Positions 1 through 64,000 of a stretch of DNA of 64,000 nucleotides are shown piece by piece. Under the pieces are notes generated by a model. It had not been told where the DNA came from, ran no database searches, and saw only the letters and a list, made by a program, of their open reading frames with translations. Made by a program: the position numbers and the translations under genes. The stretch comes from a phage, in NCBI GenBank assembly GCA_024613925.1, contig GCA_024613925.1_4713.1; one strand, 5' to 3'. How positions within the stretch are numbered: the stretch's first letter is position 1; the number at the start of each line of letters is the position of its first letter.

Positions 1-14
1 AAAAAAAAAAAAAA
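1..14. repeat. A14 homopolymer tract at window start (T14 on minus strand)
   Basis: 14 consecutive A read directly; lies 14 nt from an 8-bp-stem hairpin (29..50), too far for a canonical terminator U-tract. Confidence 0.9.
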
Positions 15-62
15 TAATGATAGTCACAGGCTCTCCAATGAAGGAGAGCCGTGACCGTCAGT

Positions 63-764
63 TTAGGATGCGGATAATCTCGTGTACTTCTGGCGAATAT
101 AGTTCTTACGGCGAGCTTCGTCATCCTCGTCACGCCATTCGAGGTAAGCAACGAATCGACGTAACTGCGCTGCAGTCATCGTTGACGAGCGATCTTCTAC
201 ATCTAGAACAACGTAACGAACGCCACCAACGCCATCGCAATCAACGTAACTGAATACCAAAAGGCCATCGCCGTATTCAACGATGGTAACTTCGAATCGT
301 TTATCGAACAAATAAAACAGTTCCGATTCAATGATCATTGGAATGACGCATAAATCGGCACGATTGAGGATTTCCATCATCACCCGTAACGCGCGAGGAG
401 TATGGCGAGCGAACTGGTCGTTAAAACGTTGTTTTATCGCTTGTTCCACGCCATCTGTTTTTGTTCCAAACCAAGGACGTACTACAGATTTCGGTGGTGT
501 GAGACGAAAGCGATATGTTTGTATAAACAACAGAATATCAGCGACGTTGGGAACTTCTTCCTGGTCTTCGTATATCTTGCGGATAATATCCGGAATCGTA
601 ACCATCAAGTATTTCTTATCGCCTCCCACTTTCTCGAGATTAGCAATATGTCCTTCTACCACCGGCTGGTAAACGAAATTATACCAATGACGGTATCTTG
701 CGGCACGCTGGTAGTTCGGGATAAAATTAAGAATGATATTCACTGCGCGTTTTAATGGGTTCAT
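63..764 (-). CDS. hypothetical protein (acidic C-terminus)
   Basis: 233-aa ORF in a minus-strand gene run; no recognisable motif. Confidence 0.45.
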   Translation of the reverse strand: MNPLKRAVNIILNFIPNYQRAARYRHWYNFVYQPVVEGHIANLEKVGGDKKYLMVTIPDIIRKIYEDQEEVPNVADILLFIQTYRFRLTPPKSVVRPWFGTKTDGVEQAIKQRFNDQFARHTPRALRVMMEILNRADLCVIPMIIESELFYLFDKRFEVTIVEYGDGLLVFSYVDCDGVGGVRYVVLDVEDRSSTMTAAQLRRFVAYLEWRDEDDEARRKNYIRQKYTRLSAS

Positions 765-778
765 CGGAAGGATCCTTC

Positions 779-1213
779 TTATGTTTTAATATGCGCATCG
801 TCAATCCCCTCGGTAATCCAGCCGATGGGAAGGACAATCGTTGTTATCGTGTTATGGGTGTAATGATTGAGAAAATGGAAATAGTAATTTTTGTTAGACT
901 GTTCGATCCGCAGGTCGAGGTGCGCGTCTTCAGGTAACCGTAACCAAGCACCGTACAGTTCATTAAACTTGCGCTGAATTTTACCAGGGTTCATTGGAAC
1001 CCCACGACCGTGGTGGCGTAGCTGACGTAATGATTCAATCAAACACTCAGAGATACCCGTTGTCGTTCCGTTATCGCTTGTATCAATAACGATGAACTCT
1101 CGTGACCCACGACCGAGATAAAAACCAGCGACAAAAGCTGTAGCAACAAAAATTATCGTACCGATACCAATATACCAATAGTAAGTATCCATAACGACCT
1201 CACTTATACCCAA
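779..1213 (-). CDS. hypothetical membrane protein
   Basis: 144-aa ORF; N-terminal hydrophobic helix YYWYIGIGTIIFVATAFVAGFYLG; 10-nt overlap with the upstream gene. Confidence 0.45.
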   Translation of the reverse strand: MGISEVVMDTYYWYIGIGTIIFVATAFVAGFYLGRGSREFIVIDTSDNGTTTGISECLIESLRQLRHHGRGVPMNPGKIQRKFNELYGAWLRLPEDAHLDLRIEQSNKNYYFHFLNHYTHNTITTIVLPIGWITEGIDDAHIKT

Positions 1214-1779
1214 TAGTCGGCAAGCGGTTTTACCTTATTAATAGGCAACTGTACTTTACCGATGTTCTCTACATCCGCATCCGCGTAGAGAACAATTTTA
1301 TCATCGTCTCTTTCCCAACGAATTATGAATCGACCAGGAAGAAGATTACTCTGTTCAAGAGACGCAGTAACCTGTTGTGTTAAAACAGACAACCAAGCAG
1401 GCATCAGTGTTGCAACATCTAAGTCATTTGACCACTCAGCACGTTGCTCCACTGGACGTAACATACGTTCGACGGTGCGTTGAACCGTTGCGGTGATATA
1501 GCCTTTATCTTCGTCACTGATTGGATCAGGGCGAGACACAAAACGTTCAGCAGGTTTACGGGAAATATGCTCATGTAAATCGATGAGTGGTGTTGTCATA
1601 GTACTCGCTCCATCAGAATGTAATTGGGTAACCCGTAGGGTTGTCTGCATGCTATTCAGAAGCGCAAAAGCGCCATAAACAACAACGATACTAAGTATGG
1701 TCAAAACAGAAAGCATTAACGTGTATTGCATTGTCATCTCCCCTACATACGCATCTTGAAGATCGGTTAAAAACAACAA
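1204..1779 (-). CDS. hypothetical membrane protein
   Basis: 191-aa ORF; N-proximal hydrophobic segment LMLSVLTILSIVVVYGAFALL. Confidence 0.45.
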   Translation of the reverse strand: MLFLTDLQDAYVGEMTMQYTLMLSVLTILSIVVVYGAFALLNSMQTTLRVTQLHSDGASTMTTPLIDLHEHISRKPAERFVSRPDPISDEDKGYITATVQRTVERMLRPVEQRAEWSNDLDVATLMPAWLSVLTQQVTASLEQSNLLPGRFIIRWERDDDKIVLYADADVENIGKVQLPINKVKPLADYWV

Positions 1780-1832
1780 AAGAAAAAATGATATAAAGCA
1801 AGGTCCCCTGATATCAGGGGACCTTGGGTCAA

Positions 1833-2498
1833 TTAGCTTGCAGCTTCTTCATTTGTATCAGGTTTGCTTCCCCCTAACAAACCGTCAAACAGACCCGTAT
1901 GTTTCAGGTAGAAGAGAGCGATAGCGCCCATTGCTGCTGCGCTCGTCGCCGTTAACGCAACCCCAGCACGATACTGCCATTTACGGTCAGGCTTTTGATC
2001 AAGAGCCATACGACGCATGTATTCAGCCTCTGCTTCATTCCGATGAATTTCGGATTCGGCCAGACGGGCTAAGGTATCGCGGTCAAGGTTATCATAACGT
2101 ACGTTCATGGAAGTTTCCTCTTGTTTGGAAGTTGATTGCTTAGTGGATTCTTGGTCAACAGTCGTTTCAGATGGTTCAAACGGCTGGTTGTTCATTTTCT
2201 GATCTTTATTGGTCATGATAGACTCCTTCGATTTTTGAGATGAAGTTGATTTAAACCATCGTGGATGACGGTATTCGGTTTTACAGGTACAGTTAAGTTT
2301 CTCGTGCAGGAAAGCGTAAAAACGTTTTGCGCCTATACGTAAGGCTTTCAGCATTACCCATCCACGAGCACTCAAACGGTGTAGCTGTTGCGGTATGTCT
2401 AGTTTCCTAGCCAAGCGAAAGTATCTTTCAATCACTTCGATAGGAAACCATTGTTGTTCCACATCGGTGAGACTGAAAGTCTTATCCATGAATGACAT
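1833..2498 (-). CDS. hypothetical protein with C-terminal transmembrane helix
   Basis: 221-aa ORF; C-terminal hydrophobic segment GVALTATSAAAMGAIALFYL; promoter-like motif about 23 nt upstream of start. Confidence 0.5.
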   Translation of the reverse strand: MSFMDKTFSLTDVEQQWFPIEVIERYFRLARKLDIPQQLHRLSARGWVMLKALRIGAKRFYAFLHEKLNCTCKTEYRHPRWFKSTSSQKSKESIMTNKDQKMNNQPFEPSETTVDQESTKQSTSKQEETSMNVRYDNLDRDTLARLAESEIHRNEAEAEYMRRMALDQKPDRKWQYRAGVALTATSAAAMGAIALFYLKHTGLFDGLLGGSKPDTNEEAAS

Positions 2499-2512
2499 CT
2501 CGCTGGCTTACT

Positions 2513-2537
2513 TCACCTAAGTAATATAGCCGTGAAA
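2513..2537 (-). promoter_or_regulatory. conserved promoter-like motif, copy A (minus reading TTTCACGGCTATATTACTTAGGTGA)
   Basis: one of four near-identical 25-nt copies, all in the same orientation and all upstream of minus-strand gene starts. Confidence 0.5.
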
Positions 2538-2621
2538 AATGATGGAATAAGTTAAATACCGCAACCGCCGCTAATTTTATAGGCTTTTAGCCTAAACCAA
2601 CCATCTTCGGAATCATCATCT

Positions 2622-3461
2622 TTGAAACAGGAATCTATCATGGAAAAAGTATTTGTTTGTAAGTTGTTTACCAACGGCAATAGCCAACCAATGTATCTGA
2701 CCGATCCTGTTCTAGGTAATCGGAACAGTACCGTATTCAAAGAAGCTTTCGAATACGCTAAAAATAAAGCCGTGAGAACACTGACGTCCGATGACTGTAT
2801 CAATGGTATCACGTGGGCAGAGTTATTCGGTGATGCTGTTAGACACTTCGTTCGGGATGCAAGAAAACAGGAAATCGGTCTCACGACTATTGTTGTGCGT
2901 GAAAACGCAGAAATTTTGTCGAACGTTTTGGTTGATTTTAATGACGTTTGCGTGTTTAATCCAGAGAACACGTTTGAACAATACCTTACTGCCCTGAACA
3001 ACCAGCTGGGTAAAGATATTCATCCCGAATTCGCCAAGTTAACATATCAGTTACTTTTTGACGACGTCGATCCAAATACGAAGATCAATACCAGCTCGTC
3101 ACACCTGGTAAAGAAATACGGATCGGTTCTCGCTACGGCAACACCCACCACCGATGGCGGTTATGATATAGAATTGGATGGTCCATTAAAAGAACAAGAG
3201 CCTACTGGGGTTCGGGCGGTACATCACAACCTCGTCGTTAAATCTGATGGATGCGATGAACATTACGCTATGATAAACGATGAAAACAATTACCGTTTAA
3301 GTCAAGCGATTGGTGTTCTACGCTATACCGAACCCACTGTTGTAGACGATTATACATCGACAACAACGCACACCACGTGTTTCATTTTCATTTATCCCAA
3401 TGAAAGTGTGTACATTACCGACTGCTATGGCAATACCGTAGATAGCTTACGTCGTTATTAA
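2622..3461 (+). CDS. hypothetical protein
   Basis: 279-aa ORF (alternative ATG at 2640); followed by a strong intrinsic terminator. Confidence 0.5.
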   Translation: MKQESIMEKVFVCKLFTNGNSQPMYLTDPVLGNRNSTVFKEAFEYAKNKAVRTLTSDDCINGITWAELFGDAVRHFVRDARKQEIGLTTIVVRENAEILSNVLVDFNDVCVFNPENTFEQYLTALNNQLGKDIHPEFAKLTYQLLFDDVDPNTKINTSSSHLVKKYGSVLATATPTTDGGYDIELDGPLKEQEPTGVRAVHHNLVVKSDGCDEHYAMINDENNYRLSQAIGVLRYTEPTVVDDYTSTTTHTTCFIFIYPNESVYITDCYGNTVDSLRRY

Positions 3462-3467
3462 TCATCA

Positions 3468-3493
3468 AGCCTGTCCTTCGGGGCAGGCTTTTA
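3468..3493 (+). terminator. intrinsic terminator (9-bp stem, UUCG loop, U-tract)
   Basis: agcctgtcc-ttcg-gggcaggct followed by ttttat, 7 nt after the stop of 2622..3461. Confidence 0.7.
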
Positions 3494-3569
3494 TGCTGTT
3501 AAATATCAGGAATAAGAATTAACAAAATAGGAAAATGGTGTGAATATAACACAAAGGAGGGAGATGATT

Positions 3570-3686
3570 ATGTTACTCATTCTAATGGAGAGAGCATTGC
3601 TGGCGGGTATCTGCGCATTCTCTGTTAAACACGCTGTTGCTATCATGGCTGAAGAAAGGCGTAATACGCATAATGTATTACGCTGA
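3570..3686 (+). CDS. small ORF (38 aa), hydrophobic or amphipathic peptide
   Basis: AGGAGG 9 nt upstream of ATG; peptide MLLILMERALLAGICAFSVKHAVAIMAEERRNTHNVLR; sits between two hairpins; below the ORF-track length cutoff. Confidence 0.35.
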   Translation: MLLILMERALLAGICAFSVKHAVAIMAEERRNTHNVLR

Positions 3687-3725
3687 AAACACTGTGTGCA
3701 TTAGTGTATGACGAGAAATCGTCGA

Positions 3726-3747
3726 GGCCCCCGTCTTCACGAGGGCC
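3726..3747. other. GC-rich hairpin (8 of 9 bp stem, CUUC loop), no U-tract
   Basis: ggcccccgt-cttc-acgagggcc read directly; lies between the small ORF and 3796..4104. Confidence 0.4.
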
Positions 3748-3795
3748 AACACCTATGCATGATTATCCATCGTCTGTTAAACAAAGGTTATAAAC

Positions 3796-4104
3796 ATGAG
3801 CAATTTGAACGTTGAGTTTACTTCAACAACGCCTGTCATGAATGGTGTTGGCACTGAAACCAAAATCGTATTAGAACCCATTCCAGGGTTACGTGATCTC
3901 GGTGATTTTTATCCACTGATGCCGCGTATACGGAAGGCCTTAAACAGTATCGATCTTGATTCCAATAAAGATTTCCAACACGATACGGAAAATACCGATC
4001 ATGTGTTGCTACCGTCAGGGATCGCAAAATTCACCTACACGCAAACATTGAAAGCCTCCGATGGTGAAATCCGTCGTTTTATCGTTGAAGTAGAAAGCGC
4101 ATAA
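3796..4104 (+). CDS. hypothetical protein
   Basis: 102-aa ORF; stop TAA at 4102..4104 runs directly into hairpin 4109..4140. Confidence 0.45.
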   Translation: MSNLNVEFTSTTPVMNGVGTETKIVLEPIPGLRDLGDFYPLMPRIRKALNSIDLDSNKDFQHDTENTDHVLLPSGIAKFTYTQTLKASDGEIRRFIVEVESA

Positions 4105-4108
4105 AAAC

Positions 4109-4140
4109 CATCCTCCCAACCCGTAAGGGAAGGGAGGATG
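4109..4140 (-). terminator. intrinsic terminator, CCTCC/GGAGG-arm hairpin family
   Basis: catcctccc / gggaggatg stem with inner ccc-gtaa-ggg; minus strand continues GGTTTTTATG; follows tmk (minus) and also abuts the plus gene 3796..4104. Confidence 0.7.
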
Positions 4141-4157
4141 AAATATGCCGTTAAACG

Positions 4158-4799
4158 TTATTCAACAAACCCCGCATTCAACAGATTGTCGTAAACACGA
4201 TTAGCGACATCAACAGGAGAATGTGTGTTACTGGTATCTATACACAACGTTTTCGCGTCGCCGAGATAGTCCATAAAATCCATGTAACGATAACGTCGTT
4301 TATTGAATGTCGCTTCATCGATGTTATCAAACATCTGATGTTTAGCGTGACGAAGACGGAACCGTCTTAAATACGTAGGATAGTCAATATCCAGATAAAC
4401 ATAGTAAGACGGCATGATAATAGACGGTAAGTTCGGCAACAACGCGTCAAACAACTTAACGTTGGCATCATTAACCTGATAAACATACGTCGAAGCAATC
4501 GAACGATCGCTAAGCACGGTCTTCCCTTCGTTAAGGGCTGGATGAATCACCTTGTTGAAGAGATGATTGCGTTGCGACATCATCGCCAATAGTTCGGTTT
4601 CTGGATCGAATCTGTTCGTTGGCGTCTGATCTTCCAGGATAAGTTTACGAATGGCTTCTCCGTAGAGCGTACCACCAGGCTCACGTACGACGCAGACGTT
4701 GTTTAAACGACTATGTAAAGACGAGATAACCGAACTCTTTCCTGAATAATCCAGGCCTTCAATAACGATATATTTATTACGAGACATTCCCCGCTCCAA
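4158..4799 (-). CDS. tmk: thymidylate kinase (dTMP kinase)
   Basis: P-loop IVIEGLDYSGKSS near the N-terminus and DR(S/Y) motif LSDRSIASTYVYQ; 213 aa, typical length. Confidence 0.8.
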   Translation of the reverse strand: MERGMSRNKYIVIEGLDYSGKSSVISSLHSRLNNVCVVREPGGTLYGEAIRKLILEDQTPTNRFDPETELLAMMSQRNHLFNKVIHPALNEGKTVLSDRSIASTYVYQVNDANVKLFDALLPNLPSIIMPSYYVYLDIDYPTYLRRFRLRHAKHQMFDNIDEATFNKRRYRYMDFMDYLGDAKTLCIDTSNTHSPVDVANRVYDNLLNAGFVE

Positions 4800-4803
4800 T
4801 TAA

Positions 4804-6081
4804 CTATTTCGTTTTTGCCGTCAGCGGCTGCGATACCGTAATCTCCACCCGATCGACATCGGTACGTTTAACGATGATAAGGCTACGTTCATCACCGAAT
4901 GGTGCTGCTACCTTACAAGCCTCTTTAAGATTTTCGAGAATCATGCCGTGGGGTTCAAACACCGCAAAACCGGAACTAGCGTCGATTCTTATTAGACTTA
5001 CACGCACATTGTTTACGGTAATGGTGTCATCCGTCTTGAACCCACAGCAGGAGGGTAGACGGAACTGACCATTAACGCAATTAGCTAAGTATGCTTCACC
5101 GCCGAACATTTCTATTAACGTCACCGGTTTAAATGTTTTCTCTGGGAAAGCACTATTAAGGGTATCGTTTCCATTCACGAACCAGATCGTTACTTTATCT
5201 TCGGAATACACCAGCCGGTACGGTTGGGTTGCGGACGCTTGCGCTTTATGCTGGTTAAATAACTTTGATTTTGTCGCAATCGCAGCACGACCTTCGGCGT
5301 CGAAGTACAGAACTTCATATCCGACACATCCGATAAACACGCGACGGTTATTAAGTTCCGGAATTCTGACTAATAATGCTTCACCGTTGTATCCAGTAGG
5401 AACAATACCACGTAGGATGATAGATTCATTGTTCAATACCGAATTTTTCATGGTGATGCTTCGCATTATCGCTGGCGTCACTATTTTATCTTCGACAGGT
5501 TCAAGCTGCTCCGCTGTTACAGTCATGGATCTGTCTTCGTTTTCAACCGACCGATTAAAGACTATTTTATTAAGACAAACAATCGGTAGAATCCGGTCTA
5601 CACACACGGTCTCATCGAAATGTGCAGGAAAGCGAAAAATATACGGAACAAAAACATCAATATCGTCGGTTGCTTTTTCAAGCATATTAGCATATTCAAC
5701 TGCTTTAGAACGACCGTTGAGAAGAATAACCGCATAGATAACACTATCTTCCAACCATGCGCGGGTCGTACGCCCGATAATACGATTGGTGTCTATTTCA
5801 GCGCGCTGAGACTCCGGCGACCACTTTACTGAGTTGACACCATCTACAACCACGTCGGCACCATCATCACACAAACTTCGTATGAACCGACTGACGGTCG
5901 CTGCATCGATCTGAATCCCAGCAACCTCAATTTTCATCAATGGGATAACAAACTCATTATTACCGCACTTCTTTGCTCCGCGAATAATAGGAGTACTCTT
6001 CTTGTTTTCACCCGACCCCCAGATAACTTTAGTCATTTTCTGTTTCCTTCTGAGTTTTGTACTAAGCTCTGACGACATCAT
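4804..6081 (-). CDS. hypothetical protein
   Basis: 425-aa ORF co-oriented and tightly packed between tmk and the RuvC-like gene; no phosphoesterase, ligase or kinase motif recognised. Confidence 0.5.
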   Translation of the reverse strand: MMSSELSTKLRRKQKMTKVIWGSGENKKSTPIIRGAKKCGNNEFVIPLMKIEVAGIQIDAATVSRFIRSLCDDGADVVVDGVNSVKWSPESQRAEIDTNRIIGRTTRAWLEDSVIYAVILLNGRSKAVEYANMLEKATDDIDVFVPYIFRFPAHFDETVCVDRILPIVCLNKIVFNRSVENEDRSMTVTAEQLEPVEDKIVTPAIMRSITMKNSVLNNESIILRGIVPTGYNGEALLVRIPELNNRRVFIGCVGYEVLYFDAEGRAAIATKSKLFNQHKAQASATQPYRLVYSEDKVTIWFVNGNDTLNSAFPEKTFKPVTLIEMFGGEAYLANCVNGQFRLPSCCGFKTDDTITVNNVRVSLIRIDASSGFAVFEPHGMILENLKEACKVAAPFGDERSLIIVKRTDVDRVEITVSQPLTAKTK

Positions 6082-6719
6082 CGACGTTTCGTACCGACCT
6101 TCCCGTTTCGATGGTCATCAAGAATACGCCATTCTTCGAACAGGAGTTCAGCAGCGAAATAACCTACGGCGATGCTGTCTATCGCATGCTCATCAAGATT
6201 CGCTAACACAACACCGTTCTTGGGTGTGATGTTCATGAGGTTCAATACTTTCTGGCGAACATCGTCCTTACCAACACGGGACGTCATAATCCCAACAGCG
6301 CGTTTTGCGCTTCGGTTATCAACCCCTAAGAAAGACACCGTAGGGTCAAAATCGATAACCGTTGTCTGAATCGCTGAAAACAGCTCGCTGAGCGCCATAC
6401 CGCTTTGCTTGAAACGACCGATAAACGGTGTTTCACAAGCGACCGCTTGCGGTTGGTACTCTTGCAATAACGATGTCAGCGAACGACGGTGTTCTTGGAT
6501 ACGTGCGGCACGATTACCGTAGCCAAGCGCAATATCGCCATCAGGATCATATCGGCGTGAGGCGTGCCATGTCCCCGCATACAGCAGTTCAATATCTTCG
6601 ACACGCACGTCCAAACGTAGTAACGACGCACCGAGCGTATCGGTGCCAGGGTCGATTGCCAGAATATCGTAAGCGTATTCTGGTGGGATCATGGTGTTAC
6701 AACAGCCTCTACTGACCAT
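6078..6719 (-). CDS. RuvC-like Holliday junction resolvase
   Basis: ILAIDPGTDTLGASLL (RuvC N-terminal Asp motif), internal ACETPF, C-terminal DEHAIDSIAVGYF (D-x-x-D-A-L-A-I-A pattern); likely true start at MIPPEY (about 6692), which makes an ATGA overlap with the upstream gene. Confidence 0.65.
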   Translation of the reverse strand: MVSRGCCNTMIPPEYAYDILAIDPGTDTLGASLLRLDVRVEDIELLYAGTWHASRRYDPDGDIALGYGNRAARIQEHRRSLTSLLQEYQPQAVACETPFIGRFKQSGMALSELFSAIQTTVIDFDPTVSFLGVDNRSAKRAVGIMTSRVGKDDVRQKVLNLMNITPKNGVVLANLDEHAIDSIAVGYFAAELLFEEWRILDDHRNGKVGTKRR

Positions 6720-7507
6720 GGGAAGGTTTTCGCAACAACACCCTCCAGGAAGCGTTCAACTTCCGATTGCTCATACACCGAAAGCTTTTCAAACGGTGTT
6801 TGGTCTTCGGTTAAACCTACCGCATGAATAGGACCCAGGTCTTTAACCAGGGTAACTTCGCCTTTAACGCCTTCGCGTTTAACGATGATCGCATGATCGT
6901 TAACCTTGGGATCATACAACACACGCATCATGGTTACCGCGTCATCCGGTTCATAACCGAAATCGATCGCAACGCGAGCACTCGTCCCTTCTTCATCCAA
7001 GAGCTTGCTTAGCGCTTTACAGCGATCTTCAATCCAATCCAACGCAACCACGGTTTCTTGGCGTAGCTGAACCTCAACTTCTTTTCCTTGTTCATCGATA
7101 CGTTTTACGGTAACGAAATCATGCAATAAACGATCCGGAAGGAGAGAAGCGATAAGCTCAACGTTGGGTTCAGGTTTTTCGTTTTCCAGAATGATGGTCG
7201 CTTGTGCATCCAGATGTTCTTTAAAACGGATGTAACGTGTTAATCGCAGAACCTCGTCTTGAGATTTTGCGTCTTCGGGAATAATCTCCGTCATGACGTT
7301 ATAGATCTTTTCAGCGAACGTCGGAATTACGGTGATTGTAATTCGTGCCGGTGTACCACGCTCCTGGTACTCATCGGCTAACTTCTTCGCCATCCCGTTA
7401 AAGTAGGTCTGGAGAAACGGTTGCTGTGTTAAAAACATTTTCTCCAGATCGGAATAGCGATGCTTGCGTGCATGGCCTAGCTTCTTCATGGGCTTTTTCA
7501 TCAACAT
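6689..7507 (-). CDS. hypothetical protein
   Basis: 272-aa ORF between the SbcC-like and RuvC-like genes; no Mre11/SbcD phosphoesterase motifs seen. Confidence 0.5.
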   Translation of the reverse strand: MLMKKPMKKLGHARKHRYSDLEKMFLTQQPFLQTYFNGMAKKLADEYQERGTPARITITVIPTFAEKIYNVMTEIIPEDAKSQDEVLRLTRYIRFKEHLDAQATIILENEKPEPNVELIASLLPDRLLHDFVTVKRIDEQGKEVEVQLRQETVVALDWIEDRCKALSKLLDEEGTSARVAIDFGYEPDDAVTMMRVLYDPKVNDHAIIVKREGVKGEVTLVKDLGPIHAVGLTEDQTPFEKLSVYEQSEVERFLEGVVAKTFPWSVEAVVTP

Positions 7508-7522
7508 AAATCCTTATTTGTC

Positions 7523-10042
7523 TTAAATAATCGTGACGTGTTCGTTATACGTTTCAGGGAGGATGATGTTCGTTTTATCAAGAACCATACACTCGGCTTT
7601 ACGGAATGATGCATGGTTGATCACATAGTGGCTGATGAACCACACTTGGCTTACGCGGTGGCCATCAACCAGACGACGAACAAAATCCATGGCATTAGAT
7701 TGGTGCTGGGGATCAAATGTTGATGCGAATTCATCTAACATCAACGGATAATCCGTGAACCCTTTGTAGTGCATCATCGCGATGATGAACGCGATGTTGA
7801 TAATTTCCTTTTGTCCCTTACTCCCACAAACAATATCTTTTCGCGGTGTCGGATACTTCTCAGTTAAAAGCGGAAAACGATAGTTCAATCCTTGCGCGTC
7901 GATAGCACACGGGAGTATCTGAAGTTGGTATTCCCAAATACTCGCAATGATACCGTTCATGTACTCAACGAACGCGTTGATGGGACCCGCAATTGTTTCG
8001 GCAATCAGTCCGTTAGATGGACTTAACTCATCCAGAACAAGTTGTGCATAACCGAGTTGTTCTTCCACCTCTTTTTGTGTCGTTTCCAGCTGAGCCAGAA
8101 GCTGTTGGTCGGTTTTAGCTTCTTGTAACTGCTGTTCGACATGGCTTATTCGGCGAACCGTATCAGACATCGCGGCACGTAACGATTTCGTGTAGAGGTG
8201 TTGCAAGTACTCTAACCACAGTTGGGTTAACGCTTTATCGCTGTTATCAGAACGCACTTGATCTTCCATAATCGCCGTAATGGTTTCTAGTCTACCTTCC
8301 GTAGCTGTAATGGCTTGTGTTAATCGCTCAACGGTCATTAACAACTCTGTCCTGTTCTTATAAAGCAATTCTCGGCGTTGCTGTAACGGTTCAACATCAA
8401 CCGCTTGTACACGTTCGAGCATGCCTTGAAGATGCTTCCGTTCTTGTTCGGCTTGTGTGTAACGCGCAAGTTTCTCAAACGCAAGCAACCAATCGTTAAT
8501 GATTCCAATGCTGCGGAATCCTAAACCGTTTTTACGTCCTTCTTCCAGCAGATTATCCCACATGGGTTTAATGGCGTAATAATCCTTCGTCCAACGTGTT
8601 AACTGACGATGCTGTTCCATCCAGAGCGTATAGCGCTGAACCTTCTCGCTAAGCTCGGCTAACGATTTCTCTTGTTCTTCAACCCAAGCACGGCCTTTCT
8701 GAATGCGTTGTTCAATACCCGCTTTGCTGGTCTTTTCTGTTTCACCAACATGAAAGCGATAGTTGCATTTTGGACAGCTGGTCTGGGGTTGATGATTCAG
8801 GTGGTCGAGATGCGCTTCCAAATCAGCTAACGCATGTTTCGCGTTACGCAAACGCATTCTTGCCGCCTCTTCCTCCTTGATGTAAGCTTCAGCATCGTAA
8901 ACATGATAGGTGTTGTCGGTATCAATCCATTCTTGGAGTAATTCCGTTAATGGAGCCTGAACTTGCGTGAGCTGTTGTAAACAAACCGCAGCGTCCAGAT
9001 TCATTGTTAAAAGCTCACCTGGATGATCTTGCTGAAGCTGTTCGTCCAAACAAGCAAGGCGGGCTTTAATCTGATCAATATCACCTTCTCCAGACTGTTT
9101 CAACTGGTCAAGGATATTATCGATACCCAACAGCTCATCAACCTGACTTTCGAGTTTTGCATTCGCATTCGCGAGTTGCTCTCTTAGTTCAGCCAGATTC
9201 TGCTGTTCTTGTTGCGATGTTCCTCCTTGGTAACGAACAACTGCACGTAGAAGCTCACGATTAAAATGATGGGCACGTTGTGCGGATTCCAGAAGCTGTC
9301 GTTGATCAACATCGCTATCGAATAACGGCAATCCCATCATCGCTTCGAGTGCTGAGCGTTGCTGCTTTAACTCTGCTTCTAATCCCTGGTGGTCGGTGCC
9401 GGTGTATTTCGCTTCAATGCGCTGTGATGTTTCAACCAACTTATTCAGTGTATGCTCATTCACCGCTTTCAGTGAACGTACTTGTTGCTTAACCACCTGA
9501 AACAACTCAAGCGCATAATCGACGTTAACCGGACATATCTGCGTTAATCGTTCGCGTCGTTTCATCGGACCCATTTCGGTGAACTGGTAAGCTGTTTCGT
9601 AACCTAACAACAAACGAATAGTGTCGTCATTAAGCTCGAAATGTTCCTCGATTAGTTTCCACTGGGCTGGTTGTGTACCACCACCATTCAGGTTCTCGCT
9701 GTCGTTAACGTAGAACTCATGCTTAAACCCTTTTTCTAAACGACTGATAAGACGGTATTGCTTATTACGGTGTTCGCAGCGGTACTCGTAATACCCGTCT
9801 TTATCAAAATCGGCACGCTCAGGAACGGTCGGATACAGCAAAGGCAATAGACTACTCTTACCGGAACCATTACTGCCTAAAATGAGTTGTACGGGATTAT
9901 CTGGCCGGATGACCAGCTCCCGAATCATCCCGGTATCAAAACGATTGAATCCACGTAAGTGGAGATAGGTGCATCGCATGCTATGATAATCCTTCTTCGA
10001 TACCTTCTGAACCCGTGGTTCAGAATGCGAAGCTGAAGCCAT
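7523..10042 (-). CDS. SbcC/Rad50-like SMC-family ATPase
   Basis: N-terminal Walker A LILGSNGSGKSSLL, long coiled-coil region with central CPKC zinc-hook-like CxxC, C-terminal signature-like CGSKGQKE, Walker B LMLDEF and H-loop ISH; likely true start at MRCTYLHLRGF (about 9979). Confidence 0.7.
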   Translation of the reverse strand: MASASHSEPRVQKVSKKDYHSMRCTYLHLRGFNRFDTGMIRELVIRPDNPVQLILGSNGSGKSSLLPLLYPTVPERADFDKDGYYEYRCEHRNKQYRLISRLEKGFKHEFYVNDSENLNGGGTQPAQWKLIEEHFELNDDTIRLLLGYETAYQFTEMGPMKRRERLTQICPVNVDYALELFQVVKQQVRSLKAVNEHTLNKLVETSQRIEAKYTGTDHQGLEAELKQQRSALEAMMGLPLFDSDVDQRQLLESAQRAHHFNRELLRAVVRYQGGTSQQEQQNLAELREQLANANAKLESQVDELLGIDNILDQLKQSGEGDIDQIKARLACLDEQLQQDHPGELLTMNLDAAVCLQQLTQVQAPLTELLQEWIDTDNTYHVYDAEAYIKEEEAARMRLRNAKHALADLEAHLDHLNHQPQTSCPKCNYRFHVGETEKTSKAGIEQRIQKGRAWVEEQEKSLAELSEKVQRYTLWMEQHRQLTRWTKDYYAIKPMWDNLLEEGRKNGLGFRSIGIINDWLLAFEKLARYTQAEQERKHLQGMLERVQAVDVEPLQQRRELLYKNRTELLMTVERLTQAITATEGRLETITAIMEDQVRSDNSDKALTQLWLEYLQHLYTKSLRAAMSDTVRRISHVEQQLQEAKTDQQLLAQLETTQKEVEEQLGYAQLVLDELSPSNGLIAETIAGPINAFVEYMNGIIASIWEYQLQILPCAIDAQGLNYRFPLLTEKYPTPRKDIVCGSKGQKEIINIAFIIAMMHYKGFTDYPLMLDEFASTFDPQHQSNAMDFVRRLVDGHRVSQVWFISHYVINHASFRKAECMVLDKTNIILPETYNEHVTII

Positions 10043-10093
10043 ACTTCAGCGTTATTTTCTATATCGTTATTTAAATCAGTAGGAGATTACAGC

Positions 10094-11182
10094 ATGAGCG
10101 ACCTGGCAACAGACAATCGCACAAAAGGGAGTCAGCTAGCTCCAGACAACAACGTAAGCGTTTTCCGTATCTATGCCTTGGGTACTGTTGCTGCCGACTT
10201 TTCCAATAAAAGTCTGGAGGAAGATCCTAACCAGGCGCTGGAGGTCTTTCTTGATGAGATGATGTCAGGCGCTGATGGGAAAGTTGAAGCGGCGGGAAGC
10301 GTGAAAGAAGTCAGTGCAACAGACGCTCAAGGGAACAGCTATACGGCGAAAGCGGCAACAACAACCAGCGTACAGTGTTACTGGTTACCCTTCGGCAGTA
10401 ACCGGATGACAGCACCTAACTTGAGGAAAGGTCAGCGCGTGGTGGTTTGGCGAACCGCGGATGAAGAACAACTCTACTGGCAGCCCAAAGGAGGGGATAG
10501 TGAGCTGATGACCATGGAATCGGTTATCCTCACCGTCAGCGCACGTCCTAGCGCCAAGAAGGACCGTAAATCGATTTCAACGGAAGACTGCTATTACTTA
10601 ATGGTTGATACCTTCCTCAAGAAAGCGGTTATCGGCACCAGCGCACAGCTTGGTGAAGTTACCCAAGTCTACATGGAACTTAATCTGGACGAGGGTTACC
10701 TACAGGTTGCGGACAGCGTCCATCAAAACCTGTTGTTGCTCCATTTTGTCGAACATATGCTGCGTTATCAAAACCAGGACGACAGCATCATCGACGTGAC
10801 AAAAAAGAACATCACATTCCAGTGCGAGGATACGCTCAAAGCAATTGCTAAGAACGATATCCGAATGAAAGCAAAAAACATTTATACCGAATGTGAGAAC
10901 TTCGAGCGTACCAGCAAAACAGAAAGCGTTACGAGTCAGAATGTTTCTTTGAAGTGTGACCGTTACACCGCGCAAGTATCAGGACAGACCACGTTCAAAT
11001 GTCCTAATACGGTATTCACTGGAGCTGTAAGCTTCACAGGTGAAGACGGGAACACGATGACGTTGAATGGGAACTTCATACACATCGCAGGCTCTTGGCG
11101 TTCACCAACCGGAACAAACGTATACACCCACGATCACGGCGGTGTAGATCGTGGCAGCGGTCGTACAGACCCGTTCCAATAA
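10094..11182 (+). CDS. hypothetical protein (possibly virion-associated)
   Basis: 362-aa ORF with AGGAG 8 nt upstream of ATG; followed by terminator 11203..11254. Confidence 0.5.
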   Translation: MSDLATDNRTKGSQLAPDNNVSVFRIYALGTVAADFSNKSLEEDPNQALEVFLDEMMSGADGKVEAAGSVKEVSATDAQGNSYTAKAATTTSVQCYWLPFGSNRMTAPNLRKGQRVVVWRTADEEQLYWQPKGGDSELMTMESVILTVSARPSAKKDRKSISTEDCYYLMVDTFLKKAVIGTSAQLGEVTQVYMELNLDEGYLQVADSVHQNLLLLHFVEHMLRYQNQDDSIIDVTKKNITFQCEDTLKAIAKNDIRMKAKNIYTECENFERTSKTESVTSQNVSLKCDRYTAQVSGQTTFKCPNTVFTGAVSFTGEDGNTMTLNGNFIHIAGSWRSPTGTNVYTHDHGGVDRGSGRTDPFQ

Positions 11183-11202
11183 AAAAAAGAAATGCTATAC
11201 AA

Positions 11203-11254
11203 CCTCCTTCCCTAGCCATCAAGGCCGGGGAAGGAGGATTATAGTTTATTTATT
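11203..11254 (+). terminator. intrinsic terminator, probably bidirectional
   Basis: cctccttccctagcc-atcaa-ggccggggaaggagg (13 to 15-bp stem) followed by attatagtttatttatt; A8 tract upstream; lies between convergent genes. Confidence 0.7.
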
Positions 11255-11642
11255 AACGCGTTGCATTCTGGATGATTTCTTTTCCGATCTTAACCAAAGC
11301 GGGTATCTGTACAGCGGTTGCGCCTCGATGACGAAACGCGGTCGTTAACGCAGTATCGATACTCACCGCACGTCCGTGAAGACGATCGAAATAGACTTGA
11401 GTGATTGCAGTAGCGTAATCCTTTCGCTGTTTCTTGGTTTGGCTCAACAGCGCCGCACTATGACTAACGATGAAGTAAGCGATTAAGAAGAACGCCGCTG
11501 AACGCGAACCGGGTAGAAAACCTTGTCGCTTAGGGAGCATCTCACAGTCGCGAACAGAATTATCGTTCGCGAGCTCTTCCATGTCAACGCAGCATAATTT
11601 TGCATAGGTGTGGAGATAGTGGGTAAAAGTTGAATTTAACAT
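11253..11642 (-). CDS. hypothetical protein (small, last gene of early-type cassette)
   Basis: 129-aa ORF with hydrophobic segment AAFFLIAYFIVSHSAALL. Confidence 0.4.
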   Translation of the reverse strand: MLNSTFTHYLHTYAKLCCVDMEELANDNSVRDCEMLPKRQGFLPGSRSAAFFLIAYFIVSHSAALLSQTKKQRKDYATAITQVYFDRLHGRAVSIDTALTTAFRHRGATAVQIPALVKIGKEIIQNATR

Positions 11643-11747
11643 TTTCTTTCCTCGATTACAATGAGTTCAATGTATAGCTTAAACGTCACAGAACGACGTA
11701 TAACGGTTTGTTTTAATTTCTAAGGGGTTTCCCTATCTAAGATTGAA

Positions 11748-12110
11748 TTAAAGCGTTCTGAAGAGTTCTGTCGCGTTCTCGTCACGTAAACAGGCTTCGT
11801 TCAACAACTCCGCCAACAACTTCGATCTAACTTCAACGAATGTCCTGGTACGATGCTCCCAGTCTAAACGGATGGTGTAGGTATCATCCATGTTTCTGTG
11901 GTCCACAACAGATGTTGAACAGCGCGTTTCTTGTTTATTCACAGCACTCCAGACATCACGGATAATCGTCATGCCTTTCTTGGTACACGTAAACGTTAAG
12001 ATACAACGATTATTCGCTGCTTCTTCACAAACGTGAATAAATTCGCTTCGTAGCGATGAGGTCTTGGTCAATCGATCGATAGCGAGCGATAAACCGATAC
12101 GTTGTTGCAT
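11748..12110 (-). CDS. hypothetical protein (small, early-type cassette)
   Basis: 120-aa ORF; start adjoins the stop of 12112..12537. Confidence 0.4.
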   Translation of the reverse strand: MQQRIGLSLAIDRLTKTSSLRSEFIHVCEEAANNRCILTFTCTKKGMTIIRDVWSAVNKQETRCSTSVVDHRNMDDTYTIRLDWEHRTRTFVEVRSKLLAELLNEACLRDENATELFRTL

Positions 12111-12111
12111 A

Positions 12112-12537
12112 TCAAATCCCCTCTTTCAGAATCTCATTAAGACCGTCAGTAATCCAGTCGAACTTCGTCTTAATCATGGCTGGGTTCAATCCATATACTT
12201 CCCACACAAGCTGGGGTTTATGTGTTCCATCGTCCAAACAAAGCACATCGATTGAGAGTACCATACCACCCGTCAATTTCATGTTCTCGCAACTACGAAG
12301 ATATGCGGATTCTAGCAATACTTTCCCTAACGCAGTGCAAGCAAATGTTAACCGGGAAGAGTACAGGTACGATGACGTTTTACAGTAGGTTGCTGATATC
12401 GGTTGAATATGTTTGCGGAGTTTGGCGTCTTCACGTAAAAGCAATAACGTGTGATGTAACCGCGTATGCTCGGTAACCGATGAGCTATACTCACCGATAC
12501 ACTCTTCGGCGACTGATTTAGGCCATTTAATTTTCAT
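12112..12537 (-). CDS. hypothetical protein (small, early-type cassette)
   Basis: 141-aa ORF; N-terminus MKIKWPKSVAEE resembles MEIKFCKSIAIV of the next gene. Confidence 0.4.
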   Translation of the reverse strand: MKIKWPKSVAEECIGEYSSSVTEHTRLHHTLLLLREDAKLRKHIQPISATYCKTSSYLYSSRLTFACTALGKVLLESAYLRSCENMKLTGGMVLSIDVLCLDDGTHKPQLVWEVYGLNPAMIKTKFDWITDGLNEILKEGI

Positions 12538-12552
12538 ATTCGATTCCTCGTA

Positions 12553-12996
12553 TTAACACTGTGTTCCATTCGATAAGCGGGTGGTATCAAAACGATCCAG
12601 TTGGTGTACAATGCTATCAGCAACACGATGCAAATAGTGTATTTTGTCCATTCGTGAAATCGCAGAAATCGTCCAGCAAGCCTCTGACGTCCAATAGGTG
12701 CCGTCTTCACTAAGGCTAACGTTATAAACTAACTTCGTCATCACATTTCTCGCCTTATGCTCAGCAGACCAGAATATGTTTTCTAACACATCCTTCCCCG
12801 TTTGTGAAAACACGAACCCAAGCTTCACGTCGAAGTCGGATGCTTCAAGATTAACGCAGTGAAGATGATTCTCTAACGGCGCAAAAGAGGCTAAACGTTC
12901 CAGCGCATGTTGCAGTGTGGGATGATCGAGCTTTTCGAGATCATCCACAGGTTGTTCAGGTACAATCGCGATCGATTTACAGAATTTAATTTCCAT
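12553..12996 (-). CDS. hypothetical protein (small, early-type cassette; possible paralog of 12112..12537)
   Basis: 147-aa ORF; shared N-terminal pattern with the neighbouring gene. Confidence 0.4.
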   Translation of the reverse strand: MEIKFCKSIAIVPEQPVDDLEKLDHPTLQHALERLASFAPLENHLHCVNLEASDFDVKLGFVFSQTGKDVLENIFWSAEHKARNVMTKLVYNVSLSEDGTYWTSEACWTISAISRMDKIHYLHRVADSIVHQLDRFDTTRLSNGTQC

Positions 12997-13108
12997 GGTA
13001 GGTTCCTCTTGATAGTGGTTGATGATAGTAACGGGGACGGCGATGTCCCCTTGGTTTCTTATTGCCCCGCCCGAACCCGATGAGGTACAGGCGGGTGATG
13101 TTGATGCG

Positions 13109-13516
13109 TTATAGCGGCATCAGACGTTCTTTAAGTTGGGTTAACTTATTTGCAACGATGTTCTCAACGTCGATCATCTTGTTCATGTTGTCGAGGGTAT
13201 CCTGCCAGATGAAAATATCCACGGAACCGGTTCCGACTAACGCGTTCTCAGGACGATGGTCGCGGGTCACGTAGCGTGGTCTCTGCGGGCAGGTTTGTAA
13301 CTCGATCCAAAGCGCATCTAACGGACCACGGTCCGTGACACCTAAGGCGAAGAATTCACCTCGTACGACCAGAACATCATCAGCCGTCCTGACACGGGTT
13401 GATCCTTCGTACACCAATTCCATCTTTGCTCGACAGGCTGGGTTCTCGTTCCATGCCTGGACGGCATCGGCAAGGGCTATTGACGTTGCGGTGGTGTTCG
13501 TTTGATCATGTTGCAT
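13109..13516 (-). CDS. hypothetical protein (small, early-type cassette)
   Basis: 135-aa ORF, co-oriented. Confidence 0.4.
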   Translation of the reverse strand: MQHDQTNTTATSIALADAVQAWNENPACRAKMELVYEGSTRVRTADDVLVVRGEFFALGVTDRGPLDALWIELQTCPQRPRYVTRDHRPENALVGTGSVDIFIWQDTLDNMNKMIDVENIVANKLTQLKERLMPL

Positions 13517-13593
13517 TCTAAGCTCCTGTAACGCTCTCTAAGCGTCGTTTTAAGTTAAGGTATAGTTTCCCTTCTTTGGATTCGTTTATTGCG

Positions 13594-13869
13594 TTATACG
13601 GCTTTTCTGTGCGCGTAGAACGCCTTCGTTCCGTTGTTGATTGCTTCAACCACATCCCGGGTTAACACAACGGCGTTATCGCTTCGAGACGACGGTGCGT
13701 AATACCCTTCACCGTTCTCGGTAATCAGGCGATAACGGACTAAGCCTATGCTCGGTTCAACACGTAGCACCTTCTCAAGTTTGTATTTGATGATCTTCGT
13801 CAGGCTGACTGTGTCTGACGCGTAGATTGCTTTATAAACCTTGTTCTTTGCTGTCGGTTTCATCAACAT
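13594..13869 (-). CDS. hypothetical protein (small, early-type cassette)
   Basis: 91-aa ORF, co-oriented. Confidence 0.4.
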   Translation of the reverse strand: MLMKPTAKNKVYKAIYASDTVSLTKIIKYKLEKVLRVEPSIGLVRYRLITENGEGYYAPSSRSDNAVVLTRDVVEAINNGTKAFYAHRKAV

Positions 13870-13909
13870 GATTTCTGTTGTACTTTCCTTTTCGCTTGTT
13901 GGTGTTGGA

Positions 13910-14263
13910 TTAAGGTTTAGGTTCCGTTTTGTGTTGTGCGAGTAGTGTGTTGATCTGCTCCCGTTGTTCTTTTAAGCATGCAGGAAGCTGGTCTTCCCGT
14001 ACCGTTCCGATTTCCAACGTGATGTACCAGCGTTGTTCGGAAGCCTGCCATTGAAAACTGCTCTGTAACCGCAGGATGTTAGGATCACGTACCTTGTTTG
14101 CGCTGTAGCGGTTGAACCAATCCAGGTAAGCGGCTTTTCCTTCATCATCGGCAACGTAACGCTGCACGCTGTTCTTGCCTTTGTTCTCGTATCCTGTTGT
14201 ACGTATCATGCGAACGTTTCTCCTGTAACGTGTTGTGGATGGCGTAGCATGGTAGCATCCCAT
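13910..14263 (-). CDS. hypothetical protein (small, early-type cassette)
   Basis: 117-aa ORF; true start probably internal (MIRTTGYENKG) just after the stop of 14206..14988. Confidence 0.4.
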   Translation of the reverse strand: MGCYHATPSTTRYRRNVRMIRTTGYENKGKNSVQRYVADDEGKAAYLDWFNRYSANKVRDPNILRLQSSFQWQASEQRWYITLEIGTVREDQLPACLKEQREQINTLLAQHKTEPKP

Positions 14264-14988
14264 TGTACGATCCGGCTCCGGCTTACCCGCATCATGATGG
14301 ATTCATCGTCAAGCCCTGGTTGTGCAACCGGCAACCAACGTTCGTTAAGCACCTTCGCTTCAACGCGTTTCTTGCGGGGATTGTAACGCACCTCGCTGAC
14401 CCAAGCAAATCCAAGTGGATGCACAACCCGTGGATAATACATGCGAAGCAATTGATGCATCCGATCCGTTGCCTCCAAGCTCGCATCCGCCAGGTAAGGT
14501 TTCACCATGGTAAGCTTTTTGGTGTAATACGTTCCAACGGTATGGTTACGCCAACTTGGCAAGGCATGATCCCCTTCTCTCAGTTTGCTATCCGGGTTCA
14601 TCGGCCAGACCTGCTGTTTACCGGCCAGCATCGCGTACTGCCGATCAACGCAACGAACCTGATCGGCGAACAATGGATCCAGAACATCATCCACCGCACC
14701 CTTATTGCGATAACCGTGATGTACCACCAACCTGCTTGCGCTCATCGATGCGGGATGCTGGCTCTTATGCGCATACAGCCCTCCGTCACCGCGAGCGTCG
14801 TAAAGATAACCGCATGCGCCACGCCATATCACCTTGCCTACGGTTCTCTCGTTTTCAAGCAGCATCGTCGGCCCATCAAGCAAATTGGTGAACCACTGCA
14901 CCTTCACGCATTCCGCTTGGACATGCTCGGGTAATGCCTGATACTCTTTTTGGGTGTATAAGGTATCAAAAATGATTTCATCGTTCAT
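14206..14988 (-). CDS. hypothetical protein (first gene of early-type cassette)
   Basis: 260-aa ORF; promoter-like motif copy B about 85 nt upstream; the fully overlapping plus ORF 14263..14934 looks like its antisense shadow. Confidence 0.5.
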   Translation of the reverse strand: MNDEIIFDTLYTQKEYQALPEHVQAECVKVQWFTNLLDGPTMLLENERTVGKVIWRGACGYLYDARGDGGLYAHKSQHPASMSASRLVVHHGYRNKGAVDDVLDPLFADQVRCVDRQYAMLAGKQQVWPMNPDSKLREGDHALPSWRNHTVGTYYTKKLTMVKPYLADASLEATDRMHQLLRMYYPRVVHPLGFAWVSEVRYNPRKKRVEAKVLNERWLPVAQPGLDDESIMMRVSRSRIVQWDATMLRHPQHVTGETFA

Positions 14989-15062
14989 CTAAAAAGTTCC
15001 TCTGTTTCACGTTAATTAAACAACGTATTGATTTCTGGTAACGATAACATCACTAGGTTTGT

Positions 15063-15090
15063 CATCACTAAGGTAATATAGTCGTGAAAG
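15063..15090 (-). promoter_or_regulatory. conserved promoter-like motif, copy B (minus reading TTTCACGACTATATTACCTTAGTGATGA)
   Basis: near-identical to copies A, C and D; partially duplicated (catcactagg 10 nt upstream); heads the 8-gene cassette. Confidence 0.55.
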
Positions 15091-15546
15091 GATTTGTGTT
15101 ACAGCGAGGGGTTTTGTTGTTTTTAAGAAGGGATGGATTTAGAAGAGGTGTTTCAAGGAAGGTAAACGAGGATAGGTATTTTGATTTAAGTAATTAAGTA
15201 AGATGTTATCTGTATTCGTTAAAAGTGTATTGTCTATCTTAAGTTATGTCTTATTGTTTAATCGTTTAATATTTTTATCTAAATAGGTTTAACTCTATCT
15301 TGTTTGTGTATTTAAATTAATTTAAAAAGCTTATCTTCAAAACAATGGATAACATGTGTTTACTACCTTAACGGTAACACATGTCATCTGTGCATTACAC
15401 TTCGTTACATGCTAGTTAAATCCGGATAACTCAAAAAACATTTGTGATACTCTTCTTCACGTTGTTCATCAGAGTATCTCGTCTATACTCATTGCATTCG
15501 TATACGACATAACCGTTATACGCTAACGCTACGCTTATAGCTTGAT

Positions 15547-15610
15547 AACTCTAAGGATAAAAACATAAACTCGCTTCGCTCGTTTAGTTTTTCTTTTTCT
15601 TAGAGTTATC
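15547..15610. repeat. 12-bp perfect inverted repeat (GATAACTCTAAG / CTTAGAGTTATC) separated by about 40 nt
   Basis: read directly; the spacer holds a smaller TAAAC/GTTTA hairpin. Confidence 0.6.
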
Positions 15611-15777
15611 CTGTTGCTCGTCTCTAAAGGACTTCGCTCCTCCCCCGTCCCCCGAAGGGGCCGAGGTCGTGGAAATTTTACTTTCCAAATACATTTACAA
15701 CATCTGTAAACTTTTACTCCAGGTACTTAATCTTATCATTAGAAATTATAAAAGAGAAGAATAAACACAAACATAAA

Positions 15778-15809
15778 CCTTCCTCCAACCCAACAGGGAA
15801 GGAGGAAGG
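15778..15809 (-). terminator. intrinsic terminator, CCTCC/GGAGG-arm hairpin family
   Basis: ccttcctcc-aacccaacagggaa-ggaggaagg; minus strand continues GGTTTATGTTTGTGTTTATT; 15 nt downstream of the stop of 15824..16723. Confidence 0.7.
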
Positions 15810-15823
15810 GGGATTAATTAAAA

Positions 15824-16723
15824 TTATACGGGAGCGTAAACGTTATAACCGAATACGGCTTTACCGTAGGTGTGAGTACCGTCAGCTAACGACAGCACCA
15901 GCACATTGCCGTACGTAACGTTAACGCCCTTGTCGGTAGACTCGAGGGTATCACCGTTATAGACAAAGGTAGCTGTTTGCAGATTGGCTTTCAGTTCATT
16001 AATGATATCATCACTTACACCAGTCTGTTCTTTGATCAGCGTAGTCAGGTTACCTGCCAGGCTTGCATCGATCTTGGTGTCGTTACTGGTAATAGCTTGT
16101 AAAGCTACAGTGTAGGTGCTGAAGTCTAACGGATAGGTTAACAGACGTGCTGACGTTTTGGTACCATCGCCTTCATCAACGTAGGTTAAGTTACCCAGGT
16201 TGGTAACCTTGATGATGTTAGCCAGATCCAGCGTGGTGTTATAAACTTTAACTTGAACAGAGCCATACCACGCCAACGAATCTTCTTTGGCTTCCAGGGT
16301 GATCGTCTGGATACCATGCTCGTCGAAGGTAACCGGCGTAGTTAACGTTTCGGCTTTGATGTCTTTATCTTTATCCAGGAACTTCTCACCGGAAGGTGTG
16401 ATCATACCGTAGCGTTGAGCTACAAGGTCAACCACGTCACCAATAGTGGTGTTCGCATTAACGTTAACACGTACGGCGATCTTCTGGAACCACTTAGCCA
16501 GATCCAGACGATGGTAGGTAACATCGCGTTCATTGAAGTAAGGGGTACCTTCACCTGGGCTAAGCGTTAAAGTTGCTTCTGGAGCAGAAGGATTCTTTTC
16601 TTTAAGGACGTATTTAAGGTCGGTGTATTTGAAGCTGGCACCAGTATCGGCGTTGAGTTTGTTAATCTCATCAACGATAAGTTGCCATGGTGTTTTTAAA
16701 GTAAGCGATACTTGAGCTGTCAT
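15824..16723 (-). CDS. paralog family A member (P1), probable abundant structural protein
   Basis: 299 aa; shares ordered motifs with 27780..28685, 29602..30453, 30464..31399 and 16766..17407 (Y.HRLDLA, LAWYGSV, C-terminal GNVLVLSLADG). Confidence 0.55.
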   Translation of the reverse strand: MTAQVSLTLKTPWQLIVDEINKLNADTGASFKYTDLKYVLKEKNPSAPEATLTLSPGEGTPYFNERDVTYHRLDLAKWFQKIAVRVNVNANTTIGDVVDLVAQRYGMITPSGEKFLDKDKDIKAETLTTPVTFDEHGIQTITLEAKEDSLAWYGSVQVKVYNTTLDLANIIKVTNLGNLTYVDEGDGTKTSARLLTYPLDFSTYTVALQAITSNDTKIDASLAGNLTTLIKEQTGVSDDIINELKANLQTATFVYNGDTLESTDKGVNVTYGNVLVLSLADGTHTYGKAVFGYNVYAPV

Positions 16724-16765
16724 TTTCTACCTCTATGGTTGTTACATCACTCTCAAAAGATGTAA

Positions 16766-17407
16766 GTGTTTACAGAAATTAATATATTTTATATTAGTGT
16801 GAATAGTATGGAGAACGACTCCGAATCTCCTTTTCGACCATCAAAAATCAGAGGACACATAATCATGGCCTTAGACTTTAACAAAGCAGCGAAATCCCTT
16901 CTGCTTGATCTTATCAACACCAAAGCAACCCGTGCACTGTCCGAAGAAGAACTGCAGTTCGGTACTCCGCAGACGTCTTCCGAACATTCTAAGAACACCG
17001 TTATTCAGCTGGACGCTGCGCCTGAAGCAGCTAACCTGCAGGGTAGTCAGCAGTTCTACTACGATCGTCTGGCTCTGTCCGAAGTTTTCGCTGATGTAAC
17101 CGGCGATGTTACTTTCGAACTGCCGCACGGTACCGACAGCATCCAGGCTTCTGAACTGGTAAGCAAGCTAGTCACCAAATTCGGCCTGGCTTCCCTGACC
17201 GGTGAAATCCAGGAAGAAACCTTCCAGCTGTCTGCAGGTACTGTTGGTCAGGTAACCCTGACTGCGATCGAGGGTGGCATGGTATATACCGGCACTCTGC
17301 AGGTTGCACTGACCTATGCAGCAGCACCGAAAGACCAACTGGCAACCGTTCTGGCGGATAACGTAGCTGATGGCTTCGTGAAACCGACCGTTAGCGCTGT
17401 TGGCTAA
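16766..17407 (+). CDS. paralog family A member (P2, short form)
   Basis: FYYDRLALSEVF and MVYTGTLQVAL motifs; likely true start MALDFNKAAK (about 16865), giving about 180 aa; divergent from P1. Confidence 0.5.
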   Translation: MFTEINIFYISVNSMENDSESPFRPSKIRGHIIMALDFNKAAKSLLLDLINTKATRALSEEELQFGTPQTSSEHSKNTVIQLDAAPEAANLQGSQQFYYDRLALSEVFADVTGDVTFELPHGTDSIQASELVSKLVTKFGLASLTGEIQEETFQLSAGTVGQVTLTAIEGGMVYTGTLQVALTYAAAPKDQLATVLADNVADGFVKPTVSAVG

Positions 17408-17606
17408 TAAGCACATAGAGCAATAGTATGGGTTTTGTACAGCTCGGCTATTGCTCTTCTACAATTTGGTTGTAACAATCTGCGTGGTTGCACGCTTATC
17501 TTTCTCATTGAGCGCTTCGTATGAAGCGCGGTGTTGAAAGGGTTGTGGATCTCCTCAAGCGGCCAGGGACCCAGACCAACCTGAATAAACACGAACACCT
17601 GTTAAG

Positions 17607-17655
17607 CCCCTCCTCATCCGTTATTGGGTGAGGAGGGGTCTTATACGTCTTTATG
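17607..17655 (+). terminator. intrinsic terminator (13-bp stem, 6-nt loop, U-rich tail), plus orientation
   Basis: cccctcctcatcc-gttatt-gggtgaggagggg followed by tcttatacgtctttatg; same arm composition as the minus-strand hairpin family. Confidence 0.7.
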
Positions 17656-17701
17656 CGTTCCGTTCGTTCTGGAGCGTTTTAGGACGGTTTACGGCGGGGT
17701 T

Positions 17702-18337
17702 TTACTCAACACTGAACCCGTTCAAACGAATAGCTTCATAACGCTTACGTTCACGACGTTTACGTGCCTGCCAACCGTAGATGAATTTCTCGTCTTTCTC
17801 ACGACGTTCAGCTAATTCGATGTAGTAAGTGCTCTGCATATCCAGCATCGCGTCGATGAGATAATCTTTACCGGTTTCTCCGCGTTTAGCGATGTAAGCG
17901 TCGAGTACGCCTAACGTCGCAGGTCCCATCAAACCGTCGGCGTTGATATCTTTCCAGTAAGTTTGACGGTTGTTCATGACGTTAAGGTAACGCTGGAGGT
18001 TCTTAACCGCAACCGTTTTACCTGCATTGATACCCAGGTCAAAGAGACGGTCAGCTAAGAACACAGAACGTTTCATGACTTCATCAAGCTTCATCTTATC
18101 CCAGAAGTGAGTCTTGTAGATAAAGAACGCCATTTCCGTGGTAAGGTTACGCATGTTACCGTCCCACCCGAATTTCGTTTTCAGTGTGGTTTTGTATTGT
18201 TCCGCCAAAGCTTGCGTCACGCCGTGGTTTGTGATTCCGCCCGAATCATCGGGATCGTCGACGTAACCTGCTTCGATGCTAGTTTTGTCACGAATTATGA
18301 ATTCGCAGGTAAAATCTTTTTCTGTAATCTTAGCCAT
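17702..18337 (-). CDS. GH108-family lysozyme-like peptidoglycan hydrolase
   Basis: N-terminal IEAGYVDDPDDSGGITNHGVTQ matches the E-G-Y-x-D-P-x-D-x-G-G-x-T-x-x-G-(I/V)-T core of GH108 lysozymes; 211 aa. Confidence 0.6.
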   Translation of the reverse strand: MAKITEKDFTCEFIIRDKTSIEAGYVDDPDDSGGITNHGVTQALAEQYKTTLKTKFGWDGNMRNLTTEMAFFIYKTHFWDKMKLDEVMKRSVFLADRLFDLGINAGKTVAVKNLQRYLNVMNNRQTYWKDINADGLMGPATLGVLDAYIAKRGETGKDYLIDAMLDMQSTYYIELAERREKDEKFIYGWQARKRRERKRYEAIRLNGFSVE

Positions 18338-18437
18338 TAGAACTCCTCGTTGGAATAACGATTTAGAGGAACTGGAAGGGTCTAGAACGCGATAAACGAT
18401 TTAATCCAGGCAAACCCCAGGTTAAACTTTTCTAAGC

Positions 18438-18449
18438 GTTACAACGCGT
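18438..18449. promoter_or_regulatory. 12-bp perfect palindrome CGTTCTAGAACG, with a related half-site about 45 bp upstream
   Basis: read directly in the leader region of the lysozyme-like gene; operator-like symmetry. Confidence 0.35.
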
Positions 18450-18463
18450 TCTAGAACGTTGAA

Positions 18464-20512
18464 TTAAATACCCTTGGTTCCTTTCACGTGATGTGCGATT
18501 TCTTCAACCATTGCACGCAGAGCACGAAGCTGTTGGTCGTGTTCGTACCAACCGCCTAACAGAACCCCGCTATACACCATGGTGTCAAGACTTAACAGCC
18601 CTTTATCTGATACGTTGATCATTTCAGGGAACTGTTCTTGAACACGCTGTGCAATAACACCGATCTTCTCGACATCAGGATCGTAGTTGTGACGGAAACG
18701 GGCAAGCCCACTGCGTGCCATTTCACGTAAACGATCGCTAAGAGATTCTGGATGATCTTTCAGATAACGGATGTCATGTTTACTACGCTCGTCTGAACGG
18801 ATGTAAGCGTTAGGGACATCGATGTTGCTGTTGAAGTACAGCGCGCTACCACCACCTGCAGAGTTCCCCCAATAGAAGCGAGTGATCTCACCGCCACCAT
18901 TCTCCGTGATGATAACATGTTTACCTAAACGCGTACCACCATTACCATCAACGAAGACCAGTTTGTTTCCGCTGTAAGAACCCCAGAACAAGCGCGTATC
19001 GATGATGTGCGTTGCAGCGAGACGGGCGTTACGTGGTGTAGAATACACGGTGTTAACATCTTGCTGAGCATGTGCATCGGAAGCGATACCATAGTTCTGT
19101 ACGTTACCCAACCCAACCTGCGCTTTCGTAACAGCGTGAGGGTTGTCTCGACGGTTAGCGTGAGCGTTAACCAGATCGCCCGCTAATTTCTGAATTGCCC
19201 AGTTGGTAGACTGCGGTGTCATGTAACGGTTAGTTGCAGAACCACCTTGCGCTTCAGCTTGGTTAGCGGTTGGATAGTTCTCAACACTTCCTAACCCTAC
19301 TTGTGCTTTAGACACTTGGTGTGGGTTATTCTTGTCAGCGATGTGTGCATTAAGCGGAACTAACGCAAAGGTCTCAATGGACGCTTTGGTTGTGTTCGGT
19401 GCCATTAATCGGTTAGCTGCAACCCCGGCACGCGCTTCTTCTTCAGAAGCCATCGGATAGTCTTGCACATTCCCTAATCCCACCTGGGCTTTCGTTACCC
19501 TGTGTGGGTTGTTATAATCGGCTTTGTGTGCATTAAGTGGAATCAATGCGAACTGTTCAATTGCTGCAACGGTACGTAGCGGTGTCATGAAACGGTTGTT
19601 CGCTGTTCCGGCTTTCGCCTCGTCATCCGAAGCAGTCGGGAAGTTATCAACGTTCCCAAGGTTAACCTGCGCTTTGGTGACGCTATGCGGGTTATCCCGA
19701 CGGTTAGCGTGCGCATCGACTAGATCGCCCGCCAGTTTAGCAATCGCCCATCCAACCGTTTGTGCGGTCATGTAACGGTCAGGTGCGGTACCGGCTTCTG
19801 CCTCCGCCTTGTTGGCGGTAGGATAGTTCTGTACGTTACCTAGTCCGACTTGGGCTTTTGTTACTTCGTGCGGGTTATCGGTACGGTTAGCATGCGCGTA
19901 ATGCAGATCGGTCAGATCTTTATCCGCTGCTTGCATATCTTTGCGTAGCTGATCGATTGCCGCCCAGAGACGGTTATCGGATGCAGCATCACCGATAAGT
20001 ATTGCGGCTTTCAGTGAATAGATCGCTAAGCAAAGATGTTCGGTACCGTAAATAGCACTAACGTGGTGGATGTGTGGTTCAGGCGGATAAAGTTCCGGTT
20101 TGTTCTTGATGTCATCCCAGTTGATCGGACGATCGTCAAGTTTGAGTTCTTCGATAGCCTGATATAACGCGTCAATAAGGCTTACGTAAACGCCACCGAT
20201 GATGCGATAGTCGTTAACTAACGTCCCCTCGATATCATCGTTGATAATGGCGATCGCCGCACAGATTTCTTTACCCGCGTAAAGCGTTGCATCCTGATAC
20301 AAGAAAATGGGTTTATAATCCACGCCTCGTACCAGTGTCTTACCGGTAAGCTTTTCAGTGATGACCAGACTTTCGGTGAAGAACGGTCCGCCATCGAGGG
20401 CGTAACATTTATTCTCGGTTCGTGGAACGGTGTGCTCTTCACCAACGATGTGGTTGCTATCGAGCGTGCCGGTCCAGTCCTCGGGGTACTTCAGGGTAAT
20501 TGGTGTTGACAT
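18464..20512 (-). CDS. tail fibre protein with about 61-aa repeats and C-terminal S74-type intramolecular chaperone domain
   Basis: five repeats of N-P-H-x-V-T-K-A-Q-V-(G/N)-L-G-N-V-x-N-(Y/F); C-terminal S-D-E-R-S-K (Ser-Lys dyad pattern of auto-cleaving fibre chaperones) and GVLLGGWYEHDQQLRAL. Confidence 0.7.
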   Translation of the reverse strand: MSTPITLKYPEDWTGTLDSNHIVGEEHTVPRTENKCYALDGGPFFTESLVITEKLTGKTLVRGVDYKPIFLYQDATLYAGKEICAAIAIINDDIEGTLVNDYRIIGGVYVSLIDALYQAIEELKLDDRPINWDDIKNKPELYPPEPHIHHVSAIYGTEHLCLAIYSLKAAILIGDAASDNRLWAAIDQLRKDMQAADKDLTDLHYAHANRTDNPHEVTKAQVGLGNVQNYPTANKAEAEAGTAPDRYMTAQTVGWAIAKLAGDLVDAHANRRDNPHSVTKAQVNLGNVDNFPTASDDEAKAGTANNRFMTPLRTVAAIEQFALIPLNAHKADYNNPHRVTKAQVGLGNVQDYPMASEEEARAGVAANRLMAPNTTKASIETFALVPLNAHIADKNNPHQVSKAQVGLGSVENYPTANQAEAQGGSATNRYMTPQSTNWAIQKLAGDLVNAHANRRDNPHAVTKAQVGLGNVQNYGIASDAHAQQDVNTVYSTPRNARLAATHIIDTRLFWGSYSGNKLVFVDGNGGTRLGKHVIITENGGGEITRFYWGNSAGGGSALYFNSNIDVPNAYIRSDERSKHDIRYLKDHPESLSDRLREMARSGLARFRHNYDPDVEKIGVIAQRVQEQFPEMINVSDKGLLSLDTMVYSGVLLGGWYEHDQQLRALRAMVEEIAHHVKGTKGI
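19010..19900 (-). repeat. in-frame tandem repeat array (5 units of about 185 bp) inside the tail fibre gene
   Basis: recurring ...gtgnggGTTnTc...cggttagcgtg... at DNA level and NPHxVTKAQVGLGNV at protein level; boundaries approximate. Confidence 0.6.
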
Positions 20513-20525
20513 AACCTGGAGGTCC

Positions 20526-23120
20526 TTATAACGTGACTGTACCTAATTTGGTTGTCTTATTGAGATTAATGACAGAGATCTGGGTATCGCTGGTCGTAAT
20601 CGTTCCGATATTAACGCGCTGTCCTTTATCATCCTCTTGCTTATGGATGGTTAACTCCAGCTCTAGCTGGTCACCGTTAGGAACAACGGAAACGTACCAT
20701 GTTTTATTACCTGGTGAGCTATTATAGTTTTTTAGGTTATAATGGCCTTTAGGTAAGGTCATGGCCTTACCGGCAAACAAGCAAGTGATGTCTTCGTTGA
20801 TGTAGATATCGTAACCGGAAGCAGCAACGACCGTAGAAACCATGTAGACATGTTTGACGGTACCTGCGAGGTATTCGGCTACGCTTGGCCCATATGCTCT
20901 GAATACCTGTCCGCCATTGGATAAACGGTACGCTTCCCCAAGGTCAACGTACCCCAGACCCCATACCGGATGGACGTTGTAACGACGTCCGCTGCTGGCC
21001 AAATACTCATAAAGCTCATCTACCGATAACCCAACCCACGCACCACTGGCGTTCTTAGCACCACGGAATTGAAAATCGTTTGCGTTTCCTGGAGTAGCAA
21101 CGCGCACGGACATCGCCCCGGCGATTAACCAGCCATCAGCGCATTTACGATACCCTAATGGTCCCCACGCCCCCAGAGTGTTATCAATGTTATTGATTTG
21201 GTCCCGAGGCGTGTAAGTTACCGTTGTGACGACCCCCGTTACGGTAATGTTCCCTTCCCGAGCGCTAGTCGTTACTTCAGACGTCATGATAGCCGCCTTC
21301 CTGGAGACAGGATCGTACACCGATATGAACATCAAGCAGGGGGCCCCTGTGGACGCTGGAGGAACCACGATAGAGCCGCGTATAACGGAGTATCTCTCAA
21401 GCTTCGGCGACGTGTAGGTATCCCAACAAAGTTTGGCCGCTCTGTCGAGTTCTGCCTGCGTGATGCTTATCGATGCCCCCTTTAAGGCTAACGTATCAGG
21501 GTCGACCTCAACCCTGCTGCTTAATCTCCCTTCCTGTAACCAGCTACCAGTCACTATCGTCTGGTCGTCGCTCATGTGAATTGTCGCGAAACGTTCGCTC
21601 ACTGAACCGCCTACGTGGACGCGACTGGTTGGCGGGAATCCCGTCACATCGACCACGCTGTTCTTATAGCGATAACTCAAATCCCAATCAGTGGTTATTA
21701 ACCGCTTTTCGAAATTGCTCTGACCCCCTGGGATGCGGGATAAGACATAGACCTTGTTCTTCGCCGTGAAGCCAACGAAGCCGTGTGGACCACAGGACCC
21801 AACAACGCGGTCCATGATGTTAATCCAGCCCCCCACCTCGTACGCGGATATTGGGGTGAGTTTCGCAAGTTCGTCGAAGACATTACCAGCGTAGTCACCA
21901 ATGCGATACGATCGAACCATCGGCGAGGCCAGGTTATCATTCACACAGCTGGTAACCAGACCGTCCTCGCGAATGACCATGTTCCCGGTAAGGTTGCCCC
22001 CACCCCATGCCCAGAATCCGTCTTTATAATCACGGTCACGAGTTGACATCGTACAAGGGCCACGAAAGGACACCGAACCATCGGAGTTCACTTGTAATGA
22101 CGGCGTTCCAGCATTGGGACTTAATGTCCATTGCTTCGTATCCAGGTTCAAATCGACGTACCAGATCGTTGTCCCCTGATCGGCGATATTCGCGGTACTG
22201 TTAGTGTACCATGCCGTCGTACAGTAGATTCGCGCAATGTTACCTCTTACAACAGCGTAATTTCTAACACCCGCACGAATAGGGATAAGCGTCGTTAATT
22301 GACTAGGGTACGCTGTATGGTTTAACACTTCCCAGAAAAGAATATGGTCGAGGTTAGTTTTCGTCGTTCCCTCAAAAATCTTTCCACTAAACCCGGTTTC
22401 TTTGGTGAACTGTACAGCCGCACCATTTTTAATGTCCGATAACATACAGGTATGTACATCGAGTCCGTTTTTCCCTTCATGCGCCCACCAGACTAACAGG
22501 TACACTTTGTTTTTGTAGACGAACGTACTACAGCGCGCCATGCTGTCGGTAATACCCTCTACCGACCCGGTACACATGGCGGCGACATGCTTCTCTACGT
22601 TGAATGTGCCGTTAGTCAGAACGATGTATGGCTGTGTGTTCTCGTCGTTTTCGTCCATCGCGACACCCATCATCACACCGTGGTTATGACACCAGACCGA
22701 TTGTGGGATTTTAGGTAGTGCTGTAGGGTTGTACTGGCGACTGGTACCTATGGCGGTATCGAGCAGCCCTTCACCATTGTTTTTACAGATAGCGTAATAC
22801 ACCCCGTTTTTCATGCTGTTGGATGCAGAGCGAAGGATGGAAACACTCCCGTCTGCTTCCTGACAGATTCCGTAGGTACGACGTTCGGTCATGGCTATCG
22901 CGCCATCAGCTGACCCTTCGATGGCGAGAGGGAAGTAACTTTGATCGCCAATTTGTTCGATATCGGTTACGTCAATATCAATGTACTTTTCCATCTCGGT
23001 GTTGAACTCTGCAGTGCTGTACGCGCCGAGATCGCCAGCCTTTAACCCTGTTGGATTGCTTCGACTAGCGATACGTTCGGTAACGCTGGTCACCAGTTCG
23101 CTAAATTTTTTCATTGCCAT
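20526..23120 (-). CDS. large tailspike-like or fibre-associated protein
   Basis: 864-aa ORF embedded between two fibre genes; Gly/Ser/Thr/Asn-rich composition typical of receptor-binding proteins; no specific catalytic motif recognised. Confidence 0.5.
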   Translation of the reverse strand: MAMKKFSELVTSVTERIASRSNPTGLKAGDLGAYSTAEFNTEMEKYIDIDVTDIEQIGDQSYFPLAIEGSADGAIAMTERRTYGICQEADGSVSILRSASNSMKNGVYYAICKNNGEGLLDTAIGTSRQYNPTALPKIPQSVWCHNHGVMMGVAMDENDENTQPYIVLTNGTFNVEKHVAAMCTGSVEGITDSMARCSTFVYKNKVYLLVWWAHEGKNGLDVHTCMLSDIKNGAAVQFTKETGFSGKIFEGTTKTNLDHILFWEVLNHTAYPSQLTTLIPIRAGVRNYAVVRGNIARIYCTTAWYTNSTANIADQGTTIWYVDLNLDTKQWTLSPNAGTPSLQVNSDGSVSFRGPCTMSTRDRDYKDGFWAWGGGNLTGNMVIREDGLVTSCVNDNLASPMVRSYRIGDYAGNVFDELAKLTPISAYEVGGWINIMDRVVGSCGPHGFVGFTAKNKVYVLSRIPGGQSNFEKRLITTDWDLSYRYKNSVVDVTGFPPTSRVHVGGSVSERFATIHMSDDQTIVTGSWLQEGRLSSRVEVDPDTLALKGASISITQAELDRAAKLCWDTYTSPKLERYSVIRGSIVVPPASTGAPCLMFISVYDPVSRKAAIMTSEVTTSAREGNITVTGVVTTVTYTPRDQINNIDNTLGAWGPLGYRKCADGWLIAGAMSVRVATPGNANDFQFRGAKNASGAWVGLSVDELYEYLASSGRRYNVHPVWGLGYVDLGEAYRLSNGGQVFRAYGPSVAEYLAGTVKHVYMVSTVVAASGYDIYINEDITCLFAGKAMTLPKGHYNLKNYNSSPGNKTWYVSVVPNGDQLELELTIHKQEDDKGQRVNIGTITTSDTQISVINLNKTTKLGTVTL

Positions 23121-23132
23121 TATTCACCTCAG

Positions 23133-23618
23133 TTAAATCGGCGAATCAGGTAATTGACCATCGACAATCTCGATAGTGGCCACTTTACGTGTCGCAGCAA
23201 GATGCGCTGTGCCCTGAACTTTGTTCCAGGTACCGATACGCATCACGTTTTTATAGCTGCTGTTACTGTCGCTCAATGTGTAAACAAAACCGTTATCCGT
23301 GACAGCAAGATAGATCCAACCGGTTGATGCGCTAACACCAGAAACATCCAACGTGGTCGCGGGAACCGTTCCTGTTATCGTGTTGTATTCCGCTTCACCT
23401 TGGCCGATGCTGATCCTCCCGTTGTTGTAGCTGGCTGCTGGAATTATTTTATTTCGGCTGAAGAAAAGGAACGGAAGATAACGTTGTGTAACAAGAGGCG
23501 TAAGTTTAGGAGCCACTTCTGTCTTAGCGTACACGTTTGTCTGCGTCGTTGTTACTGAATGAGGATTCTTCTTGGCCAGGTAGGCTCCCCATTCAGAAAG
23601 CAATGTCGATAACTTCAT
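23133..23618 (-). CDS. small fibre-like protein (possible distal fibre tip)
   Basis: 161 aa; N-terminus KKNPHSVTTTQTNVYAK resembles the NPH-VT-AQ fibre repeat. Confidence 0.4.
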   Translation of the reverse strand: MKLSTLLSEWGAYLAKKNPHSVTTTQTNVYAKTEVAPKLTPLVTQRYLPFLFFSRNKIIPAASYNNGRISIGQGEAEYNTITGTVPATTLDVSGVSASTGWIYLAVTDNGFVYTLSDSNSSYKNVMRIGTWNKVQGTAHLAATRKVATIEIVDGQLPDSPI

Positions 23619-23622
23619 ACGG

Positions 23623-24138
23623 CTACCCCATGTAACGTTTTTGGCCGAGGATAAAGACCTTGTTAAGGACCACCGAGGTAATGCCTGACGCGTTGCAACT
23701 CACCTGCCCAACACGAATAGCTGTTGATGAATCAGCCCCAGCACTACTGTTCCAACTCCAGCCGACCGACCCACCTTTCTGATGAATAAACAGATATCCG
23801 GTTTTGTTTGCCCAGTCGGAAGTAAGATTTTTGATGTCTAGCGTTCCTTTCGCCAGAATATAGTCGGTACCGGCGATCATGACGGGGATTTCAGGATACG
23901 AGATTACCGTACCGCTAGCAGTAACATTGCTGATGCGATCACTACGGATATCGGTACAGTCACCGAAATACGCTACGGGGAGTATCCCCTTAGGGAGCTT
24001 TTTGCCGATTTTCGTATCGACCGTGCTTTTATCGGGTGCGTCGATTTGCGCTGCAGTGACTTGGTTGGGGTTATCCTTCCTTGTGTACCATGTCGTCATG
24101 CGAGCACCCAACTCACTCATTTTTGTGCCCATTTTCAC
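23623..24138 (-). CDS. small fibre-like protein (possible distal fibre tip)
   Basis: 171 aa; N-terminus RKDNPNQVTAAQIDA resembles the fibre repeat. Confidence 0.4.
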   Translation of the reverse strand: MKMGTKMSELGARMTTWYTRKDNPNQVTAAQIDAPDKSTVDTKIGKKLPKGILPVAYFGDCTDIRSDRISNVTASGTVISYPEIPVMIAGTDYILAKGTLDIKNLTSDWANKTGYLFIHQKGGSVGWSWNSSAGADSSTAIRVGQVSCNASGITSVVLNKVFILGQKRYMG

Positions 24139-24166
24139 GTCCTATCGAAAAATAAAAAGATGGAAA

Positions 24167-24183
24167 GGTGGGTAGAACCCACC
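24167..24183 (-). terminator. short hairpin with minus-strand U-tract (probable terminator after the fibre gene)
   Basis: ggtggg-tagaa-cccacc; minus strand continues TTTCCATCTTTTTATTTTTCG. Confidence 0.5.
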
Positions 24184-24189
24184 CATCCG

Positions 24190-26343
24190 TTATAACGTTT
24201 CGAAGTCTTTTGCCTTGATGACCGCGTTGAAGTTGGCAAGGAATTCCTTAAGTAATGCTTGGAAAACATCGCGGAACGCCGCGTTCGTCTTCAAGCTGGT
24301 TAAATAATCGTTCTTAAGGTAATCACTCAGCTTACCGATCTTCTGCATCTTCTCGCCGTCTTGGTTCTCTCCAGGTTCTTGGCTGTTGATGTTAACCCAT
24401 TTGATCCCTTCGAGATCGCCATCGGCAAGGAAGTTAGCGGGTGTCTCATCATCGTTCAGGATTTTAATTGTATCACTGGATTCAATGCCGCCGTAAGCTT
24501 CCAGAAGCTGGTTGATGGTCAACTTATTGACGTTGATTGAACCATTGACACCATCGATAACGATGCCTGCACCTGTGATAGACGTTGCTGAAAGATCGAT
24601 TGGTCCGGTTAACTTACCCCCATTGATAGGGAGCGCACCGACTTGTTCGGCTGTGTGCGTATGATCGGCTAACGCCGCGAACGCTGCAATCGACTTGTAA
24701 GTCGAGTACGGTGTCATGTACGCTGTCTGGTTAGTCCTGTCAGCAGCTTGCACATCGGTGGCGACAGCAAAGTCCTGTACGTTCCCTAACCCCACTTGTA
24801 CCTTGGTTACTTCATGCGGGTTACTCTTATCGACAACGTGTGCTGCAAAACCATCACCTGCTAAAGCGATGATCGCTGCTTTTGTCGCAGCCGGTGTCAT
24901 ATAGCGGTTGGTCGCTACACCTGTTTGTGCTTCCACATCAGAAGCAACGGGATAGTTCTCAACGCTTCCCAACCCCACCTGCGCCTTGGTGACCCTGTGT
25001 GGGTTCTCGGTATTTGCGATGTGGCTACTGAACCCCTGACCAGCCATTTGCTCGATTGCATAACGAACAAGTATTGGTGTCATGTACTTGTTGTTAACCT
25101 GACCGTCGATAGCTTCTTGGGTAGTAGCAACCCCAAAGTTCTGCACGCTTCCCAGACCGACTTGGGCTTTGGTCACCCCATGTGGGTTGTTGGTGTTACC
25201 GATATGTTCGGTTACGGTTGGGGTGATTAACGCTGCGATGGCGGCTGCTGTGGTTGCAGGCGTCATGTATTTGTTGTTAGCAACACCCGCACCGGCTTCT
25301 GTGTTAGATGCTAAACCAAAGTCCTGCACATTACCTAACCCAACTTGGGCTTTGGTCACCCCATGTGGGTTGCTCTTGTTTCCGGTATGGGCTGTCAGCG
25401 AAGCATTAACGTTATCGATACGCGTACTTAAGCCATCAGTGATTGCTTTGATTGCTGCTCGTACACCCGCTGGAGTTGTGTACAGATTAGTGGCCGTACC
25501 GGTAATGGTTGCATTACTATCGGCTACACCGTAGTTCTCAACGTCCCCGAGTCCCACCTGGGCTTTGGTCACCTTGTGTGGGTTGTTGCGGTTACTGATG
25601 TGTGCGGCGGCACTATCACCACTAAGGTTAGCGATCATCTTACGCGTCATCGCCAACGTCATGTACAGATTTTCACCAACGGTTTCCAGATCGCTCTCGG
25701 TCGCTGTTGTGAAGTTCTGCACGTTCCCCAACCCAACCTGGACTTTCGTAACGCCGTGGGGATTATCGCGTCGATTCTCATGCTGCACTAACGCAGTCAT
25801 TGCTTTATTGAACCCTTCTTCAAGCGGTTCTTTCAATGATTCGATTGCCGCCACCACATCGTCCCACGTCATTGTGTCGGTTTCGACATTATGTTGGTGG
25901 TTGATTGGTGGGAATACGGAAGGAACGTCAGCAACCTTTTCCCAGAACGTAATGCGGGGGTCGTAGAGGTTGTTGGCTAAAACGTTAAGAATTTGTTGTT
26001 GATCAAGTGTAAACTCACCCCCCAGTGAATAGTAGTTCAGTTGCAACTGTCCACTGAATGCGGTGTCCAACAGCATGATGGAACCGTATAATTCCAGGCC
26101 GGTCAGCGCAGCCATGGCACGGAAGGGGTGAGTGCATAAAAAGTCAACGCCTTCTTCCAGATACGCGTTTGTTTCAGGGTTGTAGATCTTTAACCCATTA
26201 CGAAAATATGGCGCGTATTTAGGAACGAGAAAGTTAAATCCGGTCCCCGTGGAAGGACGGACAGTGACGAGTTCTTCTGGAACCCATGCGCCATCCAAAT
26301 TCCCCTGCGGGTTATACGGAAGGCGTTTAATTTCATCTGTCAT
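24190..26343 (-). CDS. tail fibre protein with NPH-VTKAQVGLGNV repeats
   Basis: 717 aa; at least 7 repeats of N-P-H-(G/K/R/E)-V-T-K-(A/V)-Q-V-G-L-G-(N/S/D)-V-(Q/E)-(N/D)-(F/Y), the same repeat type as 18464..20512. Confidence 0.7.
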   Translation of the reverse strand: MTDEIKRLPYNPQGNLDGAWVPEELVTVRPSTGTGFNFLVPKYAPYFRNGLKIYNPETNAYLEEGVDFLCTHPFRAMAALTGLELYGSIMLLDTAFSGQLQLNYYSLGGEFTLDQQQILNVLANNLYDPRITFWEKVADVPSVFPPINHQHNVETDTMTWDDVVAAIESLKEPLEEGFNKAMTALVQHENRRDNPHGVTKVQVGLGNVQNFTTATESDLETVGENLYMTLAMTRKMIANLSGDSAAAHISNRNNPHKVTKAQVGLGDVENYGVADSNATITGTATNLYTTPAGVRAAIKAITDGLSTRIDNVNASLTAHTGNKSNPHGVTKAQVGLGNVQDFGLASNTEAGAGVANNKYMTPATTAAAIAALITPTVTEHIGNTNNPHGVTKAQVGLGSVQNFGVATTQEAIDGQVNNKYMTPILVRYAIEQMAGQGFSSHIANTENPHRVTKAQVGLGSVENYPVASDVEAQTGVATNRYMTPAATKAAIIALAGDGFAAHVVDKSNPHEVTKVQVGLGNVQDFAVATDVQAADRTNQTAYMTPYSTYKSIAAFAALADHTHTAEQVGALPINGGKLTGPIDLSATSITGAGIVIDGVNGSINVNKLTINQLLEAYGGIESSDTIKILNDDETPANFLADGDLEGIKWVNINSQEPGENQDGEKMQKIGKLSDYLKNDYLTSLKTNAAFRDVFQALLKEFLANFNAVIKAKDFETL
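24710..25775 (-). repeat. in-frame tandem repeat array inside the second tail fibre gene
   Basis: recurring ccccatgtgggttg / ccttgtgtgggttg DNA units at about 180-bp spacing; boundaries approximate. Confidence 0.6.
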
Positions 26344-26375
26344 GATGCGCCCTTTACAAGTTGTTAGTAAGTATG

Positions 26376-26393
26376 GGATACCCTGGGGTATCC
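26376..26393. other. 7-bp-stem hairpin (ggatacc-ctgg-ggtatcc) in the divergent leader region
   Basis: read directly; lies between the starts of 24190..26343 (minus) and 26448..27728 (plus). Confidence 0.35.
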
Positions 26394-26447
26394 TGTGTTA
26401 ACAGCGGTAAAATATTACTGTAACTATAAAATAAGGGGGCCTCTCCC

Positions 26448-27728
26448 ATGTATACATTGGTAAAAACTTACGGGTTACCCGTAGGTTCTGGCACGGCCTG
26501 GACAGCGCTTGAGGCGGGTGAAAGTGTCCTGAGTACGTTGTTCTCAACGTATCAAAAACTCAAGATCCAGGTCCATGAAAGCTATGCTGACCAGCAACAA
26601 GTTATTGATCTGTACACATTTCAATCCGAGCTTCAAAACAGCAGTGATACGCTCAATGCGTGGTTGAAAGCGAAATCGGATGCACATACCAACCTTCGCG
26701 GACAGCCTGGTGAGCTGTCGATTAAAACTCACAAGCTTTATTGTCATGACGCTATTACGGTAGGCTTTCTCCCTAAAGTCGGTAATAGCGGTTATCATCC
26801 GAGCAATGCGATCCCTGAGTCGGAACGCACTGATATCCTGTTGACGAAAGCGAATACGAATTACGAAAATATCGGCAAACACTGCTTGTTCACCGTAGGC
26901 GGTTATGTTCATCCTCACGTCTACGGTAAAGACGTTGGTGTCTATATCCAGGGTGGGTTCAAGACGGCACAGCGTAGCCAAGAAAACGATATCGGCATGA
27001 TTGATTTTAGCCGTATCGGGAGTTTGGAAATTCATGCTATCACAGAAGAGATGATTGCTGATTCCACGAAGCTCTTGCCGTATAAGGACGAGATGTACTT
27101 GCGGTTACCGCGCAAGGTCGCCGAAGATGAAACCGTCGCGCTGGTGTTCGGGGGATATTTACATCTTCTTGACGATTGTTACACGATCGTTAGCGACACG
27201 ACAGCGAAAATAAACTGCATTAACATGTTTCTCTATGAACGATACTTCCGTTCCCGCAAATACCTTGATCTAACATCTCTTGGTATTCTGTTGAACGAAG
27301 AAGACCCGCAGTCCGACATTGTTGCCAATCGTTTATTGTCCGATAAAGCATTAAAAGCGTGGGTGACGCATCCTTGCAGTTTCTGGGTGTATATCAAAGC
27401 AACATCGATTCAGGTTACGCAAGAACCTTTACCACGAAGTGGCGTACCAGGACAGTATTTCTTAGGTAAGAAACCGGAAGGACTGATTCGAGCCGATCTC
27501 GGCGAGTTACCGGCTTACGTACAGACCTATGAAAAACCGTTATGGGTACTTCACTCGCGCTGGGGACTTCGTAAGAACATGTTGTTTGAAAATACGTTGT
27601 ACAAACATACGCGCGTTAAGCGGCTTAACGATACGCCTTATCTTCACCAGGTCTGGTTGGAAACGCATGCGACGTTGCAGACAGTACACAAGCTCGAATT
27701 GATCGATTCCAGTCAGAAAAACAAATAA
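26448..27728 (+). CDS. hypothetical protein
   Basis: 426-aa ORF; SD-like aagggggcc upstream of ATG; followed by hairpin 27739..27770. Confidence 0.5.
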   Translation: MYTLVKTYGLPVGSGTAWTALEAGESVLSTLFSTYQKLKIQVHESYADQQQVIDLYTFQSELQNSSDTLNAWLKAKSDAHTNLRGQPGELSIKTHKLYCHDAITVGFLPKVGNSGYHPSNAIPESERTDILLTKANTNYENIGKHCLFTVGGYVHPHVYGKDVGVYIQGGFKTAQRSQENDIGMIDFSRIGSLEIHAITEEMIADSTKLLPYKDEMYLRLPRKVAEDETVALVFGGYLHLLDDCYTIVSDTTAKINCINMFLYERYFRSRKYLDLTSLGILLNEEDPQSDIVANRLLSDKALKAWVTHPCSFWVYIKATSIQVTQEPLPRSGVPGQYFLGKKPEGLIRADLGELPAYVQTYEKPLWVLHSRWGLRKNMLFENTLYKHTRVKRLNDTPYLHQVWLETHATLQTVHKLELIDSSQKNK

Positions 27729-27738
27729 CCAAACATAA

Positions 27739-27770
27739 CCCTCCTCCAACCCAACAGGGAAGGAGGAGGG
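27739..27770. terminator. CCTCC/GGAGG-arm hairpin between convergent genes (probably bidirectional terminator)
   Basis: ccctcctcc-aacccaacagggaa-ggaggaggg; convergent gene ends at 27728 (plus) and 27780 (minus). Confidence 0.6.
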
Positions 27771-27779
27771 AATATGCTG

Positions 27780-28685
27780 TTATGCTACATATAACGTTAG
27801 ATAACCATCGATGAGCGTATTCATCACACTAAGTTGAAGTACGACGGCTTTACTAACATCCGTACGCACGCCAAACGGTAGTGTTTTGAATTGCTCTGGA
27901 TCGGCTATTACTCTCGCATTCTGCAAGTTGAGTGGTCCAGGCATTGCTGACAGTACCCAGCGATCGTTGACCGTAAGACCGTCGATCTCTTCAGAGAGAC
28001 CCAATTGCAGCATGTTCATTTCTGCAATTAGTGCCTCCGATTGCGTATCACCTGAGGTTAACGTATAACCATCGGTAAGTGATGCCAGAACACCAGCAGA
28101 TACGAACCAGTTGTACGAAACAATAGCGCCTGGGAGTTTACTGCTATCTCGATCGATGATATAATTCAACCCAGCCAACATATTGTTGCGAACGAGGTTG
28201 TTGAGGTCGTTATGTCCTGAGGTTAACTCAACAAGTAACTGACCAACCCATACTTGGTTACCGGGTTTAGGTGTTATCACAACCTGTATCGGTGACTTGG
28301 ACTTATCCAGATCCGCGTCGACAATCTCGGTTTTGTTGAGAAGGATACCGTACGTCGATGCTAAGACAGGTAGGATCTCAGAAACCTTGGTTAATGCATC
28401 TAAGGTTTCGATCTCGATAGGCCAGCGGTGCTGTCCGCCAGACCAAGTACCCAGTTTACCAAGATCGATGCGGTTATAATAGATGTCGACAGAGTTCACC
28501 AGCCCTGAACCCGGTTGGGGATGCACGGTTAACTTGCTGTTACGCTTGTACCCTGTGCTTTCAGAAGCCTCACCGATAACCAGTTTATCCAGCGTTACGC
28601 CTCGAGCATCGAAATCGCTATGCTTTCGAATCAGCCGAAAGAGGATTTCTTTCGATTCTAACCCTAGGATTTCACTGTACTCCAT
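27780..28685 (-). CDS. paralog family A member (P3)
   Basis: 301 aa; motifs YKRNSKLTVHP, IYYNRIDLG, LPVLASTYGILL, DRWVLSAM shared with P1, P5 and P6. Confidence 0.55.
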   Translation of the reverse strand: MEYSEILGLESKEILFRLIRKHSDFDARGVTLDKLVIGEASESTGYKRNSKLTVHPQPGSGLVNSVDIYYNRIDLGKLGTWSGGQHRWPIEIETLDALTKVSEILPVLASTYGILLNKTEIVDADLDKSKSPIQVVITPKPGNQVWVGQLLVELTSGHNDLNNLVRNNMLAGLNYIIDRDSSKLPGAIVSYNWFVSAGVLASLTDGYTLTSGDTQSEALIAEMNMLQLGLSEEIDGLTVNDRWVLSAMPGPLNLQNARVIADPEQFKTLPFGVRTDVSKAVVLQLSVMNTLIDGYLTLYVA

Positions 28686-28700
28686 TTAACACCCCTTAGG

Positions 28701-29585
28701 TTACGGTAGGATTTCTGCGCCCGTCGGGCCTGCCTTACGAGCTTCCAACGCACCAAGGTCGTATTTCAGTGTCAGCGTATCGTTGGTGGTATAAAGGTTG
28801 TGGTAAGTCGAAATCAGATCGGTAACCTGCGCGCCGACGATTTCGTTCATGTCGAAGGTAGAACCTTGACCATCATCAGCACGAACGATTTTGTCACCAG
28901 CAGAGACCATCCCAATTTCAGAAATAACCGCGTACTCTTCGCCACCTTCGGTGAGTTTAGCCACATTGAGATATTCGTTAATATCCCACGGCGTCCAAAC
29001 CAAAGAGACTTTACAGCTGTAGTCGTAGTACTCCCCGGTCGCTACCAGAATTCCGGTTGTTGGAATATCCGGTCGGGCGGGGTTGAGGTTCGCGTCGGTT
29101 GGATGCCATTCGATGGTCTGAGCGACGCCGTCGACGTATTTGGTATAACGCATGGAGCGGACAACGTTATCGAAATCGATGCGACGACCGTAATAACAGA
29201 TATACTTTTTACCGCTTTCCAGTGTCTCAATACGACGTAACCCAAATCTAGCGCGTTCGTCCGTGGTCAAATCGTTACCAACTTCACGCATCACGAAAGG
29301 CTTGATTTTCCACGGTGAAAGATCGCTTGCTTCGTGAGCGATCGGCATCGAGGAAGGGATACCGTTAGCGTTGCGGATGAATTCATGACCTTGGTTGCCG
29401 ATACAGAAGTAACGTACAGCAGGATTACCCTCGGGGTAAACCTTTGATTGAATCTGAAGCTTTTCATTCAAGGTGCTGTGTTCTTCCCACGCATGAGGAA
29501 GACCGAGCGTAAGGTTAGTTTGTACTTGACCGCCGATAATCGTACGGACGATACGATCGGTAGCACGGATTTGTGTAGAAGCCAT
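28701..29585 (-). CDS. hypothetical protein (possible distant family A relative)
   Basis: 294 aa; only a YYGRRIDF-like motif is shared with the family; embedded in the paralog array. Confidence 0.45.
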   Translation of the reverse strand: MASTQIRATDRIVRTIIGGQVQTNLTLGLPHAWEEHSTLNEKLQIQSKVYPEGNPAVRYFCIGNQGHEFIRNANGIPSSMPIAHEASDLSPWKIKPFVMREVGNDLTTDERARFGLRRIETLESGKKYICYYGRRIDFDNVVRSMRYTKYVDGVAQTIEWHPTDANLNPARPDIPTTGILVATGEYYDYSCKVSLVWTPWDINEYLNVAKLTEGGEEYAVISEIGMVSAGDKIVRADDGQGSTFDMNEIVGAQVTDLISTYHNLYTTNDTLTLKYDLGALEARKAGPTGAEILP

Positions 29586-29601
29586 GTCTTTTCCTATTTA
29601 A

Positions 29602-30453
29602 TCAGTTATATTGCATCAACAGGATACCGCCGTAGTTCGTGCAGTAATCTTGGCTAAGCGTAACGATAACAGCGTTAGCGAACGCTGGGTTAACAGGATA
29701 ACCCTGTGCGATAAGTTCTGTTGTTTTACCGGTCGCGAGCACGGTGGCTCCGTAAAGGTTGTTTTCATCTTCACGGCCGTTATACACCCACGGGGTTGGC
29801 GCAACGTTGTTGAATAAGCTAACCAATGCGCTTAAGTTACCACCAACTTTTAACCCAGCAAGATCGGAACGGATCGCTGTACAGTCTATGGCGTAACTGT
29901 AGACCAATGCCTGGATACGATTTGCGGTGTAGTACGGGAAATTGAGACCGGTCATCACCGTGGTCTTCATCATCCCCGCAATATCGTGGGCACTATCGAG
30001 GAGATAGAACGTAACACTTCCCGTCCAGGCCAATCCGGTTGTTTTCAACTCTACGGTGTGAGGGAACGGATATTCATCACCTCGTACAATCGGAGAATCG
30101 ACGCAGCTATCCTGATCGATAACGATACCGTACGTTGATTGAATCAGAGGGATAAGATCGTGCGTCGTTTTAACCCCGGCATCGATAGCAAGCTTCGGTT
30201 CCATTCCCAAGAAGAAGTCTTGGATAGGAATACGATCGTACCACACGTAGCTGCTTTCGCGGTATTGTGCTGGTGTTACTGTTGCCGAAGGCGATACCTT
30301 AGCGCGTGTGTTCCGTTTATACGCATGGTTTCCGTTTTCAGCAACGTCCGTGATATCAAGTGCATCGAAGTTAAAGTCGAAGTCAGGATTGGCTGTCTGA
30401 ATAAGTTCAGCGACCAGTACTTTAGGACTTTTGTTTAACAATTTCTGACTCAT
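29602..30453 (-). CDS. paralog family A member (P5)
   Basis: 283 aa; motifs YKRNTRAKVSP, VWYDRIPIQDF, LAWTGSV, PTPWVYN, QDYCTNYGGILL. Confidence 0.55.
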   Translation of the reverse strand: MSQKLLNKSPKVLVAELIQTANPDFDFNFDALDITDVAENGNHAYKRNTRAKVSPSATVTPAQYRESSYVWYDRIPIQDFFLGMEPKLAIDAGVKTTHDLIPLIQSTYGIVIDQDSCVDSPIVRGDEYPFPHTVELKTTGLAWTGSVTFYLLDSAHDIAGMMKTTVMTGLNFPYYTANRIQALVYSYAIDCTAIRSDLAGLKVGGNLSALVSLFNNVAPTPWVYNGREDENNLYGATVLATGKTTELIAQGYPVNPAFANAVIVTLSQDYCTNYGGILLMQYN

Positions 30454-30463
30454 TGTTTATTCC

Positions 30464-31399
30464 TTAGCCTTGTTCTTCTGGAGAACGACCCTGGAGGCTT
30501 GCGGTATGTCCGTCGACATTGTAATAGAAAATCAATGGACCGCCAACGGCAGTACAGTAGTTTTCATCCAGACTGATCTCGATACCGTATTGGTAACCTG
30601 CTCTTGCTGGAATACGTCCGCCTAACTCACCGTTGAAAGCCACTTTAGCATTATACAGGTTATACGGTGCGGCGTTGTCGTCTAATACCCAACGGTCGGT
30701 AGTCATTTCAGCCAGAAGATCGGCGACCACCACATCGCTAATAACGGTACCTGTTACCAGCGAAGCCAGCAGTTCACCGTAATCAGAAGTATCACGACTG
30801 TAACTGTAGATCTCGCCGCTAGCGCGTACGCCTTGACCGAAGAACTTAAGACCATCCAGCTCTTTGATCGCGATAATATCATCAAGATTCGGTACACGCG
30901 ACTTCATCAAGATACGAACGCTCCCCGTCCAAGCCAGGCAGCTAGATGAAACACGAAGCAATTGTCCGTTAACGGTATCCCAGCTAAGTTCGTCGTTGAC
31001 GATTTCTTCCGCGGTAAGGCCAAGACCGAAACGTTCTTTGATGATAGGCCAGATATCACGCATCTTGGCGGCGTCTGGCGCATCGATAAGAATAGGCGCT
31101 ACGTTACGCAGATACGCACCGATGTTAATACGATCGTAATACAGCGTCGTCGAACCTTCATAATCGTCCAACTCGGTAAGCTTAGCGGTTGCTGTCGCCG
31201 TAATCTGGGTGTCGCGCTCGTAGGCGCTTTGGTTGGTGGTTGGTGTTCCTAAAACCAATAATTCAGGGGTTAGAACATGCTCTCCGTTCTGAGGTGGGTT
31301 ATCGTGGTTGATAAGACCATACACGAGATCGGATGAGGGTAAAGAGACGTCGACCGGGTAAAGTTCGGTGTCGTCAATAGTTGTTACCGTATCACTCAC
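30464..31399 (-). CDS. paralog family A member (P6)
   Basis: 311 aa; motifs LYYDRINIG, LAWTGSV, TDRWVLDD, DENYCTAVGGPLIF; GTG start with AGGAGG 5 nt upstream. Confidence 0.55.
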   Translation of the reverse strand: MSDTVTTIDDTELYPVDVSLPSSDLVYGLINHDNPPQNGEHVLTPELLVLGTPTTNQSAYERDTQITATATAKLTELDDYEGSTTLYYDRINIGAYLRNVAPILIDAPDAAKMRDIWPIIKERFGLGLTAEEIVNDELSWDTVNGQLLRVSSSCLAWTGSVRILMKSRVPNLDDIIAIKELDGLKFFGQGVRASGEIYSYSRDTSDYGELLASLVTGTVISDVVVADLLAEMTTDRWVLDDNAAPYNLYNAKVAFNGELGGRIPARAGYQYGIEISLDENYCTAVGGPLIFYYNVDGHTASLQGRSPEEQG

Positions 31400-31458
31400 G
31401 GTGACCTCCTCGCCGGGAATTAGATAAAAAAGACTTTACGATTTGCTGCGCTATCACG

Positions 31459-33939
31459 TTAAACGTCCTCGATAGGCAAAGGTTTAACAATCAAACGATT
31501 GAGCGGATTCGATAGACGCATACTGATAGGCTTATACGCAACATGATTCGTCTCACTTAGAGCCACTGATCTGAAACGACCGTTCAACTGTTTGTAAATC
31601 GGTTCTATCCAGAGACCTCGAAGATCACGTTTACGGAAACGTTGTTCGAACGGTTTGATTGGGGTTACGGTTAACCCACGCAACGACTCTGACGGCAGAC
31701 GTTCACGAAGGTCGCGTGGTGCCCGACCTGGGAACGGCGCAAGCCACAAACCGTCGAGCGGATTTTTACGGAAACGCAACGAGACAGGATCGCTAATGAC
31801 TTGTGCCCAATATTGCGTACTGAATCGAACGGTTTGGGTGTTCTCGTAACCACTACAATCACACCAGGTTGGTTTCGGAGGCGCTTCCAAACTTTCAACC
31901 GCCGATTCACGCCAGTTCGTCATCGGGTTGTTATCATGTACAAATTTGATAACTTCCGTAGCCTGGTTATCCGTATCATGAACGTTTGCTTGCGCCCAGT
32001 CTTCCCACAGTTCTTCACTACCGCTTACTAAACTCGAGCCAAGACGGATGGCAATCTTGTTTAGCGGTTTGATTGGATCGCTGTTGATTGTCTGGATAAA
32101 ATGGATGGTGTAACTACTCAATGTCTTAAGCAGCTGCAGCATTCCGTATTGAATATCCTTAAGACTGGTGACATCTTCCAAATCTTGACCGGTGGCCTTT
32201 GTGAAGATATCGAGAGCCAGAATTCCCGCCTCTTCTTGACTGATTGCGTCAAGCTCCCAATCCATCGATAAGAACCATTCCTTGTAGAGCTGTCCAATAC
32301 CGAAGTCGACACCAACATCCATGTAGAAGTTTTCAACGATTGCTTCAGCCATGCCTCGAGCTTGATAATGTTCCTGGAGCTGATACATGAACTGATGGCG
32401 ACGCCAACCCTGGTAAATCTCGGTAACGGCGCTCAGAAACTCTTCAGTACTGACGACCGCACGCAGCGTCACTTGCTTATCCAAACACCACCAGATCAGT
32501 TTATCGGGAATGATAGCAGGATCGGTAATGCTACGGAGATGGTCGAATGTCGGTAGCGTTAATACCCTGACGTGGTTAGCATGGATCTTAGGTACTTCAA
32601 TCAGCGTCATACCCATCGAATAGTTCAGCAAATACAAGAACAGCTTGTATGCATCTTTCATCGACATCGTCATGGTATCACCCGTCACCGGGTTGGTTGT
32701 TGTCAACCGTGACTGATACATGCCTATCGCGCTAAGATGAATCCATTCGTTCAGCAGGAAATCATACTTAGGATACAATTCACTGTCTGTAAGGTCTTCC
32801 GCTTCACTTTCCAACACCTTGGTCGTTAAGGTATTGTTGTCGTGCATCGACATCTTCTCTATCGTGCGGTTAAGCTCGGTATAATACTCCGCTTCGTTAT
32901 CCCGCGCTAGAGGGAACTGTTGTTGCATCACGGTAGTGACCTTACGTCTTACCGTGCCATTACCGACGATCTCTTGAAGGTTAAGCGGTTTACGCTCCAT
33001 GTAAACTGTGGGTTTTAACGTCTGAGGTATCTCGGAAGCGTCTTGTTTGATCGAGAACGCACCGATTGGAATCCCACGATCGGTTAATACCTTTTGAATG
33101 AGCTTATCGTAGTTTTCCGTTCTGCCCATGTTTCTTTCAATGTAAGCGATGTTACGATAGAACCAGAGCATTTGGGATTCGGTCATGTATCGCTTGAATC
33201 GATCAAGACCTTGATGGCTTGCCAGATAACTCCAGATATGGAAGCTATGGGCATAATGGGTATGACAGTTTTCCCAACGAATACCTTTTATCATCTCAGG
33301 TATTTGTGTGAATAGGATGGCGTATAGCGCAGGCCAATGAAGCATATCGACGCTCTCATATGCCGGATGTTCCCAGCGTCTGAAGTAATCGTCGATTTCT
33401 TGCTGTAAACGTGGAATAAGATTGGCCTCGCGCGACTCAACCTCTTGTGTATCGTACCAGAGAATCTCATGATTGCGTGCCGCAATTGCTTTCTCGATAT
33501 CGATGGGGTTAAGGATACCCAAGATCAACATACGTTGTTCCGGGTACCGCGCAATTAAACGATTGAAATAATCTCCACCATACGCGTATTCCCTTGCTGT
33601 CATGCGATGCCGTAACATGTTTTCCTTGGTGAACTCGATCTCTTCGAGCGTATCCAGGGAATTTACGGTCATCATTGTCTGACAAGGATGATACTCGCCA
33701 GCGAGATTCATGTAGTATAACCACGTGCGTGGGTCGTCCCCGACGGCCATCTGGTAGACTTCGGAAACCTTGAGGTTTAACCGTTCTGCCGTGATGTCGC
33801 TTTTAATAATCAGGGTGTCCGTTAGACGCTGCACGCTTTCCGAATAAAGCTGATAGTCAGTGTTGGACACGATCGGTCCTCCAAGGAGCCAGTGTAAATG
33901 AACGATATAAATAAAGGGCGCGTCGCCCTCGAACGTCAA
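31459..33939 (-). CDS. large hypothetical protein with basic C-terminal tandem motifs
   Basis: 826-aa ORF; C-terminal RFRKNPLDGLWLAP ... RFRKRDLRGLWIEP ... NGRFRS; the N-terminal 14 codons overlap the divergent gene 33898..36807, so the true start is probably internal. Confidence 0.5.
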   Translation of the reverse strand: MTFEGDAPFIYIVHLHWLLGGPIVSNTDYQLYSESVQRLTDTLIIKSDITAERLNLKVSEVYQMAVGDDPRTWLYYMNLAGEYHPCQTMMTVNSLDTLEEIEFTKENMLRHRMTAREYAYGGDYFNRLIARYPEQRMLILGILNPIDIEKAIAARNHEILWYDTQEVESREANLIPRLQQEIDDYFRRWEHPAYESVDMLHWPALYAILFTQIPEMIKGIRWENCHTHYAHSFHIWSYLASHQGLDRFKRYMTESQMLWFYRNIAYIERNMGRTENYDKLIQKVLTDRGIPIGAFSIKQDASEIPQTLKPTVYMERKPLNLQEIVGNGTVRRKVTTVMQQQFPLARDNEAEYYTELNRTIEKMSMHDNNTLTTKVLESEAEDLTDSELYPKYDFLLNEWIHLSAIGMYQSRLTTTNPVTGDTMTMSMKDAYKLFLYLLNYSMGMTLIEVPKIHANHVRVLTLPTFDHLRSITDPAIIPDKLIWWCLDKQVTLRAVVSTEEFLSAVTEIYQGWRRHQFMYQLQEHYQARGMAEAIVENFYMDVGVDFGIGQLYKEWFLSMDWELDAISQEEAGILALDIFTKATGQDLEDVTSLKDIQYGMLQLLKTLSSYTIHFIQTINSDPIKPLNKIAIRLGSSLVSGSEELWEDWAQANVHDTDNQATEVIKFVHDNNPMTNWRESAVESLEAPPKPTWCDCSGYENTQTVRFSTQYWAQVISDPVSLRFRKNPLDGLWLAPFPGRAPRDLRERLPSESLRGLTVTPIKPFEQRFRKRDLRGLWIEPIYKQLNGRFRSVALSETNHVAYKPISMRLSNPLNRLIVKPLPIEDV

Positions 33940-36807
33940 ATGAGTAATAATGACGTTGCGAAGGCACTCATGAACAAATTTGTCGCTCCTGCTCCGCAGT
34001 CACGTCTTTATAATACACGTGATGCGGAAGGAGCGAACGGTCGTTTCGGGTTAGTTGTTCCCGACCAAATGACGATGAACACGGTTACGCGTGCGACCGC
34101 GACAAACATCGAGGATAATAAAAACATCCTCGAGTTGTTCCCTGAACTTAAACGCGTGATGCAGATCTATGTTGCCGCGTTGACGAACCCTAACGATCTT
34201 AAGACGGTCGAGATGTTTATCGACAGCGAAGATTTCCCCGGCAGAGTCGCAGAAATCGTTCAGCCGATGATCGATACCATCGACACGCATTTTAAGAATA
34301 TCTATAAAATAAAGACGCTTATCCCTCGTATCATCGAAGACGTCTTCTTTATCAAGGGCAGTTATAACTTCGTTGTTCTGCCAGAAAGCACGCTCGACCG
34401 CGCCATTAATGGTAACGGTCAACTGAAACTTGAAGAATACGGATTTAAAGACAACCATTTTGCAAGTTGGGGGCTTCTAGGTAACGACAGTCGCAAACGC
34501 CACGAAAATCAATTACCTGCGACGGTTTCGATGGAAGATTATTTCTCAGGCGTTAATGAAACCATACCGTACGATCCTGTTGTTCGCATAGACAGCATTA
34601 AGTTTACCAATACCCTGCTTCGTGATAAGGACGGTAAATTCATTGAAGCGAAGATCGATATTCCGGATATGGTTACGGTTGTCGATAACCCAGACATCCT
34701 CCGCATGCCTATTCTACATCAACGTCGAGCAGCGACCGCGGTACAACGTGCGTTACGTGCGAACACGTTAGGTGGTAGTGGTTTGGTAACACTGTCAGGT
34801 GACCCAACCCTAACCGCTAACCGACGTGAGCTGACGCAAGAACAGGTTAACGAGATCTGGAATAAACTCAACATCCAGCGCCACACCAAGGTATCGCCCG
34901 TTTACGCGCTGGCAACCCCAGATACACTCGATCGTCAAAGCGTCGGTCATCCTGGTGTGATGCATGTACCACCTGAGGCATTAGAACCCGTACATGCGCC
35001 CGGTGATCCTGAGAACCATATCGGGTATTTGGTTCAGTTGGATGAGTTTGGTTATCCAGTACGTTTGGTTGAAGATGCAGCGTATTACAAGCAGTTGGAA
35101 GGTCGGTTGTCGAAGATCACCGCGGATATCGCAGGGACTTCAAGCAACGGCATGGCGAGCGAGATGATTGGTGCAGCCAAGAACATGATCCAAGGTACGT
35201 CATGTAATCAGGTAGACATGTCGGCCTTCGTATCGTCGTACGAATCGCTGATGCAACGTTACATCGTTGAACGTATTGTCAACGGTTATCTTGGCAGTGC
35301 GGTGGAAATCGGCGCGACATCATCGTTTTATCTGTCGATGCTTGCCCGTAGCCTCGCTCACAAGCAGACCCGTGTTTTGTTTATTCCTCGAGAGATGGTG
35401 ACTTACATCGCCTATGAATACAACAAATACGGTATCGGTCGTTCGCTGCTTGAAAGTACGAAGATGATCTCGTCGCAACGAGCCATGCTCATGGTTCAAG
35501 AACTGATGGCGAAAATCAAAAGTTCGTTGAACTATACGACGTTAAGCGTAATGCTTGAAGACACCGACAGAAACCCGGTCGATACCGTCGAACAAGCGCT
35601 GCATAGTTTCGCTCGCGTCTACCAGTCTGGTTTCCCGTTGGGTGAAACTAACCCAATGGATATCATCAACGCGTACGAACGAAGCTCGATTCGATTGAAG
35701 GTTGAGGGGAATAACCCACGCTTCCCGAAATTGAATACAGATGTCAGCGTTGAGCAGCGTAACTATCAGTCTCCTGATAATGAATTGATGGATCGTTATC
35801 GTCGTGACCATTTCATGGGCTTGGGTGTGTCTCCGGAGATTATCGATACTTCCTACCAATCTGAATTCGCAGCTTCTGTGATTACAGCTAACGCGATGCA
35901 AGAGAAACAGTTCACGGTTTGTCGTGAGGTGATCACGAATGGGTTATCGGACCACATCAAGAAATATACGGCATACAGTCCCGTGTTGTTGACGTCGTTA
36001 CGAAACACGGTTCGTGCGAACATGTCTAAGCTCTCCCAGGCACAATTGAAGCAGCTTTTTGGTAGCGATTTCGAAAACGGTGTTATCCGTAACGTTAACG
36101 CCTATCAGGAGATTGACGACCAATCAGCAACAATGGATCTGGATTACACTAAACCAGAAGTCCAGGAAGTTATTGCCGATGCTTATGTGTCCATGTTCTT
36201 AAACAGCCTGCGTGTGCGTTTACCGGATAGCAATGCTCGTCGCCTTGAAGATCAGGTACGTGAATATAATCAGTACAAGGAAGCGATTACTGCGCAACTT
36301 GATGATTATTTAACGCCTGATTACGTCATGGGTCTGGGTGGGGTTGATGAAACAACGCTGCAGATGATCCGCGCATGCATTATTGGTACCGCGATGCGTA
36401 CGTGGGCAAAAGAGAACAACTTCAATCAGGAGCTGGCTGATCTCTTCAGTCTTGACGATAAGAAGAATGCCGTGCAAGATTGGAAACGTATGTCCATGGA
36501 ACATATTGAAGTCATGGGTAAATGCATGGGTGATTTTGCATTGTATATTCAGAATCTGACGAAGAAGATTGAAGAGAAGATGGGAGCTCAAGCACAGGAC
36601 GGCAGCGTTTCATCTGACGGTTCGTGGTCATCCGATTCAAGTAGCGATACCGGTTCTTCTGATGACTTCGGTGGCGGTGACGATTTCGGAGATACCGATT
36701 TCGATACCGAAACGATGGAGGAAACCTCAACAGAAGAAACAACCACATCTGAGGAAACGACTACCAACACAACGTCAGAAGACGACACTTCAGGTGACAT
36801 TGTCTAA
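33898..36807 (+). CDS. large hypothetical protein with acidic Ser/Thr/Asp/Glu-rich C-terminal tail
   Basis: 969-aa ORF; last about 70 aa are low complexity (SSDGSWSSDSSSDTGSSDDFGGGDDFGDTDFDTE...); candidate virion protein. Confidence 0.5.
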   Translation: MNDINKGRVALERQMSNNDVAKALMNKFVAPAPQSRLYNTRDAEGANGRFGLVVPDQMTMNTVTRATATNIEDNKNILELFPELKRVMQIYVAALTNPNDLKTVEMFIDSEDFPGRVAEIVQPMIDTIDTHFKNIYKIKTLIPRIIEDVFFIKGSYNFVVLPESTLDRAINGNGQLKLEEYGFKDNHFASWGLLGNDSRKRHENQLPATVSMEDYFSGVNETIPYDPVVRIDSIKFTNTLLRDKDGKFIEAKIDIPDMVTVVDNPDILRMPILHQRRAATAVQRALRANTLGGSGLVTLSGDPTLTANRRELTQEQVNEIWNKLNIQRHTKVSPVYALATPDTLDRQSVGHPGVMHVPPEALEPVHAPGDPENHIGYLVQLDEFGYPVRLVEDAAYYKQLEGRLSKITADIAGTSSNGMASEMIGAAKNMIQGTSCNQVDMSAFVSSYESLMQRYIVERIVNGYLGSAVEIGATSSFYLSMLARSLAHKQTRVLFIPREMVTYIAYEYNKYGIGRSLLESTKMISSQRAMLMVQELMAKIKSSLNYTTLSVMLEDTDRNPVDTVEQALHSFARVYQSGFPLGETNPMDIINAYERSSIRLKVEGNNPRFPKLNTDVSVEQRNYQSPDNELMDRYRRDHFMGLGVSPEIIDTSYQSEFAASVITANAMQEKQFTVCREVITNGLSDHIKKYTAYSPVLLTSLRNTVRANMSKLSQAQLKQLFGSDFENGVIRNVNAYQEIDDQSATMDLDYTKPEVQEVIADAYVSMFLNSLRVRLPDSNARRLEDQVREYNQYKEAITAQLDDYLTPDYVMGLGGVDETTLQMIRACIIGTAMRTWAKENNFNQELADLFSLDDKKNAVQDWKRMSMEHIEVMGKCMGDFALYIQNLTKKIEEKMGAQAQDGSVSSDGSWSSDSSSDTGSSDDFGGGDDFGDTDFDTETMEETSTEETTTSEETTTNTTSEDDTSGDIV

Positions 36808-36837
36808 ACGGATGTAAAAAAAATAACACATAGTTAA

Positions 36838-36872
36838 CCTTCTCCCCAACCCGATGAGGGAAGGGGAGAAGG
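36838..36872. terminator. CCTCC/GGAGG-arm hairpin between convergent genes (probably bidirectional terminator)
   Basis: ccttctcccc-aacccgatgagggaa-ggggagaagg with A8 upstream and a T-rich run downstream. Confidence 0.6.
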
Positions 36873-36889
36873 GCTATGCGCTATTTAAT

Positions 36890-37165
36890 TTATTTCGAGG
36901 TTAACCACGATTCAATTGTGGTGAGTTTGCTTCTCAGTACGCGCCAACTAGGGTGTGGTGGGATCACAGCGCCTTTGTCGATTACGGTTAGCTGAACCTG
37001 GTACTTCTGTTGCATACGTGCTACCGTGTCGCTTATCGAGAGGAAAAGCTGGTAACGTTCATATGCCGTCAGTTCACTGTCCTGTTGAACTGCGTTGGCC
37101 GCTAACGTAATTTCGCGTAAGTCCTTTGCATCCACAGAGACGGTAATGAGTTTATATTGACTCAT
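36890..37165 (-). CDS. hypothetical protein
   Basis: 91-aa ORF, co-oriented with the downstream large genes. Confidence 0.4.
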   Translation of the reverse strand: MSQYKLITVSVDAKDLREITLAANAVQQDSELTAYERYQLFLSISDTVARMQQKYQVQLTVIDKGAVIPPHPSWRVLRSKLTTIESWLTSK

Positions 37166-37226
37166 ACGGTTTCCTTATCAACTAGGGTATTGCAGATACA
37201 ATACCCGTCGTCGGACGATAAGTTAA

Positions 37227-39785
37227 TTACTGCTCTTCACGTTCCAGCAGATACTCGGAAGCGGTAATACCGTTTACCGTACGTACTGCTTTCAGACGAG
37301 TATCATCACTCAGAATCACGGTAACAGATTGCAGACCTTTTACTTTGGTTTCGAAGGTCTTGAACACCTGATCCAGCATACGAGCAATGCTTGGGTTGGT
37401 TGCAGCCGATGCGTGAGTGTAACCGCTCTGGTTCAGCTTCAGAATCTTGGCGTTGGTCGGTACGCGAACAACAACATGCGGACGCATCGCGAACACGCTG
37501 TGATTAAACCAGTAAGCATCGTTGCTATCTTCGTCGGTAACGATGTCCGGATTAACACGCATATCCTCGATAGCCGCATCCGCCAAACGACGTTCGATTT
37601 CGTCAGCATCCAGAGAGCCATCTTTCTCCAGTTCTGCACGATACTCGCTCATGGCAACCAGATGACGTTCACGATTCGCTGCGGATTTTTCGTGAGCTGC
37701 TTTCAGGTAGTCATGCATGTTGTACAGTTCAGCCATGGAAAGACGAATGTTCCACTGACCTTCGCCATCACGATTGCAGTAGAGACACTTCAGCATGTTG
37801 ACCCAGGTGTAGTAGCAATTGGAGAACTCATCTTCAATGAACTTCTGGTCCATTTTAAGATCGTGAATCAGCCAACCGGACAGTTCTCCGATATCATCAA
37901 CGAAGCTAGAGATGGTGGTTTCAGAGAAGTTCTTCGGTACGATACGTTTGATCAGCTTATTGACGTCTTTGGTCATGCTATCGTTCAGGAAATGCCAGAT
38001 ACGCAGAGGAATGACATCTCGATACTGTTGCATGATCTGACGATAAGCTTTGATATCGTCGCTACGACCTTTATCAATAGACAACGCATCCAGGAATTCA
38101 TGGATTGCATCCAGCTCTTTGTCGGTATAGGTTCCCAGATAGGAATTGACGGTGGCCAGGAATGCTAATGCGTCGTTTTGGTTAACGTCGGTGTTGGTCT
38201 GCTGAATGATCGCCACTGCGGCTTTAGTTTCAGCATCCTCAACGCTTGACGCTGCGATTGCATCGGTGACGGTAAACAGTTTCATTTCGCGCTGCTCACC
38301 GACAACGATTGGCTCACGCTGAACCGGCTTGTTAAGACTAACACGAACAACTTCTGCTTGCGCGATGCGATCCAGTTTTGCCATTTCCTGCTCTGCCATA
38401 CGACGAGCGGTTGGATCTGATTCAAGTTCGATGTATTCCACTTCTTCCTCCGTGAGGGATGTAATGTCAACAATGGTTTCATGAAGAATTCCGTTTTCGT
38501 CGATACGTGCCCGACGAGCGAAGTGCCTGAAGTCATACAACGTTGGCCAGCGACTATTAGGTGCGTAGTCTTTGGCTTTCAGACGCATCTGCATAAATTC
38601 TTCATGTTGAACAACACGACCGTAACGCTTAGCATCTTCGGTCGCATCAATTGGATTAACGGTCTTTGTTACCGTAGCGGAACGAGCCGTACGAATGGGT
38701 TCCGGTTTCACCTGCGCAGGTTCAGGTTGAACGGGTTTCTGCTGCCCAGCCTTAACATGCCATTCGGGCTCTTCGTACTGCTCAGCAAATTGCTCAGCCG
38801 CTGCAAAGATATCGTTGATACCACCAATATCTCCTTCAGGATTTGTCGAGTAAATCCGTGGTTGTGGTGCCTCGTAACGCGGCGCTGTAGCAGCAGGTGC
38901 ATCATCAACGATAGGATCGTCATCACCAACATCATACAAACGGTTGAACGCACAATCCTTCGAATCGATGTACGATGGCGCTTGTGGTTGAACAACCGTC
39001 GGCCGAGGTTGTGCGCCGTATCCTGGCGTTGTTGGAGCCATACCACGCATAACTGCCGGATTAGGCCGGTATTGCGGTTGTGGATAGGTTCCACCATACA
39101 TGGCATATGCAGGCTGTTGTGGTTGACCGTACCCGTTGCTAACCATTGCGCTTGCTTGCGGCCCACGATAAGTCATCCCCATCTGCATCACCTGCTGCTT
39201 CAAACCACGTGACTTCTGAGCGATTTGCGCTAGGCTTCCGCTTTTATTCAGCTGCGTGTACTTATTCGCGGCTTCCGGGTTAATGCGTGATAATTCAATC
39301 GCGCGATAATATTCCGGGTACTGATTAGGTTCAAAGAGCCACGTTACAAGATGATACAGCGCAACTGTGCTCACAGCAGCAGAGACGATCTGGTCGTCGG
39401 ACGCGTTCTGCGGCATCGGGTTGATGTAAGAGAACACGTTCCAACAACAGTCTTCAACAAGCGATTCCATCATCATGTCGTTATTGGTATAACGTGCGAC
39501 GAACTCGGTTTGTATTTTGTCTTGCTGAGCGAAGTCTTTCAGGACATTAAAGATAGCTTGACGGATTTTAACGATCGTCGCTTCTTGGGTGATGAAGTTA
39601 TAGTTCTGCTGATATGAGGGTTGTTGGTATTGTGGTGGTTGATAGGCGTTATTCGGGTATGCGCCGTACGGTGATTGCTGATACTGTTGCTGACGAACCT
39701 GTTCAGCCGCATAATTAACCGTGCTCGTATAAGGGTTTTCGCTATAGCCCATTTGTTGATACATGTTGTTACTACCGTTATACAT
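37227..39785 (-). CDS. large protein with Q/Y/P-rich low-complexity N-terminal and internal regions
   Basis: 852 aa; N-terminal about 65 aa and residues about 215..260 rich in Q, Y, P, N, G (YQQ, PQQP, QPQ repeats); long codon-aligned antisense ORFs suggest strong codon bias. Confidence 0.55.
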   Translation of the reverse strand: MYNGSNNMYQQMGYSENPYTSTVNYAAEQVRQQQYQQSPYGAYPNNAYQPPQYQQPSYQQNYNFITQEATIVKIRQAIFNVLKDFAQQDKIQTEFVARYTNNDMMMESLVEDCCWNVFSYINPMPQNASDDQIVSAAVSTVALYHLVTWLFEPNQYPEYYRAIELSRINPEAANKYTQLNKSGSLAQIAQKSRGLKQQVMQMGMTYRGPQASAMVSNGYGQPQQPAYAMYGGTYPQPQYRPNPAVMRGMAPTTPGYGAQPRPTVVQPQAPSYIDSKDCAFNRLYDVGDDDPIVDDAPAATAPRYEAPQPRIYSTNPEGDIGGINDIFAAAEQFAEQYEEPEWHVKAGQQKPVQPEPAQVKPEPIRTARSATVTKTVNPIDATEDAKRYGRVVQHEEFMQMRLKAKDYAPNSRWPTLYDFRHFARRARIDENGILHETIVDITSLTEEEVEYIELESDPTARRMAEQEMAKLDRIAQAEVVRVSLNKPVQREPIVVGEQREMKLFTVTDAIAASSVEDAETKAAVAIIQQTNTDVNQNDALAFLATVNSYLGTYTDKELDAIHEFLDALSIDKGRSDDIKAYRQIMQQYRDVIPLRIWHFLNDSMTKDVNKLIKRIVPKNFSETTISSFVDDIGELSGWLIHDLKMDQKFIEDEFSNCYYTWVNMLKCLYCNRDGEGQWNIRLSMAELYNMHDYLKAAHEKSAANRERHLVAMSEYRAELEKDGSLDADEIERRLADAAIEDMRVNPDIVTDEDSNDAYWFNHSVFAMRPHVVVRVPTNAKILKLNQSGYTHASAATNPSIARMLDQVFKTFETKVKGLQSVTVILSDDTRLKAVRTVNGITASEYLLEREEQ

Positions 39786-39819
39786 TTCTTACGATCCTTT
39801 TTATTTATTCGGTTAGGTG

Positions 39820-41619
39820 TCAATCGATTATGTCGTGATCGTTAATTTCTACAATTTCTTCATCGAATCGACCGACGTCTTTCTTCAAGCCTGCATTGGT
39901 TGCTGCAACGTCATTTGCAATTTGTGGGGTAATGATTAACCGACCGCGTTCGTCGATAGGTGCGTACATACTGAACTTCTGACGTCCGGTTGGTTCGGAG
40001 TGTGGAAGATTCAGATAGCTTGCACAGAACGGGATGGAACCACTAACCAAACGACTCTCGTCAGCCAATGCAGCACCGCCTGCGTTTTGGCTCTGGAGAA
40101 CAACATGCGTGCTCACTTTGAACAGCATGCAATCACCAGGTGACTGAATCGATGTTGCCACTTTTTCACGTTTGTCACGATTGCTCTGGATATTGAGAAT
40201 CGCTTCCGTTGCAACTTGATTTCGCAACGCCTTCTGTACATCGCGATTGGTCATCTCTTTACGGTTGTTCTGTCGTTTACCACGTTCCGTGGTTTTAAGA
40301 TGGAACCCCAGTTTAAAGATGCTCTTACGCACATCCTCCATGACATATTCCAACACCATCAATTCCTTACCGAACATCGTCGTGGTATCAACACGACTCA
40401 TTTCGATAGTGACATTATCAATCAGATACGCCATAAATTCGTAGAAGTCGTCGCAAGGAATATTTTCCTGTTTGAACTTCTTCTGTTGAATCTCGTCAAC
40501 GTAAAGATCGAGACTGTCGATGTGGTGGTTTACATCACGCAACAAACGCGCATCCGCATTGTTGTTATTAAAGATAATCAAACCGAGTAATGTACGCCAA
40601 TGGTCTGGCGCATTCGCGAACTCTTCAACCGGATAGTCTTCCGGAAAACGATCGTAATAACGGTCGATGAGATACAAGAATGCACCGACAAGGCCAAGAA
40701 CAATACGTTCCGTGCCTCCACGTCTTACAGCAATTTGAATATCAGGATGTTTGTAACGTACAGCGCTAGCGCTACGACTTTTACCGCTTTTGCTGATACT
40801 AAAGCCTTTAGGAATAACCCCCATGGTGCGATAGATTACCCATTGGTCACGCGGAAAATCACGTTCAGCAAGGTTCCGTCCGGTTACGGCTTCGACACCT
40901 GCAAAACGTCGGAAACACTCACCCACCCCGTACTTCGCAAAGAGATAGTGACCCAGTGTGGTTACGCTGGTGTGGTTGATGTTGTCGCCGTTCACTTTAC
41001 TTTGTTTGGTAAGATGATAGATTTGCGACCAGGGTAATGACAGGTAATGACGATAATCGATACCGGTCGGTGTATCATTGCTCAGGAACTGATACGGTGT
41101 ACGTTTAACCGTGATTTTGTCACGCGGAAGCATGATGAACGCCATGTCTTTCGTGTAACTGATTACAGGGTCAGCGAGCACCGCACTGAGAATGAAGTTC
41201 GCACCACGTAGACGCATTTTACCACCCTGACCTACTGCGGGCAATAGGAGAGGGTGTCGGATAATACAGTAGTCCTTTCCTGGTTCACGACGGTCACCTG
41301 ATTCCATCGCGCCGTACCAGCGGAATTCTAGCATCACCATAAACACATCGGAAGGCGCAAGGTCGAAGGTCAGCTTACCGCTATCCTTCCCTTTGGTTTT
41401 CTTTCCTCCGCTTAAGTAGTGGAACTGTTCGCGGGCCATACAGCGACGCAGGCCATGATACACCAGATCCTTAGGTAAACTATCTTTGCTGTTCCGCCAA
41501 AGACGATCAACATAGGACTCAACATCTTGCATCTTATCGACGACGATGTTGCGTGCTATCTTCTCGTTCATCTTCGGTGCAAGCTCAGCGACAGCTTTGC
41601 AGAATCTAGGATCCATCAC
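39820..41619 (-). CDS. hypothetical protein
   Basis: 599-aa ORF; no polymerase (NADFDGD-type) or other motif recognised. Confidence 0.5.
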   Translation of the reverse strand: MMDPRFCKAVAELAPKMNEKIARNIVVDKMQDVESYVDRLWRNSKDSLPKDLVYHGLRRCMAREQFHYLSGGKKTKGKDSGKLTFDLAPSDVFMVMLEFRWYGAMESGDRREPGKDYCIIRHPLLLPAVGQGGKMRLRGANFILSAVLADPVISYTKDMAFIMLPRDKITVKRTPYQFLSNDTPTGIDYRHYLSLPWSQIYHLTKQSKVNGDNINHTSVTTLGHYLFAKYGVGECFRRFAGVEAVTGRNLAERDFPRDQWVIYRTMGVIPKGFSISKSGKSRSASAVRYKHPDIQIAVRRGGTERIVLGLVGAFLYLIDRYYDRFPEDYPVEEFANAPDHWRTLLGLIIFNNNNADARLLRDVNHHIDSLDLYVDEIQQKKFKQENIPCDDFYEFMAYLIDNVTIEMSRVDTTTMFGKELMVLEYVMEDVRKSIFKLGFHLKTTERGKRQNNRKEMTNRDVQKALRNQVATEAILNIQSNRDKREKVATSIQSPGDCMLFKVSTHVVLQSQNAGGAALADESRLVSGSIPFCASYLNLPHSEPTGRQKFSMYAPIDERGRLIITPQIANDVAATNAGLKKDVGRFDEEIVEINDHDIID

Positions 41620-41655
41620 ACACTCCTTTCAGAAAGTTGCTTAAGCAGATTAAAG

Positions 41656-43098
41656 TTACTTTTTCGATGCCGCTTTCTCAAGAATCTTGAAAAAGGTCAT
41701 ACCTATACCGACAACGGCCGCAGTTATACTCGCAGCGGCTTTCCAAACATCGACGTTACGTTGACGTCGCGCTTCTTCCGCCTCACGTTGTCTTTTTGCC
41801 TCCTCATCACGTCGACGTATCTCAGCAGCAAACTCGTCGTGCTTACGTTTAGCTTCTTCGTCTCGACGACGAAGTTCAGCGACGAATTCTTCATGTTTGC
41901 GTTTAGCCTCGTCATCACGACGTTTTAAATCAGCTTGATAATCTTCGTGTATTTGTCTACGTAGATCATCTTGACGCTTCATTTCGGCTTGGTGTTGTTC
42001 CATCCTACGTTTTTGTTCGTCTTTAAGCTGATCGAGTTCGGCTTTATGTTGTTCATCGCGCAGCTTTGCGTCGGCGCGATGCGCCTCATGCATCTGTGCG
42101 ATAACTGCCTTGTGTTCATCCGCCATACGTCGCATTTCAGCCATCACCCCTTTAAGGGTTTCTTCTGATGCCTTACGTTCGTAGCTACGTTGGTCGAAAT
42201 CATTTTTGTAGGCTTCTTTTTGGATGGGGTCGCGCCAATGCAATGCCGATTCACGTGTCGGAAAAACATTGTACTTCCACATCTCTTTTTCCAAATCTTC
42301 GACCGGTACGAAGATGGAGTCATTATTCCCGAAGGTAACCAACATACCTGGCGCGCCTGCTCCATTCGTTGGTTTTATTTCGAACGCTTTCCCCAGCACG
42401 TTAACCCATAAGCTATACGGATTATGAAAGTCGGGTGGCGTCCAATGGATAGTGAGTTGCGTTCCGAGAATTCGGAAACCCTCTGTTTTTCCCGTCAAGC
42501 TCCGCGCGCACGTTGCGATGTAGGGGTGATCAATCCCTTTCGTAACGTGGTCTGCGCTTTTGTATTCTCCTTTAACTTTTACGATTGCCACGTTGATTTG
42601 CGCGACATAAGCGGGTTGATTAAAGTTCAACGTGTTGAGGTCAATTTGACATATTTCATCCAGCGTATCGTACCAGTCTTGCTGGTCTAATAGGCGCGGC
42701 ATTTTCTCGGTGTTAACAATACGACGGATATGCGGTTTCCTTATCGCGTAACCTGTGCCGTTTTTAACACGGAGTATATCCCGACGTCTACCCGCGTAGA
42801 CGAAGTTTCTGAATGCACCATTCGCATTAGATACGTCATGGCTGTCAACTATTACAGGACTACGAAATTTTGAACGTCGTACGATCCTGAATGTATTGCC
42901 GTCCTCAACCCTACCAGGAATGTACTGGAACATATTGTCGGAGGTGATCACCAACACGGTATGGCCAGATTCATTAATACATGCCCATCCTAATTCCAGG
43001 TCATATAACGGTTCAGCATAACCGTCAATGCGATAAGCGTGCGTACCATCCCACGGTTCGAACGCGGTATCACATATTGGCATGGAGGGCATCGTCAA
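41656..43098 (-). CDS. tail-anchored membrane protein with charged coiled-coil tandem repeats
   Basis: 480 aa; C-terminal hydrophobic helix AAASITAAVVGIGMTFFKIL; repeats RRDEEAKRKH(E/D)EF(V/A)AE(L/I)R; likely ATG start at about 43092 with GGAGG 6 nt upstream. Confidence 0.5.
   Translation of the reverse strand: MTMPSMPICDTAFEPWDGTHAYRIDGYAEPLYDLELGWACINESGHTVLVITSDNMFQYIPGRVEDGNTFRIVRRSKFRSPVIVDSHDVSNANGAFRNFVYAGRRRDILRVKNGTGYAIRKPHIRRIVNTEKMPRLLDQQDWYDTLDEICQIDLNTLNFNQPAYVAQINVAIVKVKGEYKSADHVTKGIDHPYIATCARSLTGKTEGFRILGTQLTIHWTPPDFHNPYSLWVNVLGKAFEIKPTNGAGAPGMLVTFGNNDSIFVPVEDLEKEMWKYNVFPTRESALHWRDPIQKEAYKNDFDQRSYERKASEETLKGVMAEMRRMADEHKAVIAQMHEAHRADAKLRDEQHKAELDQLKDEQKRRMEQHQAEMKRQDDLRRQIHEDYQADLKRRDDEAKRKHEEFVAELRRRDEEAKRKHDEFAAEIRRRDEEAKRQREAEEARRQRNVDVWKAAASITAAVVGIGMTFFKILEKAASKK
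41735..41945 (-). repeat. in-frame tandem DNA repeat (about 48 bp units) encoding the coiled-coil repeats
   Basis: recurring cgtttagc(t/c)tc.tc.tc.cgacg units read directly; boundaries approximate. Confidence 0.55.
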
Positions 43099-43240
43099 CC
43101 TCCATCTGATTGAAAACTATCACGCATAACGCATTTCCCTTTTCTTGTTCTTATCGAGCCGACAGCCGACGGTTTCAGCATCGTTCCTAGCGCGAGAACG
43201 ACCTTACGTGTTGTCTATGCCTTATTCATCGCAGGCGTCT

Positions 43241-43266
43241 GTCACCTAGGTAATGTAAGCGTCAAA
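43241..43266 (-). promoter_or_regulatory. conserved promoter-like motif, copy C (minus reading TTTGACGCTTACATTACCTAGGTGAC)
   Basis: near-identical to copies A, B and D; about 150 nt upstream of the start of 41656..43098 and just downstream of the terminator of the major structural gene. Confidence 0.5.
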
Positions 43267-43299
43267 TTTTTTCTATTCGCAACGTAAACGGCATAGAAA

Positions 43300-43329
43300 C
43301 CTCCCCCAACCCTTACGGGCTGAGGGAGG
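43300..43329 (-). terminator. intrinsic terminator: perfect 13-bp stem with GUAA tetraloop on the minus strand
   Basis: minus reading CCUCCCUCAGCCC-GUAA-GGGUUGGGGGAGG followed by UUUCUAUGCCGUUU; about 100 nt after the stop of 43429..45651. Confidence 0.75.
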
Positions 43330-43428
43330 CTGACTTATGTATCACGGTGCCGGATGAATGTCCGGTGCAATGAAACCATCCGCAACGTTGTCGTCAAGAA
43401 TATCGTCCAACGAAGCAGCTACGGTAGT

Positions 43429-45651
43429 TCAGTTAGTCTGAACAGGCAGCTTGATGTTTTCAGTGTAGACCTTACGCAGGTTCACAACGTTAATCAGACC
43501 CAGCAGCGGGCAGTTGTTAACGAAGCGGCAGCGCGGCTGAACCATGGTTTCTTTAGAAACCTGACCGTTACGGGTAACCTGAGCAACAGATACCAGTTCC
43601 GGTACGTACAGGAACATACCGAAGGTCAGCGGATCCGGAGAACCCTGGATACCACGAGACAGGGTCACGAAGATCTTATCACGCAGCAGGACGTTCGGGT
43701 TATCTACAACCACGAAGTTGAAGCTTACACCAACGGTACGGAAATCACCATCGGTCTGCAGGAACTGCGGGATGTAGTTGTCAGTTGCTACTACGCAACG
43801 CGGTTTCTCATCAGCGTTGGAAGACAGCAGCTGCAGAGCTGGCTGATAACCAGACTCGGAGTACATGCGATATGCCATCTCACGAATCACGTTCATGATC
43901 GCAGCGGACACTTCAGCACGACGTTCTGCAGTGGTGGTACCCTGAACAGATTTCTCCAGGTCCAGATTGATTTCTTCGAACCACGGACGGATCAGGTAAC
44001 GACCGAAACCTTCGATCTGGATGTCGCCGAACTGACGGAAGCGAGAGGTCGCAACCGCTTTCAGTGCGTCTTTGTAGCTGAACAGTTTCTCAACCATCAG
44101 GTTGTCGAAACGTGCGTTAGCAGCTTGGATCAGAACGTCCAGGTCGGCAGCGTTTTCTTCCCAATCCAGCGGACGAGGAATGGAGAACGGAGCCAGCAGG
44201 CCGATTGCGTAACGTTCTTGCTTCATGTTGAAGTCAAGGTGCTTACCGCGTTCACGACGGTTGCTGTTGTTACGACGGATACGCAGTTCGTAACCAACCA
44301 GTTTGAAGCTCAGGTCTTCAGCCAGTTGTTTGAACTCTTCGCTCTTACGCGGTTGTTCGATGTTGTCCTGATCAACCAGGCGATACAGTTCAGCGTTAGC
44401 GCCGTTAACACGCAGACCGGCTTTCTCTACGTTGGAAGAACCGTAAACTTCGATTGCCAGCTGAGCAGCGGATTTCGAATCGATGATGTCCTGCAGCGCT
44501 TCAGCTCGTGCACCTTTAACGTCAACGGTGTGCTCATCAACGAAGATGGAGTGGGTGTCGAACGCCAGGGTCATTTTGCGGAAGTCGCCTTCCAGGGATT
44601 TCTGGAAACCGTTGGTGATCAGACCAGATACGTCGAACGGTACGTAAGAGGTTTTGCTGTGCTTGGTAGATTTGATTTCCACCAGGATTTTGGTCAGCGT
44701 GATCTGGGCGTCCAGCGCATCGGTGTTGTCGCTGTAACCGTTAGCCAGGATGCTATCGTCTTCAGCAATACCGATCATGTCGATCAGTTTATCAACAGCC
44801 AGGTAAGACGTTTTATAAGTTACGCCTTTAATTTCGATGTTGCGCGGAGCAACGATAGCTTTGTCAACGAAGTACTGCGCGTTGGCATCGTCAGCACGAT
44901 AGATCGGATGCAGATCGGTCACGTCGTTGGACAGAACGTCGTTGTACATGAACGCATCCAGCAGCGGACGACGTACCCAATCAGCCGGAGTACCGTCAGC
45001 GTTACGACGCAGGTGGTTGAACACCAGCGGACGACGGAAAGATACGTCGTAACCGATCTGGTTCGGAGCCAGAACGATGGTGTTATACAGTTCGTTACCC
45101 ATGCGGCTCAGACGAGAAGCCTTCACGTTGAACACAACGGAGTACGGCATCATGTCACGCAGTTCTTTCTGGTCGTAAGACAGCTGAACCAGTTCTTCAG
45201 ATTCGCAACCGCAGGAATCAGCAGCCATCATGACGAAGTTAGAGCTGTCAACTTCACGGCCAGACGGAGTGGTGCTGATGTTCATGGAACGTGCTTGTTT
45301 AGCGTATTCCACCGGGTTACCATGAGCCAGCATGATCAGTGCTGCTGCACGAGCCTGCTGTGCGTTCATGGTGAACAGCTGTTCTTCAATACGCTGCTTC
45401 TCTTCCGGAGTGGTGGTTTCGAAGCCCAGCATGGACAGAACCGGTTCTTCTGCTTTACGGATGTCGCTGCTGAAGCTCTTAACATCCATTTCGTTAACCA
45501 GTTTGTCCATGGATTTGAAATCAACCTTAGAAGCAGATTCCATAGACAGGAAGGTGTTCTCCAGACCTTTGTCTGCTGGTTTGCTACCATTAGCGGTCAG
45601 GAACTGGCGAGTGGCCGCGACCTGTTGGCTAAGAAGGGTTTTATCATTCAT
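43429..45651 (-). CDS. major virion structural protein (major capsid protein-like; tail sheath not excluded)
   Basis: 740 aa, a size typical of giant-phage major capsid proteins; the whole gene lacks TTA, CTA and TCA codons (hence the 766-codon antisense ORF), indicating strong expression bias; flanked by a strong terminator. Confidence 0.45.
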   Translation of the reverse strand: MNDKTLLSQQVAATRQFLTANGSKPADKGLENTFLSMESASKVDFKSMDKLVNEMDVKSFSSDIRKAEEPVLSMLGFETTTPEEKQRIEEQLFTMNAQQARAAALIMLAHGNPVEYAKQARSMNISTTPSGREVDSSNFVMMAADSCGCESEELVQLSYDQKELRDMMPYSVVFNVKASRLSRMGNELYNTIVLAPNQIGYDVSFRRPLVFNHLRRNADGTPADWVRRPLLDAFMYNDVLSNDVTDLHPIYRADDANAQYFVDKAIVAPRNIEIKGVTYKTSYLAVDKLIDMIGIAEDDSILANGYSDNTDALDAQITLTKILVEIKSTKHSKTSYVPFDVSGLITNGFQKSLEGDFRKMTLAFDTHSIFVDEHTVDVKGARAEALQDIIDSKSAAQLAIEVYGSSNVEKAGLRVNGANAELYRLVDQDNIEQPRKSEEFKQLAEDLSFKLVGYELRIRRNNSNRRERGKHLDFNMKQERYAIGLLAPFSIPRPLDWEENAADLDVLIQAANARFDNLMVEKLFSYKDALKAVATSRFRQFGDIQIEGFGRYLIRPWFEEINLDLEKSVQGTTTAERRAEVSAAIMNVIREMAYRMYSESGYQPALQLLSSNADEKPRCVVATDNYIPQFLQTDGDFRTVGVSFNFVVVDNPNVLLRDKIFVTLSRGIQGSPDPLTFGMFLYVPELVSVAQVTRNGQVSKETMVQPRCRFVNNCPLLGLINVVNLRKVYTENIKLPVQTN

Positions 45652-45800
45652 TGAAAGTATCCTTTACAGAATTAACTTATATAAGTCGGTCGATAGACCA
45701 TAGCGTACACGCGTGCATGCGCCACTATAGTATCAGTAAACACTTACCGTTATTGAGGTCGTGATACAACACTAAAAATGCCGCATAACTTTTCCCTACG

Positions 45801-46421
45801 TCACAAACGACGCAGGCGATAATGGATGGAACGATTGGTGCAATATGAACGGAACAGCGGCAATTGCGCAACTTCCGCAAGACTCATATTAATTCGCAGG
45901 TGTTCAATAACGGCGCTGTAGTTATCAGCAATACGATCGCTCAATAACTCTTCTGCCAATAAAGGAAGACAATCGACAACAATCGCGATCACATCCTCAT
46001 TAACATAACGCACCCGAACACTCAACGGACGTTTGTCTGGGCTGTAAGTTGGATCCGCCAAACGACGTTCAATATCACGTGGATAGCTCGTCAGTAAATG
46101 GTAATAACCATTGTCATAACGATTGATGTACTCACACAGCACATCAACATTCTTCTCTGGCGGCAAACCTGTTTCGTCATAGTGATACGCAAACATACCA
46201 CCAAGCAGGTTGTTAAGATGAACCGCAGGGTTCGCTTGTTCGTGTTCTTTCGTGATGAAGAAAGGCACGTTCTGGGCTGCGAAATAAAAACCTACATCAT
46301 TGGGCGATAGTATGCCGAAAAGACTTTTAGGGTCTAATAACACCTGTAAGTCATCACGCGCATTTCGAATAATCGCGTGTTCTACCCAATTCGGAACGAC
46401 GAGATATCGGAGTTCCTTCAT
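45801..46421 (-). CDS. hypothetical protein
   Basis: 206-aa ORF immediately upstream (in transcription order) of the major structural gene. Confidence 0.45.
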   Translation of the reverse strand: MKELRYLVVPNWVEHAIIRNARDDLQVLLDPKSLFGILSPNDVGFYFAAQNVPFFITKEHEQANPAVHLNNLLGGMFAYHYDETGLPPEKNVDVLCEYINRYDNGYYHLLTSYPRDIERRLADPTYSPDKRPLSVRVRYVNEDVIAIVVDCLPLLAEELLSDRIADNYSAVIEHLRINMSLAEVAQLPLFRSYCTNRSIHYRLRRL

Positions 46422-48071
46422 TATGATTACCTCTTTGCAAGTATCGAAAGGATTGAGTCGATGGACCCAAAACAGATAGCCATTAAGATTATTACGTTAC
46501 TGTTTCGTAATGCACAATTGAACCATCCCGATCCCAGTACGATCGAACATGTTAAATCCGTCTTAGATAAAGTCGAACCCCCGAAAAACCATCTCGCTAC
46601 GGACGTAGATAGAGAGGTTTTCAACAACCTGATGAATACCATTCATTGGATGTTGGAACAACCATTATCGGAACCTTTCGATAAACAACAGTTGTTACAA
46701 AGGATACGTTTAGATTGCCTTGAACAAAGCAACCTTTACGAGATTCTTGCCGACGGACTGTACGATATCGAAGACGACGCTCATATCAGTAAGGTCTGTT
46801 CACTCTATTACAACGAATTACGTAATCTGGTTACCCGCCGTCGTGTTTTCGAAACCTTTAGAAACACGTACATGGATATCAGTAACGGGCGACTTGGGGA
46901 TAAAGAATTTTTCGATGCGATGGCGAATTTGAAATTATCGCTAGACAGTATCGAAATGGATACCGAAAATCCCGAAGAGATGGCGTGTATGATTGACGGC
47001 TTTATCGCCGACAGCGAAGACGATATCGAGAAAGTTGAACGTATGTTCGTCAAAGCGATGGAACGTAACAGTCCTGAAGGTGGATTTGTAACCGGCTGGC
47101 AAGGCTTTAATAAAATGTTGGGGTCGGTCGGCGTTTTACGTCGCGGTACCTTAGGACTGATTGGTGCAATGCAGCACCGGAACAAGTCAGGTGTGTTGTT
47201 AAAACTGTTCACGCATCTGGCACTGTACAATAAACCCCATTTCTTTTTTCCGGAGCGAGCAAAGAAAGCATTACTGATTCATTTGTCGACAGAAAACGAA
47301 GTGGAAGAAAACACGCTTCAAATATACAAGAACATGCGAGAACAGGAAACAGGCGAATATGTCGATATTCGTAAGATTGACCCTCGCGAGGCATCACGTT
47401 ATGTGTTGAAGGTGTTCAATGATGCGGGTTTCTCTGTTTGTATGCGTCGTGTTGATGGGATGAGTTATAAACAACTCGCTAATCTCATCGACCATTTCGA
47501 ACGCATGGGTTATGAAGTCATGGCATTGTTCATTGACTATCTGAAAATGTTCTCATCGGAAGGGCTGGATAGAAATGGACCGACCGGCGCATGGCTCCAA
47601 GAACTCTTCAACAAAGTACGTAACCTCTGCAGCGTTAAACGTATTTTAGGTATGACCGTACACCAGCTGTCATCCGACGCGAAGATGCGTGCACGTGACG
47701 GTAACGATGAAGAGTTTGTTGACCAAGTCGCAGGTTTAAGTTACTGGGATGGTTGTAAAGGGATTGACCGTGAGATTGACCTTGAAGTGATTGTTGATAT
47801 CGTTAAGGAACCGGGCAAACGTCAAAGCTGGCAAGTCTTTGCATTAGGGAAAGACCGTCAACCGGATAACGGTTCAACGAAACCTGAAGACAAACATTTC
47901 GCGATGCCATTCCAAACCATCGGGATGCTTCCTGATGATTACGGTAAGAAAGCGGTATATTGCCGCAAGGTTGGCGGACAACCTGTCTCCGAGGGAGGTA
48001 AAGGTCCGTGGAACAAGTTCGATGAAAACGCAGCACCGAGTAATGAATTACAATTTGATTTAGAATTTTAA
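46377..48071 (+). CDS. DnaB-family helicase-like protein with a variant P-loop
   Basis: VTGWQGFNKMLGSVG...LGLIGAMQHRNKSGVL aligns to the DnaB H1 region (VTG...LIIVAARPSMGKT) but has N where the glycine before the lysine is expected; VMALFIDYLKMF matches the DnaB Walker B box LIVIDYLQLM; likely true start MDPKQIAIKI (about 46453). Confidence 0.45.
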   Translation: MFYPIRNDEISEFLHYDYLFASIERIESMDPKQIAIKIITLLFRNAQLNHPDPSTIEHVKSVLDKVEPPKNHLATDVDREVFNNLMNTIHWMLEQPLSEPFDKQQLLQRIRLDCLEQSNLYEILADGLYDIEDDAHISKVCSLYYNELRNLVTRRRVFETFRNTYMDISNGRLGDKEFFDAMANLKLSLDSIEMDTENPEEMACMIDGFIADSEDDIEKVERMFVKAMERNSPEGGFVTGWQGFNKMLGSVGVLRRGTLGLIGAMQHRNKSGVLLKLFTHLALYNKPHFFFPERAKKALLIHLSTENEVEENTLQIYKNMREQETGEYVDIRKIDPREASRYVLKVFNDAGFSVCMRRVDGMSYKQLANLIDHFERMGYEVMALFIDYLKMFSSEGLDRNGPTGAWLQELFNKVRNLCSVKRILGMTVHQLSSDAKMRARDGNDEEFVDQVAGLSYWDGCKGIDREIDLEVIVDIVKEPGKRQSWQVFALGKDRQPDNGSTKPEDKHFAMPFQTIGMLPDDYGKKAVYCRKVGGQPVSEGGKGPWNKFDENAAPSNELQFDLEF

Positions 48072-48096
48072 ACGCAAAAAAAAAGATTGTACGGTT

Positions 48097-48128
48097 CCCT
48101 CCTCCAACCCGTAAGGGAAGGAGGAGGG
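48097..48128. terminator. CCTCC/GGAGG-arm hairpin between convergent genes (probably bidirectional terminator)
   Basis: ccctcctcc-aacccgtaagggaa-ggaggaggg with A9 tract upstream. Confidence 0.6.
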
Positions 48129-48144
48129 GTTATGACCGCTTTGA

Positions 48145-48471
48145 TTAACTTATTGTCATGAATTCATTAGGTGAAAATTTCCAGCCGTTCTCAGTGAGAA
48201 GCGTGTTGAGTTTCGCCGCAACGATAAGCCATGCGTGCATGGCTGTTACATCGTATTGGCGATTCACTCGACGTTGGTTTTCGATATTGATTTGCTCCTG
48301 TTCAGTGATGTTTGGATAAAGTGCGATAGCGCTAGGTTTACCCAGCGCGCTAGTCATCACCGCCGTACATTCACTGATAATGTTGTTTAAGTGGTAGTTA
48401 TACACCGTTCCACGCATGACGCGATGACGGCATTCGATAATAGCGTCGTAAATGATTTCTCGAGTAATCAT
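48145..48471 (-). CDS. hypothetical protein
   Basis: 108-aa ORF. Confidence 0.4.
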   Translation of the reverse strand: MITREIIYDAIIECRHRVMRGTVYNYHLNNIISECTAVMTSALGKPSAIALYPNITEQEQINIENQRRVNRQYDVTAMHAWLIVAAKLNTLLTENGWKFSPNEFMTIS

Positions 48472-48477
48472 GATAAT

Positions 48478-48879
48478 TTAAAACATACGGTCGTTTTTAG
48501 CACGGGCGTTCATTACCAGATCGTAGATGCCTGCGGTTCGTAAGCACTCTTCGTAGTAACGATGTGCGCCTTCATCAGCCATCCATGATAACCCTCGGCT
48601 ATCCGCAACAATAACCAGTTTATTATTGTTGAACGCACACACCACACGGTAGGTCGCGTTGTTATTCGGATCGCGAGTGATAAGTTCGTAGACGCCGTTA
48701 ACAGGTTTACTGAATTCACCATTTAACGGAACGAGTTCGGTAGTACCTTCAGCAAACGTTACGTTGATCGGTGATGGATCTTTAGCGATAACAGTATATT
48801 CCACATTGTGTTCTTTACTGGTCATAATACCGAAGTAAGAACTCACAGGGGAACGTGGTACACTAAGAATATTAAACAT
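48478..48879 (-). CDS. hypothetical protein
   Basis: 133-aa ORF. Confidence 0.4.
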   Translation of the reverse strand: MFNILSVPRSPVSSYFGIMTSKEHNVEYTVIAKDPSPINVTFAEGTTELVPLNGEFSKPVNGVYELITRDPNNNATYRVVCAFNNNKLVIVADSRGLSWMADEGAHRYYEECLRTAGIYDLVMNARAKNDRMF

Positions 48880-48949
48880 AGATGTTGTCCTCTTAATTGG
48901 ATTTAGATTGTTGGGTGTGTTATTGGGAAATGAAAACGTTGTTTCGGTT

Positions 48950-49519
48950 TTAGACGATGAGTGACCAGGTAGTAAGCACCCCGCTCGCGAATTCGAGCTT
49001 AAGACGTTTACCGATAAGTTGTTGCTGGATCATCTTCTCGGTGATACGTCGATCGTGCTGAACCGCTTTATCAAACGCTTCTTTCGCTTCAGCTTGGTAG
49101 AAGTTCGTTTCTTCGTTTTCGTCGATCTCTTCGAGAGCATCGTCGTCGATGTCAGCAAGTTTCACTCGACCGTTTTCATCAGGTTGTTCTGCAGGTTCAT
49201 TGTCATAAGGCGTGTCTTTTGTTGGTGCGACACGATGTTGCAACTCGACCTGCGTTAACATGATCTCCATCTCACCATCGATAGGAATGATTTCATCGAC
49301 GCTGCCGTTTTCGGTCAACTCCCGACTTTCCAGTAATGTCGTCGTAACAGAGAACACCTCTTCAACAGGAACCTCATCATCGTCGATAGTGTTAACCGTA
49401 TTGCTGGTAACTTCAGCAACGACCATCAAATCAAATGCGTGAGGGTCACCTGGCATTTTGATTCCTGGAAGTTTGTTGAGGTACCAAGGATCAAGAATCA
49501 TGATTTCTGGATTAAACAT
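48950..49519 (-). CDS. strongly acidic hypothetical protein
   Basis: 189 aa with a large excess of D/E (for example IDDDEVPVEEVF and ADIDDDALEEIDENEETNFY). Confidence 0.45.
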   Translation of the reverse strand: MFNPEIMILDPWYLNKLPGIKMPGDPHAFDLMVVAEVTSNTVNTIDDDEVPVEEVFSVTTTLLESRELTENGSVDEIIPIDGEMEIMLTQVELQHRVAPTKDTPYDNEPAEQPDENGRVKLADIDDDALEEIDENEETNFYQAEAKEAFDKAVQHDRRITEKMIQQQLIGKRLKLEFASGVLTTWSLIV

Positions 49520-49834
49520 CGTATTTTACCTTTCTATGTTAGGTGGGTTGCGGATAGAAGAATCAATGCATAGATTGATCGTTCTTTGTTAGAAATTATT
49601 GCCGAACCGGTTATGGTTATATGGTTGGTAGTACGCCATAGGCTCCGGTTTAGGGATTTCCATGGTCGGATTTTTGGAATTGATTGCCATCACGTAAATT
49701 GTTACGGGCGATACCGCGTGATTCATTTCGACGGCCACACGGTTGTTTGATCGATTGTTCAACTGGTACTGATTACGATTGGTTGATAACAGTAGAGCTA
49801 CTGCCTAAAACTCTACCGTTGTTTAGATACCGTA

Positions 49835-50695
49835 TTAGGATATACGGTGCATCGTCGGTGCGATTGGTCGTTGACCAAGGTAGAATGTATATCTCGGACG
49901 ATTTTTCGGTGCCTGGTTCGGTTGAGGATTCTTCGAATCGATAGCTAACACGTAGTACTGAAGTGTGGGGTTGAGTGTCGTCAGATAGTTTCTGATGAAC
50001 TCCTCGTTTAAACTTTCAGTCGGGGTTAGTATGTGCCCGTTGATTGTAACGACGGTACCATCGGAACGTATTTCACGAACAATGCACCAAGCCCCCGCAC
50101 CAACATCGGTAGGAATAGTCGTGCTGGGAGTAATGGTTAGATATTTATCGAAGAATTCGCAACAAAGAGGATGCATGTAGACCGTTACGGTATCATCTCC
50201 TGGCGAGGTTCTCTCTTTTGTTACAGGATCCTTCGTCGGTACAAATGTGTTAATTTTGGCTACCTTATCAGCATCTTCGTTCGCTTCGATATAAATCTCT
50301 GCTTTACCATGTACGCTCTGAGCTATACGACGTAACTGTTCGTATGTTTTCGGTGAGGTTAGCTGTACCCGACTGAGCAGCTCATCGTACCAAGCTTCGA
50401 AGGTGCTTGTTGGTATCTTAACGTATGCCTTATTTCCGGTTTCATTTTCATCCCGGAAGATAATCGCAACGGTATCAGGCTCATCAAGAGAATCCAGGTA
50501 AACAATGTGTTCGACCAACGCAGAAAACGTTTTACGTCCGGTTCCTCCATAGTACGGGTTTGCTGAATGAACCAGCCGCCAGTTACATGAAGTTTGGATA
50601 TGATCGAAGGCGTTGATCATGTTTTTACTGTAACGAAAAATTTCAGTAAAATATTCTTTACGTTCTTTACTAAGACGTTTGTATATCTTGGTCAT
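49835..50695 (-). CDS. paralog family B member
   Basis: 286 aa; C-terminal half (YMHPLCCEFFDKYLTI ... GAGAWCIVREIRSDGTVVTINGH ... LNEEFI) matches 50749..51549. Confidence 0.5.
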   Translation of the reverse strand: MTKIYKRLSKERKEYFTEIFRYSKNMINAFDHIQTSCNWRLVHSANPYYGGTGRKTFSALVEHIVYLDSLDEPDTVAIIFRDENETGNKAYVKIPTSTFEAWYDELLSRVQLTSPKTYEQLRRIAQSVHGKAEIYIEANEDADKVAKINTFVPTKDPVTKERTSPGDDTVTVYMHPLCCEFFDKYLTITPSTTIPTDVGAGAWCIVREIRSDGTVVTINGHILTPTESLNEEFIRNYLTTLNPTLQYYVLAIDSKNPQPNQAPKNRPRYTFYLGQRPIAPTMHRIS

Positions 50696-50748
50696 TTTTG
50701 TAGCTCCTTGATTAAAGTAAGGATGGATACGATTATTTATTATCGCTT

Positions 50749-51549
50749 TTAGTTTTTACCATTCCCCCAGCAGGGTTCTTCGTAAAAATGGTGCGGATAG
50801 CGATAATGAGAATTATTGGGTCTTCCTGTCGTTTCTTTCTGTGAGTCGACGACTAACGCGTAAAATAATTGGTGCTTGTCCATCATCGAAAAGTAAGAGG
50901 CAAGCAGTTTTTCGTTTAACGCGTCGCATGGTCGACAGGTACGACCACAAAGCGTTACGATACGGCCGTCAGGATAAACTTCACGGATCGTTCGCCATTC
51001 ACCGATACCAACCGGCGATGGTGCTGATGTGCCGCCCGCTATCGTTAAATATCGGTCGTACGTAGTACGGCATTCGGGATGAACGTAAATTGGCTGGGTA
51101 TTAGTACTGTCGTTTTCGGTTTGATGTTTACTCACGTATACCTCAAGGTAGATCGTTGGTAATCCGATTAGAACGCCGGTATCACGACGTTTTTTGGTAA
51201 TCCGAGGACGGATACTATCGAGCACGCTTTCCAGTTTTTCTGCGACTTCGTCAGCCGGTAATATATACCAGTATTGTGGTTCTGGGTCATCACCATGACT
51301 GAATAAGATACGACAGTCGGTGCTATTATTTTCTTCTACTTCAGGCGGGAAGATGATGGTGTGAACCGTATGACGTTCTGCGATATAAAATCCTTCGGGT
51401 CCCTCAGTTTTGGTAAGTGTAAAGGACCAGGGTGAACAATCTTCAGGTGATAAGCCTGCTAGGAAAAAGTTCGTCCGGATTGGCGCGTCCCATTTCGTGA
51501 TCATGTTAGCGTGACCAATAACACCTAACTTTTGATAAATATCTGTCAT
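50749..51549 (-). CDS. paralog family B member
   Basis: start set at ATG of MTDIYQKLGV (51549) because the track ORF (to 51675) runs through promoter copy D and into the terminator hairpin; YVHPECRTTYDRYLTI ... GIGEWRTIREVYPDGRIVTLCG ... LNEKLL. Confidence 0.5.
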   Translation of the reverse strand: MTDIYQKLGVIGHANMITKWDAPIRTNFFLAGLSPEDCSPWSFTLTKTEGPEGFYIAERHTVHTIIFPPEVEENNSTDCRILFSHGDDPEPQYWYILPADEVAEKLESVLDSIRPRITKKRRDTGVLIGLPTIYLEVYVSKHQTENDSTNTQPIYVHPECRTTYDRYLTIAGGTSAPSPVGIGEWRTIREVYPDGRIVTLCGRTCRPCDALNEKLLASYFSMMDKHQLFYALVVDSQKETTGRPNNSHYRYPHHFYEEPCWGNGKN

Positions 51550-51604
51550 GATTGTATCCTCGATTATTAAGAGAAATTTACAATGATAACAGTAACCGCT
51601 GTTA

Positions 51605-51629
51605 TCACCTAGGTAATGTAGTCGTGAAA
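51605..51629 (-). promoter_or_regulatory. conserved promoter-like motif, copy D (minus reading TTTCACGACTACATTACCTAGGTGA)
   Basis: near-identical to copies A, B and C; about 64 nt upstream of the ATG at 51549. Confidence 0.5.
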
Positions 51630-51664
51630 TAAACTGGGGTAATGCGAAATAAGACAGCATAGAA

Positions 51665-51696
51665 CCCTCTCCCAACCCGTAAGGGAAGGGAGAGGG
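51665..51696 (-). terminator. intrinsic terminator, CCTCC/GGAGG-arm hairpin family
   Basis: ccctctccc-aacccgtaagggaa-gggagaggg; 6 nt after the stop of 51703..52434; minus strand continues TTCTATGCTGTCTTATTTCG. Confidence 0.65.
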
Positions 51697-51702
51697 AATA
51701 TA

Positions 51703-52434
51703 TCACCAATGATCGAAGGAACCAGGAGTGTTACGAACGATCTCAACTTGGAAGGTTATTGGTACTGATGGCAATGAAACATATTCGCGTTGCGATAGCG
51801 GGACGTTGTCTTCTCGCTCATCGATGCGAGCAGAACCTGTCAGAAATTGGAACATAGCGACTTGAAGCTCATCGGTGAAACGGAGGTACTCACCGATGTG
51901 TGGTGTTGCATCATATCGAATAAGTACGTTGCCAAACCGTCGTGCGATATTTGGAGTATCTGTGAACGAAACAGGGAAATCCAAAGTCATTCCCATCGTT
52001 TCACCTGGCTTCATTTTCCGAATCGACGCAATTGGCACGTCGAAGATATTCCATTCTTCTTTCATCGTGTCTGGAAACACACCGCGATACAAGATGGTCT
52101 TTTGATGACGATGAACGGGTTGTAAACGGTCAACCAATATTTTCAAAGGTTTAAGTTCTTCAGCCAATTCATAATCTGCTTGGATGTTCCACTTTGCCGC
52201 AAGTTCCATTAGGTTGGGATACGCGCTATATTTATTGACGATAGCCCAGTTAACATTACGCAAATCAATAGGAAGGAATTTGATAATTTCCTTGTTGAAT
52301 ATCCATTGGTTTAATTTCTTAATCTCCGAAAGCATGATGTACTCACTACAGCTAAACGGTTGGACGAACGGTGTTGTCTTTTTCTGGTGCAAGCCATAAC
52401 GTGACCGTACCATGGCATGTCCACTGTGGTTCAC
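51703..52434 (-). CDS. hypothetical protein
   Basis: 243-aa ORF; true start probably internal (MLSEIKKLNQ, about 52335), which removes the overlap with the upstream gene. Confidence 0.45.
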   Translation of the reverse strand: MNHSGHAMVRSRYGLHQKKTTPFVQPFSCSEYIMLSEIKKLNQWIFNKEIIKFLPIDLRNVNWAIVNKYSAYPNLMELAAKWNIQADYELAEELKPLKILVDRLQPVHRHQKTILYRGVFPDTMKEEWNIFDVPIASIRKMKPGETMGMTLDFPVSFTDTPNIARRFGNVLIRYDATPHIGEYLRFTDELQVAMFQFLTGSARIDEREDNVPLSQREYVSLPSVPITFQVEIVRNTPGSFDHW

Positions 52435-53719
52435 GTACAGAAGAACCAGCCATCGTTACAGCGCAATCGGTACGCATGACAACCCCGTATGCTTCGCAGA
52501 GATTGTTATCCTGCATCCATACAACTTTAGCAGGCATGCCGGGATACAACATATCCATGTTTGCGTATTCCCACACCAACTGCATTGTTCTACCGCGTAA
52601 TCCAGCAGTATTACTTAATTCACGCCACCGGTTATCGGTTACGCGTCCCATCCCTTTCGCCACCTTCACGTTATCGCTACGCTCTTCAGTTACGTACTCG
52701 CTAACGTTTACAGTACGACTGATTATTGTATCGCCTCCTTTTGATAACGTCATTCCCTGACTCATCTGACTTGCCGAAACAAAACGCCCACCCGCATTAC
52801 CTAACAACGAAGCCGCGTTATTGATGTCGTTTACCGACGCCCCTCTCGTACATGCAATTTCCACGTATTTGTCACGATTGATCCAGGTCTTGTCCATCCC
52901 CGGAAACATATCGGCAGGATAGTTGTAAAAGATAGCCGTACGGCGACCGTCAGAGAAACGGGTTTCGTCATAGAGAGGATAAATATACAGATACGGGGAT
53001 TGGTAATAACAACCGACGTCCGCTGAATAAATACCGACCTGGTTCTGGATTTTGTCTACGAGATCCATTGCGTTGGTACCATGCGGAAGAATAAGCAACT
53101 TGAACAGGTTGTCGTTATTCGGTGCAACAATATCCACACCCTGCATTTTGAATCCGGTGTCGGCTTCAACCGCAGAAAGTATCTTGCTGAATTCGAGCCG
53201 TAACACATCCAGCACTTTCGACCCGGTATAGTTCTCACCGGTTTCTGATTGCATGAAGCTTTCAAGAACAGGATCGAACAGTTGAAATTGAAGATCGACC
53301 ATTTGTTCGTAGTCTTTCTTCGAAGAATCGGTTGCGGTACGTTCGTCGTTAGCAGACATACGACTGTCTACGGTTGTTAAACAAACCGCTCGGTAGACGT
53401 AAGCTTGTGCAGCATCGTCTACGGTTTGGCGTTGTCCGCGCATCAGGCTGTACGCCTGCACGATGATGCGCATTTTAAGTTGTTGTTGGTACGGTAGAAT
53501 GTATTTTCCGTAACTGCCTGGCGGGAACTTTACAGAGATATAAAGTTCATCTCCTGCGTTACGTTCGTAGTCTCGATACGTGTGGACTTGAGTCACTAAA
53601 GGAACAGACACCGTCATTGACGGCGTGATTAATTCCGCGGTGACTTTATACGCAACAGCAACTGCTTCCTGCGCAAATGTACCGATATACCGTCCTAACG
53701 GCGTCTGTTTGTAATCCAT
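52352..53719 (-). CDS. hypothetical protein (possible virion component)
   Basis: 455-aa ORF in a long co-oriented run of large genes. Confidence 0.5.
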   Translation of the reverse strand: MDYKQTPLGRYIGTFAQEAVAVAYKVTAELITPSMTVSVPLVTQVHTYRDYERNAGDELYISVKFPPGSYGKYILPYQQQLKMRIIVQAYSLMRGQRQTVDDAAQAYVYRAVCLTTVDSRMSANDERTATDSSKKDYEQMVDLQFQLFDPVLESFMQSETGENYTGSKVLDVLRLEFSKILSAVEADTGFKMQGVDIVAPNNDNLFKLLILPHGTNAMDLVDKIQNQVGIYSADVGCYYQSPYLYIYPLYDETRFSDGRRTAIFYNYPADMFPGMDKTWINRDKYVEIACTRGASVNDINNAASLLGNAGGRFVSASQMSQGMTLSKGGDTIISRTVNVSEYVTEERSDNVKVAKGMGRVTDNRWRELSNTAGLRGRTMQLVWEYANMDMLYPGMPAKVVWMQDNNLCEAYGVVMRTDCAVTMAGSSVREPQWTCHGTVTLWLAPEKDNTVRPTV

Positions 53720-53721
53720 GT

Positions 53722-54327
53722 TTAACGACCCCGTTGCTGTTGTTGAATGATGAATTCTTCGATCTTCGTACCACGGAATTCGCTGTGACGAACCGCTTGC
53801 AGTTGCTCTTCAACGGTTGGGCCTGCATTGAGACCACCACGACGTGCGCGGTTGATGCCGATTTTACGGCGCTGGCCGATTTCACGTAAACGTGAAGATA
53901 ATCCGCTCATTTCGGTTGGGTCTTTAATGCGACCGCGTGCAACGTTCCACAGACCACCCATGAACTCTTCGAGGATACGGCTGGCTTCGAGAGACGGTAC
54001 GCGTGCGTTAGGATCGTTTTCGAGATTGTATTTAACGTATTCCGTGTGTTCCAGAAGAAGCATGAACATCTTCATGGCGTTCACGTCAGGATTTGCGATA
54101 CGCATAGGGACACCGCGAGAATGTTTTTCAGCAGCCTGCGGTACAGTGAGCTGTGCGGGCACCTCTTCGTTCATGGCCATATCGTCGATTTCTGCGACCC
54201 CTGAAGAGTAGACACCGCTGACTTCGTTGGTGTAGTTATCCACCATGAATTTACGGGGAATCCAGAATTCGAATTTACGTTCAAATAGACGTTTGGTTGG
54301 GGTATCTTTAACGTGTTGTAGACTCAT
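53722..54327 (-). CDS. hypothetical protein
   Basis: 201-aa ORF; ATGA-type 4-nt overlap with the upstream gene. Confidence 0.45.
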   Translation of the reverse strand: MSLQHVKDTPTKRLFERKFEFWIPRKFMVDNYTNEVSGVYSSGVAEIDDMAMNEEVPAQLTVPQAAEKHSRGVPMRIANPDVNAMKMFMLLLEHTEYVKYNLENDPNARVPSLEASRILEEFMGGLWNVARGRIKDPTEMSGLSSRLREIGQRRKIGINRARRGGLNAGPTVEEQLQAVRHSEFRGTKIEEFIIQQQQRGR

Positions 54328-55640
54328 GGTTCAATAGCTCCTGCTCGTAACAGCATGATAACGAACGGTGTGAAATAATAACGATCTAGCGGAGAAAGCA
54401 ACGGTATTGCGTCAACCATCTGTTTTAGTGCTGGATGGCTGATCGCTTTCTCATCGACCATATCACGTACCATACTCTCAATGATCGTCATTGGGGCTTG
54501 ATTGCGGTAGAAAGCCTCTGTGAAAACATAGTACGGATCGTCCGCTACCGATGGAAACAACGGAACGCCGTCATACTCCATCGATGTAAGGTTGGTCACC
54601 AACGGGTTTGTCGGTGGTGTGTTTTCAGGTACAGCCAACTCTTTACCGACGTCTTCACCGAGCGACGTGGTCGCAGGCCACATACAGAACCGCGCACCAC
54701 TAAAACGAATCCCGCCTGCAGCCGGGTATTGATAGAAACGCTTTGTTGACAACAGTGTGAATTTCACCGTCAACCGCGCCTCGTCTTCCCGACGTCCGTC
54801 CATGACCCATTCATAGACAGAAATCGCATTCGCTTCCTGGCTGTCGTCTACGTTAAGACGTCCGAAGTTCCATGAAGGTTTTCCTTCAAGCGACGACCAT
54901 AATTTCGTAAACGCGTTAACGCACCAGGGGTCGTAGGTTGCAGCATCTTGACCAGGAACAAGCAGTGTGTTGAGTTCACGGCTGTAGAATTCATGGTAAT
55001 ACGCGTGACAAAGTCCCAGTGCACGACGGAGATAATCATACTTACGATTGTATTTCTCCGTTGCCATTACGGGATGTTTTCCGTGCTTTAACTGGTCTTG
55101 GTCGTATAGTGTATCCTCAACGATTTTCGCTTCCAGTTCGATAAGCTGTTTTTCGTCAAGAATACGTTGGAAGGAAATATCGCATTCGTAAGCCGGTGCT
55201 AAGCTGATGTTCTTCGGCGTGATTCGGGTGATCGTGTACACCGCGATACGATGATCGAGACCGGAGATTAACAGCATGTTACCTAAAAGAGGAACCGATA
55301 CCGCCGGAAGTACACATGTACCCTCTGATTGAAAACGTGCGGTACCGTTGTCATACGACGGCGTCAATGATGACATTAACTTGATAGGGTAATGTCTGAT
55401 GCGGCGGTACTGCTGTTCAGCGATGTCGCGGTTAGCCTGAAAACTGCTTTGTTCATCATCACGACCGAGAATCTGTTCGTAATAATCGCATTCTACGGAA
55501 TAACCGGATGCGTAATTCACCAGTCCGATTTGACTATTGTATTGCTCATCCACCACCGCAGAACGATAAACATCGTCGCGAGCCTTCGCGGGCTGTTGGG
55601 GGTTGATGATGGGTTTCGCGGGCTTCTTAGCGAGCGCCAT
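54324..55640 (-). CDS. hypothetical protein
   Basis: 438-aa ORF; 14-nt overlap with the upstream gene. Confidence 0.5.
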   Translation of the reverse strand: MALAKKPAKPIINPQQPAKARDDVYRSAVVDEQYNSQIGLVNYASGYSVECDYYEQILGRDDEQSSFQANRDIAEQQYRRIRHYPIKLMSSLTPSYDNGTARFQSEGTCVLPAVSVPLLGNMLLISGLDHRIAVYTITRITPKNISLAPAYECDISFQRILDEKQLIELEAKIVEDTLYDQDQLKHGKHPVMATEKYNRKYDYLRRALGLCHAYYHEFYSRELNTLLVPGQDAATYDPWCVNAFTKLWSSLEGKPSWNFGRLNVDDSQEANAISVYEWVMDGRREDEARLTVKFTLLSTKRFYQYPAAGGIRFSGARFCMWPATTSLGEDVGKELAVPENTPPTNPLVTNLTSMEYDGVPLFPSVADDPYYVFTEAFYRNQAPMTIIESMVRDMVDEKAISHPALKQMVDAIPLLSPLDRYYFTPFVIMLLRAGAIEP

Positions 55641-57219
55641 AGCGTTTCACTCCTACGATGGTACCGACAAGAATTCTCGGCACGAATAAACTACGATGTT
55701 TGAACCACGAAGCGGTTGTTGGGATACGTTTGATGGCTTCGATAAGCCCGATTAGCGTATAGCATCCCCGACTGTTCTTCTTAGGCCAGTACTTTTTATC
55801 TAAACCTAATACCGCAAACAGTTCATCCACCAGATTGGGATAACAACACAACGCTTCAAGTGTTTCAACCTGTAACTGACTTAAATCTAACAGTATCGCT
55901 AGACGAACGTGGTAATCACTCCGTAAGTCTAACGGATCTTTCGCTTCAAGATCACCAACATCGGTTAATGTCCACGCGTCTCTTGCGTAGCGGTATTTAC
56001 CCTTCCAAACCTCAAGGAAAAAAGGAGACTGGTAATGGCATTTTGACCATTCCGGGTACTCACGGAACCACCGAACAAGATCGGGATGGAATTCACCTTC
56101 TTCGGCTAACGAGTCCAACGTCACCAACAGGTTAGGTTGTTCAGGATCGATAGCAAGCAGTGCGGTGAAAAGCGTGCTTGATGGAAGCTCGGTCTCCACG
56201 CTCGATGGAGGCAGCCATTCATCCAAATCGGGATACCGATACGCTTGAATCGACGCACCTTGTTCCGGCAAGAACGAATCACGAAGAATGTCCTGATACT
56301 GCACCACCATACCACCACGACGCGCACGGGATTTATCGCGCACCGAGAGGCTTGGTTTGTAAAGGTACTCTTCGGGGAGTATCTGTTGGTGTACTTGAAC
56401 AGGATACCGTGCTACGATGTGTGTTGGTGTGTCGTACGTGTAACGGTAAGAGAAGGTTGCGTTGTACGAAGAACTGTTCTCGTTCTTCTCTGGCTTCGGA
56501 GCGTCGGTGAAATCAAATTGACCAGAGATCTCTTCTTGCATTTCCCTGATAACCAATTTAACGCTCTTACCGTCACCGGCAACTGTCGTCATGGTGGTTG
56601 CACGGTTGTCGAACCCGTCTCTAAGGTATTCGCTGAACTTATCCCCGTAACCCGCTAATGCTTCTCGGTGTGTGTGAATAACTTTTAACAGCATGAGAAA
56701 CTGTGTTGGGATCGCATAGCTGTATTCAGCGCTAAGAAAGGCAGCGACGTGCTGGCTTGTCAGCAAACGTTTCATGTCATACCACCAACGTTCGGCAGTG
56801 ACCTGATCTTCGAACCGTTTGGTGATCTGCATGGTTGCAACCATCGTACTGTAAACAGGTACCAGCGATACACCAAGGTTACGGTCTTCAAATACGGGAA
56901 GACTGTTTCGTTTGTAAACGGTATCGTACATAGAGGCCTGTTCTTCAGGGACAATGTTAAGTTCAATTTGGATAAACCCGTCAGCAGGCCCTTTTACATC
57001 CTGATCAACAACTTGCGGCGGTTGCTCGTTCGCAGCGCTCATTTTAGCGTGAAGCGCTTCCCCTCGAAAAAGAATGTTCTCCCGATTATAATCCCACCCG
57101 CAAAGCTCGCTGATCTGCCGTAACACCGCGATTGCAACCGGACGTGTTACCGTCGCGTATACGTCATTGATTTTTCGATCAAGTTTAGGCATCGGTGTCG
57201 TCCTCGCTAATTTCCTCAC
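55627..57219 (-). CDS. hypothetical protein
   Basis: 530-aa ORF; alternative start at about 57192. Confidence 0.5.
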   Translation of the reverse strand: MRKLARTTPMPKLDRKINDVYATVTRPVAIAVLRQISELCGWDYNRENILFRGEALHAKMSAANEQPPQVVDQDVKGPADGFIQIELNIVPEEQASMYDTVYKRNSLPVFEDRNLGVSLVPVYSTMVATMQITKRFEDQVTAERWWYDMKRLLTSQHVAAFLSAEYSYAIPTQFLMLLKVIHTHREALAGYGDKFSEYLRDGFDNRATTMTTVAGDGKSVKLVIREMQEEISGQFDFTDAPKPEKNENSSSYNATFSYRYTYDTPTHIVARYPVQVHQQILPEEYLYKPSLSVRDKSRARRGGMVVQYQDILRDSFLPEQGASIQAYRYPDLDEWLPPSSVETELPSSTLFTALLAIDPEQPNLLVTLDSLAEEGEFHPDLVRWFREYPEWSKCHYQSPFFLEVWKGKYRYARDAWTLTDVGDLEAKDPLDLRSDYHVRLAILLDLSQLQVETLEALCCYPNLVDELFAVLGLDKKYWPKKNSRGCYTLIGLIEAIKRIPTTASWFKHRSLFVPRILVGTIVGVKRYGAR

Positions 57220-57568
57220 CTCCTTGTTGTCGATATCCGGTATAATGAATCAGACTGCTCTGTAGAAGCTCTTTAACGAGCCCTAGACGCGTTTTATCTG
57301 TTTCATTGGACGTTTCCATTAATGTTTCTATTTCGTTGTTTAAAACAGCGTATAGCGCTTCTAACGGCAATCCTTGGATGATTGGTTTGATGGTACCTTC
57401 CGGTAGTGCCGCAACAGGAATCTGCACGACGGTTTCATGTGCGGTATGTGGGTTGATACGGCAAATATACATACCGGGTACTGAATGTCGCGGGCACGCC
57501 GCTACCAAGCATGTCTGTTGCTGCGCACCGTTAAGTGCGAGTGAAAGAAATTTTGCTTCACGTGTCAT
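57185..57568 (-). CDS. hypothetical protein
   Basis: 127-aa ORF. Confidence 0.4.
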   Translation of the reverse strand: MTREAKFLSLALNGAQQQTCLVAACPRHSVPGMYICRINPHTAHETVVQIPVAALPEGTIKPIIQGLPLEALYAVLNNEIETLMETSNETDKTRLGLVKELLQSSLIHYTGYRQQGGEEISEDDTDA

Positions 57569-57619
57569 CGCAGATTCCTGTTTGAAAGATAAGATATCAC
57601 ATGATGGTCGACAGCATAA

Positions 57620-57641
57620 AGCCCACCCCGAAGGGCGGGCT
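57620..57641 (-). terminator. GC-rich hairpin after the 1128-aa gene (possible terminator)
   Basis: agcccaccc-cgaa-gggcgggct (8 of 9 bp); weak U-run on either strand. Confidence 0.4.
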
Positions 57642-57656
57642 GTTTATGCGTACGGA

Positions 57657-60600
57657 TTACTTGTAGGCACCGCAATGGGCTTTGATGAGGAAAAGCACCG
57701 CTTGCATCGGTTTATTGAACTGTTGCCATAACGTCAATGCCGGATGGAACAACCAATCTTCCAGGCCAAGAACAATGCCGTAGTTAATGACATTATTAAC
57801 ATCGTTCTCAATGTTGAATTCGCTATCCAGGAATTTATCGATTGAACGCAGGGTCTGCATGGCGTTGTCAGCAATAAGCCAAGCTTCATGCGCTTCACGA
57901 GCCGCACGCAGCACTGCCTCCAGTTCGCTGATAGTAGCTACCGGTAATTCCTCACTGGTGAGGTCGTCAGAAACCGTAAACTGGCGATTGATACCGGTGT
58001 AGATCCACTGCATCAGTTTCGCTGCTTCCTCGTTCGGGTTGTTACGCGTTGTCGCATAAGTCGCGCTCACCTTCACGATGTGCGTTTCACCAAGATACGC
58101 TTTGGAACCAACGCCTTTACGATCGCTGTTTTTCCACGGTTGTACGGTAGCGACCATGAGCTTGTCCCATTTCTGAATAGGAATACGCTTCAGACCAACA
58201 ACCGATCCAGCGGATGTTTCGGACTGGTTGCTCTTCCGCACTTCGCTGAGTTCACGATCGATAGCAACGATTAATTCACGCGTCATGTTACCAAGCATTT
58301 TGATTTCACCCAACGCAGCGATGAGCTTCTTCACATCGGTAACAGGTTCACCACCGATGGTAAGATGACGGATGAAACGTTTCAGAATAATCCGTTCCGC
58401 TGCTGGGTTACCGCGACGCGCTTTAGCCAATGCTTGCTGCGTTTCGGCGAACAGCTTATCCCATGGAGCCGTAGCGGCGGTATAGTAACGGTGGTTGGTT
58501 TCAATCCAGTTACCGATACGGTTGACCGCACTCTTAACGGTATCCATGAATCCTTCCATCGCAATTTCGGTAGCTTCGACGTTACCCTGGAAGTTATCAG
58601 GACCGATCTCACGTGCCGCTACCAGAATACCTTCCACAGCACTCACCGCATGGCGACCGATAGCCAGATTTCGCTGCGCTTCTTCAGCTCGCTCAACGAA
58701 TTCCACCACCGCAGGATCATCAACGATTTCCGCCTCAGCAACAACACGTGTACCGGCATCGCCTTCCAGCGTCTCGATCGTTACAACAGGATCGTTTTCA
58801 CCAGCAACATCCTGGTACTCTTCCTGTTTAAGATCACCGTTATCTGCCGCAGCGATAGCGTTCATTATGCGGATGGTGACCTCACCAAGTTCTTGCGAAA
58901 CGAATCCATAAACGGTGCAAGCAGTCGTTGCGAAGTTCATCAATGTGCGCGTACGCTGCGTGATGTAACGTGCGCCGGATTCGTTTTCCAGTTTATCGAG
59001 ATCCCGGATTAACTGCTCGGCTGTTTCTTGAAGCTGTGTTACCGCCTTCAAGAGATCTTCGTCGAACAGTTTCTTCGATGCATCAACTAACATATCAGCA
59101 TTGACGTTGGATGGTACCGTATCGCCTTGCTGTTTCATCTCGCTCAGCTCATCGCGGAACTTACGGATACCTTCTAAAGCGTCGTCAACGGAATATCCGA
59201 ATGCCTTAACGCCCGCCATTCCGAGAGCTGCTTTCATATCGCCAGGATGTTGAACTTGCTCGCCTTCCTTGCTGTTCTTTAACTCATCGAAATATTGACG
59301 TGATGCGTCCGCAATACGCTTGCTGTCTTTTACTGCGTTAACGATCTTATCAACCGATTTCGAATCGTTTGCAAGTAACGTGTCAAGCTTGTTCCATGCA
59401 ACATCAACTTTCTTCCCGTTGTTAGCCTCGCCCGGCGGTGGAAGCAGCTTCATCACTGGTGTTGTGCGTTGTTCTTTGGTGAGCTTACCAGCTTTCTCTT
59501 CGATTTTCTTTTTATTAACACCGAAAAGTTTTCTTAGGCGCGCCACGATGGCTTTTAAGAACTTCACAACCGCTTCGTAAACCGACTTCAGAATCTGTTT
59601 AAAGCGACCGGGTTTCTTGTCACCGTCTTCCAGATTAAGATCGCTGTTCAGTGCGACATCAAGCTGTTTGTACGATTCCATGATGTATTCGTCTTTGATT
59701 TCAGGACGAATCTCGAAGCTTTCCATCGGACCTTCAGCCGGACGGAATTCCATTTTCAGTTCGCCTTGCAGAGTAGGGTCGACGATGGCGATTGCTTCAC
59801 CCTGACCATCAGCGTTAAAGCGTTCAGCGTAACGAGTACGGCGAACAATAACGCTCTTATCCCCATCAAGACGACGTACCACCATGGTACCAGGAATGTA
59901 TGGTTGTTCTGTTTCAATGACGGTTACATCTGCCTCACCTTCACCGAGAATAACAGATGCGCGCTGCTCAACAACAGGAACATCTAACACACCACGGGCT
60001 TCCAGCTCTTGATGAATTTCGAACGACTCTTGTTTCAGATCTTCATCTTCTTCGTTTTCGTCGTCCTCATCATCGTCACCTTCGGTGTTTTCATCACCCT
60101 CGGTGGTTGTGTCGTCGGTGGCACCAGCGTCAGCGTCGGTGTTAGCAGGTTCTTCGGACGCAGGTTCGGTGGTGTTGTCCTCCGTGGACGACCCGTCAGT
60201 GTTATCGACATCAACATCACCTTGCAGTTCTGTTTCCTGAGCAACTGCTTCGGCTTTCTGCTCACCGGTATTACCGTCATTAGCGTCGACAACAGGTTGT
60301 TCGTCAGCGACGGTATCTTCAACCTTTTCTACTTTCTCCACGACACGTTTAATCACGGTGACTTTGATGGGTTCTTCCGTTGTTTTGGTTTCTGGCGTCA
60401 CCTCGGCTGCCGCAGCCGCTGTTTCAGCAATAGGTTCTGCTTTTTCCGGTTCGACGACATTACCCTTAACACCTTCGGTGGTTTCTGCAGGTTGCGCTGC
60501 CTGTTCGATTTGTGCCGGATTGGTTGGATCGATGGCATTAGCCGCATCCTGAATCTTGTTCTTCAGATTGTCGCGGTCAGCGCTAACGGTTGGGTCATTG

Positions 60601-61043
60601 GTTACTTTCGGTGCCGGTGTTTCGGTCGGTGCGTTTGCCGGATACGGGTTCTTCGGCTCTTCGCCAGGTGCGGTCGGTACCGCGATCAGAACGAACGGTT
60701 GAACGTCGTTACCGTCTTCCATGGTTACACCGCCGTTGCTCGGTGTGAAACGAATTCGCAAACTACCATCGATAGGACGGGTCACGATAACAGCACGCAC
60801 GACATCCTCACCGTTCTCATCCGTGCTACGAATCACGCGAACGGCATCATCAACGGTAGCCCCTTCCTCGAGCGTATCTGATTCGATCGTCGCTTCGATG
60901 CTGTCTGGCCGTGCCGCTGTAGGTAATGCGATCACTTGCTCTTCTTTATCAGTAGAAAGCGTTGCTTTGACTTCGATAGGTGTATCGCTGCTTTCCAGGT
61001 TAAGATGCGACTTACGCATCAGATCAGCTAACGATTTTTTCAT
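57657..61043 (-). CDS. very large protein with acidic low-complexity segment (candidate virion protein)
   Basis: 1128 aa; D/E-rich stretch TEGDENTEGDDDEDDENEEDEDL near residues 300..330; helical-looking composition; long antisense ORFs overlap it. Confidence 0.55.
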   Translation of the reverse strand: MKKSLADLMRKSHLNLESSDTPIEVKATLSTDKEEQVIALPTAARPDSIEATIESDTLEEGATVDDAVRVIRSTDENGEDVVRAVIVTRPIDGSLRIRFTPSNGGVTMEDGNDVQPFVLIAVPTAPGEEPKNPYPANAPTETPAPKVTNDPTVSADRDNLKNKIQDAANAIDPTNPAQIEQAAQPAETTEGVKGNVVEPEKAEPIAETAAAAAEVTPETKTTEEPIKVTVIKRVVEKVEKVEDTVADEQPVVDANDGNTGEQKAEAVAQETELQGDVDVDNTDGSSTEDNTTEPASEEPANTDADAGATDDTTTEGDENTEGDDDEDDENEEDEDLKQESFEIHQELEARGVLDVPVVEQRASVILGEGEADVTVIETEQPYIPGTMVVRRLDGDKSVIVRRTRYAERFNADGQGEAIAIVDPTLQGELKMEFRPAEGPMESFEIRPEIKDEYIMESYKQLDVALNSDLNLEDGDKKPGRFKQILKSVYEAVVKFLKAIVARLRKLFGVNKKKIEEKAGKLTKEQRTTPVMKLLPPPGEANNGKKVDVAWNKLDTLLANDSKSVDKIVNAVKDSKRIADASRQYFDELKNSKEGEQVQHPGDMKAALGMAGVKAFGYSVDDALEGIRKFRDELSEMKQQGDTVPSNVNADMLVDASKKLFDEDLLKAVTQLQETAEQLIRDLDKLENESGARYITQRTRTLMNFATTACTVYGFVSQELGEVTIRIMNAIAAADNGDLKQEEYQDVAGENDPVVTIETLEGDAGTRVVAEAEIVDDPAVVEFVERAEEAQRNLAIGRHAVSAVEGILVAAREIGPDNFQGNVEATEIAMEGFMDTVKSAVNRIGNWIETNHRYYTAATAPWDKLFAETQQALAKARRGNPAAERIILKRFIRHLTIGGEPVTDVKKLIAALGEIKMLGNMTRELIVAIDRELSEVRKSNQSETSAGSVVGLKRIPIQKWDKLMVATVQPWKNSDRKGVGSKAYLGETHIVKVSATYATTRNNPNEEAAKLMQWIYTGINRQFTVSDDLTSEELPVATISELEAVLRAAREAHEAWLIADNAMQTLRSIDKFLDSEFNIENDVNNVINYGIVLGLEDWLFHPALTLWQQFNKPMQAVLFLIKAHCGAYK

Positions 61044-61058
61044 AAAGCGTTATTCCTC

Positions 61059-62216
61059 TTAAAAGTAATATTTCAGCGCCTCGCGAGAGACATCAAGCAT
61101 AGCCGCTGTTGAATTCGTAAAGAACTCGGCATAGCCCACAAGCGGCACCTTGATCCACGCGGTATACGCTGTAAGGTATCGAGAAAGGGCTACCATAGCA
61201 TCATCAGAAGCAGTAGTAACTGACAACTGACCTTGTTGACGATAAACGTCGTTAAGTTTTGCTTGTAGATTCCCCGCAATTTCGAGTAACTCGTTGGCGT
61301 ACTTTTTACGATGGTAACTAACCAGTAAATCAACACCCTTATTCACAGACTCGAGCAGAATACCAACTTGTTCTAATGTTGGCATTGTAACCACCATATC
61401 CCGTTCAACGGACGGTACATCCTGGACTTCAAACCGTGCGGATTGAATAGCAAGGGACTGTTGAATTGAACCAGAACCTGATGTGGTAACCTGATCGAGT
61501 CGCAGCATACGGTTGCCCAGTAACGTTACGTTGACGAGTCTCGATTCGTTCAGCGTACTGTAGACTTTATGCAATAACGTGTACGCATCACGGTTAATCA
61601 CATCGATTAATGCGGTATCCGTCTGTTTTAAGATAATGTCGAGCGCTCGATCTAACGTATTAGCGAACTGCTTGAAATCATTACGGAACGACGAAGACAA
61701 GAGATATTCAGCGATCGCTAAATTCTGCTTGTATAACGTATTCCCGGTTGTGAAATCGAACCCAAAACTGTTTCCATACCGTAGGTGCGGAGCCAGCGTT
61801 GACGAAGCTTCGAAGCTTTGCGCGATGGGTTTACGACCAACGGCTTTTGTGTAATGACGACGGATGTTACTGAGTTCGAGTTGTAGTGCGCGACTACGAT
61901 CGATAAACCGTGCGATAAACGCGGTAATGTTCCGCAACGTTGTCCAGATTGCATCGATGATAGCTTTGATGATTTTCATCGCAAGCTGATCGTACGATTC
62001 CATTGTGAGGAGATCAGCACTTTCTGTGGTATAACTGGTTGCTGGAATACCGCCTGCTTGCTGATAAATAAGCTGGTGAATTTGTCGTTGCGTTGCTGTC
62101 TCTGGCACAGGTAATGTTTTTAACAAGCTTAACGCTTGAATCTGTCCATCATAGGTCTGCAGCATTGCTGGTTTCCTCAAGTTCGAGATGCGCGTCAAGA
62201 TAATCATTAAGACCAT
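61059..62216 (-). CDS. hypothetical protein
   Basis: 385-aa ORF; likely true start MLQTYDGQ (62165) with GAGGAAA upstream, reducing the overlap with the upstream gene to about 17 nt. Confidence 0.5.
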   Translation of the reverse strand: MVLMIILTRISNLRKPAMLQTYDGQIQALSLLKTLPVPETATQRQIHQLIYQQAGGIPATSYTTESADLLTMESYDQLAMKIIKAIIDAIWTTLRNITAFIARFIDRSRALQLELSNIRRHYTKAVGRKPIAQSFEASSTLAPHLRYGNSFGFDFTTGNTLYKQNLAIAEYLLSSSFRNDFKQFANTLDRALDIILKQTDTALIDVINRDAYTLLHKVYSTLNESRLVNVTLLGNRMLRLDQVTTSGSGSIQQSLAIQSARFEVQDVPSVERDMVVTMPTLEQVGILLESVNKGVDLLVSYHRKKYANELLEIAGNLQAKLNDVYRQQGQLSVTTASDDAMVALSRYLTAYTAWIKVPLVGYAEFFTNSTAAMLDVSREALKYYF

Positions 62217-63450
62217 CGATGACGTCGCAGACAGTTAACAGGAATCGGGCAAAAGCAACCGCCTGGAAGCCGACGACGTTACGCGCGATACCTACACGTT
62301 GAACGATAGCGGATGCTGCGGTATCGCTGTTATCCATCTGTTGTAGCAAACGCTCGTAAGGTTGAATCCATTCGTCCTGGTCGGCAAGGCTTGCTTCAAG
62401 ACAACGCTTAAATTCCAACTGTCGTAACGTCGACCATAACGTACTTAATGCGTTGATGATCGCGCTGGTTCCGTCGATAACATCGTTTAACGGCAAGAAA
62501 CGGAATCCGTCTTTTGCTGATTGGAAAGATACGGCTTCCCACACAACGCTGAATTGCGTTCCTGTTGCGTCTTCGATGTTGTGTAATTTAAGATAGGAAG
62601 CACCAACAGGTACGTCAACGACCAGATCGTCTGTTCCGGTAGGCGTTAACGGCTTCTCGCATAACGCATCGTTGATGACCTCGAGAATATTCTCCCAACA
62701 GGCTTCGTTTTCTGCAGCGATACCTTCTTTGTTATCCGCTGATGGTGCTTTTAGTAGCTGCATTAATAACGGATCAAGTTGACGATGCCATGCTGCGAGG
62801 ATTCCTGTGTTCGTTACGATGTTTTCTGCGGTTTGTCGTAGATCAGCAATACTGCTTACGGCACCGCCTTTCGGATGAAGATATCGCCAGTTGTAGGGAA
62901 AGTTCTCCCAGAATGCGTTATCTTCATTAACATCGTATTCGGAAATAGTTTTCAACGCAGCCGCTTTCTTTAATAACGGCTTCACCTGACGAACGAATCG
63001 ACGATGACAACGATTGCAGATATCGATCGCGTAGCGGTACAATTCGTTCATGTAAAGCCATAATGCTCGGGTTGCTTCTTTTGCGGTCTTGTCAAAACTT
63101 TCCATGTTCAAGCTCATCCCGCCGGAAGTTTCCTCTTCCAGACCCTCGATGATGTGGTTTGGATCCATTCCCATTCCGGCTGCTGCGGTCGATGCGATAT
63201 GTTTGATCGTGCTGATATCGCGTTCTTCAACTTCAGCCATGTTTGGGACAATATCCAGCCTGAGTTTATTTAATGTTTGAAGGTGTTGTTCACCTTCTTT
63301 CATCACCGTGTTTGTTTCGTCGATTGAGTGAAACTGGTTCTCAATATTACTGGCATCGAGAATGTTGCCAGCGATACCGAACGATTCTACAGGTTCATCA
63401 TCAATCCCTTGAAACAACGATGTCATGGGTTGTTGTAACACGTTTTCCAT
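62149..63450 (-). CDS. hypothetical protein
   Basis: 433-aa ORF. Confidence 0.5.
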   Translation of the reverse strand: MENVLQQPMTSLFQGIDDEPVESFGIAGNILDASNIENQFHSIDETNTVMKEGEQHLQTLNKLRLDIVPNMAEVEERDISTIKHIASTAAAGMGMDPNHIIEGLEEETSGGMSLNMESFDKTAKEATRALWLYMNELYRYAIDICNRCHRRFVRQVKPLLKKAAALKTISEYDVNEDNAFWENFPYNWRYLHPKGGAVSSIADLRQTAENIVTNTGILAAWHRQLDPLLMQLLKAPSADNKEGIAAENEACWENILEVINDALCEKPLTPTGTDDLVVDVPVGASYLKLHNIEDATGTQFSVVWEAVSFQSAKDGFRFLPLNDVIDGTSAIINALSTLWSTLRQLEFKRCLEASLADQDEWIQPYERLLQQMDNSDTAASAIVQRVGIARNVVGFQAVAFARFLLTVCDVIDGLNDYLDAHLELEETSNAADL

Positions 63451-63557
63451 TTGGGACTCCTACGTAGGAAAATCTTGGCGGGTGATCATGTCCGCCATTT
63501 ACCTTCTGAACCGTTGATTCAGAAGTCAAAAGATAACCGGATACCAACGCCATAAAA

Positions 63558-63589
63558 CCTTCCTCCAACCCAACAGGGAAGGAGGAAGG
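63558..63589 (-). terminator. intrinsic terminator, CCTCC/GGAGG-arm hairpin family
   Basis: ccttcctcc-aacccaacagggaa-ggaggaagg, identical to the copy at 15778..15809; 11 nt after the stop of 63600..63923; minus strand continues GGTTTTATGG. Confidence 0.65.
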
Positions 63590-63599
63590 GATATGATGA

Positions 63600-63923
63600 T
63601 TATGCTTTTTCGGTTACAGCATCGAAATATTTCGCTGCGGCAAATACAGCATCTGCATATTGACGGTTAGCAACACGGAGAATCTTAGCTGCTAATACCG
63701 CGCTCAATCGCGCCATTTCAGAAATGGCGCTTATATAAGGGCGAACGGTTTCACGATCTGCTTCCGGTAGATTGTCGAGCATACCGTCCCATTTAGTTTT
63801 AATTTTCATACCGTTTAGTTTAGCGGTACGTTCGACAGTACTCGTTAAACTTTCCGTCTGGTTAAAATACGCAGGGTCAACAATACGAAACGCGTTAAGA
63901 TACGAAGTCAGTGCAGCTTTCAA
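63600..63923 (-). CDS. hypothetical protein
   Basis: 107-aa ORF. Confidence 0.4.
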   Translation of the reverse strand: MKAALTSYLNAFRIVDPAYFNQTESLTSTVERTAKLNGMKIKTKWDGMLDNLPEADRETVRPYISAISEMARLSAVLAAKILRVANRQYADAVFAAAKYFDAVTEKA

Positions 63924-64000
63924 TTCGTCGTCGTTATTGAAAATGTTCGCGTTTTCGATACTACCGGTCGCGGTTTCTTCAACTTCGATCTGAATATTCT

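What the first reader, a model, noticed from the sequence alone, without database searches (positions are those of the whole stretch)
15063..15090. Conserved 25-nt promoter-like motif in four copies, all upstream of minus-strand genes
Near-identical copies at 2513..2537, 15063..15090, 43241..43266 and 51605..51629. The minus-strand consensus is TTTCACG(A/G)CTA(T/C)ATTAC(C/T)TAGGTGA, always 20 to 155 nt upstream of a minus-strand start codon (genes starting at 2498, 14988, about 43092 and 51549). In three of four cases there is no plus-strand gene the motif could serve. Such length and conservation are atypical of host sigma70 promoters and fit a phage-specific RNA polymerase or phage-modified polymerase. 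From memory and unverified, the core TA(T/C)ATTAC resembles the early-promoter core reported for phiKZ-like giant phages. Two copies sit immediately downstream of a terminator, giving terminator-promoter units.
Basis: partly seen in the sequence, partly recalled or inferred. Interest (0 to 1): 0.6.

Follow-up and report, generated by a model that had tools for sequence, protein, structure and literature searches.

The report
Early promoters of a Goslar-like jumbo phage
The four repeated 25-base motifs are very probably the "early" promoters that a giant E. coli phage's own injected RNA polymerase uses to switch on its first genes; this class is already known from phage phiKZ, so the find is a sound annotation, not a surprise.

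Summary
There are exactly four copies, all on the minus strand (2513-2537, 15065-15089, 43242-43266, 51605-51629), against none expected by chance.

The window is the first ~64 kb of a close relative (93-97% identity) of Escherichia phage Goslar. Goslar is a nucleus-forming jumbo phage (Chimalliviridae) with virion and non-virion multisubunit RNA polymerases.

- **Motif size and copy number.** The motif is really about 40 nt long. Goslar carries 12 strong copies, all on the minus strand and all ahead of minus-strand genes. One sits in front of the nuclear-shell gene chmA.
- **Match to phiKZ.** The core TAYATTAC, then 5 nt, then TG(A), is the same element that marks phiKZ early promoters. phiKZ has 23 TATATTAC-N5-TG sites on its coding strand and none on the other; 28-32 early promoters are published.
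- **Match across the family.** The element also lies upstream of chmA in 8 of 9 other genera checked.
- **Independent test.** A scoring matrix built only from non-Goslar phages ranks the four window copies 1-4 out of 128,000 positions.

I conclude these are virion-RNA-polymerase early promoters, with the start predicted at the G of the terminal TGA. Sigma-70 and N4-type hairpin readings fail.

Two copies follow strong conserved terminator hairpins. One such hairpin-promoter unit is an island of homology inside a 2.7-kb indel, which recalls the T4 PeSL cassettes.

Verdict: a new member of a known kind, of low to moderate interest.

The parts
2513..2552 (-). Early promoter P1 (40-nt extended element). 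Core TATATTAC at 2521-2528. Predicted start is the G at 2514. It heads the gene 1833-2498 (Goslar gp004 homologue; Goslar annotates the ATG at 2489).
   Evidence: 0 mismatches; score 57.7; rank 1 with the non-Goslar matrix, 32.3; conserved in Goslar.
15065..15104 (-). Early promoter P2. Core TATATTAC at 15073-15080. Predicted start is the G at 15066. It heads a run of eight small genes of unknown function, 14988 down to 11253.
   Evidence: rank 3, 17.7. In one search the motif is kept against Goslar, with differences only at degenerate positions, while the ~35 nt just downstream are unalignable.
43242..43281 (-). Early promoter P3. Core TACATTAC at 43250-43257, preceded by an A-run. Predicted start is the G at 43243. 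A 151-nt leader runs to the ATG at 43092.
   Evidence: rank 2, 20.1; identical in Goslar. The upstream A-run + TTT resembles the chmA promoters of Goslar and phiKZ.
51605..51644 (-). Early promoter P4. Core TACATTAC at 51613-51620. Predicted start is the G at 51606. It heads gene 50749-51549.
   Evidence: 0 mismatches; 59.1; rank 4, 13.3.
43290..43330 (-). Terminator-type hairpin (43299-43330) with tail TTTCTATGC. It lies just after the stop codon of the major head protein gene and about 25 nt upstream of P3.
   Evidence: -30.5 kcal/mol, z -6.3; shared 22-nt arm + tail with the P4 hairpin; member of a 9-copy hairpin + TT(N)TATG family.
51657..51696 (-). Terminator-type hairpin (51665-51696) with tail TTCTATGC, about 28 nt upstream of P4.
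   Evidence: -26.4 kcal/mol, z -5.3; (the hairpin sequence recurs at four other Goslar sites with 87-97% identity).
51545..51701 (-). Hairpin + P4 + leader + ribosome-binding site + ATG. This 157-bp block is 95.5% identical to Goslar 49657-49812, and both of its flanks are absent from Goslar.
   Evidence: window 49622-51544 and 51702-52352 have no Goslar counterpart; alignment.
11253..14988 (-). Predicted early transcription unit of P2: eight minus-strand ORFs ending against a convergent plus-strand gene (10094-11182).
   Evidence: ORF map; Goslar annotation gp021-gp014; the first gene has no family match.
36890..43092 (-). Predicted transcription unit of P3: four genes (41656-43092, 39820-41619, 37227-39785, 36890-37165) ending against a convergent plus-strand gene.
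   Evidence: 39820-41619 matches phrog_2943 'polymerase' (E 7e-120). The other two tested (41656-43092, 37227-39785) have no informative match; 36890-37165 was not tested.
48145..51549 (-). Predicted transcription unit of P4: five ORFs. The first two (50749-51549 and 49835-50695) are absent from Goslar.
   Evidence: the three genes tested (50749-51549, 49835-50695, 48950-49519) have no family match.
63..2498 (-). Predicted transcription unit of P1: gene 1833-2498. If the hairpin that Goslar annotates after gp004 is read through, it also covers 1204-1779, 779-1213 and 63-764.
   Evidence: (Goslar gp004-gp001, with a terminator annotated at Goslar 1841-1862).

Best explanation
The four motifs are early promoters of a Goslar-like chimallivirus. 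They are read by the phage's virion-packaged multisubunit RNA polymerase (vRNAP), which enters the cell with the DNA.

- **Architecture (shown).** About 40 nt: an upstream TTAA/A-rich block, a TTT(C)A(C)G block, a near-invariant AT-rich core TA(T/C)ATTAC, 5 variable nucleotides, then TG(A).
- **Start site (inferred).** By analogy with phiKZ, phiR1-37 and AR9, where the start lies 6 nt after the conserved element, transcription should begin at the G of the terminal TGA: window 2514, 15066, 43243 and 51606.
- **Operon context (shown).** Each promoter heads a run of minus-strand genes, mostly of unknown function, that ends at a convergent gene.
- **Contrast with late genes (shown/inferred).** The structural-gene blocks of the window lack the motif (shown). 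They are presumably read later by the non-virion polymerase (inferred).
- **Insulation (inferred).** At P3 and P4 a conserved terminator hairpin just upstream separates the early unit from the preceding late genes.

For: 1. **Discrete family.** The window has 4 copies against 0 expected. Goslar has 12 strong copies scoring 45-64, then one weak site at 12.4, and nothing else reaches the reporting threshold of 8.
2. **Placement.** All 16 copies are on the minus strand ahead of minus-strand genes. By Goslar's annotation, 10 lie fully between genes. One overlaps 5 nt of a gene end. One lies in the doubtful 5' extension of a 62-aa ORF. Even a crude ORF map that overruns promoters gives P = 1.4e-6 for Goslar.
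3. **Same element in phiKZ.** TATATTAC-N5-TG occurs 23 times on the plus strand and 0 on the minus, with matching upstream TTT and A-rich blocks. [quoted passage not shown] It also places an early motif with a primary start site at PHIKZ054 (PMC8244752; PMC10914365).
4. **Orthologous position.** An exact or one-off core + N5 + TG lies upstream of chmA in Goslar, phiKZ, Eowyn, RSL2, RAY, Proteus phage 10, PhiPA3, Noxifer and RP12. These ChmA proteins are only 22-26% identical to Goslar's. The core starts 80 nt before the ATG in both Goslar and phiKZ. Reviews state that vRNAP first transcribes chmA and the nvRNAP genes (PMC12908238).
5. **Independent model.** A matrix from 14 non-Goslar sites ranks the four window copies 1-4 (32.3, 20.1, 17.7, 13.3; next best 5.1).
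6. **Footprint.** Between the window and Goslar, substitutions inside the motifs fall mainly at the degenerate positions of the motif (one exception: A to G in the TTTCAC block of copy 4), while adjacent DNA can be unalignable.
7. **AR9 parallel.** The AR9 early consensus is AAATATATATTAT-(6N)-G+1. [quoted passage not shown]
8. **Goslar biology.** Its vRNAP travels with the injected DNA, and 175 of 249 genes are expressed by 5 min (bioRxiv 10.1101/2023.09.20.558163).
Against: - No transcript data were available, so neither the start site nor the early timing is shown for any of the four copies.
- The polymerase genes lie outside the window. Their presence is inferred from the 93-97% identical Goslar genome.
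- Twelve or thirteen promoters seem few for the 175 genes reported on at 5 min, so other early start signals or long read-through must exist.
- The literal phiKZ early consensus could not be read in any paper held (Ceyssens 2014 is not held). The link to phiKZ rests on my own scan of its genome plus the published counts and descriptions.
- Copy 2 also passes a lenient sigma-70 scan.
Confidence: 0.86

Rival explanations
1. They are strong host sigma-70 promoters, long and conserved like T4 early promoters, used by E. coli RNA polymerase right after injection.
For: The core TATATT/TACATT looks like a -10 hexamer. Copy 2 has GTAACA 16 nt upstream and passes the scan at 9 of 12. T4 early promoters and PeSL cassettes are also long, conserved sigma-70-type elements next to stem-loops (PMC2839356).
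Against: - Three of four copies fail the sigma-70 scan, and hits are at chance level.
- The most conserved positions lie where sigma-70 reads little: the TTTCACG block in the would-be spacer, the AC after the hexamer, and TG(A) at the predicted start.
- In Goslar the injected genome sits in a vesicle together with vRNAP.
Confidence: 0.04
2. They are promoters for the non-virion polymerase (middle or late class), or are read by both phage polymerases.
For: The element ends in TG with the G as the likely start, which loosely recalls the phiKZ late motif TATG(+1). PHIKZ054 carries both an early and a middle promoter.
Against: - Published middle and late motifs are short and weakly conserved (AAAATTACC; TATG), in contrast with the 'well-conserved extended' early element. 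These copies are long and near-invariant.
- The structural-gene blocks of the window lack the motif.
- The matrix that retrieves the copies was built from sites with the early-type core.
Confidence: 0.05
3. They are repeated elements with a non-promoter role: a regulator's binding site, an RNA-level signal in 5' leaders, or a recombination or homing target.
For: TCAC...GTGA gives a weak inverted repeat in some copies. The P4 unit sits at the borders of an indel.
Against: - The inverted repeat is not maintained and does not covary across copies, and the motif has no stable fold (-1.9 to -3.2 kcal/mol).
- The distance to the start codon varies from 15 to 150 nt, so it is not a translation signal.
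- Orientation, placement between genes and identity with the phiKZ early element all point to a promoter.
- A recombination role would be an addition to promoter function, not a replacement for it.
Confidence: 0.03

Closest known systems
Early (virion RNA polymerase) promoters of Pseudomonas phage phiKZ and other Chimalliviridae
   Same: - Identical core TATATTAC and the same 5-nt spacer to a conserved TG(A).
- A TTT block about 6 nt upstream of the core and an A-rich block further upstream.
- Location between genes and co-oriented with them.
- One copy in front of chmA at the same distance: the core starts 80 nt before the ATG in both Goslar and phiKZ.
   Different: - The Goslar lineage accepts C at core position 3 (TACATTAC in 2 of 4 window copies).
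- The block just upstream of the core reads TTTCACGRC rather than TTTAAACAG/TTTAAGATC.
- There are fewer copies (12-13 per 237 kb, against 28-32 per 280 kb).
- The host is E. coli, and the proteins are only about 22-25% identical.
- No transcript mapping exists for these sites.
Early promoters of Bacillus phage AR9 (AAATATATATTAT-(6N)-G+1)
   Same: An extended, near-invariant AT-rich element containing TATATTA, followed by 6 nt and a G start, and read by a virion multisubunit polymerase.
   Different: AR9 has uracil DNA, is not a chimallivirus, and its element ends in T rather than C. The flanking blocks differ.
T4-type PeSL cassettes (promoter-early stem-loops)
   Same: A conserved early promoter paired with a terminator stem-loop, repeated in the genome, next to small genes of unknown function, and found at indel borders between close relatives (PMC2839356; PMC4122927).
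   Different: PeSL promoters are sigma-70 type and read by the host enzyme. Recombination and mini-circles were shown experimentally for T4-type phages; here there is only comparative evidence from one or two loci.
Bacteriophage N4 early promoters (virion RNA polymerase, DNA hairpin)
   Same: Both are read by a polymerase injected with the DNA.
   Different: From general knowledge, N4 vRNAP is a single-subunit enzyme that recognises a short DNA hairpin. These motifs form no stable hairpin.

Membership tests
Chimalliviridae / phiKZ-like early promoters (vRNAP) | A near-invariant AT-rich core (TATATTAC in phiKZ) | tested here: met
   The window cores are TATATTAC (x2) and TACATTAC (x2). phiKZ has 33 plus-strand TATATTAC, 23 of them with N5-TG, against 0 such sites on the other strand.
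Chimalliviridae / phiKZ-like early promoters (vRNAP) | Fixed spacing from the core to a conserved start, with the start site 6 nt downstream of the element | tested here: inconclusive
   The sequence part is met: core-N5-TG(A) is present in all 4 window and all 12 Goslar copies and in 23 phiKZ sites. The start site itself cannot be seen without RNA data. The 6-nt rule is taken from PMC5312081.
Chimalliviridae / phiKZ-like early promoters (vRNAP) | Extended conservation around -20 and -30 (T-rich and A-rich blocks) | tested here: met
   A TTT block and a TTAA/A-run block are conserved in all copies. The same layout is seen in phiKZ and seven other genera, and is described for phiKZ and 201phi2-1.
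Chimalliviridae / phiKZ-like early promoters (vRNAP) | A model built from other members retrieves the sites specifically | tested here: met
   The matrix built from 14 non-Goslar sites ranks the four copies 1-4 of 128,000 window positions. In Goslar the 12 sites take ranks 1-11 and 13.
Chimalliviridae / phiKZ-like early promoters (vRNAP) | Located between genes, co-oriented with the downstream genes, at the head of gene runs | tested here: met
Chimalliviridae / phiKZ-like early promoters (vRNAP) | The genome encodes a virion-packaged multisubunit RNA polymerase | tested here: inconclusive
   This is met for Goslar, which is 93-97% identical. Goslar has multiple RNAP beta/beta' genes, and its vRNAP subunit gp196 has been tracked with injected DNA. 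The genes lie outside the 64-kb window, so for the window's own genome this is an inference.
Chimalliviridae / phiKZ-like early promoters (vRNAP) | Transcripts appear within minutes and are independent of host polymerase and of new protein synthesis | not testable with these tools
   This needs RNA from infected cells with and without rifampicin and chloramphenicol.
Host sigma-70 promoters | -35 and -10 hexamers 16-18 nt apart | tested here: not met
   Only copy 2 passes (9/12). The numbers found are at or below the shuffled expectation.
N4-type virion polymerase promoters | A short, stable DNA hairpin at the promoter | tested here: not met
   The motifs fold at only -1.9 to -3.2 kcal/mol, and the TCAC/GTGA arms are not maintained across copies.
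T7-like single-subunit polymerase promoters | The phage encodes a single-subunit RNA polymerase | tested here: not met
   No such gene appears in the Goslar annotation; only multisubunit beta/beta' pieces are listed. The ACGACTA resemblance to the T7 promoter comes from memory only.
PeSL-like mobile regulatory cassettes | A composite of an early promoter and a terminator stem-loop, repeated in the genome | tested here: met
   P3 and P4 have this composite, as does Goslar 86690/86744. The hairpin sequence is repeated at 4-5 sites. P1 and P2 have no adjacent hairpin.
PeSL-like mobile regulatory cassettes | Cassettes lie at the borders of insertions, deletions or replacements between close relatives | tested here: inconclusive
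   This holds for the only true indel between the window and Goslar (P4) and for one locus in a related metagenomic genome. That is too few cases for a statistic.
PeSL-like mobile regulatory cassettes | Recombination between cassettes has been demonstrated (e.g. mini-circles) | not testable with these tools
   This needs PCR or sequencing of phage DNA populations.

The most novel reading that the evidence does not exclude
The hairpin + early-promoter + leader + start-codon units may be more than regulatory signals. They could act as portable homology blocks through which Goslar-like phages gain, lose and swap early genes of unknown function. That would be a vRNAP-promoter counterpart of the sigma-70-based PeSL cassettes of T4-type phages.

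What I can show is limited:
- The 157-bp P4 unit is 95.5% identical to Goslar, while 1.9 kb on one side (two novel genes) and 0.65 kb on the other are absent from Goslar.
- A related metagenomic genome carries an extra unit with about 470 nt of novel DNA at another promoter site.
- The hairpin sequences recur around the genome.
Probability: 0.3. Interest if true: 0.45.

Novelty: new member of a known kind. Interest (0 to 1): 0.3.

Why it matters
Goslar is the E. coli model for nucleus-forming phages, including work on the early infection vesicle and the phage nucleus. In the literature I could search, I found no published early-promoter consensus or map for it, and the GenBank record annotates terminators only.

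A sequence-defined set of 12-13 early promoters, four of them in this window, would:
- say which operons the injected polymerase can start on its own;
- give exact predictions for 5'-end mapping;
- provide compact parts for expressing genes from inside the early vesicle.

The near-identity of the core and its spacing between E. coli, Klebsiella, Proteus, Erwinia, Ralstonia and Pseudomonas phages, whose shell proteins share only ~22-26% identity, suggests that promoter recognition by the virion polymerase is one of the most conserved features of the family. None of this changes the current picture; it fills it in.

Tried and rejected
- **Sigma-70 reading.** Scanned all four regions. Only copy 2 passes, at chance level.
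- **Hairpin promoter (N4 type).** The motifs do not fold, and the TCAC/GTGA arms do not covary.
- **Weaker extra copies.** Neither the 65-nt Goslar matrix nor the cross-phage matrix finds a fifth site in the window. Isolated core 8-mers at 40587 and 51258 (minus strand) and 3411 (plus strand) have no flanking match.
- **5' stem-loop starting at the predicted +1.** Seen in 7 of 12 Goslar sites against 34% of random G-starting 40-mers. This is not significant, so I dropped it as evidence.
- **Second, middle-type motif (AAAAGTTTACA).** Only two exact copies in Goslar and one in the window, too few to define a class.
- **Rfam and tRNA scans.** Nothing found in the window.
- **Literature.** Ceyssens 2014, the primary phiKZ promoter paper, is not held. 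Supplementary start-site tables of Wicke 2021 and Putzeys 2024 are not held. I therefore derived the phiKZ motif from the genome itself.
- **Exact-pattern scan of IMG/VR.** The motif occurs only in Goslar, in two Goslar-like genomes, and as three isolated hits in three other contigs (two with identical flanks) that lack the flanking features.

Full report
**1. The observation**

Reading the four places on the minus strand shows the claimed repeats.
- 2513-2537 (0 mismatches)
- 15065-15089 (2 mismatches)
- 43242-43266 (3 mismatches)
- 51605-51629 (0 mismatches)

None of 100 dinucleotide-preserving shuffles gave any match. Each copy lies ahead of a minus-strand start codon. From the motif's 3' end the distances are 15 nt (24 nt to the ATG used in Goslar's annotation), 77, 150 and 56 nt.

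**2. Where the window comes from**

Two 4-kb pieces match only Escherichia phage vB_EcoM_Goslar, at 93.5% and 97.6% identity and nearly the same coordinates. Whole-window comparison shows collinearity with Goslar positions 40-61451. There are three diverged stretches and one true indel.

Goslar is a 237-kb nucleus-forming jumbo phage. Its annotation lists several RNA polymerase beta/beta' subunit genes, the nuclear shell protein and PhuZ tubulin. None of the polymerase genes lies in the window.

**3. The motif is a discrete, longer family**

In the whole Goslar genome the consensus with up to six mismatches finds 12 copies, all on the minus strand. Aligning them shows conservation over about 40 nt: TTAAnCCAAnAnnTTTCACGRCTAYATTACYTnnnTGA.

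A 65-nt matrix separates the family sharply:
- Goslar's 12 sites score 45-64, one weak site (187609-187673) scores 12.4, and nothing else reaches 8.
- The window's four copies score 43-59 and nothing else reaches 8.

Against Goslar's annotation, ten sites lie fully between genes. One overlaps the last 5 nt of gp213. One lies inside the 5' part of the annotated 62-aa gp047. That last case is probably an over-extended gene call, because an in-frame ATG with a ribosome-binding site follows the promoter.

Every site is followed by a minus-strand gene: gp004, gp021, gp040, gp047/046, gp075, gp105, gp159, gp175, gp182, gp246 (nuclear shell protein, followed by an RNA polymerase subunit gene), gp214 and gp200.

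A deliberately crude ORF map, which lets longest ATG-ORFs overrun promoters, still gives P = 1.4e-6 for the Goslar sites falling in the 8.9% ORF-free DNA.

The bare core TAYATTAC occurs 22 times on Goslar's minus strand and once on the plus strand, with about 10 expected on each.

**4. Conservation pattern**

Alignments of the four regions with Goslar show the following:
- At copy 2, differences inside the motif fall only at its degenerate positions: the Y of the core and the three N before TGA. The ~35 nt immediately downstream cannot be aligned.
- At copy 4, a 157-bp block is 95.5% identical while both flanks are unrelated. The block holds the hairpin, motif, leader, ribosome-binding site and ATG.

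This is the pattern expected of a constrained signal.

**5. Test of the phiKZ recollection**

I fetched the whole phiKZ genome.
- TATATTAC occurs 33 times on the main coding strand (about 15 expected) and 9 times on the other strand.
- TATATTAC-N5-TG occurs 23 times against 0.
- The 23 share upstream blocks (TTTAAACAG, TTTAAGATC or TTTGAGATT preceded by A-rich sequence).
- All seven copies in the first 50 kb lie in gaps ahead of genes, including PHIKZ054 (nuclear shell).
- Further plus-strand copies lie ahead of PHIKZ068 and PHIKZ260.

Published work reports:
- 28 early promoters, later 32, with a conserved AT-rich extended -10 and a T-rich upstream part;
- an early motif with a primary start at PHIKZ054, and a primary start at PHIKZ260 (PMC8244752; PMC10914365);
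- the early element described as a 'well-conserved extended consensus', unlike the weak middle (AAAATTACC) and late (TATG) motifs (PMC4666361).

The window motif shares the core and the spacing to TG exactly.

For AR9 the printed consensus is AAATATATATTAT-(6N)-G+1. For phiKZ and phiR1-37 the start is stated to lie 6 nt after the element (PMC5312081). Applied here, the start is the G of the terminal TGA.

**6. Family-wide check at an orthologous position**

The Goslar shell protein finds homologues in 98 phage records at only 22-29% identity. I fetched the upstream regions from eight genera.
- Exact TATATTAC-N5-TG lies 70-137 nt before the start codon in Klebsiella phage Eowyn, Ralstonia RSL2, Erwinia RAY and Proteus phage 10, as in phiKZ and Goslar.
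- PhiPA3 and Noxifer have TATATCAC, and RP12 has CATATTAC.
- Only Xanthomonas LucasX shows nothing.

In Goslar and phiKZ the core starts 80 nt before the ATG, and the 34 nt around it are about three-quarters identical by eye. Reviews state that vRNAP first transcribes chmA and the nvRNAP genes (PMC12908238). They also state that every RNAP-encoding jumbo phage has a conserved, bioinformatically findable motif ahead of its early operons (PMC7598289).

**7. Independent model**

I built a 40-nt matrix from 14 sites that contain no Goslar-lineage sequence: seven from phiKZ and seven chmA-upstream sites. Scanned over both strands of the window, its top four positions are the four copies (32.3, 20.1, 17.7, 13.3), and the next score is 5.1. 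In Goslar the 12 sites take ranks 1-11 and 13. I regard this as the strongest membership test available without RNA data.

**8. Rivals**

- **Sigma-70.** Only copy 2 passes a lenient scan, and hits are at chance level. The best-conserved positions are ones sigma-70 does not read.
- **N4-type hairpin.** The motifs do not fold.
- **T7-type.** No single-subunit polymerase gene is annotated in Goslar.
- **Middle/late (nvRNAP).** Those motifs are short and weak, and the structural-gene blocks of the window lack this element.
- **Non-promoter repeat.** This does not explain the orientation, the variable distance to the start codon, or the identity with the phiKZ early element.

**9. What the promoters drive**

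Each copy heads a run of minus-strand genes that ends at a convergent plus-strand gene. I tested the first genes of each unit (eight in all) against PHROGs and Pfam. Only 39820-41619 ('polymerase', phrog_2943, E 7e-120) has an informative match. That fits early genes, which are mostly of unknown function; in AR9 the share is 76%.

For Goslar, RNA-seq found 175 of 249 genes expressed at 5 min, and vRNAP stays with the injected DNA in a vesicle. That paper maps the chmA start only roughly and gives no consensus. I found no publication or annotation of Goslar early promoters in the library.

**10. Terminator-promoter units**

Upstream of P3 and P4 lie strong hairpins (-30.5 and -26.4 kcal/mol; z = -6.3 and -5.3). 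They share the 22-nt string GGGTTGGGRGAGGKTTCTATGC.

They belong to a wider family. Of 19 TT(N)TATG(C/T) strings in the window, nine are directly preceded by a hairpin of -14 kcal/mol or better, against 2.5% of random 43-mers. The generic terminator scan missed them because the T-run is short. P1 and P2 have no adjacent hairpin.

**11. A possible extra role**

The only true indel between the window and Goslar is 49622-52352. Inside it, the 157-bp hairpin-P4-leader-ATG block (51545-51701) is the sole homologous piece.

A related metagenomic genome (IMG/VR UViG_3300011560) has the window-type gene upstream of P4. It also has an extra hairpin-promoter unit with about 470 nt of novel DNA at the site of another Goslar promoter.

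This resembles PeSL cassettes of T4-type phages, which mediate modular shuffling (PMC2839356). With one or two cases it remains a hypothesis.

**12. Verdict**

The motifs are very probably vRNAP early promoters of a Goslar-like chimallivirus (confidence about 0.86). The class is known and such motifs are expected in every phage of this kind. The finding is therefore a new member of a known kind, with practical value for a model phage and modest general interest.

Noticed in passing
window 15320-15810 (minus strand): An 835-bp gene-free gap lies between a virion structural gene and promoter P2. About 480 nt of it are almost 100% identical to Goslar, while neighbouring DNA is about 93% identical. 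It has no ORF over 37 aa, no Rfam match at E<=1 and no tRNA. As RNA it folds at -128 kcal/mol (z = -5.6). It is a candidate structured non-coding RNA.
   Followed up: partly
window 15705-15720 (minus strand); Goslar 173086-173096: The string AGTAAAAGTTTACAGA occurs at the start of the conserved gap and otherwise only upstream of Goslar chmA, ahead of its early promoter. It resembles the published phiKZ middle-promoter motif AAAATTACC, so it may be a middle-type promoter.
   Followed up: partly
window 3489(+), 4099(-), 5245(+), 15771(-), 17650(+), 43291(-), 51657(-), 57614(-)/57643(+): A family of GC-rich hairpins is followed by a conserved TT(N)TATG(C/T) tail: 9 of 19 such tails have a strong hairpin, against 2.5% of random 43-mers. 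TATG is the late-promoter consensus of phiKZ, so the tail could double as a start signal for the non-virion polymerase. This is untested.
   Followed up: partly
window 49622-51544 and 51702-52352: These window-specific stretches are absent from Goslar. The first holds two genes with no family match (50749-51549, 49835-50695). The second holds most of a 243-aa ORF (51703-52434), which is present in a related metagenomic genome.
   Followed up: partly
Goslar genome (L001-L005), both strands: The core TAYATTAC is almost absent from the plus strand (1 copy against about 10 expected). This may reflect selection against antisense early starts, but codon effects were not controlled for.
   Followed up: no
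window 20847-22896, 5512-6081, 14553-14896: Three stretches inside conserved genes are too diverged from Goslar for megablast. The largest, 2 kb, lies within the 864-aa protein 20526-23120, next to tail-fibre-like virion genes, and may bear on host range. The 344-bp one lies in the first gene after P2.
   Followed up: no
Goslar 49584-49772 (gp047): The annotated 62-aa gp047 starts just after a terminator hairpin and runs across the early promoter. An in-frame ATG with a ribosome-binding site lies 111 nt downstream, so the gene call is probably over-extended.
   Followed up: partly
window 43093-43243 (minus strand): The predicted 151-nt leader of the P3 unit is almost fully conserved with Goslar and contains internal inverted repeats. 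A regulatory leader is possible.
   Followed up: no

Follow-up and report, generated by a model that had tools for sequence, protein, structure and literature searches.

Within a window of 64,000 nucleotides of phage DNA, five open reading frames (ORFs) lying between positions 15,824 and 31,399 were taken in an initial annotation as diverged copies of one gene. This raises the questions of whether they are truly related, what they encode, and where in the virion their products act. Compared with the chimallivirus Escherichia phage Goslar, the window shows about 93% identity (93.5% nucleotide identity over 88% of the region), and its five genes have as orthologues Goslar gp22, gp23, gp31, gp33, and gp34, arranged in the same order. 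It belongs, however, to a separate isolate. Amino acid identity is 99% for gp31 and 98% for both gp33 and gp34, but it drops to 91% for gp23 and 87% for gp22, which show many changes, and the neighbouring gp26 (52% identity) and gp21 (62%) are largely replaced.

All six ORFs considered in the initial annotation (these five and 28701..29585) exist. Profile searches assign the five to the Pfam family DUF7941 (PF25613), which is also PHROG 1037, with E-values from 4e-21 to 2e-63. Their scores are 171 (ORF at 15824), 76 (16766), 190 (27780), 164 (29602), and 215 bits (30464), the curated gathering threshold being 27 bits; the proposal of five paralogues is thus confirmed. Pairwise BLASTP gives an E-value of 4e-20 for the gp33-like and gp34-like proteins, values of 1e-10 to 5e-10 for most of the remaining full-length pairs, and 4e-7 and 1e-6 for the short gp23-like ORF against two paralogues; its comparisons with the other two are not significant. 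When jackhmmer was run within the 446 six-frame ORFs of the window, four of the five queries recovered all other members and nothing outside the family, while the gp22-like query missed the short gp23-like ORF.

The motifs that led to the proposal of a family are only partly retained. As strict strings, none is present in more than three of the five proteins (0-3 each). For instance, YKRN[TS]..V.P as originally written is present in none of them, although YKRNT or YKRNS appears in two. The relaxed cores Y-x-R-[IL], [YF]-G-[ILM], and [WY]-x-G-[STQ]-[VL] are found in all five in the same order, as no others are, and coincide with the near-invariant family columns Y70, R72, G154, G257, and G287. 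The scarcity of strict strings and the two pairs that are not significant by BLASTP alone could suggest a chance resemblance among unrelated ORFs. However, the Pfam E-values, the iterative and profile searches that recover these five ORFs and no others, and the predicted folds common to the members leave practically no probability for this reading, which is refuted by the Pfam scores and the jackhmmer searches within the window. The five genes are as follows:

15824..16723, minus strand: gp22-like DUF7941 protein, 299 amino acids (PF25613, E = 4e-50)
16865..17407, plus strand: gp23-like short DUF7941 protein, 180 amino acids (Pfam, E = 4e-21)
27780..28685, minus strand: gp31-like DUF7941 protein, 301 amino acids (Pfam, E = 7.5e-56)
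29602..30453, minus strand: gp33-like DUF7941 protein, 283 amino acids (Pfam, E = 6e-48)
30464..31399, minus strand: gp34-like DUF7941 protein, 311 amino acids (Pfam, E = 1.7e-63)

By sequence, the gp22-like protein is orthologous to the filament-forming, high-copy subunit of Goslar and the gp23-like protein to its most abundant member. The latter ORF, initially placed at 16766..17407, is real, but its GTG start at 16766 is probably 99 nucleotides too far upstream. The start is most likely the ATG at 16865, since the Pfam match begins at residue 38 of the 213-residue ORF, Goslar gp23 is annotated as a protein of 180 amino acids, and an AGAGGA ribosome site lies upstream of this codon.

The AF2 models of the gp22-like (pLDDT 95.3) and gp31-like (pLDDT 91.8) proteins are alike, sharing a two-domain layout, a lower-confidence linker, and the order of secondary-structure elements, and both match one same set of chimallivirus proteins in BFVD. 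The gp22-like protein is divided into an N-terminal domain (residues 1-162), a linker (163-190), and a C-terminal domain (191-299). The gp23-like protein is composed of the N-terminal domain and linker, without the C-terminal domain, and covers profile positions 4-174 of 276. In a Foldseek search of the PDB, the gp22-like model matched the N-terminal domain of PhiKZ gp127 (9xqd_0; E = 3.1e-6, target-normalised TM 0.62, 161 columns), with no further hit at E <= 0.001, and the DUF7941 family profile matches gp127 (PDB 9xqd) over its full length (E = 3e-17). Among DUF7941 members, only PhiKZ gp127 (PDB 9xqd chain 0) has a model that was placed experimentally.

Among 57 gp22 orthologues, conservation is highest in the linker (entropy 0.15, versus 0.40 in the N-terminal domain and 0.50 in the C-terminal one). 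Of 148 representatives inspected from the profile search, 20 consist of two or three modules in a natural tandem array. With respect to Goslar gp22, AF3 gives head-to-tail dimers and the purified protein appears as filaments in negative stain (Basu et al., bioRxiv 10.64898/2026.04.21.720040). The Goslar dimers and filaments favour polymerisation, for which linker conservation and tandem arrays give indirect support; the most likely mechanism is a head-to-tail assembly in which the linker of one subunit would dock on the N-terminal domain of its neighbour. In chaperone-usher pili, each subunit contributes a segment that binds or completes the globular domain of its neighbour, building long thin filaments that can bear adhesin domains. 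The docking principle proposed for DUF7941 is similar, but the analogy is one of mechanism only: no sequence or fold relationship was found, and the DUF7941 system has neither chaperone nor usher. Family members are also found fused to Laminin_G_3, Ig, SPRY, and He_PIG domains, and Goslar gp86, gp92, and gp161 carry carbohydrate-binding, glycoside hydrolase, or LRR domains (bioRxiv 10.64898/2026.04.21.720040), which suggests a role in host recognition.

Three genes situated next to, or among, the family members encode baseplate proteins:

26448..27728, plus strand: gp30-like protein, homologue of the PhiKZ gp130 outer peripheral baseplate protein and not a family member (phmmer)
28701..29585, minus strand: gp32-like DUF7208 baseplate spoke protein (Pfam PF23838, E = 3.2e-96)
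31459..33870, minus strand: gp35-like baseplate wedge protein, 803 amino acids if the start is of the Goslar type (PDB 11lx_Bh, Goslar, E = 0)

The gp30-like protein matches PDB 9xqd_L (PHIKZ130) with a phmmer E-value of 2.8e-24 and is 100% identical in amino acids to Goslar gp30. The gp35-like protein matches PhiKZ gp128 (PDB 9xqs_C) with an E-value of 1.5e-110; its gene is the neighbour that defines the conserved block. ORF 28701..29585, suggested to be a distant member of the family, has no significant similarity to the five: it has no Pfam DUF7941 hit, and the family HMM gives an E-value of 1.7. It belongs instead to the fold family of the Goslar gp32 / PhiKZ gp139 spoke protein (E = 2.5e-200 against PDB 11lx, 11pb, and 36za of Goslar; 1.5e-42 against PhiKZ gp139, PDB 9xpg). 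The series of three copies described as tandem is interrupted by this DUF7208 gene.

The order portal / wedge / DUF7941 / DUF7208 is kept across four lineages. Goslar, RAY, and SPN3US share the order wedge / DUF7941 / DUF7208, whereas PhiKZ retains wedge / DUF7941 and has its DUF7208 gene elsewhere in the genome. The gp34-like gene, directly after the wedge gene, occupies the position of PhiKZ gp127, RAY gp8, and SPN3US gp83. Its product scores 130 bits against RAY gp8, its best SPN3US hit being gp141, and the best match of the gp33-like protein in RAY is gp9. In the PhiKZ virion, the gp139 band terminates at gp127 in the outer baseplate, one per star lobe (PMC13250141). A link between DUF7941 and the baseplate is supported by its neighbours, which are baseplate proteins (gp30/gp130, gp32/gp139, and gp35/gp128), by the conserved wedge / DUF7941 / DUF7208 order, and by the gp139 band ending at gp127. 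The DUF7208 spoke may anchor the filaments to the peripheral baseplate: gene adjacency and the PhiKZ structure support this, while the SPN3US data on tailless particles (below) argue against anchoring there alone. The gp32-like protein is likely to be the docking partner of a DUF7941 member.

Mass spectrometry of Goslar indicates approximately 2144 copies of gp23 per virion, 577 of gp22, 112 of gp33, 27 of gp34, and 8.5 of gp31 (Table S4, bioRxiv 10.64898/2026.04.21.720040). In the same report gp31 is the lowest-copy of the five (about 6-13 per virion) and gp23 the most abundant unmodelled virion protein. Given the 87-99% identity, incorporation into the virion at high copy would carry over to the phage studied here, as should the individual copy numbers, the gp22 filaments, and the predicted head-to-tail oligomers. 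Of the initial suggestion of abundant virion or host-interaction proteins, abundance holds for the Goslar orthologues, while adsorption is still a literature proposal. Comparison with Goslar, a single genome pair, gave dN/dS values of 0.42 for gp22, 0.52 for gp23, and about 0.06 for gp31, gp33, and gp34, dS being similar. On the basis of the Goslar copy numbers and this contrast, the family is divided into two arms: gp31, gp33, and gp34 are low-copy and strongly constrained, and gp22 and gp23 are high-copy and fast-evolving.

The gp34-, gp33-, and gp31-like proteins could act as baseplate-proximal caps or adaptors, seated on the gp32 (DUF7208) spoke at its outer end, a placement modelled on PhiKZ gp127 at gp139. 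The gp22-like and gp23-like proteins would be the bulk filament subunits extending outward, and these filaments, together with lectin- or LRR-bearing members encoded elsewhere, would raise the chance of host contact. In sequence comparison, however, PhiKZ gp127 comes nearest to the gp22-like protein (32-34 bits) and not to the gp34-like or gp31-like proteins, so that the assignment of the anchor is based only on gene position and copy number. It also counts against this picture that no adsorption phenotype has been reported for these proteins. The identity of the anchoring paralogue, the baseplate attachment of filaments in this phage, and the adsorption role are what we infer from these data. 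As a whole, the reading of these genes as encoding DUF7941 virion proteins of a Goslar-type chimallivirus that polymerise head-to-tail, with cap and bulk arms, appears somewhat probable.

The hairpins and intergenic regions associated with the family are the following:

15776..15809, minus strand: terminator-like hairpin 3' of the gp22-like gene, with a U-rich tail behind it (-24.5 kcal/mol, z -5.9)
16724..16864, no strand assigned: divergent intergenic region between the gp22-like and gp23-like genes, 141 nucleotides (direct sequence reading)
17417..17457, plus strand: weaker hairpin just 3' of the gp23-like gene (-19.5 kcal/mol, z -3.2), with a poor U tail
17603..17643, no strand assigned: strong bidirectional hairpin in the gap between the gp23-like gene and a convergent endolysin gene (-33 kcal/mol on either strand)
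27737..27770, minus strand: terminator-like hairpin closing the gp34-gp33-gp32-gp31 string (-31.4 kcal/mol, z -5.7)

Contrary to the idea that each copy ends in a strong terminator, only three of the five family genes end in a hairpin. The gp34-, gp33-, gp32-, and gp31-like genes are spaced by 10-16 nucleotides and have one common hairpin after the gp31-like gene, whose Goslar equivalent is annotated as a terminator. The hairpin at 15776..15809 is one copy of a 34-nucleotide repeat, 94% identical to the copy at 27737-27770. The bidirectional hairpin (z -5.2 and -6.0) also corresponds to an annotated terminator in Goslar. What was regarded as a shared leader of the divergent pair is instead an intergenic region, in which the promoters of both high-copy members presumably lie. 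Strong sigma-70 matches were not found in it, which is unsurprising in a phage that has RNA polymerases of its own.

The endolysin gene at 17702-18337, convergent with the gp23-like gene, recalls the PhiKZ locus in which gp143 (177 amino acids) sits between holin gp142 and endolysin gp144. PhiKZ gp143 shifts the time of holin triggering, is non-essential by Tn-seq, and is counted as DUF7941 in the Goslar preprint. Its behaviour as a non-essential holin regulator counts against the filament explanation, and the gp23-like protein could by analogy be a cytoplasmic regulator of lysis timing instead of a structural subunit. This is, however, very improbable. PhiKZ gp143 matches DUF7941 only marginally (18.3 bits against a cutoff of 27; hhalign probability 1.4%), whereas the gp23-like protein, at 76 bits, is a clear member, and phmmer between the two gives 0 bits. 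Moreover, Goslar gp23 reaches some 2144 copies per virion and has no annotated holin or spanin gene alongside.

With respect to the attachment site of the bulk filaments, the Goslar preprint proposes the baseplate, while work on SPN3US assigned these proteins to the head. Purified tailless 64(am27) particles of SPN3US contained gp138-154 and related proteins, which are DUF7941, and the abundant gp141 and gp160 were estimated there at more than 300 copies per capsid; these proteins were assigned to the head and labelled 'Head ejection?' (PMC5105663, PMC5694885). These data do not fit filaments anchored only at the baseplate. PHROG 1037 and 2935 are also filed under 'head and packaging', and the Goslar baseplate maps have no density assigned to any DUF7941 protein (bioRxiv 10.64898/2026.04.21.720040). 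The gp22-like and gp23-like proteins might therefore be head-associated, inside or on the capsid, and possibly ejection proteins. We consider this unlikely: the model of PhiKZ gp127 lies in the outer baseplate, these proteins are absent from the high-resolution model of the Goslar capsid, and the lectin and Ig fusions suggest an external role. In addition, self-assembling filaments could co-purify with heads, and older 'head' labels can err, since the PhiKZ gp128 'structural head protein' proved to be the baseplate wedge in cryo-EM. There is also a modest chance that the high-copy fast-evolving arm sits off the baseplate, or not only there, as a head or neck coat or tether, or as a virion mesh, with a role that may reach intracellular organisation or shielding; in that case the SPN3US tailless data would be real.

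Filaments may also form without adsorption being their main role. Chimallivirus biology includes intracellular 'bouquets' of virions, and the filaments could constitute a matrix for such structures or stabilise the very wide peripheral baseplate. Consistent with this, gp22 filaments have been seen only in vitro, the preprint labels host recognition as speculative, and no binding domain is recognisable in gp22 or gp23 by Pfam or Foldseek. However, the raised dN/dS of gp22 and gp23 fits an exposed, host-facing role better than an internal scaffold, as do the carbohydrate-binding and Ig-like fusions of family members, and a matrix function is judged improbable.

DUF7941 proteins are virion proteins of nucleus-forming jumbo phages, and the family has already been described. 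Thus, the system is not uncharacterised, as first thought: besides its Pfam and PHROG entries, it was reported in 2016-17 as SPN3US 'paralog family B', comprising gp83, gp138-154, gp160/161, and gp237 (PMC5105663, PMC5694885), and is the subject of an April 2026 preprint proposing that Goslar filaments form a baseplate-anchored host-recognition 'fiber cloud' (bioRxiv 10.64898/2026.04.21.720040). Nine of the ten genes tested in the SPN3US gp138-gp153 array match PF25613 (E = 8e-68 to 4.5e-22), gp153 having no Pfam hit, and gp83 matches with an E-value of 4.9e-14. Like Goslar-type phages, SPN3US has one ~32-kDa and one ~18.5-kDa high-abundance member and many low-abundance ones, and its gp83/gp84 genes repeat the DUF7941 / DUF7208 pair after the wedge gene. 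It differs in having about 20 members, mostly in one long tandem array, assigned to the head via tailless particles. PhiKZ gp127 and gp126 belong to the same family and share the N-terminal fold, and their genes, like those of gp34 and gp33, come immediately after the wedge gene, but sequence identity is about 20%. According to the preprint, PhiKZ has at least three DUF7941 proteins and Goslar ten, and no high-copy filament subunits have been reported in PhiKZ.

The present analysis adds the gene order in four lineages, the two-way split of the family, the conservation of the gp22 linker, and the tandem arrays and lectin/Ig fusions. For the window itself its value is mostly one of annotation, five 'hypothetical' genes and their neighbours becoming a peripheral-baseplate and filament module. 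Chimalliviruses are leading phage-therapy candidates and models of phage cell biology, and little is understood of how they find and bind their hosts. Should DUF7941 subunits, thousands of them per virion, indeed form micron-long filaments, these would be an unusual, high-investment adsorption device and a target for host-range engineering.

The region between bases 15000 and 32000 is 93.5% identical to Escherichia phage vB_EcoM_Goslar over 88% of its length, and the order and orientation of the genes are alike. Goslar is a nucleus-forming jumbo phage of 237 kb that belongs to the Chimalliviridae. According to its RefSeq annotation, the six ORFs studied here correspond to Goslar gp22, gp23, gp31, gp32, gp33, and gp34 (their orthologues in the window are called gp22-like and so on), and the gp22/23 and gp31-34 groups are separated by the endolysin gp24, the fibre-like gp25-gp29, and gp30. 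All six ORFs were found as the initial annotation had described them:

15824-16723 (-), gp22-like, DUF7941
16766-17407 (+), with ATG 16865 as most likely start, gp23-like, 180 aa, DUF7941
27780-28685 (-), gp31-like, DUF7941
28701-29585 (-), gp32-like, DUF7208
29602-30453 (-), gp33-like, DUF7941
30464-31399 (-), gp34-like, DUF7941

Five of these ORFs are true paralogues, as had been proposed. They match Pfam DUF7941 (PF25613) with E-values from 4e-21 to 1.7e-63, all well over the cutoff of 27 bits, and also PHROG 1037/2935, described as "virion structural protein". In BLASTP comparisons the gp33-like/gp34-like pair gives an E-value of 4e-20 and most other full-length pairs 1e-10 to 5e-10; the short plus-strand ORF (gp23-like) reaches 4e-7 and 1e-6 with two members and is not significant with the other two. 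An HMM built from the five proteins retrieves only those five among the 446 six-frame ORFs of the window, and jackhmmer searches started from each of them found no ORF outside the family in this set, the gp22-like query alone missing gp23-like. The profile-based results leave no doubt that the five are related. The start of gp23-like was placed at ATG 16865 for three reasons: within the longer ORF the Pfam match begins at residue 38, the annotated Goslar gp23 has 180 aa, and the sequence AGAGGA lies upstream.

The ordered motifs originally reported for the family are present in all five proteins, and in the same order, when relaxed to the cores Y-x-R-[IL], [YF]-G-[ILM], and [WY]-x-G-[STQ]-[VL]; as strict strings, however, each is found in only zero to three proteins. 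Residues Y70, R72, G154, G257, and G287 (gp22-like numbering), which are near-invariant in a 122-sequence family alignment, are the centres of those motifs. The ORF at 28701-29585, formerly considered a possible distant member, is instead a DUF7208 protein (E 3e-96) without similarity to the five. Its identity to Goslar gp32, for which a structure in the virion is available (PDB 11lx, 11pb, and 36za), is 98.6%, and PhiKZ gp139 (9xpg, 9xqd) is a further homologue. Similarly, the three copies regarded as tandem do lie in one string, although gp32 intervenes (gp34, gp33, gp32, gp31). The earlier observation is real, but partly mis-specified.

It had also been stated that each gene ends in a strong terminator. 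However, the four genes from gp34 to gp31 are separated by 10-16 nt and have one common hairpin. The hairpins found are:

27737-27770, end of the gp34-gp31 string, -31.4 kcal/mol, z -5.7
15776-15809, after the gp22-like gene, a 94%-identical copy of the 34-nt element at 27737-27770
After the gp23-like gene, a weaker hairpin and then a strong bidirectional hairpin at 17603-17643

With loops longer than 8 nt, these hairpins escaped the consensus terminator scan of the window; they were detected by sequence reading and folding. The 34-nt element (15776-15809 and 27737-27770), with CCTCC stems and the loop TTCCCTGTTGGGTT, follows two separate DUF7941 transcription units and may represent a type of terminator used throughout the genome of this phage. 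Scans of the window for tRNA genes and Rfam families gave no matches, including the 835 nt at 14989-15823, which contain no ORF of at least 40 aa and whose Goslar equivalent is likewise unannotated. Within this stretch, positions 15530-15700 (-) can form several hairpins (-54.5 kcal/mol, z -4.3). The motif TA(A/T)CTATAAAATAA(G/A)G, present at 26421-26453 upstream of the gp30-like start and repeated at 34299-34331, may be a phage promoter element.

Divergence from Goslar is uneven among the surrounding genes. The gp26-like ORF (20526-23120, -, 864 aa) shares only 52% identity with Goslar gp26. Its DNA, especially at 20846-22781, gives no alignment with Goslar across about 1.9 kb, while identity in the fibre genes on either side is 93-99%. 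This gene resembles an exchanged module and is a candidate determinant of host range. The gp21-like protein (14206-14988, -) shows 62% identity to Goslar gp21, and dS values are 0.72 for the gp24-like endolysin gene (17702-18337) and 1.25 for gp27-like (23133-23618), compared with 0.06-0.20 for most neighbours. Such mosaic divergence of gp21-, gp24-, and gp27-like suggests recombination patches of differing ancestry. Repeats with a period of 183 nt (61 aa), in four to six copies each, occur at 19075-19933 and 24688-25770, inside the fibre-like genes gp25-like and gp29-like; they are common to both genes and encode a recurring NPH.VTKAQVGLGNV motif.

The initial annotation regarded the family as abundant virion proteins, possibly an uncharacterised adsorption system. 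This comes near to the current proposal for Goslar, but the family has already been described in SPN3US, Goslar, and PhiKZ. In SPN3US it is the 17- to 20-member "paralog family B" (PMC5105663, PMC5694885), whose high-abundance members are gp141 (32.6-kDa) and gp160 (18.5-kDa); of the proteins compared with Pfam, all but gp153 are confirmed as DUF7941. In Goslar, ten DUF7941 proteins (gp22, 23, 31, 33, 34, 86, 91, 92, 93, and 161) have been reported, with copies per virion of about 2144 for gp23, 577 for gp22, 112 for gp33, 27 for gp34, and 8.5 for gp31. Head-to-tail oligomers were predicted, filaments of purified gp22 were seen by negative stain, and a "fiber cloud" anchored at the baseplate was proposed to serve host recognition (preprint of April 2026, bioRxiv 10.64898/2026.04.21.720040). 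The interpretation is therefore broadly right and already published for a near-identical phage. The same preprint claims that the DUF7941 module is exclusive to chimalliviruses, which is contradicted by a 2026 Spiroplasma genome paper describing three Spaid-like proteins, secreted or in the membrane, that carry it, together with further occurrences in other Spiroplasma species (PMC13375240).

The folds predicted for two of the paralogues agree with their common origin. In the AlphaFold2 model of gp22-like (122-sequence alignment; pLDDT 95.3, pTM 0.72), approximately residues 1-162 form an alpha/beta N-terminal domain, which an extended linker (163-190) joins to a C-terminal domain (191-299). 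In the gp31-like model (pLDDT 91.8, pTM 0.59) the elements follow in the same order; its lower linker confidence (73-80) and its pTM suggest two domains of flexible relative orientation. By its Pfam match, gp23-like consists of the N-terminal domain and linker only. Against predicted viral structures, the gp22-like and gp31-like models matched the same 80-odd proteins, the named ones being all from chimalliviruses (Goslar, RAY, PhiPA3, EL, PhiEaH1, Eowyn, Moabite, and Phabio), so the two folds are not unrelated. In a Foldseek search of the PDB, the gp22-like model had a single significant match, to PhiKZ gp127 in an outer-baseplate structure, at its N-terminal domain (9xqd, E 3e-6, TM 0.62). 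The family profile matches PhiKZ gp127 over its full length (E 3e-17); a single-sequence PDB search with gp34-like found nothing, gp127 being reached by the profile only. PhiKZ gp127 was rejected as a sequence orthologue of gp31 or gp34, since the best score was that of gp22-like and all scores were too low to decide.

The DUF7941 genes sit within a peripheral-baseplate module, flanked by:

26448-27728, outer-baseplate protein, homologue of PhiKZ gp130
31459-33870, wedge protein, Goslar gp35 / PhiKZ gp128

Goslar gp32 forms the six spokes that join the inner and peripheral baseplate. The order portal (divergent), wedge, DUF7941, DUF7208 is found again across several lineages:

Goslar: gp36/35/34+33/32/31
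Erwinia phage RAY: gp7/8+9/10/11, compared from the wedge onward
SPN3US: gp81/82/83/84
PhiKZ: gp129/128/127+126 retained, gp139 located elsewhere

By tblastn positions, DUF7208 also adjoins a DUF7941 match in FBKp24, PhiEaH1, and vB_ParM-25. It is single-copy in 260 jumbo-phage records, and gp34-like has matches at one to 10 sites per genome across 124 records, those listed being all of 197-322 kb. The RefSeq record of PhiKZ (NC_004629) describes gp128 (128154-130328) as a "structural head protein", while cryo-EM identifies it as the baseplate wedge (PDB 9xqs); gp145 and gp146 are labelled similarly. Head and tail labels in this record can be unreliable.

In PhiKZ, a band of five gp139 dimers terminates at one gp127 per star lobe (PMC13250141). 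[quoted passage not shown] The strongest evidence against this model comes from SPN3US, in which more than 300 copies of family B proteins, the abundant ones included, were found in particles without tails (PMC5105663, PMC5694885), which would place them in the head. This evidence is weakened, but still stands, because older "head" labels can be wrong, as for PhiKZ gp128, and because filaments may co-purify with heads. A weak point is that no density for DUF7941 was observed in the Goslar baseplate (bioRxiv 10.64898/2026.04.21.720040). A role of gp23 in lysis, by analogy with PhiKZ gp143, a reported holin regulator, was rejected: gp143 is a weak lead because its own match to DUF7941 is only marginal and because gp23 is among the major proteins of the virion.

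Divergence from Goslar separates the five genes into two sets. The gp31-, gp33-, and gp34-like proteins are 98-99% identical to those of Goslar, with a dN/dS of 0.06 akin to that of the baseplate proteins gp30, gp32, and gp35, whereas gp22-like (87% identical) and gp23-like (91%) show values of 0.42 and 0.52, at a comparable dS (0.10-0.16). This functional split agrees with the contrast in copy numbers and with the placement of the genes at two sites in the genome. In gp22, conservation among 57 orthologues is highest in the linker (mean entropy 0.15, versus 0.40 and 0.50 in the N- and C-terminal domains), as expected if it is a docking element.

The family comprises about 2200 clusters at 50% identity; its diversity came from an exhaustive representative search, the word-indexed homologue search for the family alignment having returned almost only gp22 orthologues. 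The 148 top representatives include 110 single full-length modules, 6 short forms, and 20 tandem arrays of two or three modules, and several are fused to Laminin_G_3, Ig, He_PIG, SPRY, or glycine-rich domains, which are typical of adhesins. If the subunits of a head-to-tail polymer were fused, the product would resemble these covalent tandem arrays. The functional split, the conserved linker, and the size and architectures of the family are added by this analysis, and the remaining interest lies in the filament attachment site and in the two-arm structure of the DUF7941 family.

Follow-up and report, generated by a model that had tools for sequence, protein, structure and literature searches.

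When analyzing a 64,000-nucleotide stretch of phage DNA (the window), we noticed at positions 17702 to 26343 a run of six genes, all on the minus strand, that serve host attachment in a giant phage of E. coli and Salmonella resembling Goslar. Besides a muramidase, they encode two tail fibers made of repeats and three putative adaptor proteins that are related to each other. The window belongs to a Goslarvirus (Chimalliviridae), being approximately 94% identical to phage Goslar at the nucleotide level and collinear with it. Megablast against Goslar gave 94.2% identity across 88% of the first 25 kb of the window, and among the 45 proteins compared, 42 were 84 to 100% identical and all 45 were in the same order. 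The six genes are the orthologs of Goslar gp29-gp28-gp27-gp26-gp25-gp24 (NC_048170, 17700 to 26350), collinear and of equal lengths except for one pair (864 versus 867 amino acids [aa]). The Goslar annotation lists them as hypothetical or virion structural proteins, and Goslar cryo-electron microscopy (cryo-EM) leaves the fibers unresolved.

In the direction of transcription, the locus begins with long fiber A (717 aa; 24190 to 26343; ortholog of gp29, 93.6% aa identity). It is followed by two small proteins of 169 aa (23623 to 24132; gp28, 90.5%) and 161 aa (23133 to 23618; gp27, 84.5%), an 864-aa protein (20526 to 23120; gp26, only 52% identity overall), long fiber B (682 aa; 18464 to 20512; gp25, 99.3%), and a GH108 muramidase with a PG_binding_3 domain (211 aa; 17702 to 18337; gp24, 92.4%). 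The first small gene can be read as 171 aa (23623 to 24138), but the ATG at 24132 is the likelier start, giving 169 aa and matching all homologs. The coordinates and sizes of the five open reading frames and the lysozyme-like one in a preliminary description of this DNA were confirmed. Its statement that the fibers lie downstream of the lysozyme gene was reversed: since all genes are on the minus strand, the fibers are upstream and the lysozyme gene is the last one, not the first. The muramidase assignment comes from PF05838 (E value of 1.6e-20), PF09374 (3.6e-17), and the endolysin family phrog_315.

A strong terminator hairpin at 17603 to 17641 (minus strand; -27.2 kcal/mol, z score of -5.5) closes the unit, at the same place as an annotated terminator in Goslar. 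Directly after the fiber A stop codon there is a GC-rich hairpin with a U-tract (24150 to 24188, minus strand; -18.5 kcal/mol, z score of -3.2), which looks like a terminator or attenuator; in two distant lineages, a hairpin occupies the same position before the first small gene. Scanning for sigma-70 promoters yielded fewer sites than shuffled sequences did, but this is uninformative because phages of this kind use their own RNA polymerases. An Rfam search of the whole window gave no match.

Both long proteins start with an N-terminal anchor domain. The two anchors are homologous and carry a pyocin-type HxH motif; their profile matches the tail collar fiber 9d93 (E value of 8e-9) and the HxH motif of the R2 pyocin fiber. 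In fiber A, the anchor (aa 1 to 186) is followed by repeats (aa 187 to 560) and a conserved C-terminal region (aa 561 to 717), while fiber B has five repeats (aa 206 to 510; nucleotides [nt] 18983 to 19897), a short Gly-rich tip, and a C-terminal Peptidase_S74 chaperone (aa 573 to 682; 18467 to 18796, minus strand) with an SDERSK motif. The motif NPHxVTKAQVGLGNV forms the center of a repeat of 61 aa (183 nt), one spacing in fiber A being 71 aa, not 61. There are five copies in the 682-aa protein and six complete copies and one degenerate half-unit (DHTHTAEQVGALP) in the 717-aa protein, whose array at 24664 to 25785 (minus strand) ends in this HTHTAEQVGALP half-unit; the earlier count of about 5 and 7 copies is therefore fair. 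When 33 units of three phage lineages were compared, both histidines of H-x7-NPH proved invariant, which is far beyond chance.

No Pfam or NCBIfam model covers the 61-aa repeat. A profile of 24 units searched against PDB found T4 gp34 (9x3r; E value of 6.9e-4, five stretches), 5nxh, and gp12 (5iv5). The match lies in the second half of the repeat, which resembles the vAT..EA.aGt...kYMTP..v element of these T4 shafts, themselves parts of baseplate-attached trimeric fibers. The scores of the single stretches are weak, so the similarity is at the level of the motif. The unit of the locus is longer than that of T4, and its first half (H-x7-NPH-xVTKAQVGLGNV) has no PDB counterpart by sequence. The S74 domain of fiber B was recognized by PF13884 over aa 573 to 631 with 26.5 bits, just above the gathering cutoff of 22, and aligns to S16 gp37 (6f45), including the S-D-x-R-x-K motif. 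Fiber B ends in this domain as do other S74 systems, such as endosialidase, T5 pb1, and S16 gp37, and the chaperone is probably cleaved off after trimerization. C-terminal gp25 peptides were absent from the examined part of the Goslar mass spectrometry (MS) table, where control peptides were absent too.

The gp34/gp12-type repeats, the pyocin/tail collar fiber HxH motif, and the S74 chaperone bear out the reading of the two long proteins as fibers, and locus proteins matched many tail fiber families in a PHROG search. Pfam and NCBIfam had no family for the 717-, 864-, 161-, and 169-aa proteins. Single-sequence PDB searches with the 717- and 864-aa proteins returned nothing meaningful, a match of the former to ribosomal L18e being spurious. 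Relatives differ in their fiber tips: in place of S74, they have a tip with a separate Phage_tail_APC chaperone or an Invasin/Big_1 tip, and some use no chaperone. The tips are also swapped between related phages.

The shared repeat had been thought to provide homologous DNA tracts for recombination within and between the fiber genes. Alignment of the repeat units within and between both genes upheld the shared repeat as protein but not as DNA: mean nucleotide identity over the 183-nt unit is approximately 52%, and approximately 35% at third codon positions. The longest exact match between the fiber A and fiber B genes is 15 nt, and the repeat DNA is too diverged for the proposed inter-gene exchange. 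Fiber lengths are kept at 717 aa and 682 or 681 aa, with the same repeat numbers, in the window, Goslar, and the relatives L003 and L006. Within the 717-aa gene, however, repeats 3 and 4 share an identical 30-nt stretch (approximately 25340 to 25384) that is missing in relatives and looks like a short gene conversion. An intra-genome donor search for the divergent patches of this gene found only the repeat-3/repeat-4 patch convincing. The repeat region of the gene has 78 to 93% nucleotide identity to that of Goslar gp29, and among close relatives the repeats are the most variable part of fiber A (38/374 differences versus 2/186 in the N-domain). In distant lineages, the repeat number varies between five and six per fiber, and in the fiber B of L007 neighboring units are very similar. 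The latter observations, with the conversion patch, speak for unequal crossing-over or inter-gene recombination of the fiber genes, driven by the repeat and leading to a broad or switchable host range. We nevertheless consider it very unlikely, given the diverged DNA, the constant fiber lengths, the divergent patches without an intra-genome donor, and an exchange hot spot that lies elsewhere, in an insert without repeats in the 864-aa gene, described below. Of the repeat-mediated exchange postulated earlier, one conversion patch stands; otherwise, there is no trace of it.

The locus had also been taken to imply a branched apparatus or a broad, switchable host range. The apparatus is multicomponent, but we found no sign of switching: there are no inverted repeats of at least 18 nt in 17000 to 27800, and all its proteins occur together in the Goslar virion. 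Gin/Cin-type invertible or diversity-generating retroelement (DGR) fiber switching was likewise rejected, as none of the locus proteins matched an invertase or reverse transcriptase.

The two small proteins had been called fiber-like, and they turned out to be stand-alone paralogs of the shoulder of the 864-aa protein. In the 169-aa protein, a helix at the N terminus and an NPN motif precede an RBP-shoulder beta-sandwich (aa 51 to 169). The AF2 model of this protein has a pLDDT of 80 to 96 in the C-domain and low confidence in the N-terminal 50 residues, and it rests on a shallow alignment because the homolog search returned Goslar-like sequences only. In hhalign comparisons, the 161-aa protein is paralogous to the 169-aa protein over aa 3 to 131 (probability of 96.9%, E value of 1.5e-10), and aa 70 to 165 of the latter align with aa 765 to 862 of the 864-aa protein (probability of 94.3%). 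The direct comparison of the 161- and 864-aa proteins gave a probability of only 3%. The N termini align with an E value of 0.012 and a common helix pattern; for the N-terminal shoulder part of the 864-aa protein, this similarity is weak alone. The predicted folds, all modeled as monomers, show the beta-sandwich with a preceding N-terminal helix that is typical of RBP and TssK shoulders. The lactococcal phage p2 ORF18 shoulder domain, whose relatives are SPP1 gp22 and T6SS TssK, shares only 10 to 14% sequence identity. The p2 RBP is a linear shoulder-neck-head protein, whereas the locus has two stand-alone shoulders and one split by an insert of approximately 700 aa, in a jumbo myovirus, unlike phage p2.

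According to its model, the 864-aa protein is a shoulder domain split by an inserted body of approximately 700 aa that contains a beta-propeller. The N-terminal shoulder part (aa 1 to 59; 22944 to 23120, minus strand) has helices at 2 to 18 and 36 to 46 and a degenerate NPT motif, and the C-terminal part (aa 765 to 862; 20535 to 20828, minus strand) is the beta-sandwich. The insert (aa 76 to 750; 20871 to 22895, minus strand) was modeled by AF2 as an all-beta fold with a pLDDT of 86.7 and a pTM of 0.80, and comparison with GH130, GH43, GH33, and AAL identified it as a propeller. Sequence searches of Pfam, NCBIfam, and PDB, even with a 60-sequence profile, gave no match for the 864-aa protein and thereby no family signature or catalytic residues. 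The protein had been described as tailspike-like; fold searches ruled out a right-handed beta-helix tailspike of the P22 type and gave instead a propeller body in an RBP shoulder. By tblastn, the family occurs in Goslar, Asteriusvirus, GAP32, and Eneladusvirus phages; elsewhere among jumbo phages, this body is found at the distal end of NPH-repeat fibers of approximately 1,700 aa.

The best structural neighbors of the insert are glycan-active propeller enzymes, including GH130, GH43, GH32, sialidases, PL24, and the phi92 endosialidase, and the polar residues E88, R97, Y109, Y130, H178, and R297 are conserved across 60 homologs at approximately 17 to 20% identity. Both observations would fit a protein that is primarily a virion-borne enzyme and not purely a binder, such as a glycosidase, a phosphorylase-like enzyme, or a lyase cutting O-antigen, capsule, or lipopolysaccharide (LPS) core in the manner of an endosialidase-type tailspike. 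This is possible, though we regard it as somewhat unlikely; if true, the insert alleles would track the glycan substrate.

The 864-aa gene is the most divergent of the 45 genes compared with Goslar, and the divergence is confined to the insert. The shoulder parts are approximately 93% identical to those of Goslar (approximately 90% for the N-terminal and 95% for the C-terminal part), but the insert only 41%, which makes it a different allele. Among close relatives, the corresponding values are 91 to 93% and 36 to 41%. At the nucleotide level, identity drops to 39 to 59% in the insert and returns sharply to at least 90% at approximately 20870. The nearest allele to this insert (52%) comes from a distant lineage, although the shoulder there shows no more than 48% identity. 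Identity is also reduced to approximately 80% over 23800 to 22900, where the 161-aa gene, together with the 3' part of its 169-aa neighbor, co-diverges with the 864-aa allele. At least three insert alleles circulate among close relatives that are otherwise near-identical Goslarviruses. Judged from these sequences, the insert appears to be swapped between phages as a cassette. Because of its divergence from Goslar and the three circulating alleles, it is probably the likeliest specificity determinant, deciding which bacteria are gripped. Each of the three alleles was found in Salmonella, E. coli, and Shigella assemblies; therefore, the allele does not track the host genus, and a simple link between the two was rejected. 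Comparison of the locus across relatives, which had been suggested for phages with different hosts, revealed exchange of fiber tips and of the 864-aa body, but alleles not sorted by host genus.

Purified virions of Goslar were found to contain the orthologous products of all six genes (Table S4 of 10.64898/2026.04.21.720040), in an MS preparation that also included non-virion contaminants. Average copy estimates, with approximately 50% MS error, are 87 for gp25, 75 for gp29, and 76 for gp24 (10.64898/2026.04.21.720040), and 13, 14, and 14 for gp26, gp27, and gp28, respectively (Table S4 of the same work). With the fiber homologies and the exchange of tips and body, their presence in virions supports the earlier view of an adsorption apparatus with several plausible receptor binders. 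Goslar uses GluII of the LPS outer core as its receptor; the RBP responsible is listed as unknown. DUF7941 "fiber cloud" proteins with carbohydrate-binding domains have been proposed as host-recognition elements. Such proteins are encoded next door to the locus and are rival candidates for this role.

The shoulder triad, including the 864-aa protein, could also be structural parts of the ring of the peripheral baseplate, with no receptor role, leaving host recognition to the fiber tips and DUF7941. Much peripheral baseplate density in the Goslar and phiKZ structures is without assignment, the alleles are not partitioned by host genus, DUF7941 proteins carry carbohydrate-binding domains, and the insert could have diverged by relaxed constraint or by escape from defenses that sense phage structural proteins. 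Nevertheless, we find it quite unlikely: the divergence is limited to a discrete module with sharp boundaries and an incongruent phylogeny, which indicates cassette exchange, as is typical for receptor-binding domains, and not drift, and the fold is a glycan-binding or -cleaving propeller whose counterpart in other jumbo phages occupies the distal end of long fibers.

We consider it fairly likely that, in this Goslar-like chimallivirus, the locus encodes the module by which the peripheral baseplate recognizes the host, made up of fibers and a shoulder triad with an exchangeable propeller. The two long fibers (717 and 682 aa), presumably trimeric, would each have an anchor ending in the HxH motif, a repeat shaft, and a lineage-specific tip. 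Each shaft unit would consist of a helix, then H-x7-NPH-xVTKAQVGLGNV, and then the gp34/gp12-type AT..EA..G....YMTP element, and the tip of the 682-aa fiber would fold by means of its intramolecular S74 chaperone. The hairpin after fiber A may set off the tightly packed unit of the three shoulder-fold paralogs (169, 161, and 864 aa), and the muramidase would close the unit. The conserved shoulder of the 864-aa protein, formed by both termini together, would dock on the baseplate or a fiber, while the propeller would face the cell and bind, possibly cleave, a surface glycan. Its exchange as a cassette would make it the main specificity determinant.

A related arrangement is known from phiKZ, also a chimallivirus, whose fibers gp131 to gp135 are tandem paralogs with a common N-terminal module, one with a distal beta-propeller (PMC13250141). 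The propeller with seven blades at the C terminus of gp131 is thought to contact the host, and phiKZ has twelve short peripheral fibers and a hetero-oligomeric base of three single-copy paralogs (PMC13250141). The NPH-repeat fibers have no described phiKZ counterpart. No phiKZ chain was found in PDB single-sequence or profile searches, and no Pseudomonas phage was among the organism and host names listed (10 of 12) for the 105 tblastn records of the 864-aa family. In parallel to the phiKZ base, the 169-, 161-, and 864-aa paralogs might form, instead of separate homotrimers, a 1:1:1 pseudo-threefold heterotrimer carrying a single propeller head, with about 12 per virion, so that each peripheral fiber site would have one. 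The near-equal copies in Goslar (approximately 14, 14, and 13), the tight or overlapping gene spacing kept in three lineages, the shared N-terminal helix and NP(H) segment, and the co-divergence of the 161- and 169-aa genes with the 864-aa allele are consistent with this speculative and unlikely assembly. If true, an asymmetric single-headed RBP on a split shoulder would be an unusual architecture.

The locus is of an ordinary kind, in a phage whose fibers are not yet structurally resolved; multi-RBP fiber modules with domain swapping are well known, and our findings are therefore a helpful refinement rather than a surprise. The tail fibers and peripheral baseplate are the virion parts that were left incompletely built in the 2026 cryo-EM studies of Goslar and phiKZ, and the locus offers concrete candidates for them with domain boundaries: two gp34/gp12-like fibers with exchangeable tips and the shoulder triad. 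It also supplies putative candidates for the missing RBP of Goslar, whose receptor in the LPS outer core has been mapped. As a marker, the locus may also help to predict or engineer the host range of the 237 Goslarvirus genomes known from Salmonella, E. coli, and Shigella assemblies.

The only relative found by megablast among 50,697 phage records, both for the locus and for the first 25 kb, was Escherichia phage vB_EcoM_Goslar, which matches the window at 94% identity and near-equal coordinates. Goslar is a nucleus-forming jumbo phage of the Chimalliviridae. All 45 proteins compared lie in the same order in both phages, and 42 of them are 84 to 100% identical. Taken with the nucleotide identity, this gene order shows that the window belongs to a Goslarvirus, of whose genome it is the left 64 kb. 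Its 864-aa protein has a 98%-identical copy on a 236-kb contig of a Salmonella Enteritidis assembly, and "bacterial assembly-associated" Goslarviruses have already been published, 237 genomes in all (PMC12768965). Near-identical Goslar-like contigs of about 235 to 250 kb were seen in many isolate assemblies, such as the close relative L003 (GCA_014829495.1, contig VNCB01000001), under the labels Salmonella enterica (several serovars), Escherichia coli including O157, Shigella flexneri, and Enterobacter hormaechei.

The open reading frames of the tail-fibre locus (17702 to 26343) were all found where the preliminary description had placed them; the frame of 171 aa among them more likely encodes 169 aa. 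Since every one of them lies on the minus strand, expression runs from the 717-aa protein (long fibre A) through those of 169 aa, 161 aa, 864 aa, and 682 aa (long fibre B) to a 211-aa GH108 muramidase at the end, the orthologs of Goslar gp29, gp28, gp27, gp26, gp25, and gp24, respectively. In the two distant lineages, L007 and L009, the order is fibre A, fibre B, the two small proteins, the large protein, and the muramidase, with a separate Phage_tail_APC chaperone following fibre B in one of them. A strong hairpin lies 3' of the muramidase gene (−27.2 kcal/mol, z −5.5), at the site of a terminator annotated in Goslar. Another terminator-like hairpin, with a U-tract, lies directly 3' of the 717-aa stop codon and just before the 169-aa gene (24150 to 24188, minus strand). 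Equivalent hairpins (L007, 7947 to 8023; L009, 7946 to 8036) make it common to the three lineages examined, though the upstream gene differs.

We conclude from four lines of evidence that the two long proteins are fibres. Their repeat, which the preliminary description had noticed, is real and has a unit of 61 aa (183 nt), covered by no model in Pfam or NCBIfam. There are five copies in the 682-aa protein (18983 to 19897) and six in the 717-aa protein (24664 to 25785), the latter followed by a degenerate HTHTAEQVGALP half-unit. In its second half, the repeat profile matches a motif repeated in the shafts of T4 gp34 (9x3r, E 7e-4, five stretches; 5nxh) and gp12 (5iv5). Homology also links the N-terminal domains of the two proteins (24% identity, E 1e-10); both domains end in W..I..KP..FPP..H.H, a motif shared by the R2 pyocin fibre and a solved tail collar fibre (9d93, E 8e-9). 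A Peptidase_S74 intramolecular chaperone with an SDERSK motif forms the C-terminus of the 682-aa protein, whose tip aligns weakly to S16 gp37, and both proteins match many PHROG tail-fibre families. Mass spectrometry of the Goslar virion labels gp25 and gp29 as tail fibres, at about 87 and 75 copies (average estimates with about 50% error); the same study lists them only as likely components (10.64898/2026.04.21.720040).

The consensus of 33 units from three lineages is aH.....NPH.vTKAQVGLG.V.N[FY]..At..eA..aG...n.yMTP..v..ai, and both histidines are invariant in all 33. With two invariant histidines per unit (H-x7-NPH), a trimer would carry six, enough for octahedral metal coordination, a speculative parallel to the HxH sites in T4 gp37 and in the R2 pyocin fibre.

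The preliminary description had also proposed that the repeat DNA provides tracts for recombination within and between the two genes. The sequences argue against this: whole units average 52% nucleotide identity and 35% identity at third positions, and no exact match between the two genes exceeds 15 nt. Fibre lengths in the window, in Goslar, and in two other close relatives are 717 aa and 682 or 681 aa, which indicates that repeat number has not changed recently; in the distant lineages it is five or six. The one sign of exchange is in the 717-aa gene, where repeats 3 and 4 share an identical stretch of 30 nt; it is confined to the window's lineage and looks like a short gene conversion. Substitutions in the 717-aa protein among close relatives amount to 38/374 in the repeats versus 2/186 in the N-terminal domain. 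The repeats are an old shaft motif kept at the protein level and not a recombination substrate. In the distant lineages the tips differ: fibre A carries an Invasin/Big_1 domain there, and the tips of fibre B are not of the S74 type. Both the exchange of tips and chaperones and a recent duplication of repeats are illustrated by L007 (3038 to 7949): its fibre A terminates in an Invasin_D3/Big_1 Ig-like domain, three of the six repeats in its fibre B are nearly identical, and in place of S74 a Phage_tail_APC chaperone of 197 aa is encoded separately after fibre B.

The two small proteins had been taken for fibre-like proteins. By hhalign, one is a paralog of the other (probability 96.9%, E 1.5e-10), and residues 765 to 862 of the 864-aa protein are homologous to the C-terminal domain of the 169-aa protein (probability 94.3%, E 1e-7; blastp E 5e-6). 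The N-terminal 55 to 60 residues of all three align (E 0.012 and 3e-5) and share a helix, NP(H) motif, helix pattern. The 169-aa domain was modelled with a pLDDT of 80 to 96, and its best structural matches are proteins which we take to share the "shoulder" fold of receptor-binding proteins, as in lactococcal phages and TssK. Given these terminal homologies and structural matches, the 864-aa protein reads as a shoulder domain interrupted by about 700 inserted residues, and the 169-aa and 161-aa proteins are stand-alone shoulders. The shoulder genes are 4 to 12 nt apart in the window and overlap in relatives. In the Goslar virion their products are near-equimolar, at about 14, 14, and 13 copies, roughly one sixth of the number for the fibres (10.64898/2026.04.21.720040). 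The hairpin before the 169-aa gene fits this lower copy number of gp26 to gp28 versus gp29; it does not account for the high copy number of the 682-aa fibre, which is encoded downstream of it in the window's lineage. We infer a docking role for the shoulders as well as their oligomeric state; that the three paralogs form a 1:1:1 heterotrimer carrying one head seems rather unlikely.

The 864-aa gene is the most divergent of the 45 compared with Goslar. Identity to gp26 is about 90% over residues 1 to 75, 41% in the middle, and about 95% over residues 755 to 864, the two conserved ends falling on the regions homologous to the shoulder and the low-identity stretch on the insert, a predicted beta-propeller (residues 76 to 750). 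At the DNA level, identity drops to 39 to 59% between about 22900 and 20900 and then abruptly returns to at least 90%. Three insert alleles, 36 to 58% identical to one another, occur among phages whose shoulder parts are 91 to 93% identical, and the window's insert is closest (52%) to the allele of a lineage whose shoulder is merely 48% identical. This incongruence points to modular exchange, and the propeller insert is the element that moves between phages. Each allele is present in Salmonella-, E. coli-, and Shigella-labelled assemblies, so the alleles are not tied to host genus. By sequence, the 864-aa protein matched no family and no PDB entry, even with a 60-sequence profile. Its own family is large (320 cluster representatives), with 105 phage records at about 23% identity, mostly from Asteriusvirus, GAP32-like, and Eneladusvirus jumbo phages. 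In other jumbo phages, a body of this type is fused behind an NPH unit or an NPH-repeat fibre of about 1,700 aa, which argues for a distal position on such a shaft, and the insert may bind glycans. Apart from the 864-aa protein, only two proteins, both hypothetical, diverge strongly from Goslar, the gp009 homolog (4807 to 6036, minus strand; 58% amino acid identity) and the gp021 homolog (14206 to 14988, minus strand; 62%); their genes are further exchange hot spots.

In each of the three lineages examined, the fibre unit closes with the muramidase gene (GH108/PG_binding_3; 17702 to 18337, minus strand). The Goslar virion is estimated to contain about 76 copies of the orthologous protein, on a par with the two long fibres, in a preparation that was possibly contaminated; this "endolysin" may be a virion-associated wall hydrolase and not, or not only, a lysis enzyme. 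The divergently transcribed gp30 homolog (26448 to 27728, plus strand; 426 aa, phrog_3337, function unknown) is 100% identical to that of Goslar, where it is estimated at about 18 copies per virion; it adjoins the fibre genes in all lineages and is a candidate fibre-attachment or baseplate protein. DUF7941 genes lie on both flanks of the locus (15824 to 16723, 16865 to 17407, 27780 to 28685, and 29602 to 30453). Their Goslar orthologs, gp22, gp23, gp31, and gp33, have been proposed to form the "fiber cloud" filaments, which marks the whole 15.8- to 31.4-kb region as a host-recognition island. An 835-nt stretch (14989 to 15823) that separates the gp021 and gp022 homologs is AT-rich (34% GC versus 47% for the window), with no open reading frame of at least 40 aa and no Rfam match; it is also present in Goslar (72 to 100% identity in 100-nt bins) and may have a regulatory role or encode an RNA not yet characterised.

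In phiKZ there are twelve peripheral fibres, whose base consists of three copies of gp131 and one copy each of three paralogs; a seven-bladed propeller sits at the distal end of gp131 (PMC13250141). The likeness to the present locus is a functional parallel; no sequence link between the 864-aa family and phiKZ was found with the 60-sequence profile against PDB or by tblastn, where no Pseudomonas phage stood among the commonest organism and host names of the 105 matching phage records. The Goslar receptor was identified in a genome-wide screen as the LPS outer core (GluII), with the receptor-binding protein listed as unknown (10.64898/2026.04.02.716166 supplement). Of the interpretation first offered for the locus, the multi-component adsorption apparatus stands, while a switchable apparatus, like the recombining repeat DNA, does not: no inverted repeats able to form an invertible switch were found at the locus, and the components are displayed all at once. 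The locus is a new allele within an already known kind of system, of practical value for assigning unresolved chimallivirus fibres and for host-range prediction.
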